From NCBI GenBank assembly GCA_051294375.1, contig CM119271.1, positions 2,246,677 through 2,310,676 of the forward strand: DNA of 64,000 nt, read 5' to 3'. Under the pieces are notes generated by a model. It was not told the origin of the DNA, searched no databases, and saw only the letters and a list, made by a program, of their open reading frames with translations. Origin of the DNA: Paraspadella gotoi. Its lineage: Eukaryota > Animalia > Chaetognatha. The stretch's first letter is position 1. Each line of letters opens with the position of its first letter. Of the stretch, positions 1 through 64,000 are shown one piece after another. A program made the position numbers and the translations under genes.

Positions 1-3000
1 AATCCCAAACGACGGCGTCGGCGCGCGAGTCGGAGCGGGAGTCGGAGCGGGAGTCGGCGACGCGAAATTTGTGGAAGGTGGAGGACATGCGCTTTTCTAT
101 GAGAAAAGGGATTCGGGGGGGGGGAAAGGATAATTGGTCAAACAGGGTCCCAGGGTCCCTGCAGGACTCGTTAAGATCCAACGGCAACAACCACCAACCC
201 AAAAAGTTGAGCGCCTCCGTTTTCTTCCCCGTCGAACTGAGCAGCTTGGCCCGTTCCATGGGAAACTCGAGCAGATCGTAGGCGCGGGCCGAGTTGAGGG
301 CGACGAAGGATGCCTGGTAGTGGCCCGAGAGCCGAGCCGACCTGGCCAACCGCAGCCAGGTCTGTCCGATCTCCTGCTCCACTCGGCGTCGAAGCTCGGG
401 CGAGGTCGCCTTCCCGCTCACCAAAGAGAAGAGGGCGCGGCGGAATGTGAGGAGACAGTCGTGATGACGGTAGGAAGGTTGGACGAGGTCGAAGCGCGAG
501 GAGAGATGAGAGAGAGCGGATTCGAGGCTGGAAGAGAGAGATTCGGCGGGTGAATCCCGAGGAAAGATGAATTGGTCCGCGATGAATTCCATCTCGTTGA
601 GAGCCTGGTGAGAATAGGTTCAATGAAGTACAATCATCTAATTTGCATATTGCGGTAGTGGCCGTTAAAGCTGAGATTCGTTACAAAAAAATTTTAAATA
701 AATTTTTATAAAAATTTAATTCATTTTTAAATACGGGCTCTTATGCAAAATGATCTTTGTCAAGAGTGGCTCTTAACAACAAAAGAAACAATTTTTCATC
801 AACTCAAAGGGAAAAACTTCGCAAAATTTTCGTTTTACTTGATTAGGAAAAACTAAATCGACAGGCCAAAATTCCCTAATGCATTCACATTCACAACCCC
901 TTTCGACACGGTTTACCCTGTTAATTATATAAATTGGAATCTCCGTCCACACTTCATCACCTGCAGCTTCACGACGTGCTGATACCCGCTGTTGTAAGAT
1001 CCCGTTTCCATGGCGGCGACGGAGAGCGGCCCGATCTCAGCCAGGCGCGCCGCCATTAAGTTCGCCTCGAACTCGTCACGGTCCTCCGACTGAAGAGCCG
1101 CGAAAATTTTGCCAAGATTGAACTCGAATTTGGCGGCGACGGGCGCCGCCGTCGCAGCCGCTGCAGAGCCGGAGAGGACGCCGCCGTCGTGTCCTTCCTT
1201 TATCCGCCGACGGTCGACGTCGAGGAAATTAGCCAGGTTGTCCCATTGACCCAACTTCCAGGCGCACTCTATTCGGGTGGCCATAAGATCGGGCTCCCAA
1301 TCGGGGCGTTTGGCGACGAGTCCTTCCACCTAAAGTATGCGGGGGAAGAAGTTCATTCAGGAAACGATTCGCCACGACCACAACCCCCCCCCCTACCTGA
1401 GATAAGACCGAGGACAACTGGCCCATCTTAACGAAGCAGCGGAGGAGGCCGAGTTGAAGGCGGACGTCGAGGGGTTGGGCGGCGATGGCGTCTTCGTAGC
1501 AGACGGAGGCGTCCAGGTGATTCCCTCCGCTCTCGAAGACGTAGATTCGGTCCATGAGAGAGAGCTCGCTTTGGCGGATTTGGTCAAGGCCCTAAATGGA
1601 TTACGGGGAAATTAGTGACGCCACTGAACAATGGCCAATGCGAAAGAAGCTTTTAGCAATATATTCGAGAGTTATTTAATCGCAAACATCGGCAAAAAAA
1701 AACAAAAACCACGACTGAAATCTTAATGTCAACCATGACTTAGCAAATTCCGCTCATCAATTATTTCACCTGAACCCCGTCGGGTTCGTCGAGACTAGAA
1801 TAAATCCTGAGCAGAAATCCAAGGTCCTCGTGCCTCTTGCTCATATTATAGACGGGACCCAACCAGTGGATGTGCTCCTCGAAGTACATCAGCGCCCTCG
1901 TCGGCGAGTTAGACGCCAGTGCTGCTTTGGCAATAAGATCCTGACGGTTGACCCCCCAAAAAAAGTTTAGAACAAAAAAAAAAAAAAACACGGAACGTCA
2001 GAAAAATTCTTGCCTTGGGTATTCTTCTGAAAAAGCTCTCGACCGAGCGGTAGGCCCGATCCGTCTTGTGCGACCCACCGCCGCCGCCCTTCCCGAAGGC
2101 CCCCTGCGACGCCGTCAGCTCCTCCAGTCGAAAGTTCTGCCAAGCGCGGACGTAGTCGAGCACGCGGAACACCGTCTGCGCCGCGAGGGAGCGCAAGTCC
2201 TTCTTCGAATTGGAGGCGGAAGCGAGGGCGTCGCGGGAGGCCGTGCGGGAGAGGAGGTTCCGATCGGACGGCGCCGAGTGCGGGGGCGAGGAGGCGTCGC
2301 CGGAAGTCACGTCGGTGAGGATGGCTTTTATCTCGTCGCTTTTTTTGGTTTTGAGGAGGGGGGGATTAATCAATAATCAATACAATCCAAACATCGAGCC
2401 AATCAATAAAATTTTGACAACACCGGATAACTTTTCCGAAATTCCGAAATACCCACCCGATTTCCGACAAAACCGCTTCTACCCCGCCCAACAGGCAGTG
2501 CAGCACCAACGATGGCAGAAAGAATATGGCGCACTCCAATCTCGCCGACAGAAGTACGGAGCAGGGTTCGAAGAGACGAAAAGCCGTCGTACCTCGATCC
2601 AGGTTGTGGTGGATCATCTTGAAGGCCCAGTTGCAGATCCAGGAGCGGAAGGAAGAGCCCAGGCGACTCCCGTACATTGGCGTGAGGCGGAAAGACTTGC
2701 TGTCGATGTGAGCGGTTTGGGTATAGCAGGACTTTTCGTGATTTCTAAGAACCTGGTTTAGAAAATGCGTTTTAACAATTTGCTGGTCAGCATCCTGCTG
2801 GTCGACATCCTCTCCGACCTCCTGAGCGTCCGGCGAAAAGGCCTTCCACATTTCTGTCCAATTCTTCGATCCCAGTTTCGTCATGACTTTGATCATCTCT
2901 TGGATTGCGTAAGCGGCTCGATCTTGCATCATGGTGTCCTCGGCTACGGAGTAAGCCTGCACCAACTCGTTCATGAAGGCGATCTTGAGAATGGATGAGA

Positions 3001-6000
3001 TTTTGTGATTTGAAATATCTCATTTAGCGTAGTAAATCCGTAATCCGCCAATAATATCGTGTACGTCGTTTAAAACTTGAATATTCGCCAAATGCAGGAA
3101 CCGTTTGTCGCTTTTCCTCAGCTAAGGCCATTCCCTGCACCACCAAAAAACCTTCTTACTTGCACGTCGGGCTCCTTGACGGAGTAGACGTTCTTTGGGA
3201 GATCATGAAGCCTCTTTCCCTTGGAGGAAAACTCGTCGTTGTGGAGGTCGAGCTTGCCCGGGTCGATGGCGCCCAGCTCCCCCAGGCACTTGGCCAGGCC
3301 CAGGCGGATCTGGCGGTCGGAGCTCGCCTGCATGGACGGAGAGAGAGAGAGAGAGATTGAGCGAAAGGTTATAAGAAATAATGAGTCGTGACGGGAATCG
3401 GAAGAGCAAGACGTCGCGAAACTGGTTTGCATGATATAGTAGAAGAAAAACGAGGATTGAGAGGAATAAATCAAATAATTTTTTTTAGAATAATCAACGA
3501 TGAAAAATATTATATTTGTAGTCAAAGTTACTTGGGCTATTGCGTTGACAACTTTTATCTTACAGTGGTTGCAATATTGATTAAATTAACTTTTTCGTTT
3601 TCGTTTTCGTTTTTTTTTAGACTCGAACCTGACACCCGTTGTGCAGAGTAGAGACAAGTCTCGACACGACAGGATCGGCGACCTCATTTCCGGTCACCAA
3701 GAACCGAATTTCCTGACGGCGTCTGACTAATAGACCGTGCAGTTGGTTGAGCGTCTGGACACGGACGTCTTTGTTCTCGTGGGACACGCCTTTGAAAAGG
3801 TGGGGAGGGTTGTGTGGTATTTTATAGAAAAAGATAAGCCGAATTCTTAATACTTAAAACAGTCTTAGTATTTCCTTTTCAGAATATCTTGAAATAAGAA
3901 CATGATCCACCCGACAAGTTAATCGCTAACTTTCTTTTAATGTTAGAAGAATTTGATATATATCGCTCAAAATTTGAGTCAAATTAATTGAGGTTTTAAT
4001 AAAAGGGAAGCTCACCAATTTCTTTTTCGACTTTTCTTTTAGAAAATTGAAATTGATCTTGGATTCAAACAATGATGAGGCGTGAATTTATCTCGAGGGA
4101 AAAAAAGGAAAAGATCGATTTTCTTACACCATCTGTTTTCTGCGCGAGATAAAAAAACGTCGAATGATTCGATGATGTAAGTTTCTTTTCACTAGATACA
4201 GAAACATCAAAAGCTGAAACTATTTTTTAATTTAAAATTGAACGTCTGTTGTAATCAAAGTAAGTCAACTAATTAAAATTAGGCTATTTATATATTAAAA
4301 GCTGAAAATTTAAAAACTCTTTCAGCTCGTCCATTTTTTCTTTCCTCAAAAATAGGCCGATAAATACGGAAAAAAATTTTTCTGAAAGCTCAGAAAACAA
4401 GAATTTCGACTGGAAAAAGTTGTTAGAAAAAAAATGAACCTCGCCGATCTAATACGAGCCAACAATCCGCGGGAGTAAGTTAATGATTAAGTAGTACGAC
4501 CAGAAAAGAGAAATGAATTTAATCGACAGATCCGTCCTTTTCAATTGGCAGCAATCCACCGCCGAAACCCAGAGCCAAACCAGTCAATAAGGTAACTTAA
4601 ACTTGACAATGTATATATTTATTAATTAACGACATTTAAAAAAAGTGACCCGTTCTGCAGTTTGCCATCGATGCCGACGCGGAGGAAAAAGTGGTGCGTT
4701 GGATCGCGGCTCTGACGGGGGATTCCAAGGGCGACCGCGAGTCACTGGCCAACTTCCTCCACGACGGCGTGGTTCTGTGCAACGCGATCAACCGGCTCGT
4801 TCCCGGTGCCGTTAAAAAGATCGGCAGGTGAAGGAAATTGGAAAGCGATTGATTTTAAATTCCTTATATATATAAATATATATAACTATAAGCGATTTTA
4901 AATTGCTTATAATTCCTCAGGAAAGGAGAGCCCGCCGCTTTGGAAAATATTAACGCGTTCAGAAAAGCCGTCAAGGTAAATTTTCATCACTGGTTGCATA
5001 TATCATAATCGGCAATACAAGTTATATATAACCGGATCCAAGGATTACGGCGTTCCTGAAACTAAAGTATTTCTTCCGGACGATTTGTTCAAGAGACAAA
5101 ACATGAACGAGGTCGTGAAAACTCTCGTCGCGCTGGCGAATCAGGTTAGGGGAGGGAAAAGTGTGAATGTCGTGACTACATGGACGTAATACCAATATTA
5201 AATAAGACCGTCCATCATCGCCGTCATAGTGCATTGGGCTAAGCCGCTAACGCTTCATCTATGAACCCGATGGTCCCGGGTCCTAGCCCTGGTCGGAATG
5301 GCTTATGCGAAAAAGTCACGGGCAGGTTAAGCCACTGGTAGCAAGCCTACATCCAGATCCAAAGTTTCGGAAAAGGCAACTGACCCAGACCAACTGGGCA
5401 TACTAGATGATGGGAATCTCGATCAATTCACTTTTTTCGTTAGGCGGAAAAACATCCAGAATACGACGGACCTCCCTTCAAGTAAACGTCGGAGTTTCGA
5501 GAAAAAAATTTCAATCAATTTTCGGTTATTTTTTTTTTTCGCAAGAATTTGAAAACAATTTTCTTTTTTTTTCCTGAAATGTGATAATGGATTATCATAA
5601 TACGCAACATTTGCAATATGACTATTATGAGTAAACGCAATAAATAACTTTCGGAATTAACGACCAATTTATCTTTTTTTTGGCAAATTCCTCACAAAAA
5701 CTTTCTTTCAATCAATTACTTTTGGTCCCCAACAGCCGTCCTCTCTCTTTTCTCTCTCTCTCTCACCCTTGAGCAGTTTTGAGATCTCCGCTTCGATCCC
5801 TTCCCCATCTCCCTTGGCCCGACGGACGCTCTCCTTGACTTCCTCGTCGAGTTCGCATTCGGTCAGAAAGTAGAGTTCGCCCATCGTCTCCGCGAAAGCG
5901 TCCGCGTTCTCCACGAGGAGAAAATGGTAGATGGCGCCCACCTCCTTGGGGTCGGGGTGTCGGCGCAGCAGCGGCAGCAGGTGGGTCGTGACCTCGACCA

Positions 6001-9000
6001 GGATCTTGGCTAAGTCCTGGAGGCGAACGTTGCGGACGAAAGTGTTCCAGGCGTGGACGAGAACAAGGAGGGTGCGTTTTTGATGAGCGGAGGCCAGACC
6101 GTTTTTTAACATGGTCATGAGTTTGACGCGGTGGGCTGCGAGGAAGATGGAACGAGTGGGAGGGAAGGGGGAAATGGATGTCTTGTTGCGTTATGTTCAC
6201 TCTCTTTAGGGTGTGTCACTCATTGGCGCATTCAAAGACTCACGCGTGATGTGTTTGGGTCCCACGAGTTCAACGATGTTGGTGAGGCTCTCAAAAACCT
6301 CCCTCTTAGCTTCCTCAAGCACGTCGGCCCTCTTGATGAGGCTGTCGAAGAAGGTGAAGGTGCCGAGGAGGTTGGGACCCAAGTACTCGGTGAGATCCTC
6401 GTCGGTGATGGTTCGACCCGCCCACTCGCGCTTCTCGTTGGCCATCAGAACGCGGAGCCCCGAGAAGACTTGTTTGCCGTGAGAGCAGATGCGGATGAGA
6501 AGTAGGTTTCTGCAGGATTGGTAAGGAGTCTTTCGTTGTTACACATTTCAATTCCATGAAATAATGTACGTCATTTCTCATAATCACTTGTAAATATAAG
6601 TTGTAGTACTAGTAGTAACGAAAAATGCTTGCTGCAGATGAAGCTCGGGTTGTAATATACGAGGAATAGAAGACACCTCAATAGTTTTTTTTTCAATCAT
6701 CACCCTAATCTCATTTGCATATGGCAGAATTTTTCACCATCACTTGAGGAAATCAGAGCTCTTTAGTCAAAGTCAACTTTAAAAACATGTGAACAAAATT
6801 TGATGATTCTGTTTTTATTCACCTGGTAGTTTTTAGCCGGATCTCAAAAAACTATTGTTTTTTGAACAAAATTGTTATAATGTAGTCCGTAAAATCAATT
6901 GCAAATAGTGTCATCTTCAAGAGCGGAAAAAATACTATATTTTAGATACCTTATTTATATAATTTTATACAATACTTTATTTATATTAATTTTTAAAGAT
7001 TAAAATTATGTGAATTTTTAAGTAATTTTTTAATTAATCCTAAATAACAATTTAAATAACAATTTAATCCTAAATAAAAATTTTTGTTAGAATTTTAAAA
7101 TTTCTAACCGCTACTGTTACAAAAATATGATTTCTGACCTAAATTTATAAATAATATTAATAAATCATTAATTGAGTTTATATTTGGTAGCAACGTAAGA
7201 TACTTTAAAACCTTTGATATTTATATGCAACATACAACAAACAAAATAATAATAAACTATTTCGCTGTTTGATTATGCTTTTTTATATTAAATGTAAAGT
7301 TAAGCTACTTTAATTAATTATTAATAAATTAGTAATTAATTAATTATTAATTATTTTTTAATTATTAATTTATTAATTAATTTTGTGATTGAGAGACGAG
7401 ACAAAGTGGAATACGATTTTGACATGAATTAAAAAAAAATAATAAATTAATTAATTCATTCATTATTTATCTGATCAGCTGCTTACCGCTAATTATCGTG
7501 AGCACATCCGGTATTGTTTGCTCAAACTTGTAAAAATATCAAGGAAGAAAACTTAGTAGATAGTTGGCTATATTGGAGCTATAAATGCTGTTTTATACAA
7601 TCGCATTGGCTTGTCCTTCTAAAGGGATATTTTATGAGCTAAGCTTTTATAAATGAAGGAGACGGAATCGTGAAGAGGAATCTCCAAAAACTCTGATCTT
7701 TCCGACATGTGATATTCATATTTATATTCATTGATATTCACTGTTCATTCATTACTTGTTCCCTTTCAGTTCTGTGAGCATCGTGTTTATCATCATAGAA
7801 AGTACGTGTTCGAGTGCGAGTCCTACTCCAGTTGGAGTCCACGTTCTCTTGTGTATTCATATTCACAGATCCTATACTGTGGGCAACCTTGTGGTCGACC
7901 GTGCCGCCGTGTGGTTAACTGACATTGTAGTCTACACGTTAGAGGGTCTCGTGCTTCTCAAGCCCGGCCGGTGCCCGCCGGCATCGCCCACAACAATCAC
8001 CCTCTAACATAAAAAGTGATAAAAATAAGTTTGCGAGAGTAAAACGTAAACTATACCTAAAATTATCTTTTTACAATCCACCTCAAACATATTTGCAACT
8101 TAAAAGTTTTTAAAGGTACCCACTCCAAATTCGATAGGCCTGAAAACGCGTATATCCAAATCTATATATCAATATATCGAATTATATTTCTCGCCTGATT
8201 TGCGCGACGTTCATGAGTATAAAGCTGGTGAGTTCGATCTCCGTCGTGGTGGCGATGTAGTTGAGAATGCTGCCCACGTTCTTCTCCTCCTCCTCTTCCT
8301 CCTCGTTAAGGATCAAGTAGGAGAAGATGTGCTTGAAGTTGTTGATGATAATCTCCTTCTTGCCGAAGAGGCCGAGGAGTTTGGCCAATTGTTGGAGGAC
8401 GACAAGGGACGCCTCGTCCCCTTTGTGCTTGATCAAACGGGGGACGAGGAATTTCTGAAAAAGGTGTGGGTAGAACTAGTTAAACTAATAATAAATTGAA
8501 GAATATTTTAAGAACTAGTAGCATAGTTTAGTTCAATAATTAGTTTTTTTCTAAAACCACAACTCAAACTGAAGCTAAGGTGGCCCACTGGACAGTAAAG
8601 TAAAAACACAATGATGTAACGCGATTATAGGTCGCTATTTGCTATAACTGAAACGGTAAATGACCTTGGCCGTGAGCGACGTTTTCCTTCTCTCATTTTT
8701 CTCGAATACCACGATTCTTGCTATTAGTAAATCGTCTTAACTCGATTCTCTGAATCCGCTTAAGACGACGACGACGTTTCCTATTGAAACAACTCTCATA
8801 ACTCATCTACTAGTCGTATAATTTCAACGTAAATACAACCGACTTCAAACCCAAAACGTTGAGAAGGCAATGGAAACCACGTATCGCAATCGATATGATA
8901 AAATTACGAAGCAAGAGGAAAATGTACACATTCCCAATCCAAAAATCTTCTCAACCGCACTTCGTTTCGACCTACCTTCGTTTAAAAGCTTCCCAAGTAA

Positions 9001-12000
9001 AATCTGTCGATGACATTTTAGAATATCTAGAGCCATCGTCTCCAAATACGGCATTTTGCACTTTGAAAATCTTAACATTCTTTTTAAAAATCAATCAAGT
9101 AGCACCGTTGTTTCTACAACCGCATGAAGGATTCGATTCCCAAAATCGGCGATAGACAAAAATCGATTAACGAAAACGAAAACCGGATTGTGGCCTCGAT
9201 ATAACCTTGACAATCTCCATTTCTTCGATCCGATTTACCGGTTTTTTCGTAACCGAAAAGATTCATTCGTCGCGATCGATCGAAAAAAAGATGAACCTGA
9301 TTCTGTCTGACGAAGGCGTCGCCCGCGGGAAAACCCAAGGCCGTGGCGAAGGCGTGGAGTCGCTGGAGAACTTCGTCCCCGACGCTCCTGAAAGAAAAAC
9401 GGGGACGACGCTTTGTTACATGACCATTTGATTTGTCCCTTTTGGCTACCACAACCCGATTCTGTCTGTCTTTGCGTCTCTCTTTCTCTTGTTCTTTCCT
9501 TCCAAATATAACCATTTGTGACTCGAGATCGTCATCACAACCCTCTCACCCGGAACTCACTTCAAAACTGTGTTGTCCATGGCGGATTTATTGGCCGAAG
9601 CGTCGACGAGCTGCTCGGCGCCCGAGTTCTCCACCTTGACGAAGTTGTATAGGAGTTCGATGAGAAGATGACATAAGGATTCTTGGTGGCGGCGAAATGC
9701 CGCTCGAGACGCCTCCTTGTCCCGACCTGACAAAATTCCAAAGACCACTATTTTGTTTTCGTCCTGAAAATAATAATACCATTTTCTTTGGAGTACATTT
9801 CCTTTTTTTTTTGGTTTTCATACGTAATTGATTGTAGAGCGTGTTTTTCAAGTTCATCGTAAATATCAGGGTCACGATCGAATGTTTTTTGACCGAAAGA
9901 TTAACGAGGTTCGACGGAAGAAAAAAAAGAGAAAACCAAGACGAAAACCAGTTTCTCGACTTCCCACCCCTCCCTCACGGTGCCTCAGACTTCCAGGGAA
10001 AAAAAATTTCCAAATCGAGTGAAAAAAGTCATGTCATCGATTTCGATTTTGATAGGTTAACTGATAAGTAGTAGGTCTTGCGTACGGAGGAAGTAGAGTG
10101 CAATAACCTGGAGGTCTTTTTGAAAAATCAGGTAGTGTGTAGGAGATAGGCGTACGGAGGAAGTAGAGGGCGTTAACCTGGAGGTCTTTTTGAAAAATCA
10201 GGCAGTGTGTAGGAGATAGGCGGACGGAGGAAGTAGAGGGCGTTACCCTGGAGGTTTTTTTGTAAAATCAGGCAGTGTGTCCCGCCCACCTGGATTCTCA
10301 CCAAAGGCTTCGTCGAGGCAATTGAGGGCGCCGGCGGCGACTTCTGGCTCTTTGGTTAAAGTCAGAGTCGACAATAGGATCTTAAGGATCCCGCGTGGAG
10401 GACCCCCTGGGTAGGCGGCCCCGTACTTGGCGGCGGAATGGAGGATGGTGGCGAGAACATCGGGATCGCTGAATTGGGAATGGGTGGGAAAAATGAAAGA
10501 CGATGCCAAAAAAAAATCAATTAAAAAGTCGGCTTAACTTACCTGAACTGAGTTTTAGCCGCCTTTTCGAGCGCTGCGACGACAGGATCGATCAACTTAG
10601 GATCAGAGAAATATTCGTCATGGGCGAATCTAGTCGGGGGAAAAAAAAGTTTGAGGAAACAATGTCGGATCTGCGTACGATAATTAAGCGGAAATAACCT
10701 AATCTGATGATAAATCATGGTAATTTTTTATGACTTTAAATTTGTGATCTTAACAGATCAAAAATCTTAAAAGTATAGTGATCTCGCCAGACGTTACTGT
10801 AAAAGAAAATAAATGAAAAAATCCGAAAAAAACCGAATGATTGATGCGATAACGAATTATTGATGTAAAAGTAATTGATTGATGTAATTGTAATTGATTG
10901 ATTGATGTAATAATAATTGATTATTTATACGATGATAATTTCAATTAAAACTTATCCATCCAATTTTTAATAAATATAATAAATATGAGAAAATATAAGT
11001 AAAAATGCTGACAGTAAATATGACTTCTTTTTTTTTTTCATTTAAACTCATTTCCACTCGCAAGATCCGACTAAAAACCAGTTTACTGAATATAATTGAA
11101 AAAAAATGCAAAAAAAAAAGTACAAATCAACCAAAAAAATACTCACCCGTTTCCAGTTCCCTTTTTCACAACCACCCGCGCCAAAAGCCTCGGAACCGTC
11201 GCCACCGCCGCCAGCAAATACGCCACCCCGTCGCGGACGCCGCGGTCCGGATCGATGAGGAGCGCGAGAGACGCGTTCAGCGCCCAATCGAGTTGTCCCG
11301 CGACGCGCACGTGGGCGAAGACGCGACGAAGGGCTCGAACGAAGCCGAGACGAGTTACCGGCGACGGAGATTGAGAAAGAAGAGATAAAAGGTTCGATCC
11401 ATTTCAAGTCGTGACGAAGGAGACGGGGGGCGTGGCCGAAAGACGAGTCGTCGTCGTCTCTGCCTTCGACGTCGCAAACGGAGCAACGGATCCGCGACTC
11501 GACGAACCCGTCATCGGTCAATCGCATCTCCGGACGAGCGCGTTCGGCAAAGACGCAGACGACAGAGCCGAAAACGTCCGGCAGACGCTCGGCGAATTCC
11601 GGCGGCGCGTCGGTGGCGCCGAGCAGAGGCGTCAAAAGCGACGCGATGACGTATTTTCTAAAGGCGTCGGGGGCGCCGTGCATGAGGAGGGGGAAAGATT
11701 CGAGGGCGGCGATGGAGGAGTCGGGCGAGCGAAGGCTACGGTGAAAGACCTCTCGGCGGAGATCGAGGTAATCAGTTTTAGGCACGAGAGAGAGGAGAGA
11801 AAGGGACGCGCGGAGATGACGGGGAGACAGGGGAGAGGATATGGCTGGAATGAAAAAAGGTAATTTAAAGATGAATATTACATCGGCACTAAACAAATAC
11901 ATAAATACGTACTTTGTGAAAACTGATAAACGGGTCCTTCGAATTCCTTATCCATAGGAACTTTAGACTTGATCTTTTTGATCCAAGGCACGAGAAGAAT

Positions 12001-15000
12001 CCGCGCCATGGTGAGCAGAGAGCCGCGAGAAGGGAACGTCGCGGAATCGTCGGCAGAGGATGAGAAAGAGGAGGAGGGAACGAGGAGGAGTCCGATGGAT
12101 TTGAGTACGAGGCTAAGAAAATGGATCGTTTAACAGTTAGTTCCGTTGAAAAAAAAAAAAAACTTTTCTTTACGCCCCCTCTGGGCCCCGCTCTCACCCA
12201 AACATCTCGTCGGGGATCTGAGCATCGATCGATTCGCTCTGCGACGCCATCGACGACATCAACTCCAAGAAAGACGTCAAGAGAGAGGAGACGACAGAGT
12301 CGGAGATCCAAAGCTTCAGCGAAGTTTCGGCCGCAGCTTGCGACGCCGACCGTCTCGATAGGCGGTCGACGCAGGCGGCGACGACGCCGAGGACGACGTT
12401 GATAGCGAGAATGTGGCGGCGAAGAGCGACGAATGTCTCTGTGGCGTCCGACGCGGGAGAACGAAGTCCGTCAACGAGACTTAATAATTTGTGGATCTTG
12501 GTGGAGGGGAAAAAAAAAACAAATGAATTTGTTAGCCCATTTTCTTATTAAAAAAATTTTTAAAAAACGCTCACTTGATCCTGCAGCTTGTGATAAAGCT
12601 TTTCATAAAGCGGCGAAGCGGTCGCGTTGAGTGGAACGCCACCTTGAGTGATCCGCGAGGATTGGGTGGCGTCCGACTCGGTCAAAACAGTCGCGAACGG
12701 GACGGTCAAGGTTTCCGTTATCGTGAGCGACATGAAGGGAATTAAATAGCTGGAGGAAAGAAGTCGAGTCTCAGAGCGAATGAGAATTATCGGGATAAGA
12801 TTACTTCACTTTAATTACATTCTCATGTTTTGAATTAAGCGTTTATTATTAATTAATTAAAAATACTTACTATTCCTATCTTGTTAAATATCCATTATCC
12901 AATTAGGTATCAAATTTTGTATCATAACGTCTAGTATTTTTGATTTAAGTTTAAAACAAGACTACAACATTAGTTAAATTTTATTCTTATTCGTTTCTCT
13001 TACTATACAGAAGGCTTCATATTATAAAATGTGGTACTGTGGCGGTATATTCAAACCGCTTCACGTCCACCATCCTTCAGCCAAATACTTTGGCTCAGAG
13101 GGGGAACACATCATCCCAGGCGTAGTGTTCCATCCACAGTTCTAACGACTTCCCTCTGCGTTGGCAAAGCGAGACCGTCCTAAGGTAACCGCGCCAGTGA
13201 CTGGAGGCGTCACTGAGGGTCGGAAGCCCCCAAAGCCAACAGTGAGATGCCCCATCCCAATGGGCATTACAGGCAACCCAGCTGTTGCCATAAGTGGTGA
13301 GCCCTACTATCGAACACGCAACCTTCTCAGGGTACGCTACGACAAACGCCTATGCCCTGCCGACTTCGGGTACGCTACGACAAACGCCTATGCCCCCACT
13401 CTCCCACTATGGTAACAGTCTTGTCAGACACCTCTCAGGCTTGAAGAACCTGAGTGATGTCTTGGCCCGGGGATCCTGTGGCGGTATATTCATACCGCCT
13501 CACGTCCACCATCCTTAAGCCAAATACTTTGGCTCACAGGGGGAACACACCATCCCAGGCGTAGTGTTCCATCCACAGTTCTAACGACTTCCCTCTGCAT
13601 TGGCAAAGCGAGACCGTCCTAGGGTAACCGCGCCAGTGACTGGAGGCGTCACTGAGGGTCGGAAGCCCCCAAAGCCAACATTGAGATGCCCCATCCCAAT
13701 GGGCATTACAGGCAACCCGGCTGTTGCCATAGTACCCCTTTTTTGTGACCAGAAACTGTTCCCACCAAACTACCCGATCGAATTTAATGAAATTTTACAT
13801 TTAGAGTGCTAATGACTATATAAATGGAACTATCGAGGCGAATTTTGATATTCAACCCCTGACAAGAGATACAGGGCCCTGGGGGTGGTTCATCGTTTTA
13901 CTTCCAATTAAACTGCTGATGTTCATGAAGCTAAAAATTAAGGTAAATGAATATTTTTGAAACGTCTGTGCAACTGTTCAAAACAAAAATAATTTAAAAA
14001 ATTTGAAAATTTAAAACCATTTTTTTGCCCCCATGGGGGCCCATATCTAGGTTCAGCGGTCAAATATTGAAATTCGCCTCAATAGTTTTATTAGTATTCA
14101 CATAGGGATCATTCATTCCAAATTTCAATAAATTTGGTCCAGTAGTTTTCTTGGAACGAGTTCTGGTCACAAAAAAGGGGTACCTCATTTTATAATATGA
14201 AGCCTTCTGTATATCAGAGAATATGATTTAAAAATTCCTCTGTGTGGCGTTAGGTCATATTGTTATTAATTCATAAAACAGAAAAATAACAATAAATATT
14301 CAATAATTACGTAAGTTATGGCAACAGCTGGATTGCCTGTGATGCTCATTGGGATGGGGCATCTCACTGTTGGCTTGCCCCCTAACATAGAGGCTTCCGA
14401 CCCTTAGTGGCGCCTCCTGTCACTGCCGCGGTTACCCTTGTATGGTCTCGATTTGCCAACACAGAGGTCGTTAGGACTGTGGATGGAACCTAACGCTTGG
14501 GATGGTGCGTTCCCCCTGTGAGCCAATGGGATTGGCTGAACGATGGTGGATATGAGGCGGTGTGTATATGTAGTCGGGCATTGCCTAGGTTCACCCCGCC
14601 TATAAGCATGACACCTTCAGTCCTGACCCGGTGGCTCATTGAGTAAAGCCATCAGCTCATGACCACTAGGTACCGGGTTCAATCCCAACCTGGTACCTAC
14701 CCTGCGGGAAGCGTGAGGACGGCCGTAAGCCGCCTTGGGGGCGTGGCAACCTCTCAAGCCTGGTTCCAAGCCCAGGACCCGTTCCATGGCTACTAAAGGG
14801 GGTTATAGAAGTTACGGATAGTCATCTTCAGCCCACTTAGCGCCTTATCCACATATATACCGCCACAACGTGTCGTTTTTGAGTCATTGTAATTCACAGT
14901 AATATTTTGCGATCAATAATCCAACCCTCGCCACCTTTTCAATCGCCCACTTACACACCTCGCCCCATCCTTGTCCGAGTTGACGCATTTTGCCAAAAAT

Positions 15001-16406
15001 CCGAAAAGTTGCAATTGAATGACCTCCTTGAAAGGCAACGCCGTCGATCCTTCCGGCTTCCTTCGAATCTCCGACTCGATCACTCTCGTCAAGAGTCGGC
15101 AGACGGCGAACTTGAGCGGACTCGAGGTCGCGATCCATAGAGGGCGCGACCCGAGGAGGCACTTGAGGTCGTCCACGATCGTTTCGTGGAAGAAGGAAAG
15201 GGAAGGGGAGGATGGAGGAGGGTGGGGAGTAGCGAGAGAGGAAAGGCCGTCTAGGCAAGCGGCGAGGGGGACCTGGGCCTCCAACATCTCCCCGCTTAAC
15301 TCCTCGTCCTCTTCCTCCCCTTCCTCCGCCCCGAGGACGGCATCGAGGAGGACGAAGAGCAGCCGGACGAGGGCGTCGGCCAGTGGGACGCCGGGCAAAC
15401 CCCGAATGCGGAGGAGCGAAGCGGCGGCGAGTAAGGCGCAAGACTTGACAGGGTAAGGACTTTTCTCGATCGTGTGGATTACGCTCTGCCAAAGGATGTT
15501 TAATAATCGCGGCTGGGAGTCACTCATGTCCACGTGGAACGCCTGTAAATATTGGGGTTTAAGGATAACCACTGGTCTGTCTGATGTCTTTTTTTCTTTA
15601 TTTTTTTTCTTTTTTCGCCCGCACCTCGAGAATCGTGAATATCCCGAGATGCAACAGATCCGCCTCGTCCTCGTCTTTGAGGAAGAAAGCGAACTTGACG
15701 TTGTCATCGCCGTCCTGGTCGTCGTCATCGTCGTCGTCGATTCTCCGCATCTTCGCCGGCGTCGGATTCTCGGCACCGATCCACGCGTCCTCCAAAATGA
15801 AAGGGTGAACTCCATTCGGAAATTCTTCAAAACCTGATCGGAGAGGGATTAGTAGGTAACTATGCGGATCTAGCTACGTTAATTAGTAACTTACCTTTGG
15901 AGAGTTCCAAAAGCAGTCCTACCAAATTGTGCGCGAGGCTGGAAAAGACTGGAAAGTCTGAGCGGCCGACGTGCGCGAGCATGCGTTGGACCAGCTCCAC
16001 AATGGAAGCGGAATGCTCTTGAAAATCCGGCTTGACCAACAGGCGCAGCATGCAGACCAAGACATCTCGAAGGAAACTGAGGTATCTTTAGAAAGGAAAA
16101 AAGAGATAGAATACAGACACGAAACAGAGTTTTTAGATAAGAAAAGAATCGAAGTTTAAAAATTTAGCAACCTGACGTCGTTTTCACCGGAAGTGGCGCT
16201 GACGACGTCGTCGCCGTCGAGCAGTTTGAGAAAGAGCGTCTTGGCTCGCGGGAAAGAGGACGGGGTCCCGTCGAGAATGTCGGTGAAGGCTAAAGAGCGG
16301 GCGGGAAGAGAAAGTAAAAGGGGGAAAAAAAACGACGATTTAAGAAAAGAAAAAGTCACGTACCCGACGCATGATCGGAAATCGCCACCGATAACAACGA
16401 CGACAT
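1..16406 (-). CDS. ATR: Serine/threonine kinase ATR (multi-exon; HEAT, UME and FAT regions; kinase domain lies beyond window start)
   Basis: Exon peptides KCLGELGAIDPG, QDRAAYAIQE, LVGPKHIT..HRVKLMTMLK (UME), LIAKAALASNSPTRALMYFEEHI, YSSLDEPDGV and ECAWKLGQWD match recalled ATR motifs. Introns are GT-AG. The start codon (MSSLLSVA, 16406) is approximate. Confidence 0.93.
4530..5485 (+). CDS. Calponin-homology domain protein (myophilin/MP20/transgelin-like), nested in an ATR intron
   Basis: Spliced exons read AEEKVVRWIAALTG..LANFLHDGVVLCNAINRLVPGAVKKI / ALENINAFRKAVK / DYGVPETKVFLPDDLFKRQNMNEVVKTLVALANQ / AEKHPEYDGPPFK*. Splice sites are canonical and the stop is at 5483-5485. The first exon (ATG 4434?) is uncertain. 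Confidence 0.88.
5168..5402 (+). mobile_element. Degenerate tRNA-derived (SINE- or LTR-like) insertion in an intron of the nested gene
   Basis: GC-richer block with A-box-like TAGTGCATTGG and degenerate B-box GGGTCCTAGCCC inside a GCCGTC...GAATGGC stem (5220-5302). No TSD found. Confidence 0.35.
7654..8009. mobile_element. Solo LTR, family C (copy 1)
   Basis: TG...CA termini and 4-bp TSD TAAA. Near-identical to 59359-59713. Confidence 0.85.
10080..10280. repeat. 70-bp tandem repeat (about 3 units) spanning an ATR exon end and splice donor
   Basis: Units beginning CG(T/G)ACGGAGGAAGTAGAG at 10081, 10151 and 10221. Confidence 0.9.
13008..14209. mobile_element. Tc1/mariner-type MITE whose left TIR is interrupted by a TRIM
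   Basis: TA|CAGAAGGCTTCATATTATAAAATG(T)GGTAC-[insert]-CCCTTTTTTGTGACCAGAA is the reverse complement of 14161-14209 (…AGCCTTCTG|TA). TA flanks both ends, and there are further imperfect inverted repeats inside. Confidence 0.88.
13038..13731 (+). mobile_element. Complete TRIM (miniature non-autonomous LTR retrotransposon), family A
   Basis: Two 255-bp direct repeats (13038-13292 and 13477-13731) with TGTGGC...GCCATA ends. 4-bp TSD GTAC. PBS-like TGGTGAGCCCTAC 2 nt after LTR1. 184-bp non-coding interior. Confidence 0.9.
14317..14867 (-). mobile_element. Diverged solo LTR of family A, containing a nested solo LTR
   Basis: Reverse complement of the 13038 LTR (TATGGCAACAG...TACCGCCACA). Flanks are AAGT/ACGT. 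Confidence 0.82.
14569..14853 (+). mobile_element. Nested solo LTR (family D) with tRNA-type A/B boxes
   Basis: TGTAG...CCACA ends and 4-bp TSD TATA. A box TGGCTCATTGAG at 14632 and B box GGTTCAATCCC at 14676. Confidence 0.8.
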
Positions 16407-16867
16407 TTCCTCGTCCTACCGCAACAGTCGGAGAGCTTCTTTGAAACGATTTCCGAGAAATCGAGAGGAAGCGAGGCTTCTCGCCATCGCTAAAAAAATA
16501 AGTTATCACAGTGGCTACTGAAAAACATGAACAAAATTATCACAGATAATTGCGTCGTGCAAATTAGAGAAGAATAATCGCAAAAAACGGAGTAAATATT
16601 TTCTATTTCCAACCCCCCCCCACAAAAAAAAACGAGTCAGTTGCCTCAGTTTTATACGCATTGGTTGCCTGTTACATTCACCAACTCTCACGCTTAAAAC
16701 CTAAAGAAATCAAAACAAGAATTTTTCAAAAATTTTCATAGTTTAATAAAACACTAGGCAACGCAGTAAAGAAAAAAAAAACGAGAGAAATCACAAAGGC
16801 GACAATTTTTCCCTCCCGCTTCATGCGAGGACAAATTCCGCGGATTGCCTTTCCGATTCCAGCCCTA

Positions 16868-17669
16868 TCATTTAAAAAGAGCCCGCCGATAATAATCCAA
16901 TTCCTCTATGCTCCCCTTAATGTCTTCCAAGGCTCGATGTGAGCCGTTCTTCAACGGCGCCTCTCTGTAGTCCGCCGTGTACCACCTCCGCGCCAACTCC
17001 TTGACCGTGGAGACGTCGATGATGCGGTAGTGGAGGTGGTCGACGAATCGGGGCATGTACTTTTCGAGAAACTTCCTGTCCTGATGGATAGAGTTGCCAG
17101 CCAAAGGGCACGATTGCTTGGGAACGTGTTTTTCCAGAAATTCCACCATCTTGGCCTCGGCGGCTTCGAGGGTTACTTCGCTCTCTCGGCAAGAAGCCGT
17201 GAGTCCAGTGCGTCGGTGTTGTTTCCGGCACCACTTGTCCATTCCGTCTAGGATGGAGTCTTCGACCTGTTAAGGTCGATATTACGATAATATGCAAATA
17301 ACATAAAAGATGCCTCATGCCCATCATCCAAATCGATTTCCTAGGAATCTTACACAACTCCGTCACCTTCAACACAAGCGTCTCCGCCTCGGCGACGACC
17401 TTGAGATTTTGATCCGTGACGAGACACGCCATCTCCATGATGACGTCCTTCTCCACGTCGAGCCCCGTCATCTCGAGATCGACCCAGACGATGGCGTTGC
17501 GATCCATCGCGTCGAACCGGGGGATGGTGAAGAGGGTGAGGGGGACCCGGGGCTCGGGCCAATCGAGGAAGAAGGAAGGGAGATGAGGAGGAGGAGCGAC
17601 GGAGAAGCGAGAAATGGCGAGTTTGGGTTGGATGAAGCAGCGGATCGATCGCGACAGAAGAGACAACAT
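16868..17669 (-). CDS. REXO2: Oligoribonuclease (DEDDh exonuclease) with N-terminal extension
   Basis: Motifs [45 protein letters not shown] and HRALEDI. One intron. Confidence 0.95.
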
Positions 17670-17889
17670 TCGACAGGGGAAGTTTTTTTTTTTTTCACTA
17701 AGTCGAAAATCGAAATCGAAAAGTTTTGATATTTTTAAAAAAAAGTCAAATGCAAGAGGATATAAATACTGTTTTTTAGGGCGTCAGCAAGTCTTGTACG
17801 AATAAACGGGCTGAAGAAATATATATAAAAATTCTTCATCAGAGTGACTAGACAAAACGATACCCTCCCCCCCCCCTCAGGTTTCAACA

Positions 17890-18765
17890 TCATTCCGGAG
17901 TCGAAAACCGTCGAGTCTTCCCTCCCCTTGAACTCCACAAGCCCGTCCTTGTCTCGGCCGGTGCCGGCGCCGGCGCCACGCCCAGTCTCTCGCTCATCGT
18001 TCGCACGGTCTTCGCGTATTCCCTGTTCAACTTCCTCGCCTCCACCAGCGAGAACTTCAAATCCTCGATCTCCTCAAAGAATTCTGGGTCGAGCGCAGAA
18101 AGTTCCGCTTTGAGTCTTTTAACCTCAGAACGCAGTTGGTCGCGCTCCTCCTTCGCGGCGGCCAGCTCCGATGTCGCCGCCGCCGCGTCGGCGATCATCC
18201 GCTTCGACGCGCTCGTCAACGCCTCGATCTCGGTCTTCAGTCTGTCCACTTCCCTCGCCAACTCTGTCGCCTTGGAGGCTTCGGTCGACGCCTCGCGCAA
18301 CTGCACCTCATAGCGCCTGATGATCTTGTTTTGCGTCGTCAAGAGATTGTCGAGCCGTTCGCGCTCGGCCGAGACGACGGGACGAGGTTTGGGTTCGTCG
18401 CCTTTGGCCAGGGATTCGATGGAGACGCGCCAGTCACGCTCGGGAGTGTCTCGTCGATCCTTTCTCGAAGTCGGGCCGTCGGAAGTTGAGCGGCCGAGAC
18501 GCGGCGGGTTCTTTCGATCCTTCAACGGTCGAGACGCTGGATCGCGCTCCAGATTACAATCGACGTCATCGTAAATCGTCAATCCCCTTCGCCTCATTTC
18601 GTACTCGATCCTCAACTCGGCCTCTCGTCGTTTCTCCTTCGATACCAAAATCTCCACTCGAGTTTTAAGTTCTTCGTTTTCTTTGGACAATTTCTTTTGT
18701 TTTCGCCTCAACAATTCGTTCTCGTACTTGATTCGTTGACAAGAACCCAAGTCGGGAATGTCCAT
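17890..18765 (-). CDS. Intronless coiled-coil protein ending in a CEP290 C-terminal-like motif
   Basis: 291-aa ORF. LKAELSALDPEFFEEIEDLKF resembles the recalled CEP290 C-terminus (FDPSFFEEIEDLKY). Confidence 0.7.
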   Translation of the reverse strand: MDIPDLGSCQRIKYENELLRRKQKKLSKENEELKTRVEILVSKEKRREAELRIEYEMRRRGLTIYDDVDCNLERDPASRPLKDRKNPPRLGRSTSDGPTSRKDRRDTPERDWRVSIESLAKGDEPKPRPVVSAERERLDNLLTTQNKIIRRYEVQLREASTEASKATELAREVDRLKTEIEALTSASKRMIADAAAATSELAAAKEERDQLRSEVKRLKAELSALDPEFFEEIEDLKFSLVEARKLNREYAKTVRTMSERLGVAPAPAPAETRTGLWSSRGGKTRRFSTPE

Positions 18766-19003
18766 ATTTTTTTTTTTTTAAAGTGATTGAGAAACTACAT
18801 CAACGTCATATCGATCATAGATTCCGTGTGATTGAATGACTTTATGGAACGAACCTTCCTTGTCTACAGCAAGAAAAAAAGTTATTTATTGAGTAACGCT
18901 TTTGGTAAAGATGGTAGAAGTTTAACGATAACAAGGAATAAAGTCAACAAAAAAAAACTTCTGGATCTATCAAATTCCTCTAATAAAAGCAAAATCCCAA
19001 GAA

Positions 19004-20191
19004 CTACAACTGCAACCGTTCCCACTCCGTCAAACTTTTTACCGACACTCCAACCCCACCGCAAACGACGACGACCACGGTCAGTCCTTTCTTTCCTTCC
19101 GTCACTCGTCCAAACACGTTCTCGTCGTAAACGGCCGAAAGGGCAGCTCCGCATGACGGCTCAACCGCCATCTTGTGGTCATCGGCGAATTCGACGCAGG
19201 AACGAAGCGCCCGCGCGTCGCTAACTACTTCCGATGCAACTGGCGGTCTCGACGACGTCGCGACCGCAAACGCCTCGTCCGCCACTCTCAACGACCCCAG
19301 GGTCTTAGCGACGCTGGAGATCTCCTTCAAAGTCACGGGTCGTCCTGCTTCCAACGCCGCCGACAGGCAGTCCGCGCCCTCAGTCTCCATAGCGACCACT
19401 TTAACGGCGTCCTGCCATCCGTGACGCCGTATGCCCCGTACAACGCCGGCGAGCAATCCGCCGCCGCCCACGGCCACTACGATTAAATCCGGCGGCCGTC
19501 CCTCCACCAAATCCCTCGCCAACTCGTCCACTAGAGTCGCATGACCCTCCCACAAGTCGTCGCCGACGAAGGGATGGACGTGAAGGCATTTGGGATCGGT
19601 CTCTGCCTTTTCCCTGGCTGCGGCGTCCGCCTCGTCGAAGACTCGTCCGACAACGCGGACCGAAGCGCCTTCGTCCGCCAATCGGAGCCGGACGGTCTCG
19701 TTCGTCGTTTCCGGTACGAATATGGTCGCCCGGAGGCCGACCTGTCGCGCGGCATAGGCTGAGGCCAAGCCGGCGTTTCCGCCGGAAGAGGAGACGATGC
19801 TGTCAAAGCCGCGTTCCGCCCCCAGTTGGACGACGTTGCCTAAGTTAGGGATGGCATTGGGGCGCTTTGAAGATTCCCCAAAATCTCTCTTACTGAAGGG
19901 GTGGGGCACAGGTTATAAATTATAAATAATTTACTACAATATGCAAATAAGATTAATGAACTCAATCTCATTTTTACAGAGAGTATCTGTTACATAGGTC
20001 ATAACGCGCATTTTGTCGTCTCATTTGAGAACTCTTGACCTACCGATGCCGCGAATCTTAAAAGAAAAACTAGGCTGGGTATTCTCCAACTTGAGGAGTA
20101 CGGTACAACCAGTTTTCTGAGAAAGGCGTCTGCTTTCAATCAGGGGAGTACGCACGTGCAAGGGACTTTTCTCTGAAGACAATTCGCCCAT
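19004..20191 (-). CDS. SDS: L-serine/threonine dehydratase (PLP-dependent)
   Basis: Motifs LHVRTPL..LKLENTQPSFSFKIRGIG, SSSGGNAG, AVGGGGLL, VEPSCGAA and VVVCGG. Confidence 0.93.
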
Positions 20192-20856
20192 TTTTTTTTT
20201 TTTTTGGTTTGTTTTTCGATCCGTTTATATTTTTTGAGAGTTAGGAACTATACTTTTAAGGAAAGAAGAAAAGTAAAAAACAATTGAAAAAGAAAAAAGA
20301 CGCCAAATTTAGGAAAAATCGTGAACAGGAAACTTCAGACAAAAATTAAGAAAGCACTATCATCTATGAAACTCAGTCGTTATTGATATTAATAACTTTA
20401 AAAAGACGTGAAGCTTTTGAAACTTTAGCAACTCCCCAGTCCGCTGATTTTTGACACAAACGAAATGCTTCATCTTCAAAAAGTGAACTTTCTGCAATCA
20501 TCCTAATCAGCGGACCATTACTAATGGCTAATGGCATTAGCAAGAAAAATATTTACTGGTTTTACACTAAAACTACTAAACTAACAGCACGATGAAAAAA
20601 TTCTAACTGTTTTCAAATCAAGCTGAATTAAACTCGCGAATCGTTGAAATCCCAAACATATAAACATAAAAAATACGTATTACTTTCAAGATGAAAAAGA
20701 AGACTTGAAGTAAATTCGAAGATTCTTTGAAAAAGAATCTGTTCCGATTAGTATTAATTTTATTGATATTAATTTCATTTGATTGTCAAAGTATACAGGA
20801 GGGAAACGGCCCAAAAAAAAATGAGGTTAAGTTTGAAGTAGAAAAGTCATTGAATC

Positions 20857-23663
20857 CTAAGCAAGGTCAGTTTCCATTGGCGCCAAGTTTTCACCTAATT
20901 CAGCCGAGTTAGGTTTACTGCCGACAGCTTCATCGGCGACGTTTTCCACCGATGTTCCGCTTCCAGTCTTCGACCACCGAAATCCCGTAGGCCCCACGCC
21001 CCGAGATTTTTCGCGCACCGACGCCCAAATTCCAGAGGTGGGAGGTGGTGACGATGACGACGCTTCCCTTGAGGCGGCGGCGTCGGAAAAGCCCGTCACC
21101 GAAGCTGGTGTTGAAGATGACGAAAAGTTGACGCTTTCGTCGAGAGACGAAAACGAAGAATCCGACGAGATGCTAGATGCTACAGAAGCGACGCCGGAAG
21201 GACGCGGCGTGGCTCCCTCTTCCCGCAAAGCAGACCACGGAGAAGATGTAGCGTTTGCACGCGATTTGGTAGTGGCGCCGCCCTGTTGTTGCTGCTGCTG
21301 CTGCGGGGAAGTCGGGCGAGAGAAAGGGTTAGACGCCAGCACAGATGGAGATGGGGGGAGGGGCGTAGAGGGCGAGGCAGGGAGAGAGCTCAGAGAGACG
21401 GGATTGTGAGTCGAAGACGTCGGTGCTGCTGCTGCCCCTGACGTCGATCCGCCGACCAGCGGTGGAAGAGGCGCTCGAGGGGAAAGGCCCGGCGACGCGG
21501 TGGGCGTTGGCAGGCTGCGCTCCGGCGTCGACCCACGACTGAATGACGACCTAGAAAACTTAAATGCCGGCTGATCCGAGTCCGAACCTCCGCCGCCCAA
21601 CGCCAAATCGGCGCAGTATATTTTTCTCTTTATGCCCGCGTGACCGGCATTGGCTAACGGGCTCAGGCTCCGCCTGTTCAATACAGGCGAGGCCGGAAGG
21701 CAGGCCTGGCGTCTCGGGGAGAAACACTGCTTGTTGCTGGAAATGCCGGGGCCAGTCCCGCTGCCCGTCGGCGACGGAGAGCAGTTGACGGAGGCCGCGG
21801 GAGAGTTGACGCCGGCCATGTTGATCGACAGACTAGAAAGAGAGGACGCCGGGGTGGAGAGAAAGGCGCCGGGTGGGAGCGGGGAAACGTGAGCCGTCGA
21901 GTTTCCGTTGGAATCGCTGATGGTACGGATGCGTTGTTGAGTCAGGAGCGGCGATTGGCGGGTCGTCGGGGATGAGGCGCCGTTGACGGAGTTGGCGGCG
22001 GCGCCGACCGACGCGATTAGAGACGTGGCGGCGGCGAAGTCGAGACCGAAGGCGGCGCCGAGGCCGCGACCTGAATTGACCGCGGGCGAACCGTTAGAAA
22101 CGCCGGGAGCGCCTCCGCCGAAGAAGGCGTTGGTGGGAAAGGAAGAGGAGGATTCCTCGATTCCCACGAGATCCAGTTTATCGCAGGAACTAGAGATGCT
22201 TTGGACTTCGTTGGTCTCTCTCTCTTCGGCCTCCTCGCGGGCAGTGGGGTTGCAAAGTTCGTCGTTGAGAATCTTGGAGGAAGAGTAGAGATTTTACAAT
22301 AAGATTAAAGAACAATTGATTAATTAAATGGTTTTAAAATAAGGCTAGAGCAGTAGAGCATATGTAATAGTAAAGTATCTTTTGTTCATTTAAAATATAA
22401 TTTTATTCCTCAATCGCATTTGCATATTGTAGCAGTTCAGATTATTTTTCCCCTCTTTTGTTTCGATTTTCTTATAAGTTTTCTTTGACATTTTCAGGCA
22501 TAGTAAAATAATTATTTAGCATTCCAAATAATATTTGAATACTTCATTGAAGTACGTTAGCTTAACAAAAAGCTTAACACGACCAAACTAACTTGTTCCA
22601 GGCGGGATGGAGTTCTCGGCAGCGTGTATGGAGACGTTGACCGCCCCCCGAGCGAGGAGGTGCTGCTTAAACGTCGGAATCGTCTCCTGGCTTCCTCCGA
22701 GTGACCGTCGAGGCTGCCCGACGGCGACATCGAAGATATCGGCTTGAATACGGACGACGAGTTGAGGGAGGCTCGTCGGGTTGGCGAGGGAAGAGGCAAC
22801 GAGGGCGAGTGATTAGGAGGATAACCGGCGTTGCTGAAGGGCAGTTGCTGTTGAAATCCGGCCTCTGTGACTGGGACGACCATACCTCGAACGGACGTCG
22901 AGTCACTCGCCGCCGTCGTGGCGTAACCAGGTGAACCGTTAGGGAAAATGAGCGGGGATTGATCGATGACGGGAGCAGAGTTGCAACGTTTCAACGAGTG
23001 TGACCCGCTCGCAAAGTCCAACCGAAGGTCACGCCGCGGTGCCACTCGAGAGGGATGCGGCGCCGCCTGCCGATGTTGCGAGAAGAGGAAAAGGCTGGAG
23101 GGTGGAATATTCGTGGCGCGAAAGGGCGAGGCCAGTGGTTCCGACGAACATGCCTTCTTGACGGAGGCTTCGGTAAAGGTGGGCACGACCGGCGACTCGG
23201 TCGAGGCCGTCGAAGTCTTCGGTAAATTGCCGTTTGAGAGGCTCGTGGAGGTGGCCAGGATCGAAGATGAGTCGTCGACCGAGGATTTATCGGGACCGCG
23301 GGAGAGAGGGGGTCGGACCGGGGAGTCCTCAGTTCTTTGAGAGGGCAAGGCACCTTGTTCTCCCGAGTCGGAAACATCCTCTCCGCCCTTTCGACCATAA
23401 TTTAAAAGATTGGGCGTGGCGATGGTGAGAAGGCCTTCGAGGGAGGGAGGGCCGACGACGTCGCATCTCAAACCCGGCGTCAGAGGAAACGAAAAGGGTT
23501 TCGAAGACGATGCAGACGACGACGACGACGACGAGGGCGTCGCGGAAGAGTCGTCCGAAGTCTCAAACGCGCTCGATCGATGAGGGGGCGGGGAGTTTTC
23601 GACGTCGGGAAACGGTTTTCGATCGACGTTAGGATCGGAGCCGGGGGAAGACAGAAACGCCAT
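20857..23663 (-). CDS. FAM122A: FAM122/PABIR family protein (PP2A-B55 inhibitor-like), Ser/Pro-rich
   Basis: LKRCNSAPVI, SRLEQ|I, REAEERETNEVQSISSSCDKL, KQCFSP and RRSLSP..IKRK match recalled FAM122 motifs. Two exons. Confidence 0.78.
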
Positions 23664-24004
23664 TTTGAAAGATGGAGAGGGATCGAGGCTACGGAATAGT
23701 GGGAGGTTGAAGGGACTAGGGAAAGAGTCTGTGGGAAGAGATCTTTTCCAAATGTCACATAGTTACTCAACAGCGAAATTTGTATGGTTCTATGTTGTTC
23801 TCTATCGCGTAGAAAAAAGGCGCGCGCGCAAAGGCGCCGCAAAAAAAAAAGACTGCGGATGTAAATAGTAAATGGTAAGAGTACTAATAATAACTATTAA
23901 CTAAATAATAAATAAACAAAAGGATAACGGAGAGTATAAAAGAAAAAGAAAAATCACAGAGGAATATTTTTTTTTATCGGACGAAGCTCGATTGTCTTTT
24001 TTTT

Positions 24005-24864
24005 TCACAAGTAGCCCATGGATCCTTCGCTACCAGAGTAGAAACCGTTATAATCTAGTCTTAGTAATAATTGAGAAAGATGAGGCGAAGGCTAAAAAAA
24101 AAAGGAGAAATATATATTTTTTTAAAATATGAATTTAAAATAGGACGAGGGATACGAAAAAAAATTTACGGACAATGGCAAATACCTGCATGGACTTTGA
24201 GCGCGATAGAGATTTGAAAAGAACGCGAAAATAATTCGAGAATGATTTTGCGATTTCCTCCAATTTGACCGAGGCTTCTTCAGCCGCCTCTACTGCGGGA
24301 GATTCGTTGAGAATCTTGGCGATCCTGGAGTTTTAATTTGAGTTTTATCACTATTTTTCGAGAAAATGAATCGTGATTCATGAGCTTGAAAAAAGTCCGA
24401 TAAATAATAGGAGAGCATGAGGAGAAGAGGATGAAGAGAAGAGGAAGAAGATGAGGAGAAAAAGAAAGAATATAAAAGAAAAAAAAAGCTGGGAAAACAA
24501 AAGTCTACGAAAGCCTCGCTACAAAAAAAAAGCCAACGAAGAACGAGTTTGCAACAACAACCGATCTCGTAGTCAAAAATTCGCCAGGAATCGCCCCAAC
24601 AAAAGACATGAAACAAAATAAACTCATGAAAGAGAAAAAATAAAAGCAAACCTGATGAACTCTTCAATCTGTTGCAGGATTCCCTGGATTGATTGAGTCG
24701 TGACGCATTTCTGAAGGAAGCATTGGGAGAGTAGAGATGCGACGAAAGTTTCCAGACTCAAACGGCATTCCTCGAAGTCTCTCGTCGCCTTGATCTTGTC
24801 CACGAGGCGGGAAAAGAGGGATTCGATCACGTCCACCTGGAAGAATGTCAAAAGAAGTTTATAA

Positions 24865-24917
<53 letters not shown>

Positions 24918-27420
24918 GCCATAACATTTAATAGACAACTTTCGTTTAATACAATTTAATTGTCCAAAATCAATTTAAACCCAAAACTCAAACAGCACTC
25001 GCCTGCAAATAATACTGGAGATTATCGATGAGAAATCCCATGTGGTTTCTCAGTTGCCAGAAGAGCGTGGCGTTGAACCAACTCTTTTTGCTTTGATCCG
25101 CGCGCATTTGATTCATCCAACTCTGTTGGATTTCCACTTGAACCCTCTTCACGTAAAGAAGGAATCTGGACGATAGAAGACGATATTAATATCAATATTA
25201 ATATTAATAGCGTCAATCAATAAATTCGATTTCCCTTTTACCCACCTAAACACAGTGTCAAACTGTTGCACGATCTTGGGCGTGAACAACAAATGCAGGG
25301 GCCAAGAAGGCATGTACTGCAAGCCCAACTGTTGCCAACCGTTCTTGGGAGGATCGGGCGGGGCGGCCAAGGAGCCCGTCGTCGAGTCCTGTCCGTTGGT
25401 CTCCGATGCGTCTCTCTGGTGCTGCTGCCTGGCGGTGGTGAGGAAAGTGGCCTTGCGGGGAAAGTCTTTAGTGTCGATGGTGAGACGAAACTCTCTCGTC
25501 AAGACGTCGTCGTCGATGAGGAGTTGACGATAGGATTGTTGGAGCGAGACGTTGACGTCGTGTTCCGTCTTGCTGGTGGGAGGGCCGCTGCCGAAAGAGG
25601 GCAGAGGGTCGTAAATCATAGAAACACAGACTGATCGACAAATTACTGCAATATCATACTCACGTCAACATGGGCATGGCCTGGTCGATAAAGGTGAGGA
25701 AGAGCTCACCCCTACCCAAGAGGTAAAAATCCTTTATGACGCACAACTTGGCAAATAGGTCGGCTTCCTGAACCATGAGCTTCCATAGCAGGGAGGCGAC
25801 GATACCGCGGATTTCGTCGACGACCGCTTCCAGGTCGGACAAGCGGAACTCGGCAGCGTTGCGGAGTTGGATGAGTTTTCGGGAATAGCTAAATTTAAGA
25901 AAATGAACAGGTATGGCAACGGGAGGATAGCCTGTGATACCCGGGGCGCGGGGTATCTCACCAACTGGCGTAGGGGCTGCGGACCCTCAGTGACCGCCTC
26001 CTGTCACTGGCATGTTTATACCGGCACCGTCACATTTAAGCCAGAACCGGGATACCCAGGGATTGAACCCGGGACGCACGGATGGAATGAGATGATTTAG
26101 CCTGCTCAGCCATTGAGACGAGGCTGAGGACGGACAGCAGTGAGGCAGCTTTAAGTCTTGCTGCCACACAGAACAATTTTTTTAACAGGTTGGAAAAAAT
26201 AAGAATCTTAAAAATAAAAAAAATACGTATTTACTACCATTGTAAATTAAAACAAACGACCCAAATGCCATCCCCGATTCCAACACTCACGTTTCCGCCA
26301 TGGCGACCAGCTCCTCCGCCGCCTTGCTCGTCCGCACCTTCCGCCGGGACGTCGGCTCTTCCGACTGAAACAACGTGACCGCCTGGCCGACGAAGAGGAT
26401 CTTGTCGGCCACTCGCGCCCCCATGTAGGAGGGAAGCAGGTCGCCGCGAATGCGATGGACGACGCCGGCGTCGGCGGAGGCCGGCTCAGCCTCGACGAAA
26501 AACTCGGCGAAAGGATCGAAAAGGGAACCGTGGAGCATCCAGGAGATGAGCTGCTTGTACAGAGGGGCGTGGCAGTGGACGAAGAGTTTCTGGGTTGGGA
26601 GGGATAATTAGCTTCATGAGATTTCATTAAGAAACAATCTCACAATCGTTTCTCGCAACCTTCAAACCTTGACGGCGTTTTGCACGAAGGGGACCCCGTG
26701 GGCGGAGTTACGGTGGACGATTTCCAGGATGAAGCAGCCGTGCGCCTTGGAGTCGGCGACCTCATCGAGGATGCGACCGAAGGCGGGGAAGAGGACGAAG
26801 TAGTCGCCCAGACGAGCTTTGATGTGGGCGACGGGGAGATGGGGATCGCGGAGTAATTCCTAGAAAAGATCCAGAAATTGAAGATTTATCCAATTTTGTT
26901 GACGATTTTAGATTTACTATAGTAATGTCGACAAATGTCGTATTCTCATTGAATTTTGCAGCCTTAGATCCACTTCCCCCGTCAGCCGACACCTCACCTG
27001 CTCCAGCGCCAGAACCAACTTTCGGTAAGGGCCCAGCACCACGTTGAGTCCGTAGGCGAGCGATCGGAGATAGAGACCAGGATTTAGTGCGACCTCTTCG
27101 CTGGTGGAAGAAGTGGGAGCCGGCGGAGGACGCAGGTTAAACTTATCGTAGCGTTTGATGAAATTCTTGAAGCGAAGATAGAAGGTGGCGATCTGACAGA
27201 GCGATTCGAGCTCCTCGCGCTCTTGGGCGTGAAGGAAGGGGAGATTGGTGGCCACGCGGATCATGTCGTTCTTTACAGAAAGAGAGAAAGGAAGAAAAAA
27301 ACGGATTCGTTTATTAGTAATTTTTTTATAAATATATCCTATTCCAATGATTTTTACCTTTTCTTGAACGAACACGTTTCCGGGCCATCCGTTGAGCGCG
27401 TATATCAATGCGTGCAACAT
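24005..27420 (-). CDS. TUBGCP4: Gamma-tubulin complex component 4
   Basis: Motifs MLHALIYALNGWPGNVF, GLYLRSLAYGL, KQLISWMLHGSLFDPFAEFF and KDFYLLGRGELF, ending HLSQLLLRLDYNGFY. Confidence 0.93.
24865..24917. repeat. (AAT)n microsatellite (intronic)
   Basis: Read directly from the sequence. Confidence 0.95.
25912..26168 (-). mobile_element. Solo LTR, family B, with tRNA-type A/B boxes (TUBGCP4 intron)
   Basis: Minus strand reads TGTGGCAG...GTTGCCATA, with A box TGGCTGAGCAGG and B box GGTTCAATCCC. Flanks are CAGG/CAGA. Homologous to 30551-30782. Confidence 0.82.
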
Positions 27421-27519
27421 TTTAACCAACTTACTCTGTCGCCTGAAAAACAACAACAACAACCATCGAAAAGGGATAAGGATTAACAAATCAAAATAAA
27501 AAACAATGGTGGCCCAGCT

Positions 27520-28212
27520 TCAGAGCAGCGACAAAAAATCCTTTAAACTTTTCGCCTCTGTCCCCTCCCCTTTACTCTCGACCGACTTTAACAACATTGA
27601 AATCTCCGCGCATTTTTTGTTTTTCGTTTTCTCCTTTCTCATTTCGAGAGTTCGTCGCTTTTCGGTCTTGCCTTCACTTCTTCTTCCATCCTTCGACGCC
27701 ACGCCCTCACGTCTGTTCCTCCTCTTTGTCGTTCGTCCGCAAGAAGAACATTTCGTCGTCGTCGTCGTGGCGTAGTCGGCGAATCGTCGAAGGAATCGGC
27801 GCTGCGTCCGGGAGAGTCCGTCTGGGCTTTCGACTCGTTTCGACGACAATTTTGCCAGTTTTTTGACGAGGATTTTCTCCTTTTTCGTGCGGACTCTGAC
27901 GTTGGCTTTGCGAACGGCGTTTGGGGCGGCGTCATCGCGCGAAATGTCAACGCGTGCGACGCCGCAGTGTGCGCAAAACGAAGAGGCGACGTTGTCCAGA
28001 AAGTTTGAAAGCGACAGCGTCTCGGCCGCTTCCTCCTTTGTCCTTTTGACTTCCGAAGCGAGAATGGCGAAAATCTGAGCGAGGGAAGTTTTATCCTCGG
28101 ATCGAAGAAAAAGTCGCGACGCGTTCCAGCGATGCAAAGTCGTCAAGAGTTTGGATCGCAAGGGTTGTTTGAAATCCTTTTGCTCGATGAGCGGGAGCAA
28201 AATATCCTCCAT
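27520..28212 (-). CDS. C18orf21/Rpp21-Rpr2-like zinc-ribbon protein (RNase MRP/P subunit-like)
   Basis: Intronless ORF with FCAHCG...VRVR...KCSSCGRT paired CxxC motifs and a basic tail ending LKDFLSLL. Confidence 0.6.
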   Translation of the reverse strand: MEDILLPLIEQKDFKQPLRSKLLTTLHRWNASRLFLRSEDKTSLAQIFAILASEVKRTKEEAAETLSLSNFLDNVASSFCAHCGVARVDISRDDAAPNAVRKANVRVRTKKEKILVKKLAKLSSKRVESPDGLSRTQRRFLRRFADYATTTTTKCSSCGRTTKRRNRREGVASKDGRRSEGKTEKRRTLEMRKEKTKNKKCAEISMLLKSVESKGEGTEAKSLKDFLSLL

Positions 28213-28634
28213 TGCCAAAAACCAGTACACTGTGTACTAGAGTGGAGCACCCGAGAACAAAAAAATTATTTGAATGATCGAACAAGGAGATTTAGATGTG
28301 AGATAGTATGATTAACTAGTACAAAAAATATTTTGTTCTTATTGTCTCGGGAACAGAATAGTAAAATATAATATATTTGTAGTGTAGTATAATATAGTAA
28401 TATAATGTAATATTTTTATAAAATAATAAATTTTAAAAATAATTTTTTAAAAACTTTTAATAAAGATTCAGACTCTTCATAAAAAGTTGAATCAAAAATA
28501 TAGAACATGTTATCAAATATTCTGTCATCTTCAGTGTTTAAAGATAAAACGGGGGGGGGGGAAAGCAAAAATTCATTATTTTTTTTTTCAGTAGTAGAAA
28601 CTTATATATGTTAAAACTTTTTAATCATTTTTTG

Positions 28635-28644
28635 NNNNNNNNNN
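28635..28644. other. Scaffold gap (10 N)
   Basis: Run of n characters. Confidence 1.
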
Positions 28645-28870
28645 CTCTTTCTCTCTCCCCCTTTTTTGGACCTTTTATATACCTTTTCGGATAGAGTATA
28701 GACCTCAGTTGTGAAATAAATTTATTCTCCGCCCATTCCCTTCGGTTTCTTCTAGACGTGAGACTTAGTTAGGCCCGGAGCCCTTCAGTTAGAGTGGCGC
28801 CCTCGTGTCGTCGCTCGAACTTTAACCACAAAAGTCCTTGACCCCTCCCCCGAACTTCACCCACTTTACA
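28645..28870. mobile_element. Probable truncated LTR fragment abutting the gap
   Basis: GC-richer block with AATAAA, ending ...CTTTACA. It is absent from the otherwise similar copy of the flank left of the gap. Confidence 0.35.
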
Positions 28871-29950
28871 ATATATTTGTAGTAATATTCTTATAAATTA
28901 ATTAATTTTTAAAATAATTTTTTAAAAAACTTTTAATAAAGATTCAGATTCTTCGTAAAAAGTTGAATCAAAAATATAAAACATGTTATCAAAAATTCTG
29001 TCATCTTCAGCATTTAAAACAGAGAACAAAGGTGAAAATTTATGACTTTTCTATTCTCTGCAGTAAAAACTTACATATGTTAAAACGTTTTAGTCATTTT
29101 TTGTGGTCTAAACATTAAAATATCATATAACATATTTATAAAAGTTTCTTAGTTTTTTACGGCGAACCCAAATCTGTTTTTAAAAATAAAAATAAAAATT
29201 TTAAATTTAACGATTTTATAAGGATATTACTACATAAATAATTTTAAAAAAAATTTTAAAAAGATTTAAAATTCATTAATTATATGCCCATAGGCAGCAA
29301 AAAAATAATGTTCAATTAATCAATCTTTTCATCACTCCACCCTACTGTGTACCGTGTGTAAACCTGTATAGTGTATACTGTATAAGGCTTAAGCCGTGAT
29401 AAATGCTTTTCGCCGAATGAAAGAAATCTTTGCCACCAAAAGGCTTTTTTCTTATTTGTAAAAATACATTGTAAAACGGCTCGTGAACATTGAACAAGCA
29501 TAATTGAGGAATGAAAAAAGAAACGGGAGTGACTAGTTAAAAACTTGAAGGCACATATTATCACCGGGAAAAGGTAACAAGTAAAAAATATCAAATTTTT
29601 GCAAGACATGATTATGCCACAATCATACCGAAAAAAACCGAAGAAAAAAATTCAAGAGGCGTCAATGGGAAAGGTATAAACGGTAACGAGTAACCCAATT
29701 GTAGAATCAATCGCAACTCACGTTGAGCTTAAAGAGGATTTCACCGAGAAAAGAAACGCAATCAGTGAAAACGCTGATGGGAATTCCAAGTACGTAATTG
29801 CCATAATATACAGAATGTAGCTTAGGGTCTGTAAAAATCCGATGTCGAGTTCGAAAGGTGCTCATCTAGTCGTATCAAGTACGATCTAATACTTTTTAAT
29901 GGCGCATTCTCTTTTTTTTTTTCAGTACGCGTGATTTCTTCATCCTCTCC

Positions 29951-31900
29951 TCACAGAATGGCGCAGTTGCCGCAGCAACGACTGGGATAATCGGGAAAGT
30001 GACACATCCTTTCGTCGCCGAAGACCCAGAAGACGTGCTCGTTGGCCTTGAAGGAGGCCCTGATCTCCGTGACGGGAACGGCCCTCAGCGCCTGTCGCTG
30101 GTACAGCATCCTCTTCTGCGGCCAAGCGGTGCTGTGCTTGCGGACTAAATCGGCGCTCTTCTCGTTGATCTCGCGGATCTTGTAACCGACGATGGGGCCG
30201 ACGCGGGGCACGGACTGTTCGAAGACCTGAGAGAAAGTTTTTGTAAAAGATGTGAATTTTACATGAGACAGGCTTCTTATTCCTCAATAATACACACACA
30301 CCTTCTGGCCGGAGACGTTCTTGATCAATTCTTCAGGCAAATGGGTCCTCTCGTAGACGTAGTCGTCCTTCATGACTTCGAATTTGACTTTCATCTGAAT
30401 GAAGGACTTGAGCATGCGGTAACCCTCGCACTTGCCGCATTTGACCATGCCGCGCCCGTGGCAGTGTATGCAGTTCTTGCAGCCCCTTCCGTTGCATGAA
30501 AAGCAGTTGCGTTGGACCTGGCGACTCTCACCGTCCTAAATATAGTAATTTGTGGCAGTACGACTTAAAAGCTGTCTCACTGCTGTTTTTTAATGGCTAA
30601 AACATCTCGTTTCAACCGTGTGTCCCGGGTTCAAACCCTGGGTATCCCGGTTCTGGCTTAAATGTCACGAAACCGGTTTAAACAAGCCAGTGACAGGAGG
30701 CGGTCACCGAGGATCCACAGCCCCTACGCCAGTTGAGCTACCCCGCGACCGGGGTATGACAGGCAATCCTCCCGTTGCCATAATTTCATCGTTTATATAT
30801 AAACGCTTACCTGAAACTCGGTGGTCGTGGTGGTGCCAGACCCGTTGCAGCTATGGCATCTCTCCTCGCCACGTCCGTGGCAATGCCAGCAGCGCACGAA
30901 CCCGCGGGCGAAGCACTTGTTGCAAGCCACGACCGAAGCCGTGTGGGGAACCTCTATTTTCTGCTCCGAAGGAGCGAAATGGGAGATCGGTTGTACGGGA
31001 ATGGACCACGGCGGAGGCGGCGGGCCGTTGTGGGGTCCGTCGATTGCGCCACCAACGTAGGGCACCGTTTTGGCCTGAAGATAAAAGAAGAAGAGGGGGC
31101 GGGAAGGGAAAATTAAAAACGAGAATTACAGCAATTGCCTCGACTTTTTAAAACCATCTCTTCTACCTTTGTATTTCTCGTCTCGTTAAAAGTCTCCAGC
31201 GTGTAGTGCAGCGCGGGCACCGGTTCGATGCTATTCAACCTCATATCTTTCGCTGGCGCGTCGCCCCAGCAGCAGTTGTCGCCGACTAGGACGAGGAGGC
31301 TCTCGCGGACGACGTCCTCCGATATTTCGGAGGCGCCGCGGAATTCTGCCATCGCCATGTCGGGAGTCTCCGGCGGAGGGAGAGAGTCATATGAGGGCGG
31401 AGGCGGGAGATAGTCCGTGTCGTAATTAACGCCCTGAGAGTGGGGTTGAAAATAATCAACTGAAATGGTAGCATGCTATCCAAATGTAAACTAATTAAGA
31501 GGGGCAAAGTAAAATATATTTAATGTTTAATTCACCAACCAACCTCGTATCCAGTGTAGACGGGCGGCGGTGGCATGGCTGGCGCCGTAGGTTCGTGACC
31601 TGGTTGGCCGCCGGCGACTCCGATGTCGGGTCCCTGATACTTCATTCCCGCCGTGGGCGTCCAAGCCTCCAAAGACTGAGTGGTCACACCGATATTGGGC
31701 GCGGGATAGGCGCCTGGTTGAGGCGGTTGCGGGGGCGGGTAGCCCGCTCCTGGTTGAGACGGAGGGTAGCCGGCGCCTTGAGGTGGATAACCCGCCCCTT
31801 GTTGCGGAGGCGGGAAGCCTGTCCCTGGTTGTGGGGGCGGGTAGCCCGGCTGGGGAGGAGGATAGCCGGCCGCCGCCCCCGACGGTGGATAACCTGACAT
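29951..31900 (-). CDS. SSUH2: Protein SSUH2 homolog (DnaJ-type CxxCxGxG repeats)
   Basis: GYPP-rich N-terminus, HYTLETFNETR, IEVPHTASVVACNKCFARG, repeated CxxCxGxG, and C-terminal HVFWVFGDERMCHFPDYPSRCCGNCAIL (CaaX). Confidence 0.9.
30551..30782 (+). mobile_element. Solo LTR, family B (SSUH2 intron)
   Basis: TGTGGCAG...GTTGCCATA ends and B box GGTTCAAACCC at 30628. Homologous to 25912-26168. Confidence 0.82.
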
Positions 31901-32125
31901 TTTTTGAAATTTCTAATTCGTTCCGTTTTCAAAATTGAAAGTTTTCTCAACCAAGCAAGGCACGATTTCTAAAAGGAAATAAACGAAATGATGTAAAGGA
32001 GAACAGACGAGCATAGTAGAACATTGAAGTTGATTGAAAAGTAATCAATCTCGTCCGAGTCAAAAAAAAATTGGTACAATTAATTACTATAATTCGTGGA
32101 GAAACGCAAAACAAAAAGTTCCAGG

Positions 32126-34036
32126 TTATTTAGTCCCCGACACAAGGCTGTTGAGAATCCTGTTGAAGGCTTTTAGCATGACACGTCGCGTGTAAGAGCG
32201 AATTCTTATCGACTGACTTCCGACCTTGATGGCGTGCTCTTGCAACTAGCGAGTTCCGGTAAAAATGTTGACAAATTTAAATTGGTATAACAAATATAAA
32301 AATTATCCAATCACTTAGTAAATAAGCTATCTCGCCCCCGACTTGAGACGGCCTAAATTGTGAAAATACTTAGCGATCCTCATTAACCAAACAACACAAA
32401 AAAGACGATCCTCGGCCGACTCACGTGCATCTGCTCCAAAATAGGAAGTCGACTCCAAAATTCGGAGAATATTTTGTCAAAATGCGTCTTGGCTGCTGGG
32501 TCGAGCCGATTCTTGGTGGGGGAGGAACAGGCGGCACCCCGGGCCACCTCGTTGAGCAGACTTTTGAAAATCCTTGATGAAAGGAGAGGTAGGAAAGAGG
32601 GGGAAGAAGAGAAAAATGGACACCTGAATCACCAAAAATTTACTATTCTGCCTGCGGGACTTCGCGGGATGCCAATATAAGTGAGTCTTGGCTCACAAGG
32701 CTGAATAAGGTAACTATTGTGGAATAACGGGCGAATAAAACCTGAAATGGGGATGAGTAGTGGTCAGACTCTCCTGAGTGGCGACCTTGGCGAAGAGTTC
32801 CATATTTTTCGATTCGAAGACATCTTCGACCGCGACTTGTTTTCGAGCGATTCCGCGACTAGAAACGTTTTCCCGACCAAAATAGATTATTATATTTATA
32901 CATGAGGGTAGTCAAATGGAAAAGCATTTTTTCTTAAAATATGTTTTTTTTTCTCGGAAAAACATCACCACATTCCGTCCGTAACAGTCCAAGCTTCCAA
33001 AAATATCTGATTCAATTGTTTTACTTCCCAGGACCATATTTCCATATCCCCACACTCCACCCCCCCTCACGTCGGTTTCTCGACGACCCAAGGAATGGCG
33101 TTGTCTTGGCTCGCTCCGACTTTCTTTTTCCCTTCGTCTTCCGCCTTCGACGTCAAATCGGGAAAGAAGCACCTGACCAAGTCGTCGGGGACCAGGGCGG
33201 CCGACTGAGCAAGTTCCGGCGCTAATTCCGGCGTCGGCGGCTCCAGCGGCTCCGACAGCGAAGAGACGCTCGTGTTGCCGGCGAAGTCGTTGAGGAGGTT
33301 CTTAGTGGGGCCGGCGCCGAAAGCCGGAGCGGACGGAGGCGGTCGCCGAGGAGCGGGCGAGCGTCGAGCGGGGCAGAGAGCCTTCGACTGGGCCAAAACG
33401 GCAGAGGGGACAGCCGAAAGGACACCGGAAACCGTCGGAAGTACCGAAGTTGCGTCAGGAGAAACGAGCGAGAGACGGACGCCTGTCGAAAATGAATCTT
33501 TGACAGCCGTCTCGTACTTTTCGGCCATGACTCGAGGACTTTTCGAATCGGAATTTTTCGTGGTAGTGTTTTTATCTGGAGGAACACATCCGCTCTCTAA
33601 CTTTAAGATTTCGTTTTCTTTCTGGATAGGATGTGTTCCGGGCAGCGGCTGTGACGGCGACACGCGAGGGAAACGTTGGCAAATTAGCACAATTTAGCTT
33701 ATTTTGTCTTATTTTGTCTAGCCTATTCTAAAACAACTCATCTTTTATCGTTGGGCCCTAACTTTTTGAAACATAACATAACCCAACCGCTCATTAAATT
33801 CAAAATAATTAACTGACGATGGATTCGTCGCTCGCCGATTTCGACCCGGACTTCCCGAGCTGCTGGTGCTGCGTTACCCGTGCAGGCAAAGACGGCGCCG
33901 GCCGCTGCCGGGAGATGGTGATGTTTTGAAGGTCTTCGTCCACCAAGACGCACCAGCCGTCATAAGGGCACCACTCCATCATTTGACAAACTTTAGTCAT
34001 GATTGACTGAAACTCGTGAATTTTCGACATTTTCAT
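32126..34036 (-). CDS. Uncharacterised multi-exon protein (model uncertain)
   Basis: Exon-like ORFs MKMSKIHEFQSIMTKVCQMMEWCPYDGW, a Ser/Pro-rich exon, KSLLNEVARG..LDPAAKTHFDKIFSEFWSRLP and a terminal exon LQEHAIK..LVSGTK*. Internal phases are not fully resolved. Confidence 0.55.
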
Positions 34037-34405
34037 CGAAAGTCGATTTAGTTGTTGTTCTTGCGCCTGTTATTGGAACGACGCGGTTAGAAAAAACAAA
34101 AAACTAGTACACTGATGGACGACTGGCTAAAACTATTCGCTTTTAGTGAAAACCCTCGGTAAATGAACAAAGAAAAATATCTCCACTAAAGGGAGGTAGG
34201 GTTGGCTACAAAGACTTCAAATATATTTTTATCTCCATAGATGCAACGTAAGGGGAAGAATCAAATGAGAAACTTAGAGAAAGACGGGAAGACGGGGGAA
34301 ATGCGAAAAAAAAGCATTTTCTTCCAAAGTCTGTTGGGGGGAAAAAAGAGTGCGATGTGTTCCTTCTCAAAATGTTTTGCAAGGCTTGATATATTGTGCT
34401 TTTTC

Positions 34406-35375
34406 TTAAATAATGGGCTCGACTCCCATGCATTCCAATTCCTCGTCCGAGGGCAGGAGAACCCTCTCGCAGGGGATGTAGTCTGGATCGATGTGAGGGA
34501 TTCCGAGAGCTTCGCGCCGCGCCAACTCCAGATGAGCCTCGCGCTGAACCCAATCGAATTGTCTGAAACCCAAGGGAAGAGAATATTTTGAAAGTTACAC
34601 TTCAAACCCCGGGACAATCCAACCTATCTCACTTGAAGTCGGGGGTGTAATATCCGCAAAAAAAGACGAAAATGACTTGAAAAACCATGAGAAAGGAGAA
34701 AAACCGAAAGTGGGCGTAGTCTTCCATTCGGTCCGTCAAGCTAAACCCATAGGATCTCCAGTTTTCTTTCGAGTTGAGATCCACGCGGTTGAGTCGCATG
34801 AGGTAATTGGACTCCTCCTCCATCTTTTCAGGGGTCCAACTTTGCCAATTGTCCGCATCGGCGCCCCAGCCCTGGAGAGGAAAAGGAGGAAAATGACGGG
34901 AACGAAAGACGGAAGGACGGAATGAGGCAAGAAATATACCAGACGAGCGGCCTCGTCGCCACCAACGTCGCCGCCGCCCCGTTGCCAGTCGATGCCGTCC
35001 TTCCAAGGGGGGAACGTATCTAGGCGGTCCATCTTTCTTGACGAGTCGTTTCCACCGCATCTGCCGGATTAAAAACACGTCGGACGCAGAAAAAAAATTT
35101 GTGTTTTATTCTTTTATATTCTTATTGTGAATAATGAATAAAGAATTATTGCCATTACTAATGGCATCAGCCGTATACCATTTCTTTCTAAATCAAAAAG
35201 ACCAGAGTTGCTAAACGCACCTTACGACGGCCGTGTGAAAGAGTCTTCCAATTTTCGGGACTCCCACCTCGCTCAGTTTCTGCCTTGATGCCGCGTTTAA
35301 CGAAGCTCTCGCGGCGCAGCGGAGCAACCCCTTCCTAAGCGCCGCCGCTTGCTGCAGCACCAACGTTGGCGCCAT
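34406..35375 (-). CDS. NDUFB11: NADH dehydrogenase 1 beta subcomplex subunit 11 (ESSS)
   Basis: Mitochondrial-type N-terminus, then NWRSYGFS..DRMEDY..[TM]..YYTPDF / DWVQREAHLELARREALGIPHIDPDY...LPSDEEL. Confidence 0.85.
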
Positions 35376-35494
35376 TGAAAACTTTACTTTAACGAAAAAT
35401 AAAACTATGAAATATCGAGTGAAAAGATCAACCGGTCGAAGGTAAGTATTTTTAAACAGACTGGCAAAACATAAAAAACAACTAAATTAGCCTC

Positions 35495-38400
35495 TCATAG
35501 AACCGAGAGGACGAAGGTAAGGCATCCGATTTTAATCACAGAGCCATGATGCAGCACGGCGGAGCCTTCCCAGCCAGCCGTGGTCGATCCAGCACACGAG
35601 AGACTTCGGCCGCAACGGCACCTCTTCTCAGCCGATTCAGCTTCTCTCTCTTCCCCATCCTCTGCCGCAACTTCCTCCGTCTCTTTGTTCTTTTTACGTC
35701 CTCCACGCCCTCTCTTTCTCTTTCCCTCCTCCGACGCGGCCGTAAGAAACGTTTCCCTCGCGCCGCCGGCGCCACGACTGTCCTTTCTCCTCCGACCGGC
35801 AATGCGCCTTCCGCCGCATGTTTTTCCAGCGCCACCATCCTTCGTACTTCTCACCTCCACGTCGCATCCGTAGCGAACGTTGTCGACGACGACGCCCTCT
35901 TCGCCGTAATTGAGCATCTCGAAGACGCCCGAGTATTGATCGAAAAAGAGTACAGCGTGGCGCGGAGCGAGACGGGCGGCGCAGGGCGAACCAATCGATG
36001 CAAAATCAAGAAGGCGGACGTCGGAATCGGCGCTGGTGCCGAAGGAGAAAACGGCGCCGGGATAGAGGGGCGCGGGACGAGGATCCGCGTCCGGAAAGAG
36101 TTCGTCGAAAAAGGAGACGAGGGCGAGGGGTTCGCGTTCGTCAACGGCGCTGTGAGGTGCGGGCTCGACAGTTGCAGGGACTAACGGCTGTGGAGGTTGC
36201 TGCGGCGACGCTTGCGGTGCGATCATTAACTGCCGCAACCTATCCAACGCGAGAACCTCGATGAGTTGCCGATCTAGAGAATTGAGTCGCAACTGAAGAT
36301 CGAGTTCGGACACACCAAGAACGCCCGAAGATTGCGGAGCGAGGGAAACGGGTGTGAATTTTTCTTCGCCTCCTGTCGTCCGCCCAGAGTCTTCGACTTT
36401 CGCCACCTCGTCGTTTCTAGCACTCTCTGTATCGCCTCCCTTGTCCGTCAAGGGAACGAGAATGGGCGGCGTCCCGACATCATACGCCTCCTTTTCTTCC
36501 AGAACGGGAGACACGGTCGTGCAGAGCGCTTTGGAGAAAACTTCGTCGTTAGGTTTGGTCGAGGAGTTGGTCCAAGACTTGGTGGACGAAGAATCGCTGG
36601 AGACGTTGAGCGATTCGCGATCGGCTTCGCGATTGTCGGCTGAGGCGATGATCGGAGCGGTGTCGGTTTTTTTGTCATAGTCGGCGTCGGCGTCGTCATC
36701 TTCCTCGTTGGACTCAAAAGTTTTAGTGGCGGCTTCAGTCTCGACGGAGCGTTGGGAGATCAAGCTCTCGTCGCTGATGGATCTATCCGCCGGAGGATCC
36801 GTTTTGTCATCGCCCTTGAAAGAAAAACAATAATGAAATGAAAAATATTTGTTTTTTGTTAATAAAAATTAATAATTAATAATCAATTAAACATCTATTA
36901 ATAAATAGTACGATTCACTGACTTTCGCCAAATGCAGCCTATGTGAACGATTTTAAAACGTGCCATTGAAGTTACGAAGGTTTCATTTTTTTATCAGTTT
37001 GGCCATTTCGCCATAGAAATCTCCAAAACAATGAACTCACCTTTCCTGCTTTACTCTCCTTTACCTCACCCACTCCCAATTTCGGCGCCGCCTCTATCAT
37101 CTCCCGCAGCCACTTCTCCTTCTCCTCCATCATTCTTCTCTGCCTCCGCGCCGTCGCCGCCCCCTTCCGCCCGGCGGGGTCCTCGCCCGACTGGGGCAAG
37201 GCCCGCGGCGGATAACGATAGTGCGCCTTGACGGGAGCCGGAACTCGGATCTTGTTCGGCCTCAGGTCCACCTTTCGCTTGAGCCGAAAGGGCGGATTCT
37301 CCCGGTGCAGCCGGCGGAGAAATCCCGTCTTAATGCTGTTCTCGGAGATGTCCTTGGGGGCGTGTTTGTTCCAGAGGACCATGCGTTCCGTGATACCGAA
37401 CTCGGCGGGGAGAAGTCGTCGATCGATGGCGTGTTCCGGATGGTTAGGGCACATCCAGCGGGTGCCGAGCGGAAGGGAAGTGAGCGGAGGATCGAGGCAA
37501 TCAAGGTGAAAGAGGAGCGGGCAAAAGTCGCACTGGAGCAGCGGCGCAAGACGGCAGGTGCGGGAGCAGACGAAGCAGAAATAGGTGGCGGCGGCGCCTA
37601 GGACGAGGCCCGATTTGGCTTCCACCACCTAGAGAAGGGGGCGAGGCCGAGAGATGAAGGAATTATTTTGGCAAGAAAGAAGAGTGTTTCACGATGGCGT
37701 CATTAACCTCTCAAGAACGAATTCGAGCCAAAAAGTGTGAAAAAGTGCGAATGGTTACGACCTGCTTCTGCTTCGGAGTGACTTCGATCCACTTCCGCCC
37801 GTCCGTCTTCCACTTTCGTTTGCTCGTGCCCGGAATCACGAACGATGTCTGCAGTTCCTTCGGCAGCTCATACTGCAACGGATTCAGCATCTCGGCCGCC
37901 TTGACGAGCAAGTGGATGGGGTGCATACGGGATGGGACGTCGTCCGCGTTGTCTTCGTCCTTCCCCTCGATGGAGACACGCTTGTTGAGCGTCTCCGCGT
38001 CCTTCAAGTCTTCGAGGTCGAACTCCATTGACTCGGAGGCTTTGGGCTTCGGGGTCGGAGACTCCCGGGAATTCGATTCCCTTTTGGGTATTTTGGCCGC
38101 CAGTTTGGATTCCTGACGGAAAGGAGAGAGGGGGGGGAAATAGGGGTCAGATAAACATGGGGCTCAGATAAAGAGCTTAAAAAGAAAAAGGGAAAAACTC
38201 GCCTCTTTTTTCATGGAGCGTCTTTCATTCTCCGGTCTCCAGCTGCCGTCCGAGGAGACCGATATCGCCGCTTCGAAGGGATCGTCCTCTGAACCTTCGT
38301 TGACTATCGAGAGTATGAAAAAAGATGAAGGAAAAAAAGAGGGATGAAAAAAAAAAGAAAAGAACCTTTTCCCGACGCCCTCTTGATGATGGCCCACTCT

Positions 38401-39914
38401 TCCTCCAAGGACGGAAGCTGGTCACCGGTCAGGAGGGCATCGACGTCGGCAGACGAAGGAACCGGGGAAGGGTCGTCGGCGGCCTCGGCGGCAGTCGAGG
38501 AGGCGTTGTGCTTGAAGGGTCGACCTCGCGTCCGGCGGGTAGACGACGACGCGGAGGTGGAAACTTCTGGAATATCCGAGTTGCGCGAGTCTTTCAGGCG
38601 ACTCTCGATGAGTTTGATGTCGTAACTGGGAGATGAAATGCAATAATGAACAAACACGAAATTAACCAAATTACATCAAATTTTATAAATTGACTCTAAA
38701 AACTAACGTAAAGTCGCTGGAACGGTCTTGACTGATGTCGTCCAAAACGACGATGGCATGACCAAGACCCGCCGCCGCCGATGATTCGTTCTAAGATAAA
38801 GTTAAATCAATCAATTTTGATAGGTTAATTCATGTAATTATTTATGCAGACAAAAAAACTTTATACATGGCGCGGACATTGATTCGTTTAGCGCAAAATG
38901 TTTCACTATGCAGGTCGGCGGTGAAACGAACTGAGAAAATAGCTTCATAATGTCAGGGCTAAAACGTAATTATCCTCGCCATTAGCTATCACCTTTCCCA
39001 AACAACACTTTTCCTTATTGGGAGACAATTCGTTCTTCGGAGGACGGCCCCTTCCACGCTTGGCCGGCGGCAAAGCCGGCGTTGAGGGTGTCGGATTTTT
39101 TCCGACGGCATCGTCGTCGCCAGCCAACGGTTTGGAGCGCTTCCGGCCCACGGCGGCGCGAAGAAGGTTCGAGGAAAGCTTCTTTAAAACGCGCTTGGCG
39201 GCCTGAAAGTTTCGAGTAAAAGCAAAAAAGTCATTTACATATTTCAGTGCGACTCACATTGTCTTAATTATTCTCTCTTCAAACCTGAGAATCTGTGCTG
39301 TAGACGGAGGCCACTTCGTCGCTCTCAGAATCCCAGGATTCTTCTAAAGTCGAGGAAAATCGGATGGTCATGGTGCATCTGAGGAGAGAAGAGTCGAAAG
39401 GTGCTCGCGACATAATCGAAATTTTTTATATTTTTTAAATTTCTTTAATAATGTTTCATAATATAAATGCTGCCTTTCGTTATAAACTTAGATCATATCC
39501 TCATAGTTTTATAGTAATTCATTACCGTCGGCATATCCACTCCCCCGGCGGAATGTCGGAATCCTCGAGTGGCGGGTCATGGCAGAGTAGATGAAAAGCG
39601 GCGGGGCATCTGTCGCAGCAGAGAAGATCTCCGCCCTCTTTGCACGCGTCGCAATAGTCGTGGTTCAAGTAGCCCTTGGTGGTTCCTGAACAAGAGAATA
39701 GAGATAGTAAGAGAAAGGTGAGATCCCATCATCTCCCCATGTCGCGCTGCTCACCTTTCCCCGCCGCAGCCTGATCTCTCTCCCTTCGCCGCTGCAGCTT
39801 TTTCTCCTCCCGCTCCTTCCGCAAGGCCTCTTCGCTGACCGGCGGCGCCACGAGGTTGAGGATCTCCTCGAGGAGGCCCTCCTCGTCGCAGGTCTCTTTG
39901 TTGGCGTGGCTCAT
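35495..39914 (-). CDS. PHF12: PHD finger protein 12 (two PHD fingers and a C-terminal FHA-like domain)
   Basis: [78 protein letters not shown] and [22 protein letters not shown]. Confidence 0.93.
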
Positions 39915-40191
39915 TGCGAGACTCGAGATGATTTGATGACCAAAGAAAAGGGATCGAGGTTTATCCCCGAATCTATCGTCGGAGCTCGATCCTTTGTCCC
40001 ATAAGTCAGATAAGGGTCTGTTGTCCTCTCTCGTTGAGCATAACCGGCTCTAACGCCTCTGAAAAGGCACAAGCAGACCCTTTTCCATCGATCAATCAAA
40101 AGAATAAACGGAAAAATTTTTAAATATAACAAGGAAACAATCCATCTCCAAGAGTTCGGGGTAATTTTTCTTTTCTATCATCGCTCTACTA

Positions 40192-42131
40192 TCATCGCCC
40201 TTCTTCAACGAGCGTTGGCCCAGGACCGGGTCTCGTTAATACGAGAAATTTGACGGCGGGTCGGTCATCCTCGTCCAGCCGCAAATGGGTCAGATCAGGG
40301 AGGTCGTCATCATCATCTTCGGCAGCGAATTGTTTCGCGTCCATACCGCGAACTCGATCCGGATCTTCGAGCTGGATTCCCAACGAGTCGCACAGAAAGT
40401 GAAGCAGACGCTTGGCGTGATGTGAGAGGAAAAATAGGCAGGAGTTGGGGCCGGCGTCGAAAGTGTAACAGAGGACGGGTCGGCCGGCCAAGGAGTTCAC
40501 CGCGTGAACTGGACAAAACGGGAGAAGAACGGGCATTGTCGACGATTGTATTTTTGTTAAGAACGATTATGTGTATTGTGTGTACTGTAGAGGTACATTT
40601 ATTAGCAATGATACAATATTAGAGACATGTTGTTACAATGAGAGATCGTGAGAGAACTAAAGGTAGAAAGCGCGGCACTGATCAAATAAGAGAGAGAGAG
40701 AGAGAGATCAGATCAGTAGCCGGCTTCCCGAGCGACCACCGAACAGAGTGGCCAACTGGGGTCAAATCCGTGGCGACGAAAACGTCGCCACAATACTATA
40801 CACCGTATAGTAGTATTCCATAATTTGTCAATAATTGAACTATCAAATACTTTCGTACCGAGTTGGATGATCTTCATCGAGGCTTCGGTGAGATATGAAA
40901 TTGGTGGGTAGGAGTCGAGACAAGTCGCGTGAAGACTGTTGCTCTCTTTCATCGTTGCTTCGGCGAAGGAAGCAAAGTCACGAGCGGCGATGGCCGCGCG
41001 AAGCTTTTTCAAACTGGGATCAATTTGATGTCACAATAAAAGCAAATGATGTGGATATTATTTGATCATCGTCGCCAAGTCGCTCTACCTCTCGGGGACG
41101 ACAACTTCCGCGCGATGGCGCAAAAGGCTTGAAGTCTCCACGCAGCGTTTCATGCCTTCCGACGAGGGAGTCGATTTACGAACGGCGGAGACGACGACGA
41201 TGCAGACTCGGAGAGTCGGCCAATGAGTTGATGGGAAGAGCTGATTCGAAAAAAGCTCCATGTCCATCAGTCAATCTATCTCGAAACCACGAAGAAAAGT
41301 CGTTCCAACGCCACCTGCTTGGCGATCGAGGGAGCGCCGTCAAAACCCGGATCCCATTCGACGAATCCGCCGTAGACGCTTCGACACGCGCTTCCCGAAC
41401 CTCTTGCGGAAAAAAAATATGAAGGGGACGAGTTGATTTCTAAAGACGTCCAAGTATAAACACACAAAAACTCGCCTCCTCGCTACGTCGGAGATCTCTC
41501 CCTCGACCCCGAAGGCTTTGGCCAGGGCATAGACGAGGCAGGCGTAGCCGGCGGCGGAGGACGCCAATCCCGCCGCCGTCGGAAAGTTGTTGCGGGACTC
41601 GACTAGGGCGCGAACGGAGGAGCCGAGAAGGGGCAATGGATCGACGGAACCGTTGAGGGGAAGAGGATTCGTGGAGGAGCGTTTGCGGGCCCGTCGTCTG
41701 ATCTTGAGATAATTTGCGGGGAAAAGTAGAACGGCAATGAGTTGGTCCTTTTCATTAATTTTCTGCCATCGAACCTCATTGAGACAAGCGATGACTCTGT
41801 TGTTGAGTGGCGCTTTGGCTCCGTCCACAAATATCTCGTCCTCGCCAAAGTCGCGGGAGAGACGGACTCGAGTCGTCGCCGACAGGTGGGCGTGGTCGAG
41901 GGTGACGCTGAAAAGAAACGCGTTCGATTGGTCGATCGTTTCGATGAGCCAGTTTGATTGGTTTATGGATAAACACTTAAACAGTAAACGGCCTCACCTC
42001 AACGACCCGTGCACCGGGAGGTGCAACTCCTCGTCTCTCTTTCCCCAATACTTGACGACGGCGATGTTGACGGGAGCGCGACACGTCACGTCCCTGAGAA
42101 TAATGGGCGAGCCCGAAGGTTTTTCCGTCAT
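40192..42131 (-). CDS. MVD: Diphosphomevalonate decarboxylase
   Basis: [71 protein letters not shown] and YTFDAGPN. Confidence 0.96.
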
Positions 42132-42642
42132 GACTGTAAAAAAAATAAGTCGGTAAAAAAATATATACGCGCCGGCCATCCTCCGATTTAACGAATCATT
42201 AATTAACTTTAATAGTTTCGATCAACGAGCAAAAAGAAGATTAAAGAGGAACATTGCGATTATTATTTTTTTTTTAAAAGAACAAATACGCAGACTTTTC
42301 TCACCCGAATGGACTAGACAACGATGTTTTGTTTAATTTAAAAAGCGAATAAAAATGACACGAAAAGTAGTTAAAGGCACATATCTATTTCTAGTATAAA
42401 GTCTTTCTAATCCGCCACCAATTGGTTTAAATATATCACAAACGTACGTCAGATTAGATATTTCATTCAAGTAGACCTCATTTAAATTTAAGACTAAGAT
42501 TTGAATTTGACGAAAACACTAAACAAGTATCTTAGATAACCTAGACACTTTTATTGGCACCGATAAATGTAATGTTAAAAAAAAAAAAATTAAAAAGTCG
42601 TTAAGTAAAATAATGTAAAAAAAAGGAATTCCATCGAGAGGC

Positions 42643-43825
42643 TCAGCTATTAACGTTCGATCCTCCTTGTTCAACGACGTCGCCGAGGAAAGTGTCGCTG
42701 GCGCTCGCAGTAGCTGGTCCACCATCCCCACTCGACGCTCCTACTCCGGCCGCTCCTCCTCCCATGACCTTGCTCCTCAACATGGCCCAAGTAGAACTGA
42801 CGCTGGCGCCGACGGCCTGGAACGTGGGCGACGCCCTCACGTCCTCCACACTCCGGCTGACGTAACTTCCGGTGACGTCGACGGCCGAGTATATTTGACC
42901 GCCGATCCGCTGTCGACTCGGTTGGGAGTCGTCGTACTTCTTTTTGGCGGCGGCGGCGGCGTCGGAGACGAATCGGCCAGTTTTCTGGGAGACGTTTTGG
43001 AGCGTGGAAGAGGTTTTCTGGTAAGACTCGGACTCTTTGATGGTCTGTGGAATTTGTGGTGTGCATTAATTGATTAATAAGGCTACGTAAAATAAAAAAA
43101 ACGCGGGATTAGTTAATAGTCAACCTTTAACGTCGATGATACGTCGGCCTTAAACTCATCGAGTTGTGTGATCCCAAGTTGGCGCTTCAACTCAGCGGCC
43201 CGCCGCATTTTAGCCTGGTGATTCAAGTAGTTATGTAAAACATTTTTATTCGTAATAATGAATATATAAATACACAATTATTGAATAAAAATAATGCCAA
43301 AATCAAAAACATTTTCGTCCAATTCGACACCCGGATTTTTTGATTGGTTGACTATTTAAAAAAGTTCATAATAATCTTGCTTAAACTCCGAACAAAAAAA
43401 TATTTATGAATTTAAATTTGTGTTGCTCAAATAAAATGGAATCTCCTCAAAACCTGCATGACGAGTCGCAACGTTCTCGTCTCCTCTTCCACCTTGAGCA
43501 ACTCCTCCGCCCACGCCCGCCTCTGCTCCTCCGAGGGGGCCGCCATCGCAACCGCTTCTGGCGAACCGCCACGCCCACCGAGCCCGGACGATCCCACGGA
43601 AGAAGAAAGCCCGGCTTGGCTCGTGGGCCGGCTCTCGATCGAGCCGTAGCCGAGCCCGGATTGGCTGGTGGGCCGACTGTTGCCGTCGGTGACGAAGAAA
43701 CCGCTCTCGGCGGACTCGCTCCGGCCGAGGACGTCGTCCTCGGCATCTTTAAAGTCGTCGTCGGCGACGGAGATTTTTCCTTCGTCGAAATTAAAATCCG
43801 ACGAAAGAGGTTGTTCACCCGCCAT
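42643..43825 (-). CDS. TPD52: Tumor protein D52 family
   Basis: EELLKVEEETRTLRLVMQ|AKMRRAAELKRQLGITQLDEL, ESYQKTS and VRASPTF. Confidence 0.85.
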
Positions 43826-44184
43826 GATTTAATCTTCGCGGATAACAATAACAATTTAGGAATATCAATTTTGAGGCAGGATCGTCTCTAAAACTTCATG
43901 ATTTACGAGGTATTTTCAAACCTACCAAAAAAACCAAAACAATTCCGTATCAATAATCATTAAAGCCCGAGGCGAGTCACGATGGCAACGAAGATTAGTA
44001 ATAATTGGCGCGAAAATGCTTCACGTAATATGACACATACGACGTTACATAAAAAAACGTCCGAAATAACGAGGCACGATGAAAATGGATATTGGAAAAC
44101 GAGACCAGAAAAAAAAAATCAACGACAAAATTCGTTAAAAAATACAAAACGAAGAAAACAAAAAAAAAAAAGTCAATTGATCCA

Positions 44185-46239
44185 TCAACCGAATTCGGGA
44201 TCGACGTCTTCCCCGAACTTGGCCTCGTAAGGCTCAAAGGCTGTGCGGATCTCGTCCGCGATCCGCCGCTCGTCTTCGTCAGACTCGGGACATTTGCGCC
44301 AATCGATCCGTTCGACGGCGTCGAGAAGTTCCGGGAGGGCGAGGACCTGGATTTAGAAATTAAAACGAGGAATTAGCGGAGCGTGGACCTCGATCAAATA
44401 TGCATAATCAAATTGCATATTGCAGCAACTCAAAAAAGAACATATAAGCGAACTAGTTATTAAATAAACGCAAATTAGGCGACGCATTCCAAAATTATCT
44501 TTAACCCACATCAGCCAATAACTATCACGAACCTCTCTCCCAAAATTAATGGAGAATTTCCCCTTGATCTTGTGCAGCATCCGCGTTCCGTCGGGGCACT
44601 CGACGACGAAGAAGGGATGCCCCTTGGGCACGAGCTGCGCCAAGTTGGCGTGGCGCGACATTTCCGTCATATCTGTCGCGTCGCCGCCTTTGGACTGAAA
44701 GAGTCCCTTGACCCGCTCCGCCTTGTCCATCGGCACGGGAATGCATTGGACCTGCATGTGGGCAGTCTTAAAATTGCGCTCGTAGAAGACGGGCGCTAGG
44801 CCCATATGGGCGTAAAAGTCTTTGAGGACGCCCTTCATAAGGTCGACCTCGCGAAGGGCCTCTCTCGGGAGATCGACGGACGACTGATGGTGCTCGATGG
44901 GGATGATAAGAAGGTGTTCGCGAACGAGGCCGCCCTTGGGCAGGGCGATGTAGTTGTGGACACCCACGCTGACGACGAGGGACTTCTCCACCTTCTTTCC
45001 TCCAAGACAAAACCAGCAGTCTCCTTCGAACTTGGAATGATAATCGACGCTTCTGAACCCGCCACGACCGGCTCCGCGGAATCCGCGACCGCCGCCTCTT
45101 CCTCCGTCGCCTCCTCGGCCTCTTCCTCCTCCTCCTCTCATCTTCTTGTTATTCCCGCCGGCGTCTCCGTTTTTCCCCCGCTTCTGACCGCCGCCTTCGA
45201 CGTTCCAGAAGAACTGATCCCCGCCGCCGTCGGCCCGTTCGCCTTTGTTCTTTTTCTGCGCCTTTTCCTCCTTAAAGGGACACTCGGTAACATCGGCTGG
45301 CTGTTTGCAGAGTTCCTCCTTCTCCATCTTGTGGGCGGGGGTAATGCCGAAGGCATAGATCCACTTCCGCTTCTCCGCGTTGCCCACTTTGGCGAGGGCG
45401 ATAAAGCGGGTGATGGGTTTCGAGGCTTCTTGGATGACCTAAGCGGAAAAAGTTAATTAATAAATTATATTTCAGATTATGACAAATAAACATACAATCA
45501 CGCACGCGCCTTGTGATTCCTGTAGGGAAACCGTTCGTAATGAACGTCCTGGATTGCGCCGAAATGATAGCGAGGCTTCATTAGCAGCGTCAACTGTGCC
45601 ACCTTCGCCGATCCGTGCATCTGCGTGTCGACGGGCGGCTCGCTCGGAGTTGCGAACTTGTCCACACCCTTTGGCCACATGGAAGAGATGAAAATATCGA
45701 CGCCGGTCTCTTTAATGCTTAAAAGAAAGAAATGGCGTTTAAGAACTTTATCGTACTCAAAGATAATTTCTTCTCCAATCTTCATTGTACCCGGAATCGG
45801 CGGCGACTTGCGCCTCAAGCCTTTCAATGTCCTCCTGGTAGAAGACGTTGGGCAAATTCTTTCCGCCGGCGACGACTGCTTTGTTGGCGTCGATGCCGCT
45901 CAGGTAGGCCACTTTAAGCCCGGTACTGCCGGTGAAAACGCCGGACCGGCCCAAATGGAACACGTTTTCCGCCAGCTCCCCGCCGGCGCCGTTGTCCGGG
46001 TAGAAGAGGTCCAGTTCGGGCTTGAGCGGCCCTAGAACGTAAGTGACGATGGGCGCCTTGATTTCTCCAGTTTTGTACTTTTGAAAGTCGGCGACGTGCC
46101 GAGGGTCTTCGGAGAAGAACTCGCCTACGCAGAAGAGCATGTCGAAGGCCCCCTGTTTCTTATGAATGAGATTAACGCGCTTGTAGACGTCGGAGAGTTT
46201 GCCCTCCACATCCCCGCAGACCAAAATGCGGAGAGACAT
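44185..46239 (-). CDS. CWF19L1: CWF19-like protein 1 (metallophosphoesterase-like and CwfJ domains)
   Basis: RILVCGDVEGK, FDMLFCVGEFF, KPRYHF, YERFPYRNH, CWFCLGGKKVEKSLVVSVG and FGREVLA..IDWRKC. Confidence 0.95.
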
Positions 46240-47483
46240 TATGATAGTTTTTTTTTGTTTTTTTTTTTTTTGAAAATAAAGAAAAGTTTTTGACTCTTTT
46301 CCTCAAAAGTTAAGTTTCATCGAGATTGTAACGAGTATTAAAATTTTTTGGTTTTTATCTTTTGTTATTTTTTTGTCTGTTTCTGTTTTTATTTTCCAGG
46401 GGACTGAGCCTGAAAGAATGGGGTTTTCTGTGACCTTCAAAAAGTACGACCACTAAAAAAAAATTTACTTACCCCGTTGAGTTAAAGCTGAAATGGAAGC
46501 GATCAATAACTGTCTAAGATTATTAAACAGTCAATGTAACGAACAACAATGGTTTAACAAAGAATGACGAGTAATCATCAGAAATAATGACAATCGGACC
46601 TACACTAGAAAAAAATAATGAAACGTTGCATAGGAAGGGATAAATAAGAACAATTATTGTTCTTTCAGTCTTTCGCTGATTGTATGAGTTGACTAACTTT
46701 TGCAGATTCTTTAATGTTATGGGCTAGCAGGGAATCGGATGTAGTTATAAAAAAAAATTTCATAACTTTTAAGAAATTGGTACAACCAATATAAATTAAA
46801 TTAAAGTTCTATTTCGGGTCGATCATCACAAGTTTCACGTTTCAGCCGATAACCCATTTTAAATTTGCAAATTTCAGATCTGTGTAATGCACAGTGTGTA
46901 TATCTTGATTGACTCGTTCCGGCTTTTGCCGACGTTTGAGTAATCATTTGGATAATGCGTTGTCTGCTTTTAATGAAAAAAAATTTATATATATTTTTTT
47001 AATTTTTTGTCGTTGAACGTGATCGTTGGTGGTCCAAATCATCACTAATACTACTACTAGCTTTCCCTTCATTATGATTTCAAAATCTCAGTTTCCAAGA
47101 GAACAAATTATTGAACCTAGTTTCAATTTCAAGAAACTCCAAAGTATTTAAAAATCAAGAAACAAAGCGAATGAGACAATAAAAATCTTAAATAAAAATA
47201 AATTCTGGTTGTGAGTTGTAATCGCTGACAAGAATAAGAACGAAGGAATTGGACGAACGCCATTAAGTCCAGAATCTATGGTATTAAAGAAATGTTAACA
47301 ACCAAACTAGCTATGTTAACCGTGAATCGGTTGATTCCAGAATCGATTTAGAAATTCGAATTTATAAATTTAAAATTTGACAGAATTTTCTCAAAGAAGA
47401 GAAATAGAAAGATTTTTTTTAAAAGTAAATCTAACTTAATCCAAAGAACAAATAATACATTAAAAGGATATAGGAACGTTAAT

Positions 47484-50400
47484 TCACAGAATGACCACGG
47501 GATCGTCAACGTCGCCAGAGGTTGCCGTCGCCGTGGAGACGACGTCGGATCCTCGCGAGTAAATAGACGTGGAAGAATCAGACAAAGAACCCTTAAGCGA
47601 CGCCGCCTCCGCCCCATAAGAGGCGCCGGCGTCGCCATGGCTGATTCCGGCTCCGCCCCAAACAGTCTCGATCTGAATCTCGCTGGTCTCGATCGGCGCC
47701 AAAGATGAAGAGGCGGCGACGGATTCCGGGCGGGAAAAAGCTGAAGATGATGAAGACGAAGACGCCAAAGCCTCCTGAGGCTTCAGCGGCAGAGAAGATT
47801 GACGGAGAAGGATATTCTGAAAGACGCCGGTGGGAGAGGGCGCTGGGAAAGAAGACGCCGAGGATAAGGGGATGAAAGAAGATCGTGAATTGACGGGAAA
47901 TCGAGCGAGTTTTGACAAAGCCGCCTCTGCTTGAAAGTCGCGTCTCTGGGAGTTACCGAGCGATTCCGGATTAATATTTGAACGAATAGTAGGCGCAGTC
48001 GCCTCGACCAAAGAGAGGGTTTTTGGGTCGTCGAGGATCTCGACCTCCGCTCCGACTATCTCCACGACCGCTTTCGAAGCCCTAGGAAATAACCCAGATG
48101 TGGTTAAACCGCGAACCAGTTTGGGCAGAGATGGACGTTCGAATAAGTTGGGCGCCACCGCCGTCTCGCATGCTGCTTTTCCAGTCGAAGTCGCCTTATT
48201 GACAACGTTAAAAGTCGGCGCCGTTGCCAACGTGACGCCGGGTGGAATGACGGGGCGAATGAGCGGCGTCATGGATCCGTAGTTGTTGATGACGATAGGG
48301 GACGCCGATGACGTCTTCTGGGATTCGTTCGATAATTGGATGGAGGCGGTAGAAGGGGACGCGGGGTTCTGGTTGTCTATGACGACGTTAACACCCGGAG
48401 GGAACTGAAGGAAGCCGCCCGGAAGAATCTTGAAGGGCAGGCTAGTAGCTTTAGGGAGAATAGGAGGTAGATCAGACGGAGATGTAGTAAAAGATGCCCG
48501 AGGGGAGAATGAGACAATGTTTGGTAAATTCTGCAAAAAAAAAAAAAAGATTTAAATTAGTTTTTAATGCTCTAAATTGATAAGACATATATATTCGACG
48601 TCAGTGACCTCGTCATACCTTTTTTACGCTGGCAACCGGTGACGCTCCACTCAATATCAAAGGCGCAGTTTGGCGAAAATTCCAAGCGGCTCCACCGAAC
48701 TGGGGCCTCGCTCCTACGGCCATTGACGTCGATCCAACAATCACCGGCGCCGCTCTACTGATGACCGGCGGCGCAACACGGATACCCGGCGCCGCTCCAC
48801 CGATCATCGTGGCTGCTCTACCCACTCCCGGCGCTGCTCCACCAACTACTGGCGTCGCTCTACCGACCAACGGAGCGGGAATTCCCAATACGCGATCGAA
48901 GACAGAGAAACAGGATTCGATCTGGGGCGAGAAATCGAACAAGGAAGGCAGCGTGGCGATGAGGGGCGGGTCAAGGTCACCGGACGGAGAATCTGCCGTC
49001 GTCCCGAGGATCATGACGAGCTTCTCACGGGTGGAAGCGGATTCGCTGTCCAGCGGGTCGAGACTACAACTCGCTTGAGAGGCGCGGTCGATCTGATTGT
49101 GAAAAGAACGAGGGGTAGTTTCGGATTAAAGTTAAAATTATTTGTATTGCGGACGATCAACTCTTACACGCAACCTCGGTCAAACCAATTGACCTTACTT
49201 TCAACCTTACCCTCGATTGTTTTGCTCTTCTCTTTATGGTCAAACTTTGACCTTGTTATAGACCTAGCTTTTGACTGTTATTGTTGAAGAATAAATTCAT
49301 TCTTACTCGTGTTGCGTCCACAGACTACGATTTTATTGTTTTTTCTTTTAAAAACGAATCTCTGGCACCTTGTATGCTCGCTCCTCATTTCCGTTCCCCG
49401 TCTTCATAATATCCTCCACCATAGCCACGGGATCACAAGGTGAAAGACCCAGCATGACGGCGGCGACTAGCGTCCCGCCCTCGATCACGTGATTGGCTTG
49501 TGAATGAAGAAAAGTCCTCACTTGAGCCCCGACCGAGCGCAGGCGGCGTCGGCGGATTGCGTTTCCGTCGGCGGCGTCGAAAGGCGCCGGTACGCTGACG
49601 CTGATAGTTCTCCGCAACGCTGGAGAATCAAACAAACGCTGAATCATTTTCAGTTTTTTGTGCGACGGTTCGGATTCGTCGGGCGGTTTTAGGCGGTTGA
49701 TGTCGTCGACATTTTTGAGCTTTTCAACAACGCTACTTTTCGATTTGACGGCGTCACGGCTCGATGATCTCTTCAGTTTCGATTCTACTCTATTTTCAAC
49801 GTCACGCACGACGCCATTATCGTCCTCGACGAAGTCCGTCTTCAAAATACGCGCAAAGACGACATCGATGAGACCGTCCAACGCCTCGTGGGGTTCGCGG
49901 GGCAAAGCGTCAGCTCCCGGACGTTTAGCCTTTCCCTCGACGTCCACTTCAGCCTCGATCTCCCATCGACCAACTTTGAAGAACCCGACAAACTCGCACC
50001 CTCGTCGAAGTGCGCAAAGGTTCCCCACGAGCGTCGCGACGATTTTCCGCTTCTTCGTCCGCCAACCCGGGTCGCCGCAGTGAAGGTGCAAAAGACAGAG
50101 GCCGTTCCCTCCCGCCCTCCGTAGGTGGACGAGTTCGCCGTGAGTCCCGAGATCCCGATCGAGGATCCCTTCGACGGCGATTTCCCGCGATCGGCGGAGC
50201 GATTCGGCGGATTCGAGGCGAGAGTCGGCGTCGGGTTTCCAAGGACGGTAAGGGCGAGAACGAGCACAGATTGAATCGGAGTTGAGGGAGAATTTTTCGG
50301 GAGTTTTCTTAGGAGAGACTGAATGAGTAAGTTTAGAAAATATTGCGAAGGCAGAAGAGGGAGATCTCTCTCTCTTTGCGACGGCGAGACAAGATCGAGA

Positions 50401-51024
50401 CGCGACGAGCTTTTGTCGTTGTTTGCTACGTTGAGTTGCGATCTTTCGTTTGACTTTAATCCGAGTGGATGACTTGCTATCGTCGTCGTTTTTGCTGTCG
50501 ATTTCGCCGACGTCTTTTTTTTCGACGTCCTTTCGGCCTTCATCAATGTCCTCGAAATTGTTTCGCGACATCTTCATGTACTTTCGAACCACGGCGGGCA
50601 GGTTGGCGTGTCGCTTTCTCGAGGGTCTTGAGAGATCGTCGATCTGTTCGGCTCCCTCCTTCGATTTGACGGCCTTCGCCGTATCCTCGGCAGAATCGAC
50701 GCCTTCGACGGCGCGATCGAAGATGCCCTTCTTAACATCCGGACGCAAAACGGATTCAAAATCCAATAGGCCACTCGAGGAAAGTCTTTTGCCAGCCTCC
50801 GACTTTTCCTTCTCCGCCTCCCTCGTCACCCCCTTCGTCCGCGGTCCCTCCTTCTTTAGATCCCGCAGCAGCTCGTCGAGGTGCGCTGAGGCGAAGGGAG
50901 ACGCTCGCTGCTCGCGACTTTCAAGGGGGTCGCATGAGACGTCCGTTCTGGAGGAGGATGAGGAGGAGGTCAAGGAGGAGTTGGAGCTGGGAGTTTTGGA
51001 ACTCTTCTTCTTTTTCGACTTCAT
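47484..51024 (-). CDS. Large uncharacterised low-complexity protein (3 exons)
   Basis: Long ORFs at 49348-51039, 48613-49092 and 47484-48536 can be joined by GT-AG introns. No family recognised, and the 5' end is uncertain. Confidence 0.6.
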
Positions 51025-52298
51025 CGTCGCTTCTTCCAACGAGTCATCAGCTCCGTTGTCTTTTATCCAAGTGATTTCTCTCCAGGTCGACCTCGGTTCA
51101 CTCAGCTCGAAAGATTGTCATGATCGTTACATCGTTGGGTGATCTGTAATTAATTAATTAATTAGAATGGTGATGTTAAGGTCGAGGACATCGTTTGTCG
51201 ACTTCGGGCGAATTAAAACATAGGAGGTAAAAAAATGGAATAAAATTGTCACGAGAACGTAGTTCTTCGCCTTCGTCGACAAAGAGTGATTACGACAAAA
51301 CAATAATAATAAAAAAAAAAATTAATAAAAATAAAGTTATTTTAATTTTTATTTTCTTTCGAAAAAAAGAAGCTAGAGACGGTGGATTTGTATTCGTTTG
51401 GGTACATGTAGACTGTAGAGTAGGGGGGGGGGAAGAAGGGAAGGAATAGCGATTTTTGTTTTGTATGATTGGTAAGCGACTAATATGATTAGTAGTCATG
51501 ATCATATTCGATCTCAATAGTAACGTCATGTTATCGATAACGATGCTCTAGAATCTATAATACTATTATGTAATATAATATATACGTAATTTGGTAAAGC
51601 TTTTGTTTTTCGGCCAACAACACGAACAAATCAGGCGGTAAAATATGTAGGCAGTGGTCATTTTGACATTAAATTTGCATCAAAAAGTATACTAAAGTAT
51701 ACTAATAAAAGTGGATATCAACATGACAAATTTTTGCACCGTTTTTAACCTAAATTTTTAACGGGAAAAGAAAATAATTGCGTTTCAAGTTTCACAGCTA
51801 CATCGAAAGGAAAACGAAACAATCTAGGTCTAGTTAGAAAAAATAGGTTGTGAATATTGATTGACTTTTATTCTCATTAGACTAGTAACTTTTTCACCTA
51901 CGAGCAACAACTTTGGTTCCAACCCCGAGGTGCTGTTTATTAGTGGGAAAAAGTGGGGGCACTGGGGAAAAAGGGTATAAATAATATAAATAATATTACG
52001 CATCCAAAAAAAAAAAAAAAAAAACTAGATATAACTCGATTTGGTATTCGACATAAACACAAGCAAACATAAAAATGACGGCCGTTCAAATTTTTTTTTC
52101 AAAAATAGCAAAAGAATTTGAAAAAAATTTGCAGGGAAAAAAGTGATAAATTGCACGGAATTTGCACAAAAACGAATATTCGGATAAAAGGAGAGAAAAT
52201 TAATAAATTAAAATCGAATTCGCAGGATCAAAAAAGATAAAAAAGACCAAAAAAGTCAAAAAAAAACAAAAGGAAAAAAAAAATCGTCGAGAGCGATT

Positions 52299-53222
52299 TC
52301 ACTTGGCCGGAATAACCTCGTCAAGGAAAGTTTTTAAATCCCTGATCTCCTCCTCGGAAGAGTGGTGGCCCATGGCCGAATACTCGTGGAACCGGTGCTT
52401 GCCGTTGAGCTTGGCCAAAGCTCCCGCCGTCAGCTTGCCCCATTGGAACGGGACGATGGGGTCTGCCTTGCCGTGACACTGGATGATCGGGGTCGATAGG
52501 TTTGAACGGGCCGCCTCGGGAAACCGCTTGTGCAGAGGGAGCCAGGTAGAGAGGAGCACCACCCCGCCGATTCGGAGGTCCATGGTGAGCGAGGCGAAGA
52601 CGGCAGCGGCGCCGCCCTGCGAAAATCCACCCACGACAATGCGCTCGGCGGGAACGCCGGCCGCGATCTCGGCGTCGACGAGCGACTTGAGGGCGACGGC
52701 GGCGCGTTCGATGCCGGCCGCGTCCTCTTCAGTGCCGGGATCTAAGCCACGGATGTCGAACCAAGAGGGCATCTGATGAGGAAGATAGAAGATTTGTTAG
52801 GGGGCGAATTTTACAGATTTTACCTGAAATTTTTTTCATCTTCAGCTCTACACTTCCTCAAATTAGCTAAGTCTCCTCACTACCTAAATTGTCAAAATCT
52901 CATTTCCATTTTCAAATCGAATTGAATGGAACAATCTTTCCATTGTCTTCATTTTTTCAATTCTCTACAGTTCACACTCCGCCGTCACCGCCCCCCCCCC
53001 TTTCCCCTCAATTCTTTTCCACACCTGAAACCCTCCGTTGAGCGTGACGGGTTGAGCAGGAGCCGTAGGGCAAACGAATTTGACATGACCCAAGCCAAGT
53101 TTGCCGAAGGTGACCGACCACTGTTGCCCCGTATCGCCGAGGCCATGAAAAAAGATCATAGTGGCGCTGTGATTTGTCGTAGGGTCAATTGTGAACACCC
53201 GACCAAATTCCAGAGTCGACAT
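52299..53222 (-). CDS. LYPLA1: Acyl-protein thioesterase (lysophospholipase 1/2 family)
   Basis: IFFHGLGDTG, CPTAPAQPVTLNGG..MPSWFDI, GGFSQGG, QCHGKADPIVP and MGHHSS. Confidence 0.94.
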
Positions 53223-53755
53223 CTTTTTTGATTTTCTTCGTTTCGTGTGTCTATGTCTTATTATTTACCCACTTTTAATTGTTTCAAAAAAATATCACTG
53301 TTGATTAGAGTTTTTCTATTATTTAAGCGAATTCTCTCTGTACAGGAGAAACAAGAAAAAAAAAATGAAGGGATAATGAAGACATCGCACTTGCACATGA
53401 TTAAACGCACGAAAGAGAAGGGGGTGGGGGAGGAAAAAAGAAAACTGTCTATCTGGCAATAAACTAAAAAGGAAAATCTACGGAATCTAATTGGTTGTAC
53501 CTAATGTACGAGGACGTTTTAAGTATATATATACCGATAAATGGTAGTAACGAAACTTGGATACGTGGCGTGTAATCCTGGATTCAAACTTGGGGGGGGG
53601 GAAACCAATTTCGGGAGAGAAGAGCGAAAAATAAAACGATATGAGAAAGAATATGGAAAGCTCGGCAATGTTGGCGGGGGGGAAAAACCCACAAATAAGA
53701 ACCAAAAAAAAAAAATGAAAACTGTCAATCATTCTCCCCCCCCCATCTTCCTTTT

Positions 53756-54733
53756 CTACTTCTTGAAGGAAACCTGCAAGGGTTTCCCGCCCATCATGTA
53801 TCCGTCGAGCTGCCGAATGGCGAAGTTGGCCTCGTCGTGGTTGACCATGGTGACGAAGCCGTAGCCCTTGCCTTTACCCGAGGGGCCTTCCTTGATGACG
53901 TTAACCTTGGAGACCGCGCCGAAGGGCGAGAAGAGGGAGTAGAGGAGACTCTCGTCCGCGTCGGGTCCGATGTTGTAGACGAAGAGGATGAAGCCCCCGC
54001 CGTTTTGCGCGGCGGGGTCAGCGTGATGTTCGGCGATGCGTTGTTGGCGCCTTGCTGCGTCGGGTTGAACCGGTACTGGCCGTGAATCCGCCGGATCGGC
54101 CCCGCCAGTGGCGGCGCCTCCGCTTCCGCCACCGCGATGAACGCCCATTCCCGGATAGGCGCCGTAGAATGCGCCGGCGCCCGCTGGGGCGGCGTGCGCG
54201 GCCGGCGCCGTGCCGAGAGATCGGTCGTTGTCGTCCTTTGCCTTTTTGACGGTGATCAACTGGGTGGCGCCCTCGGGTTGCGTTCCGTTCAAGGAAACCA
54301 TGGCGGCGTCGGCTTCTGTCTTTTTCGCAAAAAGAACAAACCCGCAGCCTTGTGGTGAAAAAAAAAAAACAAAAAAAACAAAAAACATATTTTTCTCCTC
54401 TAAGGCCGCCGTCGCGGGGTTCATAGTTTTTTTTTGTGCGTGAGGGGGTATTCAAATCCACAACGCAGTGAGAGATCGGTCGATTTCACCGTGCTGACGA
54501 AAAAAGGGGCGAACGAAAAACGCAAATAAAAAGTAAAGAAAAACCAGAGCTTATAAAAAAAAAAAAAAAAACTTCAAAAACAAAAAAATCTTAATTTGAC
54601 GCGCGAGTAAAAAAAAGGAAAAAAAAACTTTCGGGATGACATGGGCAGAAGCTTCAATCTCGAACAAACTACTTCATCATGCTTTGCAACACCTTCCCAA
54701 AAAATTTTTTAAAAAATATTCAAATTCAATAGC

Positions 54734-54770
<37 letters not shown>

Positions 54771-54860
54771 GGGGAAGGGAAAACTAGGAATTCCCACGTC
54801 TGGGAATCTTCGACGTTTGTTTTGTCTCTCGAGAGATCTCTCACTCTATCACTCACTATC

Positions 54861-54920
<60 letters not shown>

Positions 54921-55563
54921 CTCTCTTCGCTCTCTCTCTCTCTCTCTCCTTATAATCTATTTTACCTTTGGACTGTCCGGTAAAATTGTCCATAAGTATC
55001 TTGACGTTGACGATTTCCCCGTACGGGCTGAACATGGCCTTGAGCCCGTCCTGGGAGATGGTCTTGGGCAAATTGGCGACGTAGAGATTGGCGCCTCGAA
55101 TCTCGTCCGTCGGAGGGCGCGCGTAGGCGACCTTGATGTACTTGTGCATGAGCTGGAGACCGTTGAGGGTGTCGATGGCTGTGAAATTGTGGGAGGGGAA
55201 CGAGTGTGGAGAGAAAAAAGCTTAAAAAAATGAAATAAGACAATGGATTGAATTTGTGAATTTATTTATTTATTTATTTGGGAAAAAGCATAAGAATAAA
55301 CATAGCCCGATATTAAAAGAACATGAAACTATCCCTTTTGTCTCTATATTAGTCGAAACTAAACCTTTGAGGGCGTCCTCCTCGTTTTGGTAGTTGACGA
55401 ATCCATAGCCGAAGCTATAGCCCGTCCGTTTGTCTCTCAAGATCCTGGAGGACTGTAAGGGTCCGATGGCGGAGAAGAGTTGGTTGAACTCCGCGTCTGA
55501 CAGAGTCTGAGGTAAGTAGTTTATTATGAGATTTGTCCTCGAATTGTCGATCCCCGTCGCCAT
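53756..55563 (-). CDS. ELAV/Hu/Sex-lethal family three-RRM RNA-binding protein
   Basis: RTNLIINYLPQ..GYSFGYGFVNY (RRM1), IKVAYARP..ANLYVANLP (RRM2) and ILFVYNIG..KGYGFVTMVNHDEA..LQVSFK (RRM3). Confidence 0.93.
54864..54947. repeat. (CT)n microsatellite in an ELAV-like intron
   Basis: Read directly from the sequence. Confidence 0.95.
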
Positions 55564-56061
55564 CTTGGATTTTTTGTATGTATTTTGTTTGGTTTTAGTT
55601 TGTTTAAAACTTCAGGACTGAAATTTTTTTTAAATTAAATAAATTCGAAAAAAATAATATAACTATAATAAACAATCAACAAACAACAACGGAAACAAAG
55701 ATCAATCATCATGTTTCATTTCATTCTTGTTACACCTATGAATATTAAATTATTCACATTAATGACTATGTCGCTCGGAAATTCAGTCAATCTCTTGTCA
55801 ATAATTAATTAAACGCGAGCGGAATGTACGAGGATTTTTGATCAGCAGTAAATATATTGCCTGTCACCATGGAAACAAAACCTCGAAAAGAGACGAGCTT
55901 ATTTGGAACAAGTGAAAAAGGAAGGGGGGAGGAGGACGTAGATTTGGTTTCTCTTAGGCGTGTACTTTTTCGTTTTAACATCAAACTGATATTAGATATC
56001 ACAACTGTTATAAAAACTAATTTGGTTTCTCTAAGGCGAGTACTTATTCGTTTTAACATCA

Positions 56062-56791
56062 TCAAGAGGGCGGCTGCGGCTGCGGCGGGGCCGTCGCCCC
56101 AGGAGCGAGGACGGGAGCGGCGACCAGTTTCTTCTCCCGCTCCCTCTCGCGATCCTTGGCCGCCTCCCTCGCCAGCGCCTCCTTCTGCTTCTCCGATTGC
56201 AGCTTGAGCGCTCGACGCTTGAGCCGCGTGGTGCGTTCGTGCAGCGACGTCATGGAGCGGCGGATGTTGACGAGGCGTTCGTGATAGGATTTGACTCGAG
56301 ACATTCTCTGCCGGAGGCGATCGTTGCTTTGGCTGTCGTCGAATCTGCGCGTTGTGATAAAACGGTTGGGATAAAACGCCAATGAGATGGTAATGGAATT
56401 TTATTTATTGCGGTAATTAATTACGCCAATAAATAGAAAAAATACAATTTTTGAACAAATTTCCAAAATCGTTTCGTTTATTTCACCTTTGGTTTTCCAA
56501 TCGGATTCCATCGAGAACGGTCTCTTGCTTCCGCAACAGCTCGTCGAGAGATTTTTTCGATTTGTCGAGCGGCGGGAGGACGTGGGCCAACAGCCCGCGA
56601 CCGAGGCAGTCCGCGATTTCCTCTGGGGCGGTGGAAGGCAGAAGGGACGGTCGGGGTTCTGCAGGCGTTGTTGGTGAAATTGGGGAAGCGGGGAGATCGA
56701 GGGGAACGAAGGGGTCGTCGTCCGGACGAACGGTTTCGCGGTCAAACGGATTTTCGCGTTTGACGGGAGATCCGGGCGAAAAGGTCGCCAT
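56062..56791 (-). CDS. BLOC1S6: BLOC-1 subunit 6 (pallidin)
   Basis: GLLAHVLPPLDKSKKSLDELLRKQETVLDGIRLENQR / YHERLVNIRRSMTSLHERTTRLKRRALKLQSEKQKEAL..REREKKLVA. Confidence 0.9.
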
Positions 56792-57380
56792 ATTTATGGG
56801 AGAGTGGGAAGAGTCAAGTGAAAGAATAACGAGTCAACGAGTTTTAATTGTTATCCACTTTTCTTCTTGTCTTTTTCTTCATCGCTCGTACGCATCCGTC
56901 CACCCTACGTTTAAAACAAGTAAAATAAACTGGCAAAAAGGCAAAACATCGCGAAGAAGGTGTAAGGAAAATTCTGGACAACTATGTCTCCCGGACGGCA
57001 AAACAATCGCAGGAGATCGCTCGCTGATGCAGGCGTTCGAGCTCAACGAAACGAAACAAAAAATCTAAGAGCCTAAGCGTCTTGATTCAAGACTTTTCAT
57101 TACAGAGGGGGGGGGAAGAAAGCAAGAGCTGAAGACGCCATTCGTTTGATTTATTTAACGATCCTCTCAACGATTAAGCTGGGAGGTTCCCCTTTTAAGC
57201 TAATTTTCCCAATGTTTTGGCGTTCGATTCGGTTCGATCAAAGTAAAAATTCGAGAAAAAGTAGAAAAAATAAAATAAGACGAAAAATTAATACAGCAGG
57301 GTGGAGACGTATTAGTTTCAAAAAGAGAGAAGTAGTAGTATGGAATCAAGCGGACAACCCAATTAACTTCTCTTGGATCT

Positions 57381-60300
57381 TCATTTGGATCTTGAAATCA
57401 TCGGATACGAGATCAGATGCTGATTATTGTTGTTTCCTGACGACGCCGGACCGACTCGGCCGCCGGACGCCGCCGTCGGCGCTGGACCCCTCATCGGCGG
57501 GGGCGGCCGAATCGACGGCGGAGCCAGAGGAGGCGGGGGCCCACCGGGGCCTCCGCCGGTTCGCACCACCGCCCCGGGCGGCGGCCCCTGGTGCGTCCCC
57601 GACGAGGTCGATTGTATCTGCGAGTTCATCGTCGGCTGCTGTTGCTGCGGCAAAGTTTGTTGCTGCAACGTTCCCTGCTGTTGCAACGTCCCCGGCTGAG
57701 AGAGCGTTTTTCCGTTGAGCCCCACGGCGAGCGGGGCCCCGACGGAGGCGGCCATGGCGTGGTGGGACATCAACGGACCCATGGTCATGATAGAGTTTTG
57801 GGCGCCGAGCGAGGCGTGGGAGACCGAGCTTTGCGACAGCGCGGAAATACCGCCGAGGGAAACCGGAAGAGAGCAAGCGACGGTGATGGGGATCGGCGCC
57901 GTCGCTGACTGGTTTACCGCGCCGCCTGATTGGGTGCTCAGAATAAGTGCTTTGCCGCTCAGAGGAGCGGGCGGTGGGGGTGGCTGGGGCTGGGCGGCGG
58001 CGTTGCCTGGTGGGCCGATTGACTGCACCTGTTAGTGGAAGTTTGTTGTAAAGAACTAAGCAATAATTACTCACTAGTTAAACCTTACATCCTCCATGAT
58101 TTATACCTGACCCGTGGTACAGATGCTGTTTGTAATAGAGGGATAGGAAGTGGGGATTGAACCGGGTCCTCGGGATGAATTAAAGGATGCGATGGATTGA
58201 GAAAGGTTGCCCACGTTGGCCACCGACGCGGCGATGGTCGCCGAGACTTGGGCCGCCGCCGCTTGGGCCTGAGCTTGCGCTTGCGCCTGAGCTTGGGCCT
58301 GAGCTTGAACTTGGGCCGCTACTTGAGCCTGTTGAACCTGAGCGGCTACTTGGGCCTGCTGATGCGCGGCGACGTGAGCTTGTTGAACTTGCGCTGCCAC
58401 TTGTTGCGCCTGCTGAACCTGCGCCGCCACCTGCTGCGCTTGTTGCACCTGAGCCGCCACCTGCTGCGCTTGTTGGACTTGGGCAACGACCTGCGCTTGC
58501 TGAGCCACCTGCGCAGCAACTTGCGCCTGAAGGTTCTGCTGTATGTTGTTCGTGGTCAGCGGAGAGGAAATGTTTTGGCTACCAATACTAGTATTTAAAC
58601 TCTGCTGCGAGGCCGGGATGTTAGGCGCGTTGGGCGGCGGTACCGCCTGCGGAGGCGGGGGAAGTAGATTCCCTTGCAAATTGGCGGACATGGGCGGGGT
58701 GAGGCAACCGGTCATGTTGGAACCGAGGACGGAAGATGACGAGGCCATGGGCAAGGGGTTTTGCACGAGCGATGAAGAAGTCATCACTTGATTGCCGACG
58801 ATGGCCGCAGCTGCTAACGACTGAGTCATAGGCGGTGGCGGCTGTAGCGGAGGATTGGCCGTTAAAGAAGCTGTCGGCAGGTTCTGCGACATGATTGGCG
58901 CCATGGAACTGGGCAGGTTGGTGGCGGCCGCCAATTGAGTCTCGCCTTGCTGCTGCTGCAGCGTACGAGGCTGTTGCTGTTGTTGCTGGAGGCGGAAGCG
59001 GGCGTTCTGTTCGAGGAGAAACTCGTTGGTGGCCTGAAGGTCGGACACTTGCTTTTTCAGCTCCTCTACGCGTTTGCGGAGGAGGCGGTTCTCCGATTCG
59101 AGAAGTGACATATCTTCCTTGGCCGAGGCGCCCGGCGAGGCGCGGGAACCGAAGGTAGAAGCCGTCATTAACTGAAATTAATAACAAGATTTTCAAATTA
59201 CGCAGTAAAAATTCAGGAGGAGATACGTATATAAAGCGTTCGCACCGCTAAGAAAAGTAAATTCAAAACAGCTTATATTACCGTGTAAATAATCACGGAA
59301 AGACTCGTTTTCGTTTGTTCCAAGATTATTAAACTTTAATCTCATTTACATTTAGTGGTGATGGAGACGGAATCGTGAAGAGGAATCTCCAAAGACTCTG
59401 AACTTTCCGACATGTGATATTCATATTTATATTCATTGATATTCACTGTTCATTCATTACTTGTTCCCTTTCAGTTCTGTGAGCATCGTGTTTATTATCA
59501 TAGAAAGTACGTGTTCGAGTGTGAGTCCTAATCTAGTTGGCGTCCCCGTCTCTTGTGTATTCATATTCGCAGATCCTATACTGTGGGCAACATTGTGGTC
59601 GACCGTGCCGCCGTGTGGTTAACTGACATTGTAGTTCATACGTTAGAGGGTCTCGAGCTTCTCAAGCCCGGCCGGCGTCCGCCGGCATCGCCCACAACAA
59701 TCACCCTCTAACAGTGGTATCACAAAATAATTTTTAGGTCATATACGTATAAGTATACGTCTAGACGACAGACTAGAACGATGAACTTTCCCTATACGAA
59801 CCTGAGACCCGTGCGGAGAGTGCGAAGTTGACGTCAGCGCCGAGTTCATCAGCGTAGAGTGGGCGTTGACCGATTTAAAGTAGTTCTGCGTGGGCGAAGT
59901 AGAACTCCCGGCGTTGTAGTCGAGTTTGGGCCGCTTCCCGCCGCCGCCCTCGCTAAAACCGCCGGCGGAGCCGCCTCCCTTGGACGAACCGGCGTTGTTC
60001 CTCGTCGCCTGATTGGCGCAGGAGCTGAGAAGGGAATCATAGTAGTCGCGGGAGGATCCCCCGCCGTTGGTCGGCGAGGGGAGGTTGAAGGAGAAATCAT
60101 CGGACGGGGTGGATGGTCGACCCGGATCGTAGTTCTCTTGTGTTGGTGAGAGGGAGGATCTTGGGAAGAGAATGGGATTACAATAAAATAAATGTCAAAT
60201 CTATCTCTTCAATGAGGATTGAGGATAAAAGAATTTTCCCCATTTCAACAAAAATCTACGTCAAACTAAAAACAAACCTCGACCCAAGCATCCCTTCGTT

Positions 60301-61255
60301 GCCAAGCAACAAGTGATCGATCCTCCTGAGCCCGAATGGCCGCAAATCTTCATCGATGGAACCGCGCCCGAAACGTTTAAAGAACCCGTTGCTGGGACAA
60401 CCGCCGCCGCGGCGGGACTGGCCGCTCCCGCCGTCGTCCGCCTCGTTATGGTCGACGAGAACGGCGCCATCCACGATGCCGCTTCCTTCATCGTTATCGT
60501 CGCCGCCGTTGAAGGCGCTCGTTGGCACGTGGCGGAACTTGCAACGCTTTCCGCGACGGCAGTCGCCTAGAAAAGGTTTTTTTTTTCGTTGCTACATCGG
60601 AAAGCGGAGAACCAACTAAATTCCGTACCCTTGATGAAGTCCTTGCAAACGGGTATGTCGCCGGGCTCGACCACGTTGGAATAACCGATTATGGGGCCTA
60701 CGTCGGCAAACTTTTCCGGCATCCTCCCCGTCTGCCGGAAAATCTCCTCGTCGTCTTTGTTGCAGTGGACAAATTTGCAGTTGGGCCGATTGCATCTGGT
60801 GTTTTGAAAGTCGTGACAGAAGATGATGTCTTCGGCAGTCACGCGGGCAACTGGACGGTGACCGAAATAGAAATATGTTGAAATTTAAACTACGTAGCGC
60901 TATCCACGAATTGGCAAGACTAAATAGTAAATACTAAGCGCCCAGTGTTACAGCATTATGTACTCCCAACTTTTCCTTTCTTTCCTAGTCACACACCTTC
61001 GGATCCCCTCAGTCCGACGGGGTGCGAGAACCGACAATGTTTCTTTCTCTTGCACACGTTCCTCAAGTAATCGCGACACACATCCGTCGACTTTTCGTTC
61101 TTATTAACGACGGTGGCCGCGACGTTTTCGTCGTCATCGCGACGTCGCGGCGGCTCATCGTCCTTTCTTTCGTCGTTGGTCATGTCGCCGTCGTCGCCGC
61201 CGTCGTTAGAGACGCACTCCGCGATGTTGACGCCGTCTTCGGAGAATTTATTCAT
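57381..61255 (-). CDS. ZC3H10: Zinc finger CCCH domain protein 10
   Basis: Three CCCH fingers (VCRDYLRNVC, FCHDFQNTRC, VCKDFIKGDC), the coiled coil LLESENRLLRKRVEELKKQVSDLQATNEFLLEQNA, and a Q/A-rich tail. Confidence 0.92.
58260..58530 (-). repeat. Coding tandem repeats (30-bp QQAQQVAAQV units and QA dipeptides)
   Basis: Seen in the translation of ORF 58101-59168. Confidence 0.85.
59359..59713. mobile_element. Solo LTR, family C (copy 2, ZC3H10 intron)
   Basis: TG...CA termini and 4-bp TSD GTGG. Near-identical to 7654-8009. Confidence 0.87.
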
Positions 61256-61569
61256 GACCGAAAGGGGGTAATGGGTTTATGGGCGATCGAACCATGGCCG
61301 AAGGTTGAGCGTTTTTAACGCGAGGAATAACTAACGAAGGTGCATGATCTTAAATAAAAATATCGCAAAAAAAAAGAGCATTTATAACAAATTATTTATA
61401 ACAAATTATTTTAAAAATAAAAATAAAAATATCACAAGAAAATCCTAAAGCCGACAAGAATAACCCCGGAAGTAAATTTCAAACTTAAAAAACTATCACA
61501 TAACAAAAATAACAAAGAAATCTTCGAACGGTATCATCGCGAATTATAACACAATGAAAACGAACACTA

Positions 61570-62537
61570 TCATACAATCTCGTCGAACCCTTCCAACCGA
61601 TCCGTGACGATCCTCAACAACCTGTCCCGGTTCTCCTCTTGAAGCAAATAAAAATGTCCCCCGGGAAAGGAGAAATTCTCGAACTCCCTCGACGTCGTGA
61701 GTTCTCTGAAAGAGTCTTGATCGTGGGGGTTGTCCGCTTCGCCGTCGAGGCAGACGATCGGACAGGCCAGCCTCAGTTGGGTGAGGTCGTGATCGAAGGA
61801 ATAGGATTCGACGACGCCCAAGTCGCCGCGGAGAGCGCGGAGGTGGATGCGAAGGAATTCGTCGTTGTCGAGGATCTCTTTGGGTGTGCCGCCTTGGCCG
61901 ATCAACCAGGCCTTCAGGTCCGAGTCGCTCATTCCACTGTAGTTTCTAAAGATCGAGGAGTGGAAATCATTTTTGGAATTAGGATACTTGGTCATTGAAC
62001 AATTTGTAAGATTCCTTCAAATTTTCCAAGCCCCCAACCTCGTATTGAGATATTCCCTAAACTTTGGCGAGTTGGGCGCCGAGGCGCCGGAGACGAAAAG
62101 ATGGTCGGGTTCCAGTTTATGGCGCCGTTTTAAATACAACGCCGTCTCGACCGCTATGATTGAACCGAGAGAGTGACCGAAGAACGCTACGCGGCACCCG
62201 TCGAAGAAACCGCGCGAAACGATTCCTTGAAAGTTATGATGCGATCCGTTGAAAATTTATAAAGTGAGATTTGTTAATAGTATCCCCTACCATCTCCCTT
62301 TTACTCACCCTCCGCCACCTCCTCCACCAACTCGGCCCTCTCCGCGTAGTAGTCTTCCCCGAACCGATTTTCTCGCCCGCGGAGTCGAACGGCGAGGACT
62401 TCGAGGAATTCGGGCACGAGGCGGCCCCACCTCGCGTAGGCCGCCGTCCCGCCGCCGCTCCACGGGAAACAGATGAGGCGGCAAGTGGCGGCAGAGCCGC
62501 GCCGCGCTAGGCAACTGAATAAGGCTTCGTTGGACAT
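61570..62537 (-). CDS. OLAH: Type II thioesterase (S-acyl fatty acid synthase thioesterase, medium chain)
   Basis: [28 protein letters not shown] nucleophile motif, LFVSGASAP and FPGGHFYL. Confidence 0.88.
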
Positions 62538-63073
62538 TATGGATTTCGTCAGTTGCTGACGGCAAGTTTTATTTATATTTATATTTTTTTATTTTATTAA
62601 ATACCAAACTCAAGTGTTTGTTTGTTTATATGTTTACTTGAAGTACCAACGTTTTTCTTCTTATCTTATCTTAAAAAAAGACGTCGATAATATCGGTGAC
62701 GTCTTTTTTTTTTTACATTTCGCTTTAGAAAAAAAAATCGAAGCAAAAAACATTTTTAAGTTAATTCGTCTTCGAATTAAAAATAAATAAAGAATAAAGT
62801 TGCAAAAAAATGTCGAGTATGTAACTGAGGAATACAACTAATAACTACAACGATGTGGAAAGACGAGAGAGCGGACAAAAAAATTAACAGCACTTTTTTT
62901 TTAGGAGAATGTATTAACGCCGATGAGATCATTGGAAATGTAATTTAAAAACTAGGGGAGAAAAAGGGTGGTGTTAAAGAGGTTAAGATCGATAACGTTT
63001 TTAAGAAGTCCAGGAAAATAAATAAAGCAAGTCATTTCATGTCACATTTATTTTTACGTCTAACTTCCGTCGT

Positions 63074-64000
63074 TCAGCTTTTCCCTTTGCGACTCTTCGG
63101 CCTGACCGCTTGGTTCTCCTCGATAGCGCCCTCTTCGACGGGCGCCGGCGCCGTCGGAAGATCCTCGGGCGTCACCCCTTGGGCCGACAGTTCCATCAGT
63201 ACGTTGTCCAAGTAGTTGGAATCGGGGTAGCCGTGGCCGGTCCGGTTCGAGCCCCACTCGGTCTTGTGGTGGATCTCGTTCCAAGTGACGGTGTTGTCGA
63301 CGCCCGTGGTGGCGGACACGCCCACCGTGAAGGTCAAGCGACGCTCCCAGGAGAGGACGAGAAGTTTAAGGACGAGGCGCCCCTTGGCGTTGTTCGGGAG
63401 ATAACACTCGCGAGGGAAGCCGGTGGCTGTAAAAAGAGGGATTTAATTGTCGGTTCCTTGGTTTTTAGGCGATTAATATTAATATTAATATTAAAATAAT
63501 TGTTTCTTATCTTTTATTCTACGAATCGCGAGTGCGGGATGCAAACCTGCATAAGGCGTTCCTGGATTGGGATGCTCGGGACCCTGTATCCCCGGTTTAA
63601 TGTGGTAAACTATCGTGATTGTCCCATCGGAATCGTCGAAACTGAAAATAAGGGTGAATATCTAAAAATGATATTCTATGGTATAAGAACAACAACCCCT
63701 TCAGGCTCACCCGGGCACCGGATGCTTGGGATCAAGCCAGTAGTCCATGAATCCGAGCGGGCAATTGCCCCGCTTCTCTCCGTGGATGGTCTTGCAGGAT
63801 GGGCACTGGAGACTGGCGTCGAGGGTCCCGCTGCGGTACATTGCCACGAGGCATGCGCGGTGGAAGGCGTGACCGCATTTGGACAGACGGCTGACGGTCT
63901 CCCCGTCGAAGTCGTCCGAGAAGGACGAGAGAGACGCCAGGCGTTCCATGCAGATTGAGCATTCCGACTAAAGAGTGATAGGGCAAAAAAATTGAAGATA
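63074..64000 (-). CDS. DTX: Deltex E3 ubiquitin ligase, 3' part (RING-H2 and DTC domain)
   Basis: [55 protein letters not shown] and [25 protein letters not shown]. Confidence 0.94.

Follow-up and report, generated by a model that had tools for sequence, protein, structure and literature searches.

Operons of chaetognaths, described in Spadella cephaloptera (PMC2481426) and Paraspadella gotoi (PMC12460157), are the closest published counterparts of the locus analysed here, as they too contain unrelated housekeeping genes placed head to tail. In P. gotoi, reported operon junctions number 2,910 of 21,072, and the longest operon, delimited by a rule of under 250 bp, holds nine genes (PMC12460157). 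In S. cephaloptera, 3 nt separate an upstream 3' end from the downstream acceptor, and the chaetognath leaders given in Table 3 of the same paper all end in A (PMC2481426). By contrast, AG is the terminal dinucleotide of leaders in C. elegans, Ciona and Hydra (PMC7986045, Table 1). Ciona operons comprise up to seven genes (PMC7986045), and it has been proposed that the splice defines the upstream 3' end in this organism (PMC1488885). The nematode Pristionchus pacificus has a 14-gene maximum under a 3.5-kb rule (PMC4138322). Published animal operons are short, with 2-9 genes, or 14 if this loosest rule is applied. Directional gene clusters, in the literature searched, are those of trypanosomatids and dinoflagellates. 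This mostly open-access literature, which included PMC11067885, PMC12582326 and PMC10282587, yielded no account of an animal operon array with 20 genes on the same strand; such arrays, or parts of them, may be listed in the operon table of P. gotoi or the EST/BAC alignments of Spadella. The listing of bioRxiv 10.1101/2025.03.14.643333 contains no occurrence of "operons", and none of five gene names tried occurs in three published supplements.

The window, i.e., the whole 64-kb stretch of DNA that was analysed, carries 21 consecutive genes of unrelated function, all on the minus strand and head to tail, according to exon models with GT/GC-AG ends. They are listed below in their order along the array, followed by the one nested gene.

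63074..64000, minus strand: Deltex E3 ligase (DTX), 3' part, running off the window (RING and DTC families)
61570..62537, minus strand: thioesterase of 3 exons (PF00975), presumably OLAH/TesA-like
57381..61255, minus strand: CCCH zinc-finger protein (gene model and Pfam), which we take to be ZC3H10-like
56062..56791, minus strand: Pallidin/BLOC1S6-like protein (PF14712)
53756..55563, minus strand: three-RRM protein (RRM_1), presumably ELAV-like
52299..53222, minus strand: acyl-protein thioesterase, LYPLA (Pfam and homologue search)
47484..51024, minus strand: 1059-aa protein, between the two 1.2-kb spacers (gene model)
44185..46239, minus strand: CWF19-like 1, CWF19L1 (Pfam and homologue search)
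42643..43825, minus strand: TPD52 family protein (Pfam)
40192..42131, minus strand: diphosphomevalonate decarboxylase, MVD (gene model and Pfam)
35495..39914, minus strand: two-PHD protein (gene model and Pfam), which we take to be PHF12-like
34406..35375, minus strand: NDUFB11/ESSS subunit (PF10183, E 0.0012)
32126..34036, minus strand: 364-aa protein of 5 exons (gene model and codon test)
29951..31900, minus strand: protein assumed to be SSUH2-like (gene model; weak DnaJ zinc-finger match)
27520..28212, minus strand: RMP24/RPP21-like protein, a weak lead (Atlas score 0.91, recognition below 2300); transcribed
24005..27420, minus strand: gamma-tubulin complex component 4, TUBGCP4 (Pfam; 9 of 9 introns spliced in RNA)
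20857..23663, minus strand: serine-rich protein, presumably FAM122/PABIR-like (gene model and RNA; 3' UTR to at least 20299)
19004..20191, minus strand: serine dehydratase, SDS (Pfam and homologue search)
17890..18765, minus strand: coiled-coil protein, single exon (gene model, codon test and RNA)
16868..17669, minus strand: oligoribonuclease, REXO2 (RNase_T; RNA)
1..16406, minus strand: ATR kinase, 5' part, running off the window (UME, M-HEAT_ATR and FAT families; RNA)
4661..5150, plus strand: calponin-homology gene nested in an ATR intron, coding limits approximate (Pfam)

The count of 21 co-oriented genes given in the preliminary description is borne out by exon models, Pfam and a codon model. 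Diagnostic Pfam families were found on the minus strand in 15 of the 21 genes and weak families in two more (53 exon pieces scanned); of the remaining four, one has uncharacterised homologues, one is the weak RMP24/RPP21 lead, and two of the four are covered by RNA. In each of the 19 complete models, the annotated minus-strand frame received the top score under a leave-one-out codon model. The nested calponin-homology gene is the sole plus-strand gene found in the window. The array was also correctly described as running off the window at both ends: the DTX model is incomplete at 64000 and the ATR model at 1. The genes are intron-rich, with 83 introns of median length 108 nt.

Several of the names above should be read with care. 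The FAM122, SSUH2, ZC3H10, PHF12, ELAV and OLAH labels are our assumptions, based on sequence motifs. The FAM122-like protein matched neither a Pfam family nor a PDB entry, and the Pfam scan of the 364-aa protein returned no family. The multi-exon 1059-aa protein has four homologues, all uncharacterised (best E 5e-13), and no Pfam family in a profile scan of its exon pieces and of the protein; SPIDR, a guess as to its identity, received no support from either the Pfam or the homologue searches. Rfam and ARAGORN, run over the window, gave no RNA family or other match. ELAV-like genes are usually neural, and the presence of one in the array may be set against the reported depletion of nervous-system genes in chaetognath operons. 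In ATR the frame shifts within an exon near a T run (11380-11400), which is likely an assembly error, and a short upstream ORF (16487-16416) lies ahead of the likely start codon at 16406. One intronic repeat family (25912-26102, 30595-30782, 13037-13731 and 14316-14569), which may be a SINE, is abundant in RNA (depth above 5000 at 25889-26300); a second family occupies 7654-8009 and 59359-59713.

Named relatives of the encoded proteins are distant: identity is at most 60% for serine dehydratase and at most 42% for CWF19L1, whose best relatives are in fish, echinoderms and a hemichordate. The nearest relatives of LYPLA are ten environmental proteins (66-80% identity). In a tree of 47 rows (22 window or environmental rows plus 25 named or EukProt rows picked from 120 listed), which contains named proteins of neither chaetognaths, tunicates, ctenophores, nematodes nor flatworms, LYPLA belongs to a starred 18-row clade of environmental proteins with two subgroups, separate from the molluscs, arthropods, annelids, hemichordates and cnidarians included. 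One source label of these environmental relatives is, we assume, that of a marine eukaryote catalogue. A metagenome scan with one protein of the window returned ten loci that are not close kin (41-63% identity), and the 3' motif of chaetognath leaders was found in none of the ten. The CpG observed/expected ratio in coding sequence is 1.26, which fits the reported absence of gene-body methylation in P. gotoi (PMC12460157). The animal is likely a chaetognath, a lineage in which operons are known: this placement is by exclusion, the matches including no named chaetognath protein, and by indirect signs, namely the methylation pattern, an apparent leader ending in A and a near-zero intercistronic distance (see below).

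The 20 stop-to-ATG spacers measure 99-1738 nt (median 415 nt), and 17 of them are no longer than 665 nt, so that close spacing accompanies shared orientation across 21 genes. All seven lengths quoted earlier (99, 119, 220, 225, 238, 277 and 314 bp) agree exactly with the present models. The accompanying statement that many spacers look too short for a 3' UTR plus a promoter, however, passed over the longer ones, three of which exceed 1.2 kb: 1738 nt (with a transposon inside), 1274 nt (51025-52298) and 1244 nt (46240-47483). The last two contain no transposon detectable by the terminal-repeat and duplication test that identified the following element in the first.

28238..29344, strand not assigned: 1107-bp non-autonomous DNA transposon (terminal repeats and target duplication), holding a 10-N gap

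This element, presumably hAT-like, has 10-bp terminal repeats (9 of 10 positions matching) and an 8-bp target duplication with identical copies at 29345-29352 and 28230-28237. Between it and the start codon of the RMP24-like gene the distance is 26 nt. Without it the 1738-nt spacer shrinks to 623 nt and the largest spacer of the array becomes that of 1274 nt. The gap inside it (28635-28644) is the only N run in the window, and a placeholder within a repeated element raises the question of whether arrays of 14 and 7 genes were fused by an assembly join that inflates the run. We consider this very improbable. Terminal repeats and identical duplications are found, correctly oriented, on either side of the gap, a signature matched in 2 of 500 shuffles, and since they are in register the scaffold join is likely real.

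With the transposon subtracted, a 700-nt spacer threshold divides the array into blocks of 6, 1 and 14 genes, every spacer of the 14-gene block being 665 nt or shorter. A 500-nt threshold gives blocks of 1, 2, 2, 1, 1, 2, 5, 3 and 4 genes. Against a published chaetognath maximum of nine genes under 250 bp, the present locus has 21 or more genes of one orientation, and the spacers of its 14-gene block reach up to 665 nt.

How surprising such a run is depends on scale. The chance of 2^-20 (about 1e-6) calculated earlier is correct for one window, but in a genome of 21,072 genes lacking operons and with independent orientation 0.02 such runs are expected; if operon junctions occur at the rate published for P. 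gotoi and are taken as independent, the figure is about 0.27. The run is therefore unexpected in a genome lacking operons, and even where operons exist it lies in the tail of the distribution. This argues against a compact genome with a promoter for each gene, which would leave 20 same-strand junctions unexplained, even though compaction without operons is known in Dimorphilus (PMC7854359).

It is also at this point that the opposite extreme has to be weighed, namely that the whole array of at least 21 genes is a single transcription unit within trypanosome-like directional clusters with promoters only at strand switches. Like trypanosomatid clusters, the locus is a long same-strand run of unrelated genes; the 64 kb without a strand switch, the open ends, the 1274-nt limit on transposon-free spacers and a run exceeding the 14 genes of P. 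pacificus under its 3.5-kb rule all speak for such a unit. Unlike those clusters, the array is intron-rich and includes an opposite-strand nested gene, which would require its own promoter. Moreover, the two transposon-free 1.2-kb spacers could hold promoters, three units would be co-oriented by chance in one of four cases (p 0.25), and the chaetognath studied has 18% of its genes in operons with a nine-gene maximum (PMC12460157). Taken together, these considerations make the single unit improbable in our opinion.

RNA evidence consists of contigs of one run from one study, aligned over 16001-28350, i.e., 7 of the 21 genes and 6 of the 20 junctions; two other RNA runs gave short repeat matches alone over this interval. 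Among the 15 splice joints listed of 20, 12 are GT-AG on the minus strand, one is a GC-AG model intron and two lie in repeats. Single contigs (contig depths are 87-118) cross three of the six junctions: RMP24-like/TUBGCP4 (99 nt), SDS/coiled-coil (238 nt) and coiled-coil/REXO2 (220 nt). It should be noted that a contig across two genes is not equivalent to one molecule, and that overlapping UTRs or some DNA would also produce it. Coverage is absent at about 20121-20298 (SDS exon 1), an uninformative stretch where reads are cut at a repeat.

The preliminary description had proposed looking for a common 5' leader. Two of the three visible contig 5' ends bear non-genomic letters after an AG and the third does not. 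The two acceptors concerned are the following.

23853..23854, minus strand: AG acceptor at the start of the FAM122-like contig, which has 18 non-genomic letters; inferred end of the TUBGCP4 contig
28237..28238, minus strand: AG acceptor of the RMP24-like contig, formed by the last base of the transposon and the first base of the target duplication

Alignment begins at 23852 for the FAM122-like contig and at 28236 for the RMP24-like contig; the 18 and 5 non-genomic 5' letters that precede these positions join exactly after AG, whereas only 4.2% of upstream positions directly follow an AG. The ATR contig starts on an AG itself (16518..16519, minus strand) with zero non-genomic letters. Would short cis first exons or contig-end noise account for the extra letters, as the reading with a promoter for each gene implies? 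The ATR contig, the shortness of a five-letter extension, and the donor-acceptor pairs that splice-site scoring found within several spacers are compatible with this. On the other hand, the spacer upstream of FAM122 contains no splice donor above 3 bits, and both extensions follow AG without ending in G: 71 of 83 cis donors have an exon ending in G, neither extended contig (23852, 28236) aligns onto a G, and the chance that two cis exons both lack the terminal G is about 0.02, an argument that presupposes full extension of the alignment by the tool. On the same presupposition, both of the two extended ends stop after AG, in disagreement with a nematode SL2-type leader ending in AG, while chaetognath leaders, which end in A, fit them. 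In our reading the extra letters, registered by their number, probably belong to a spliced leader. Loose ends of RNA contigs independently mark the transposon edge at 28238, and the transposon end covered by the alignment is multi-copy. A transposon-free allele as the source of the five letters on the RMP24-like contig was rejected, since its alignment would continue for another base and take in the G of the duplication.

Three sequence details near these 5' ends are recorded here. A T follows the AG at all three RNA-defined 5' positions (23852, 28236 and 16517) compared with 9 of 83 cis acceptors, a weak signal given that spacers are 38% T. A start-stop pair near 23760 lies ahead of the FAM122-like coding sequence. 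In addition, 5' UTR mini-exons of about 14 nt (46474-46487, before CWF19L1) and about 10 nt (about 42305-42314, before MVD) each directly follow a candidate acceptor and are succeeded by a cis intron.

After its inner exons are placed, the TUBGCP4 contig has 239 nt left, which by length arithmetic put its end precisely on the G of the FAM122 acceptor at 23853, provided that there is no unaligned tail. Depth agrees with this end: 86 is predicted and 102 seen for the bin (residual 15), against 59 for an end 100 nt earlier (residual 43), and neighbouring bins fit within 0-9. We infer that TUBGCP4 RNA terminates at the very AG that serves as the FAM122 acceptor, a zero intercistronic distance at one junction. 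Near-zero distances of this kind are known from chaetognath operons, and in Ciona operons and C. elegans SL1-type operons lacking intercistronic DNA the upstream 3' end is likewise the downstream acceptor (PMC1488885, PMC7986045). FAM122 RNA fills its 665-nt spacer except for the last 46 nt or less before the following candidate acceptor; for REXO2, RNA coverage comes to within 63 nt of where the ATR contig starts. Neither a 99-nt spacer nor a zero-distance junction has DNA to spare for a promoter, and this, with the extra letters, makes the compact genome with individual promoters and read-through or overlapping UTRs quite improbable.

In our opinion, the 21 genes are probably a chain of a few spliced-leader operons. 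In each, one upstream promoter would yield a polycistronic pre-mRNA; spliced-leader trans-splicing, directed to an AG shortly before each gene, would release single mRNAs, and cis splicing would remove the introns within cistrons. At TUBGCP4/FAM122 the trans-splice itself may also create the 3' end of the preceding mRNA, in line with the proposal for Ciona. Unit boundaries would fall in the two 1.2-kb spacers (51025-52298 and 46240-47483), which are likely promoter sites; the resulting blocks would comprise 6 or more, 1, and 14 or more genes and might contain promoters of their own inside. For the seven genes from RMP24-like to ATR there is support for operons whose messages are spliced at unpaired acceptors, and for the 14-gene block this organisation is plausible. 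Certain observations fit the chain less well: the ATR contig begins on AG without extra letters, a misfit for a leader ending in A; the RNA, contigs of one run, reaches 6 of 20 junctions; and many spacers have no strong acceptor, the best score under a cis-intron matrix being below 5 bits in 6 of 20, so that this matrix does not single out a clear trans-acceptor in every spacer. Of the possibilities raised in the preliminary description, the operon reading is supported for the seven-gene block and a chain fits best; the giant operon and the trypanosome-like cluster are less probable.

Other animal systems compare as follows. Ciona differs in its operon size of up to seven genes and in its 16-nt leader, whose terminal AG would let it align onto the acceptor (PMC7986045). 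Nematode operons (C. elegans SL2; P. pacificus, PMC4138322) resemble the locus in their collinear clusters and possible internal promoters, but differ in leaders ending in AG; their intercistronic gap of about 100 nt and SL2 specialisation were not seen here. The feature is of a known kind, spliced-leader-type operons, and its length is the surprising part.

A single polycistronic unit of 14 to more than 21 intron-rich genes, tolerating a 1.1-kb transposon between cistrons, is possible though doubtful. If it exists, housekeeping genes would lie in directional clusters far beyond the nine-gene chaetognath maximum, and fixed 250-bp operon rules would split such clusters, hiding a partly trypanosome-like animal genome. 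That distance rules can undercount operon length follows from the 665-nt stop-to-ATG spacer that is almost wholly 3' UTR. A transposon that supplies the acceptor between two cistrons is, moreover, a natural test of insertion tolerance in operons. Finally, an array of 21 or more genes prompts the question of what length an RNA polymerase II unit can attain in a metazoan when cis and trans splicing both act on its transcript, and of whether operons are grouped into larger domains of uniform strand.
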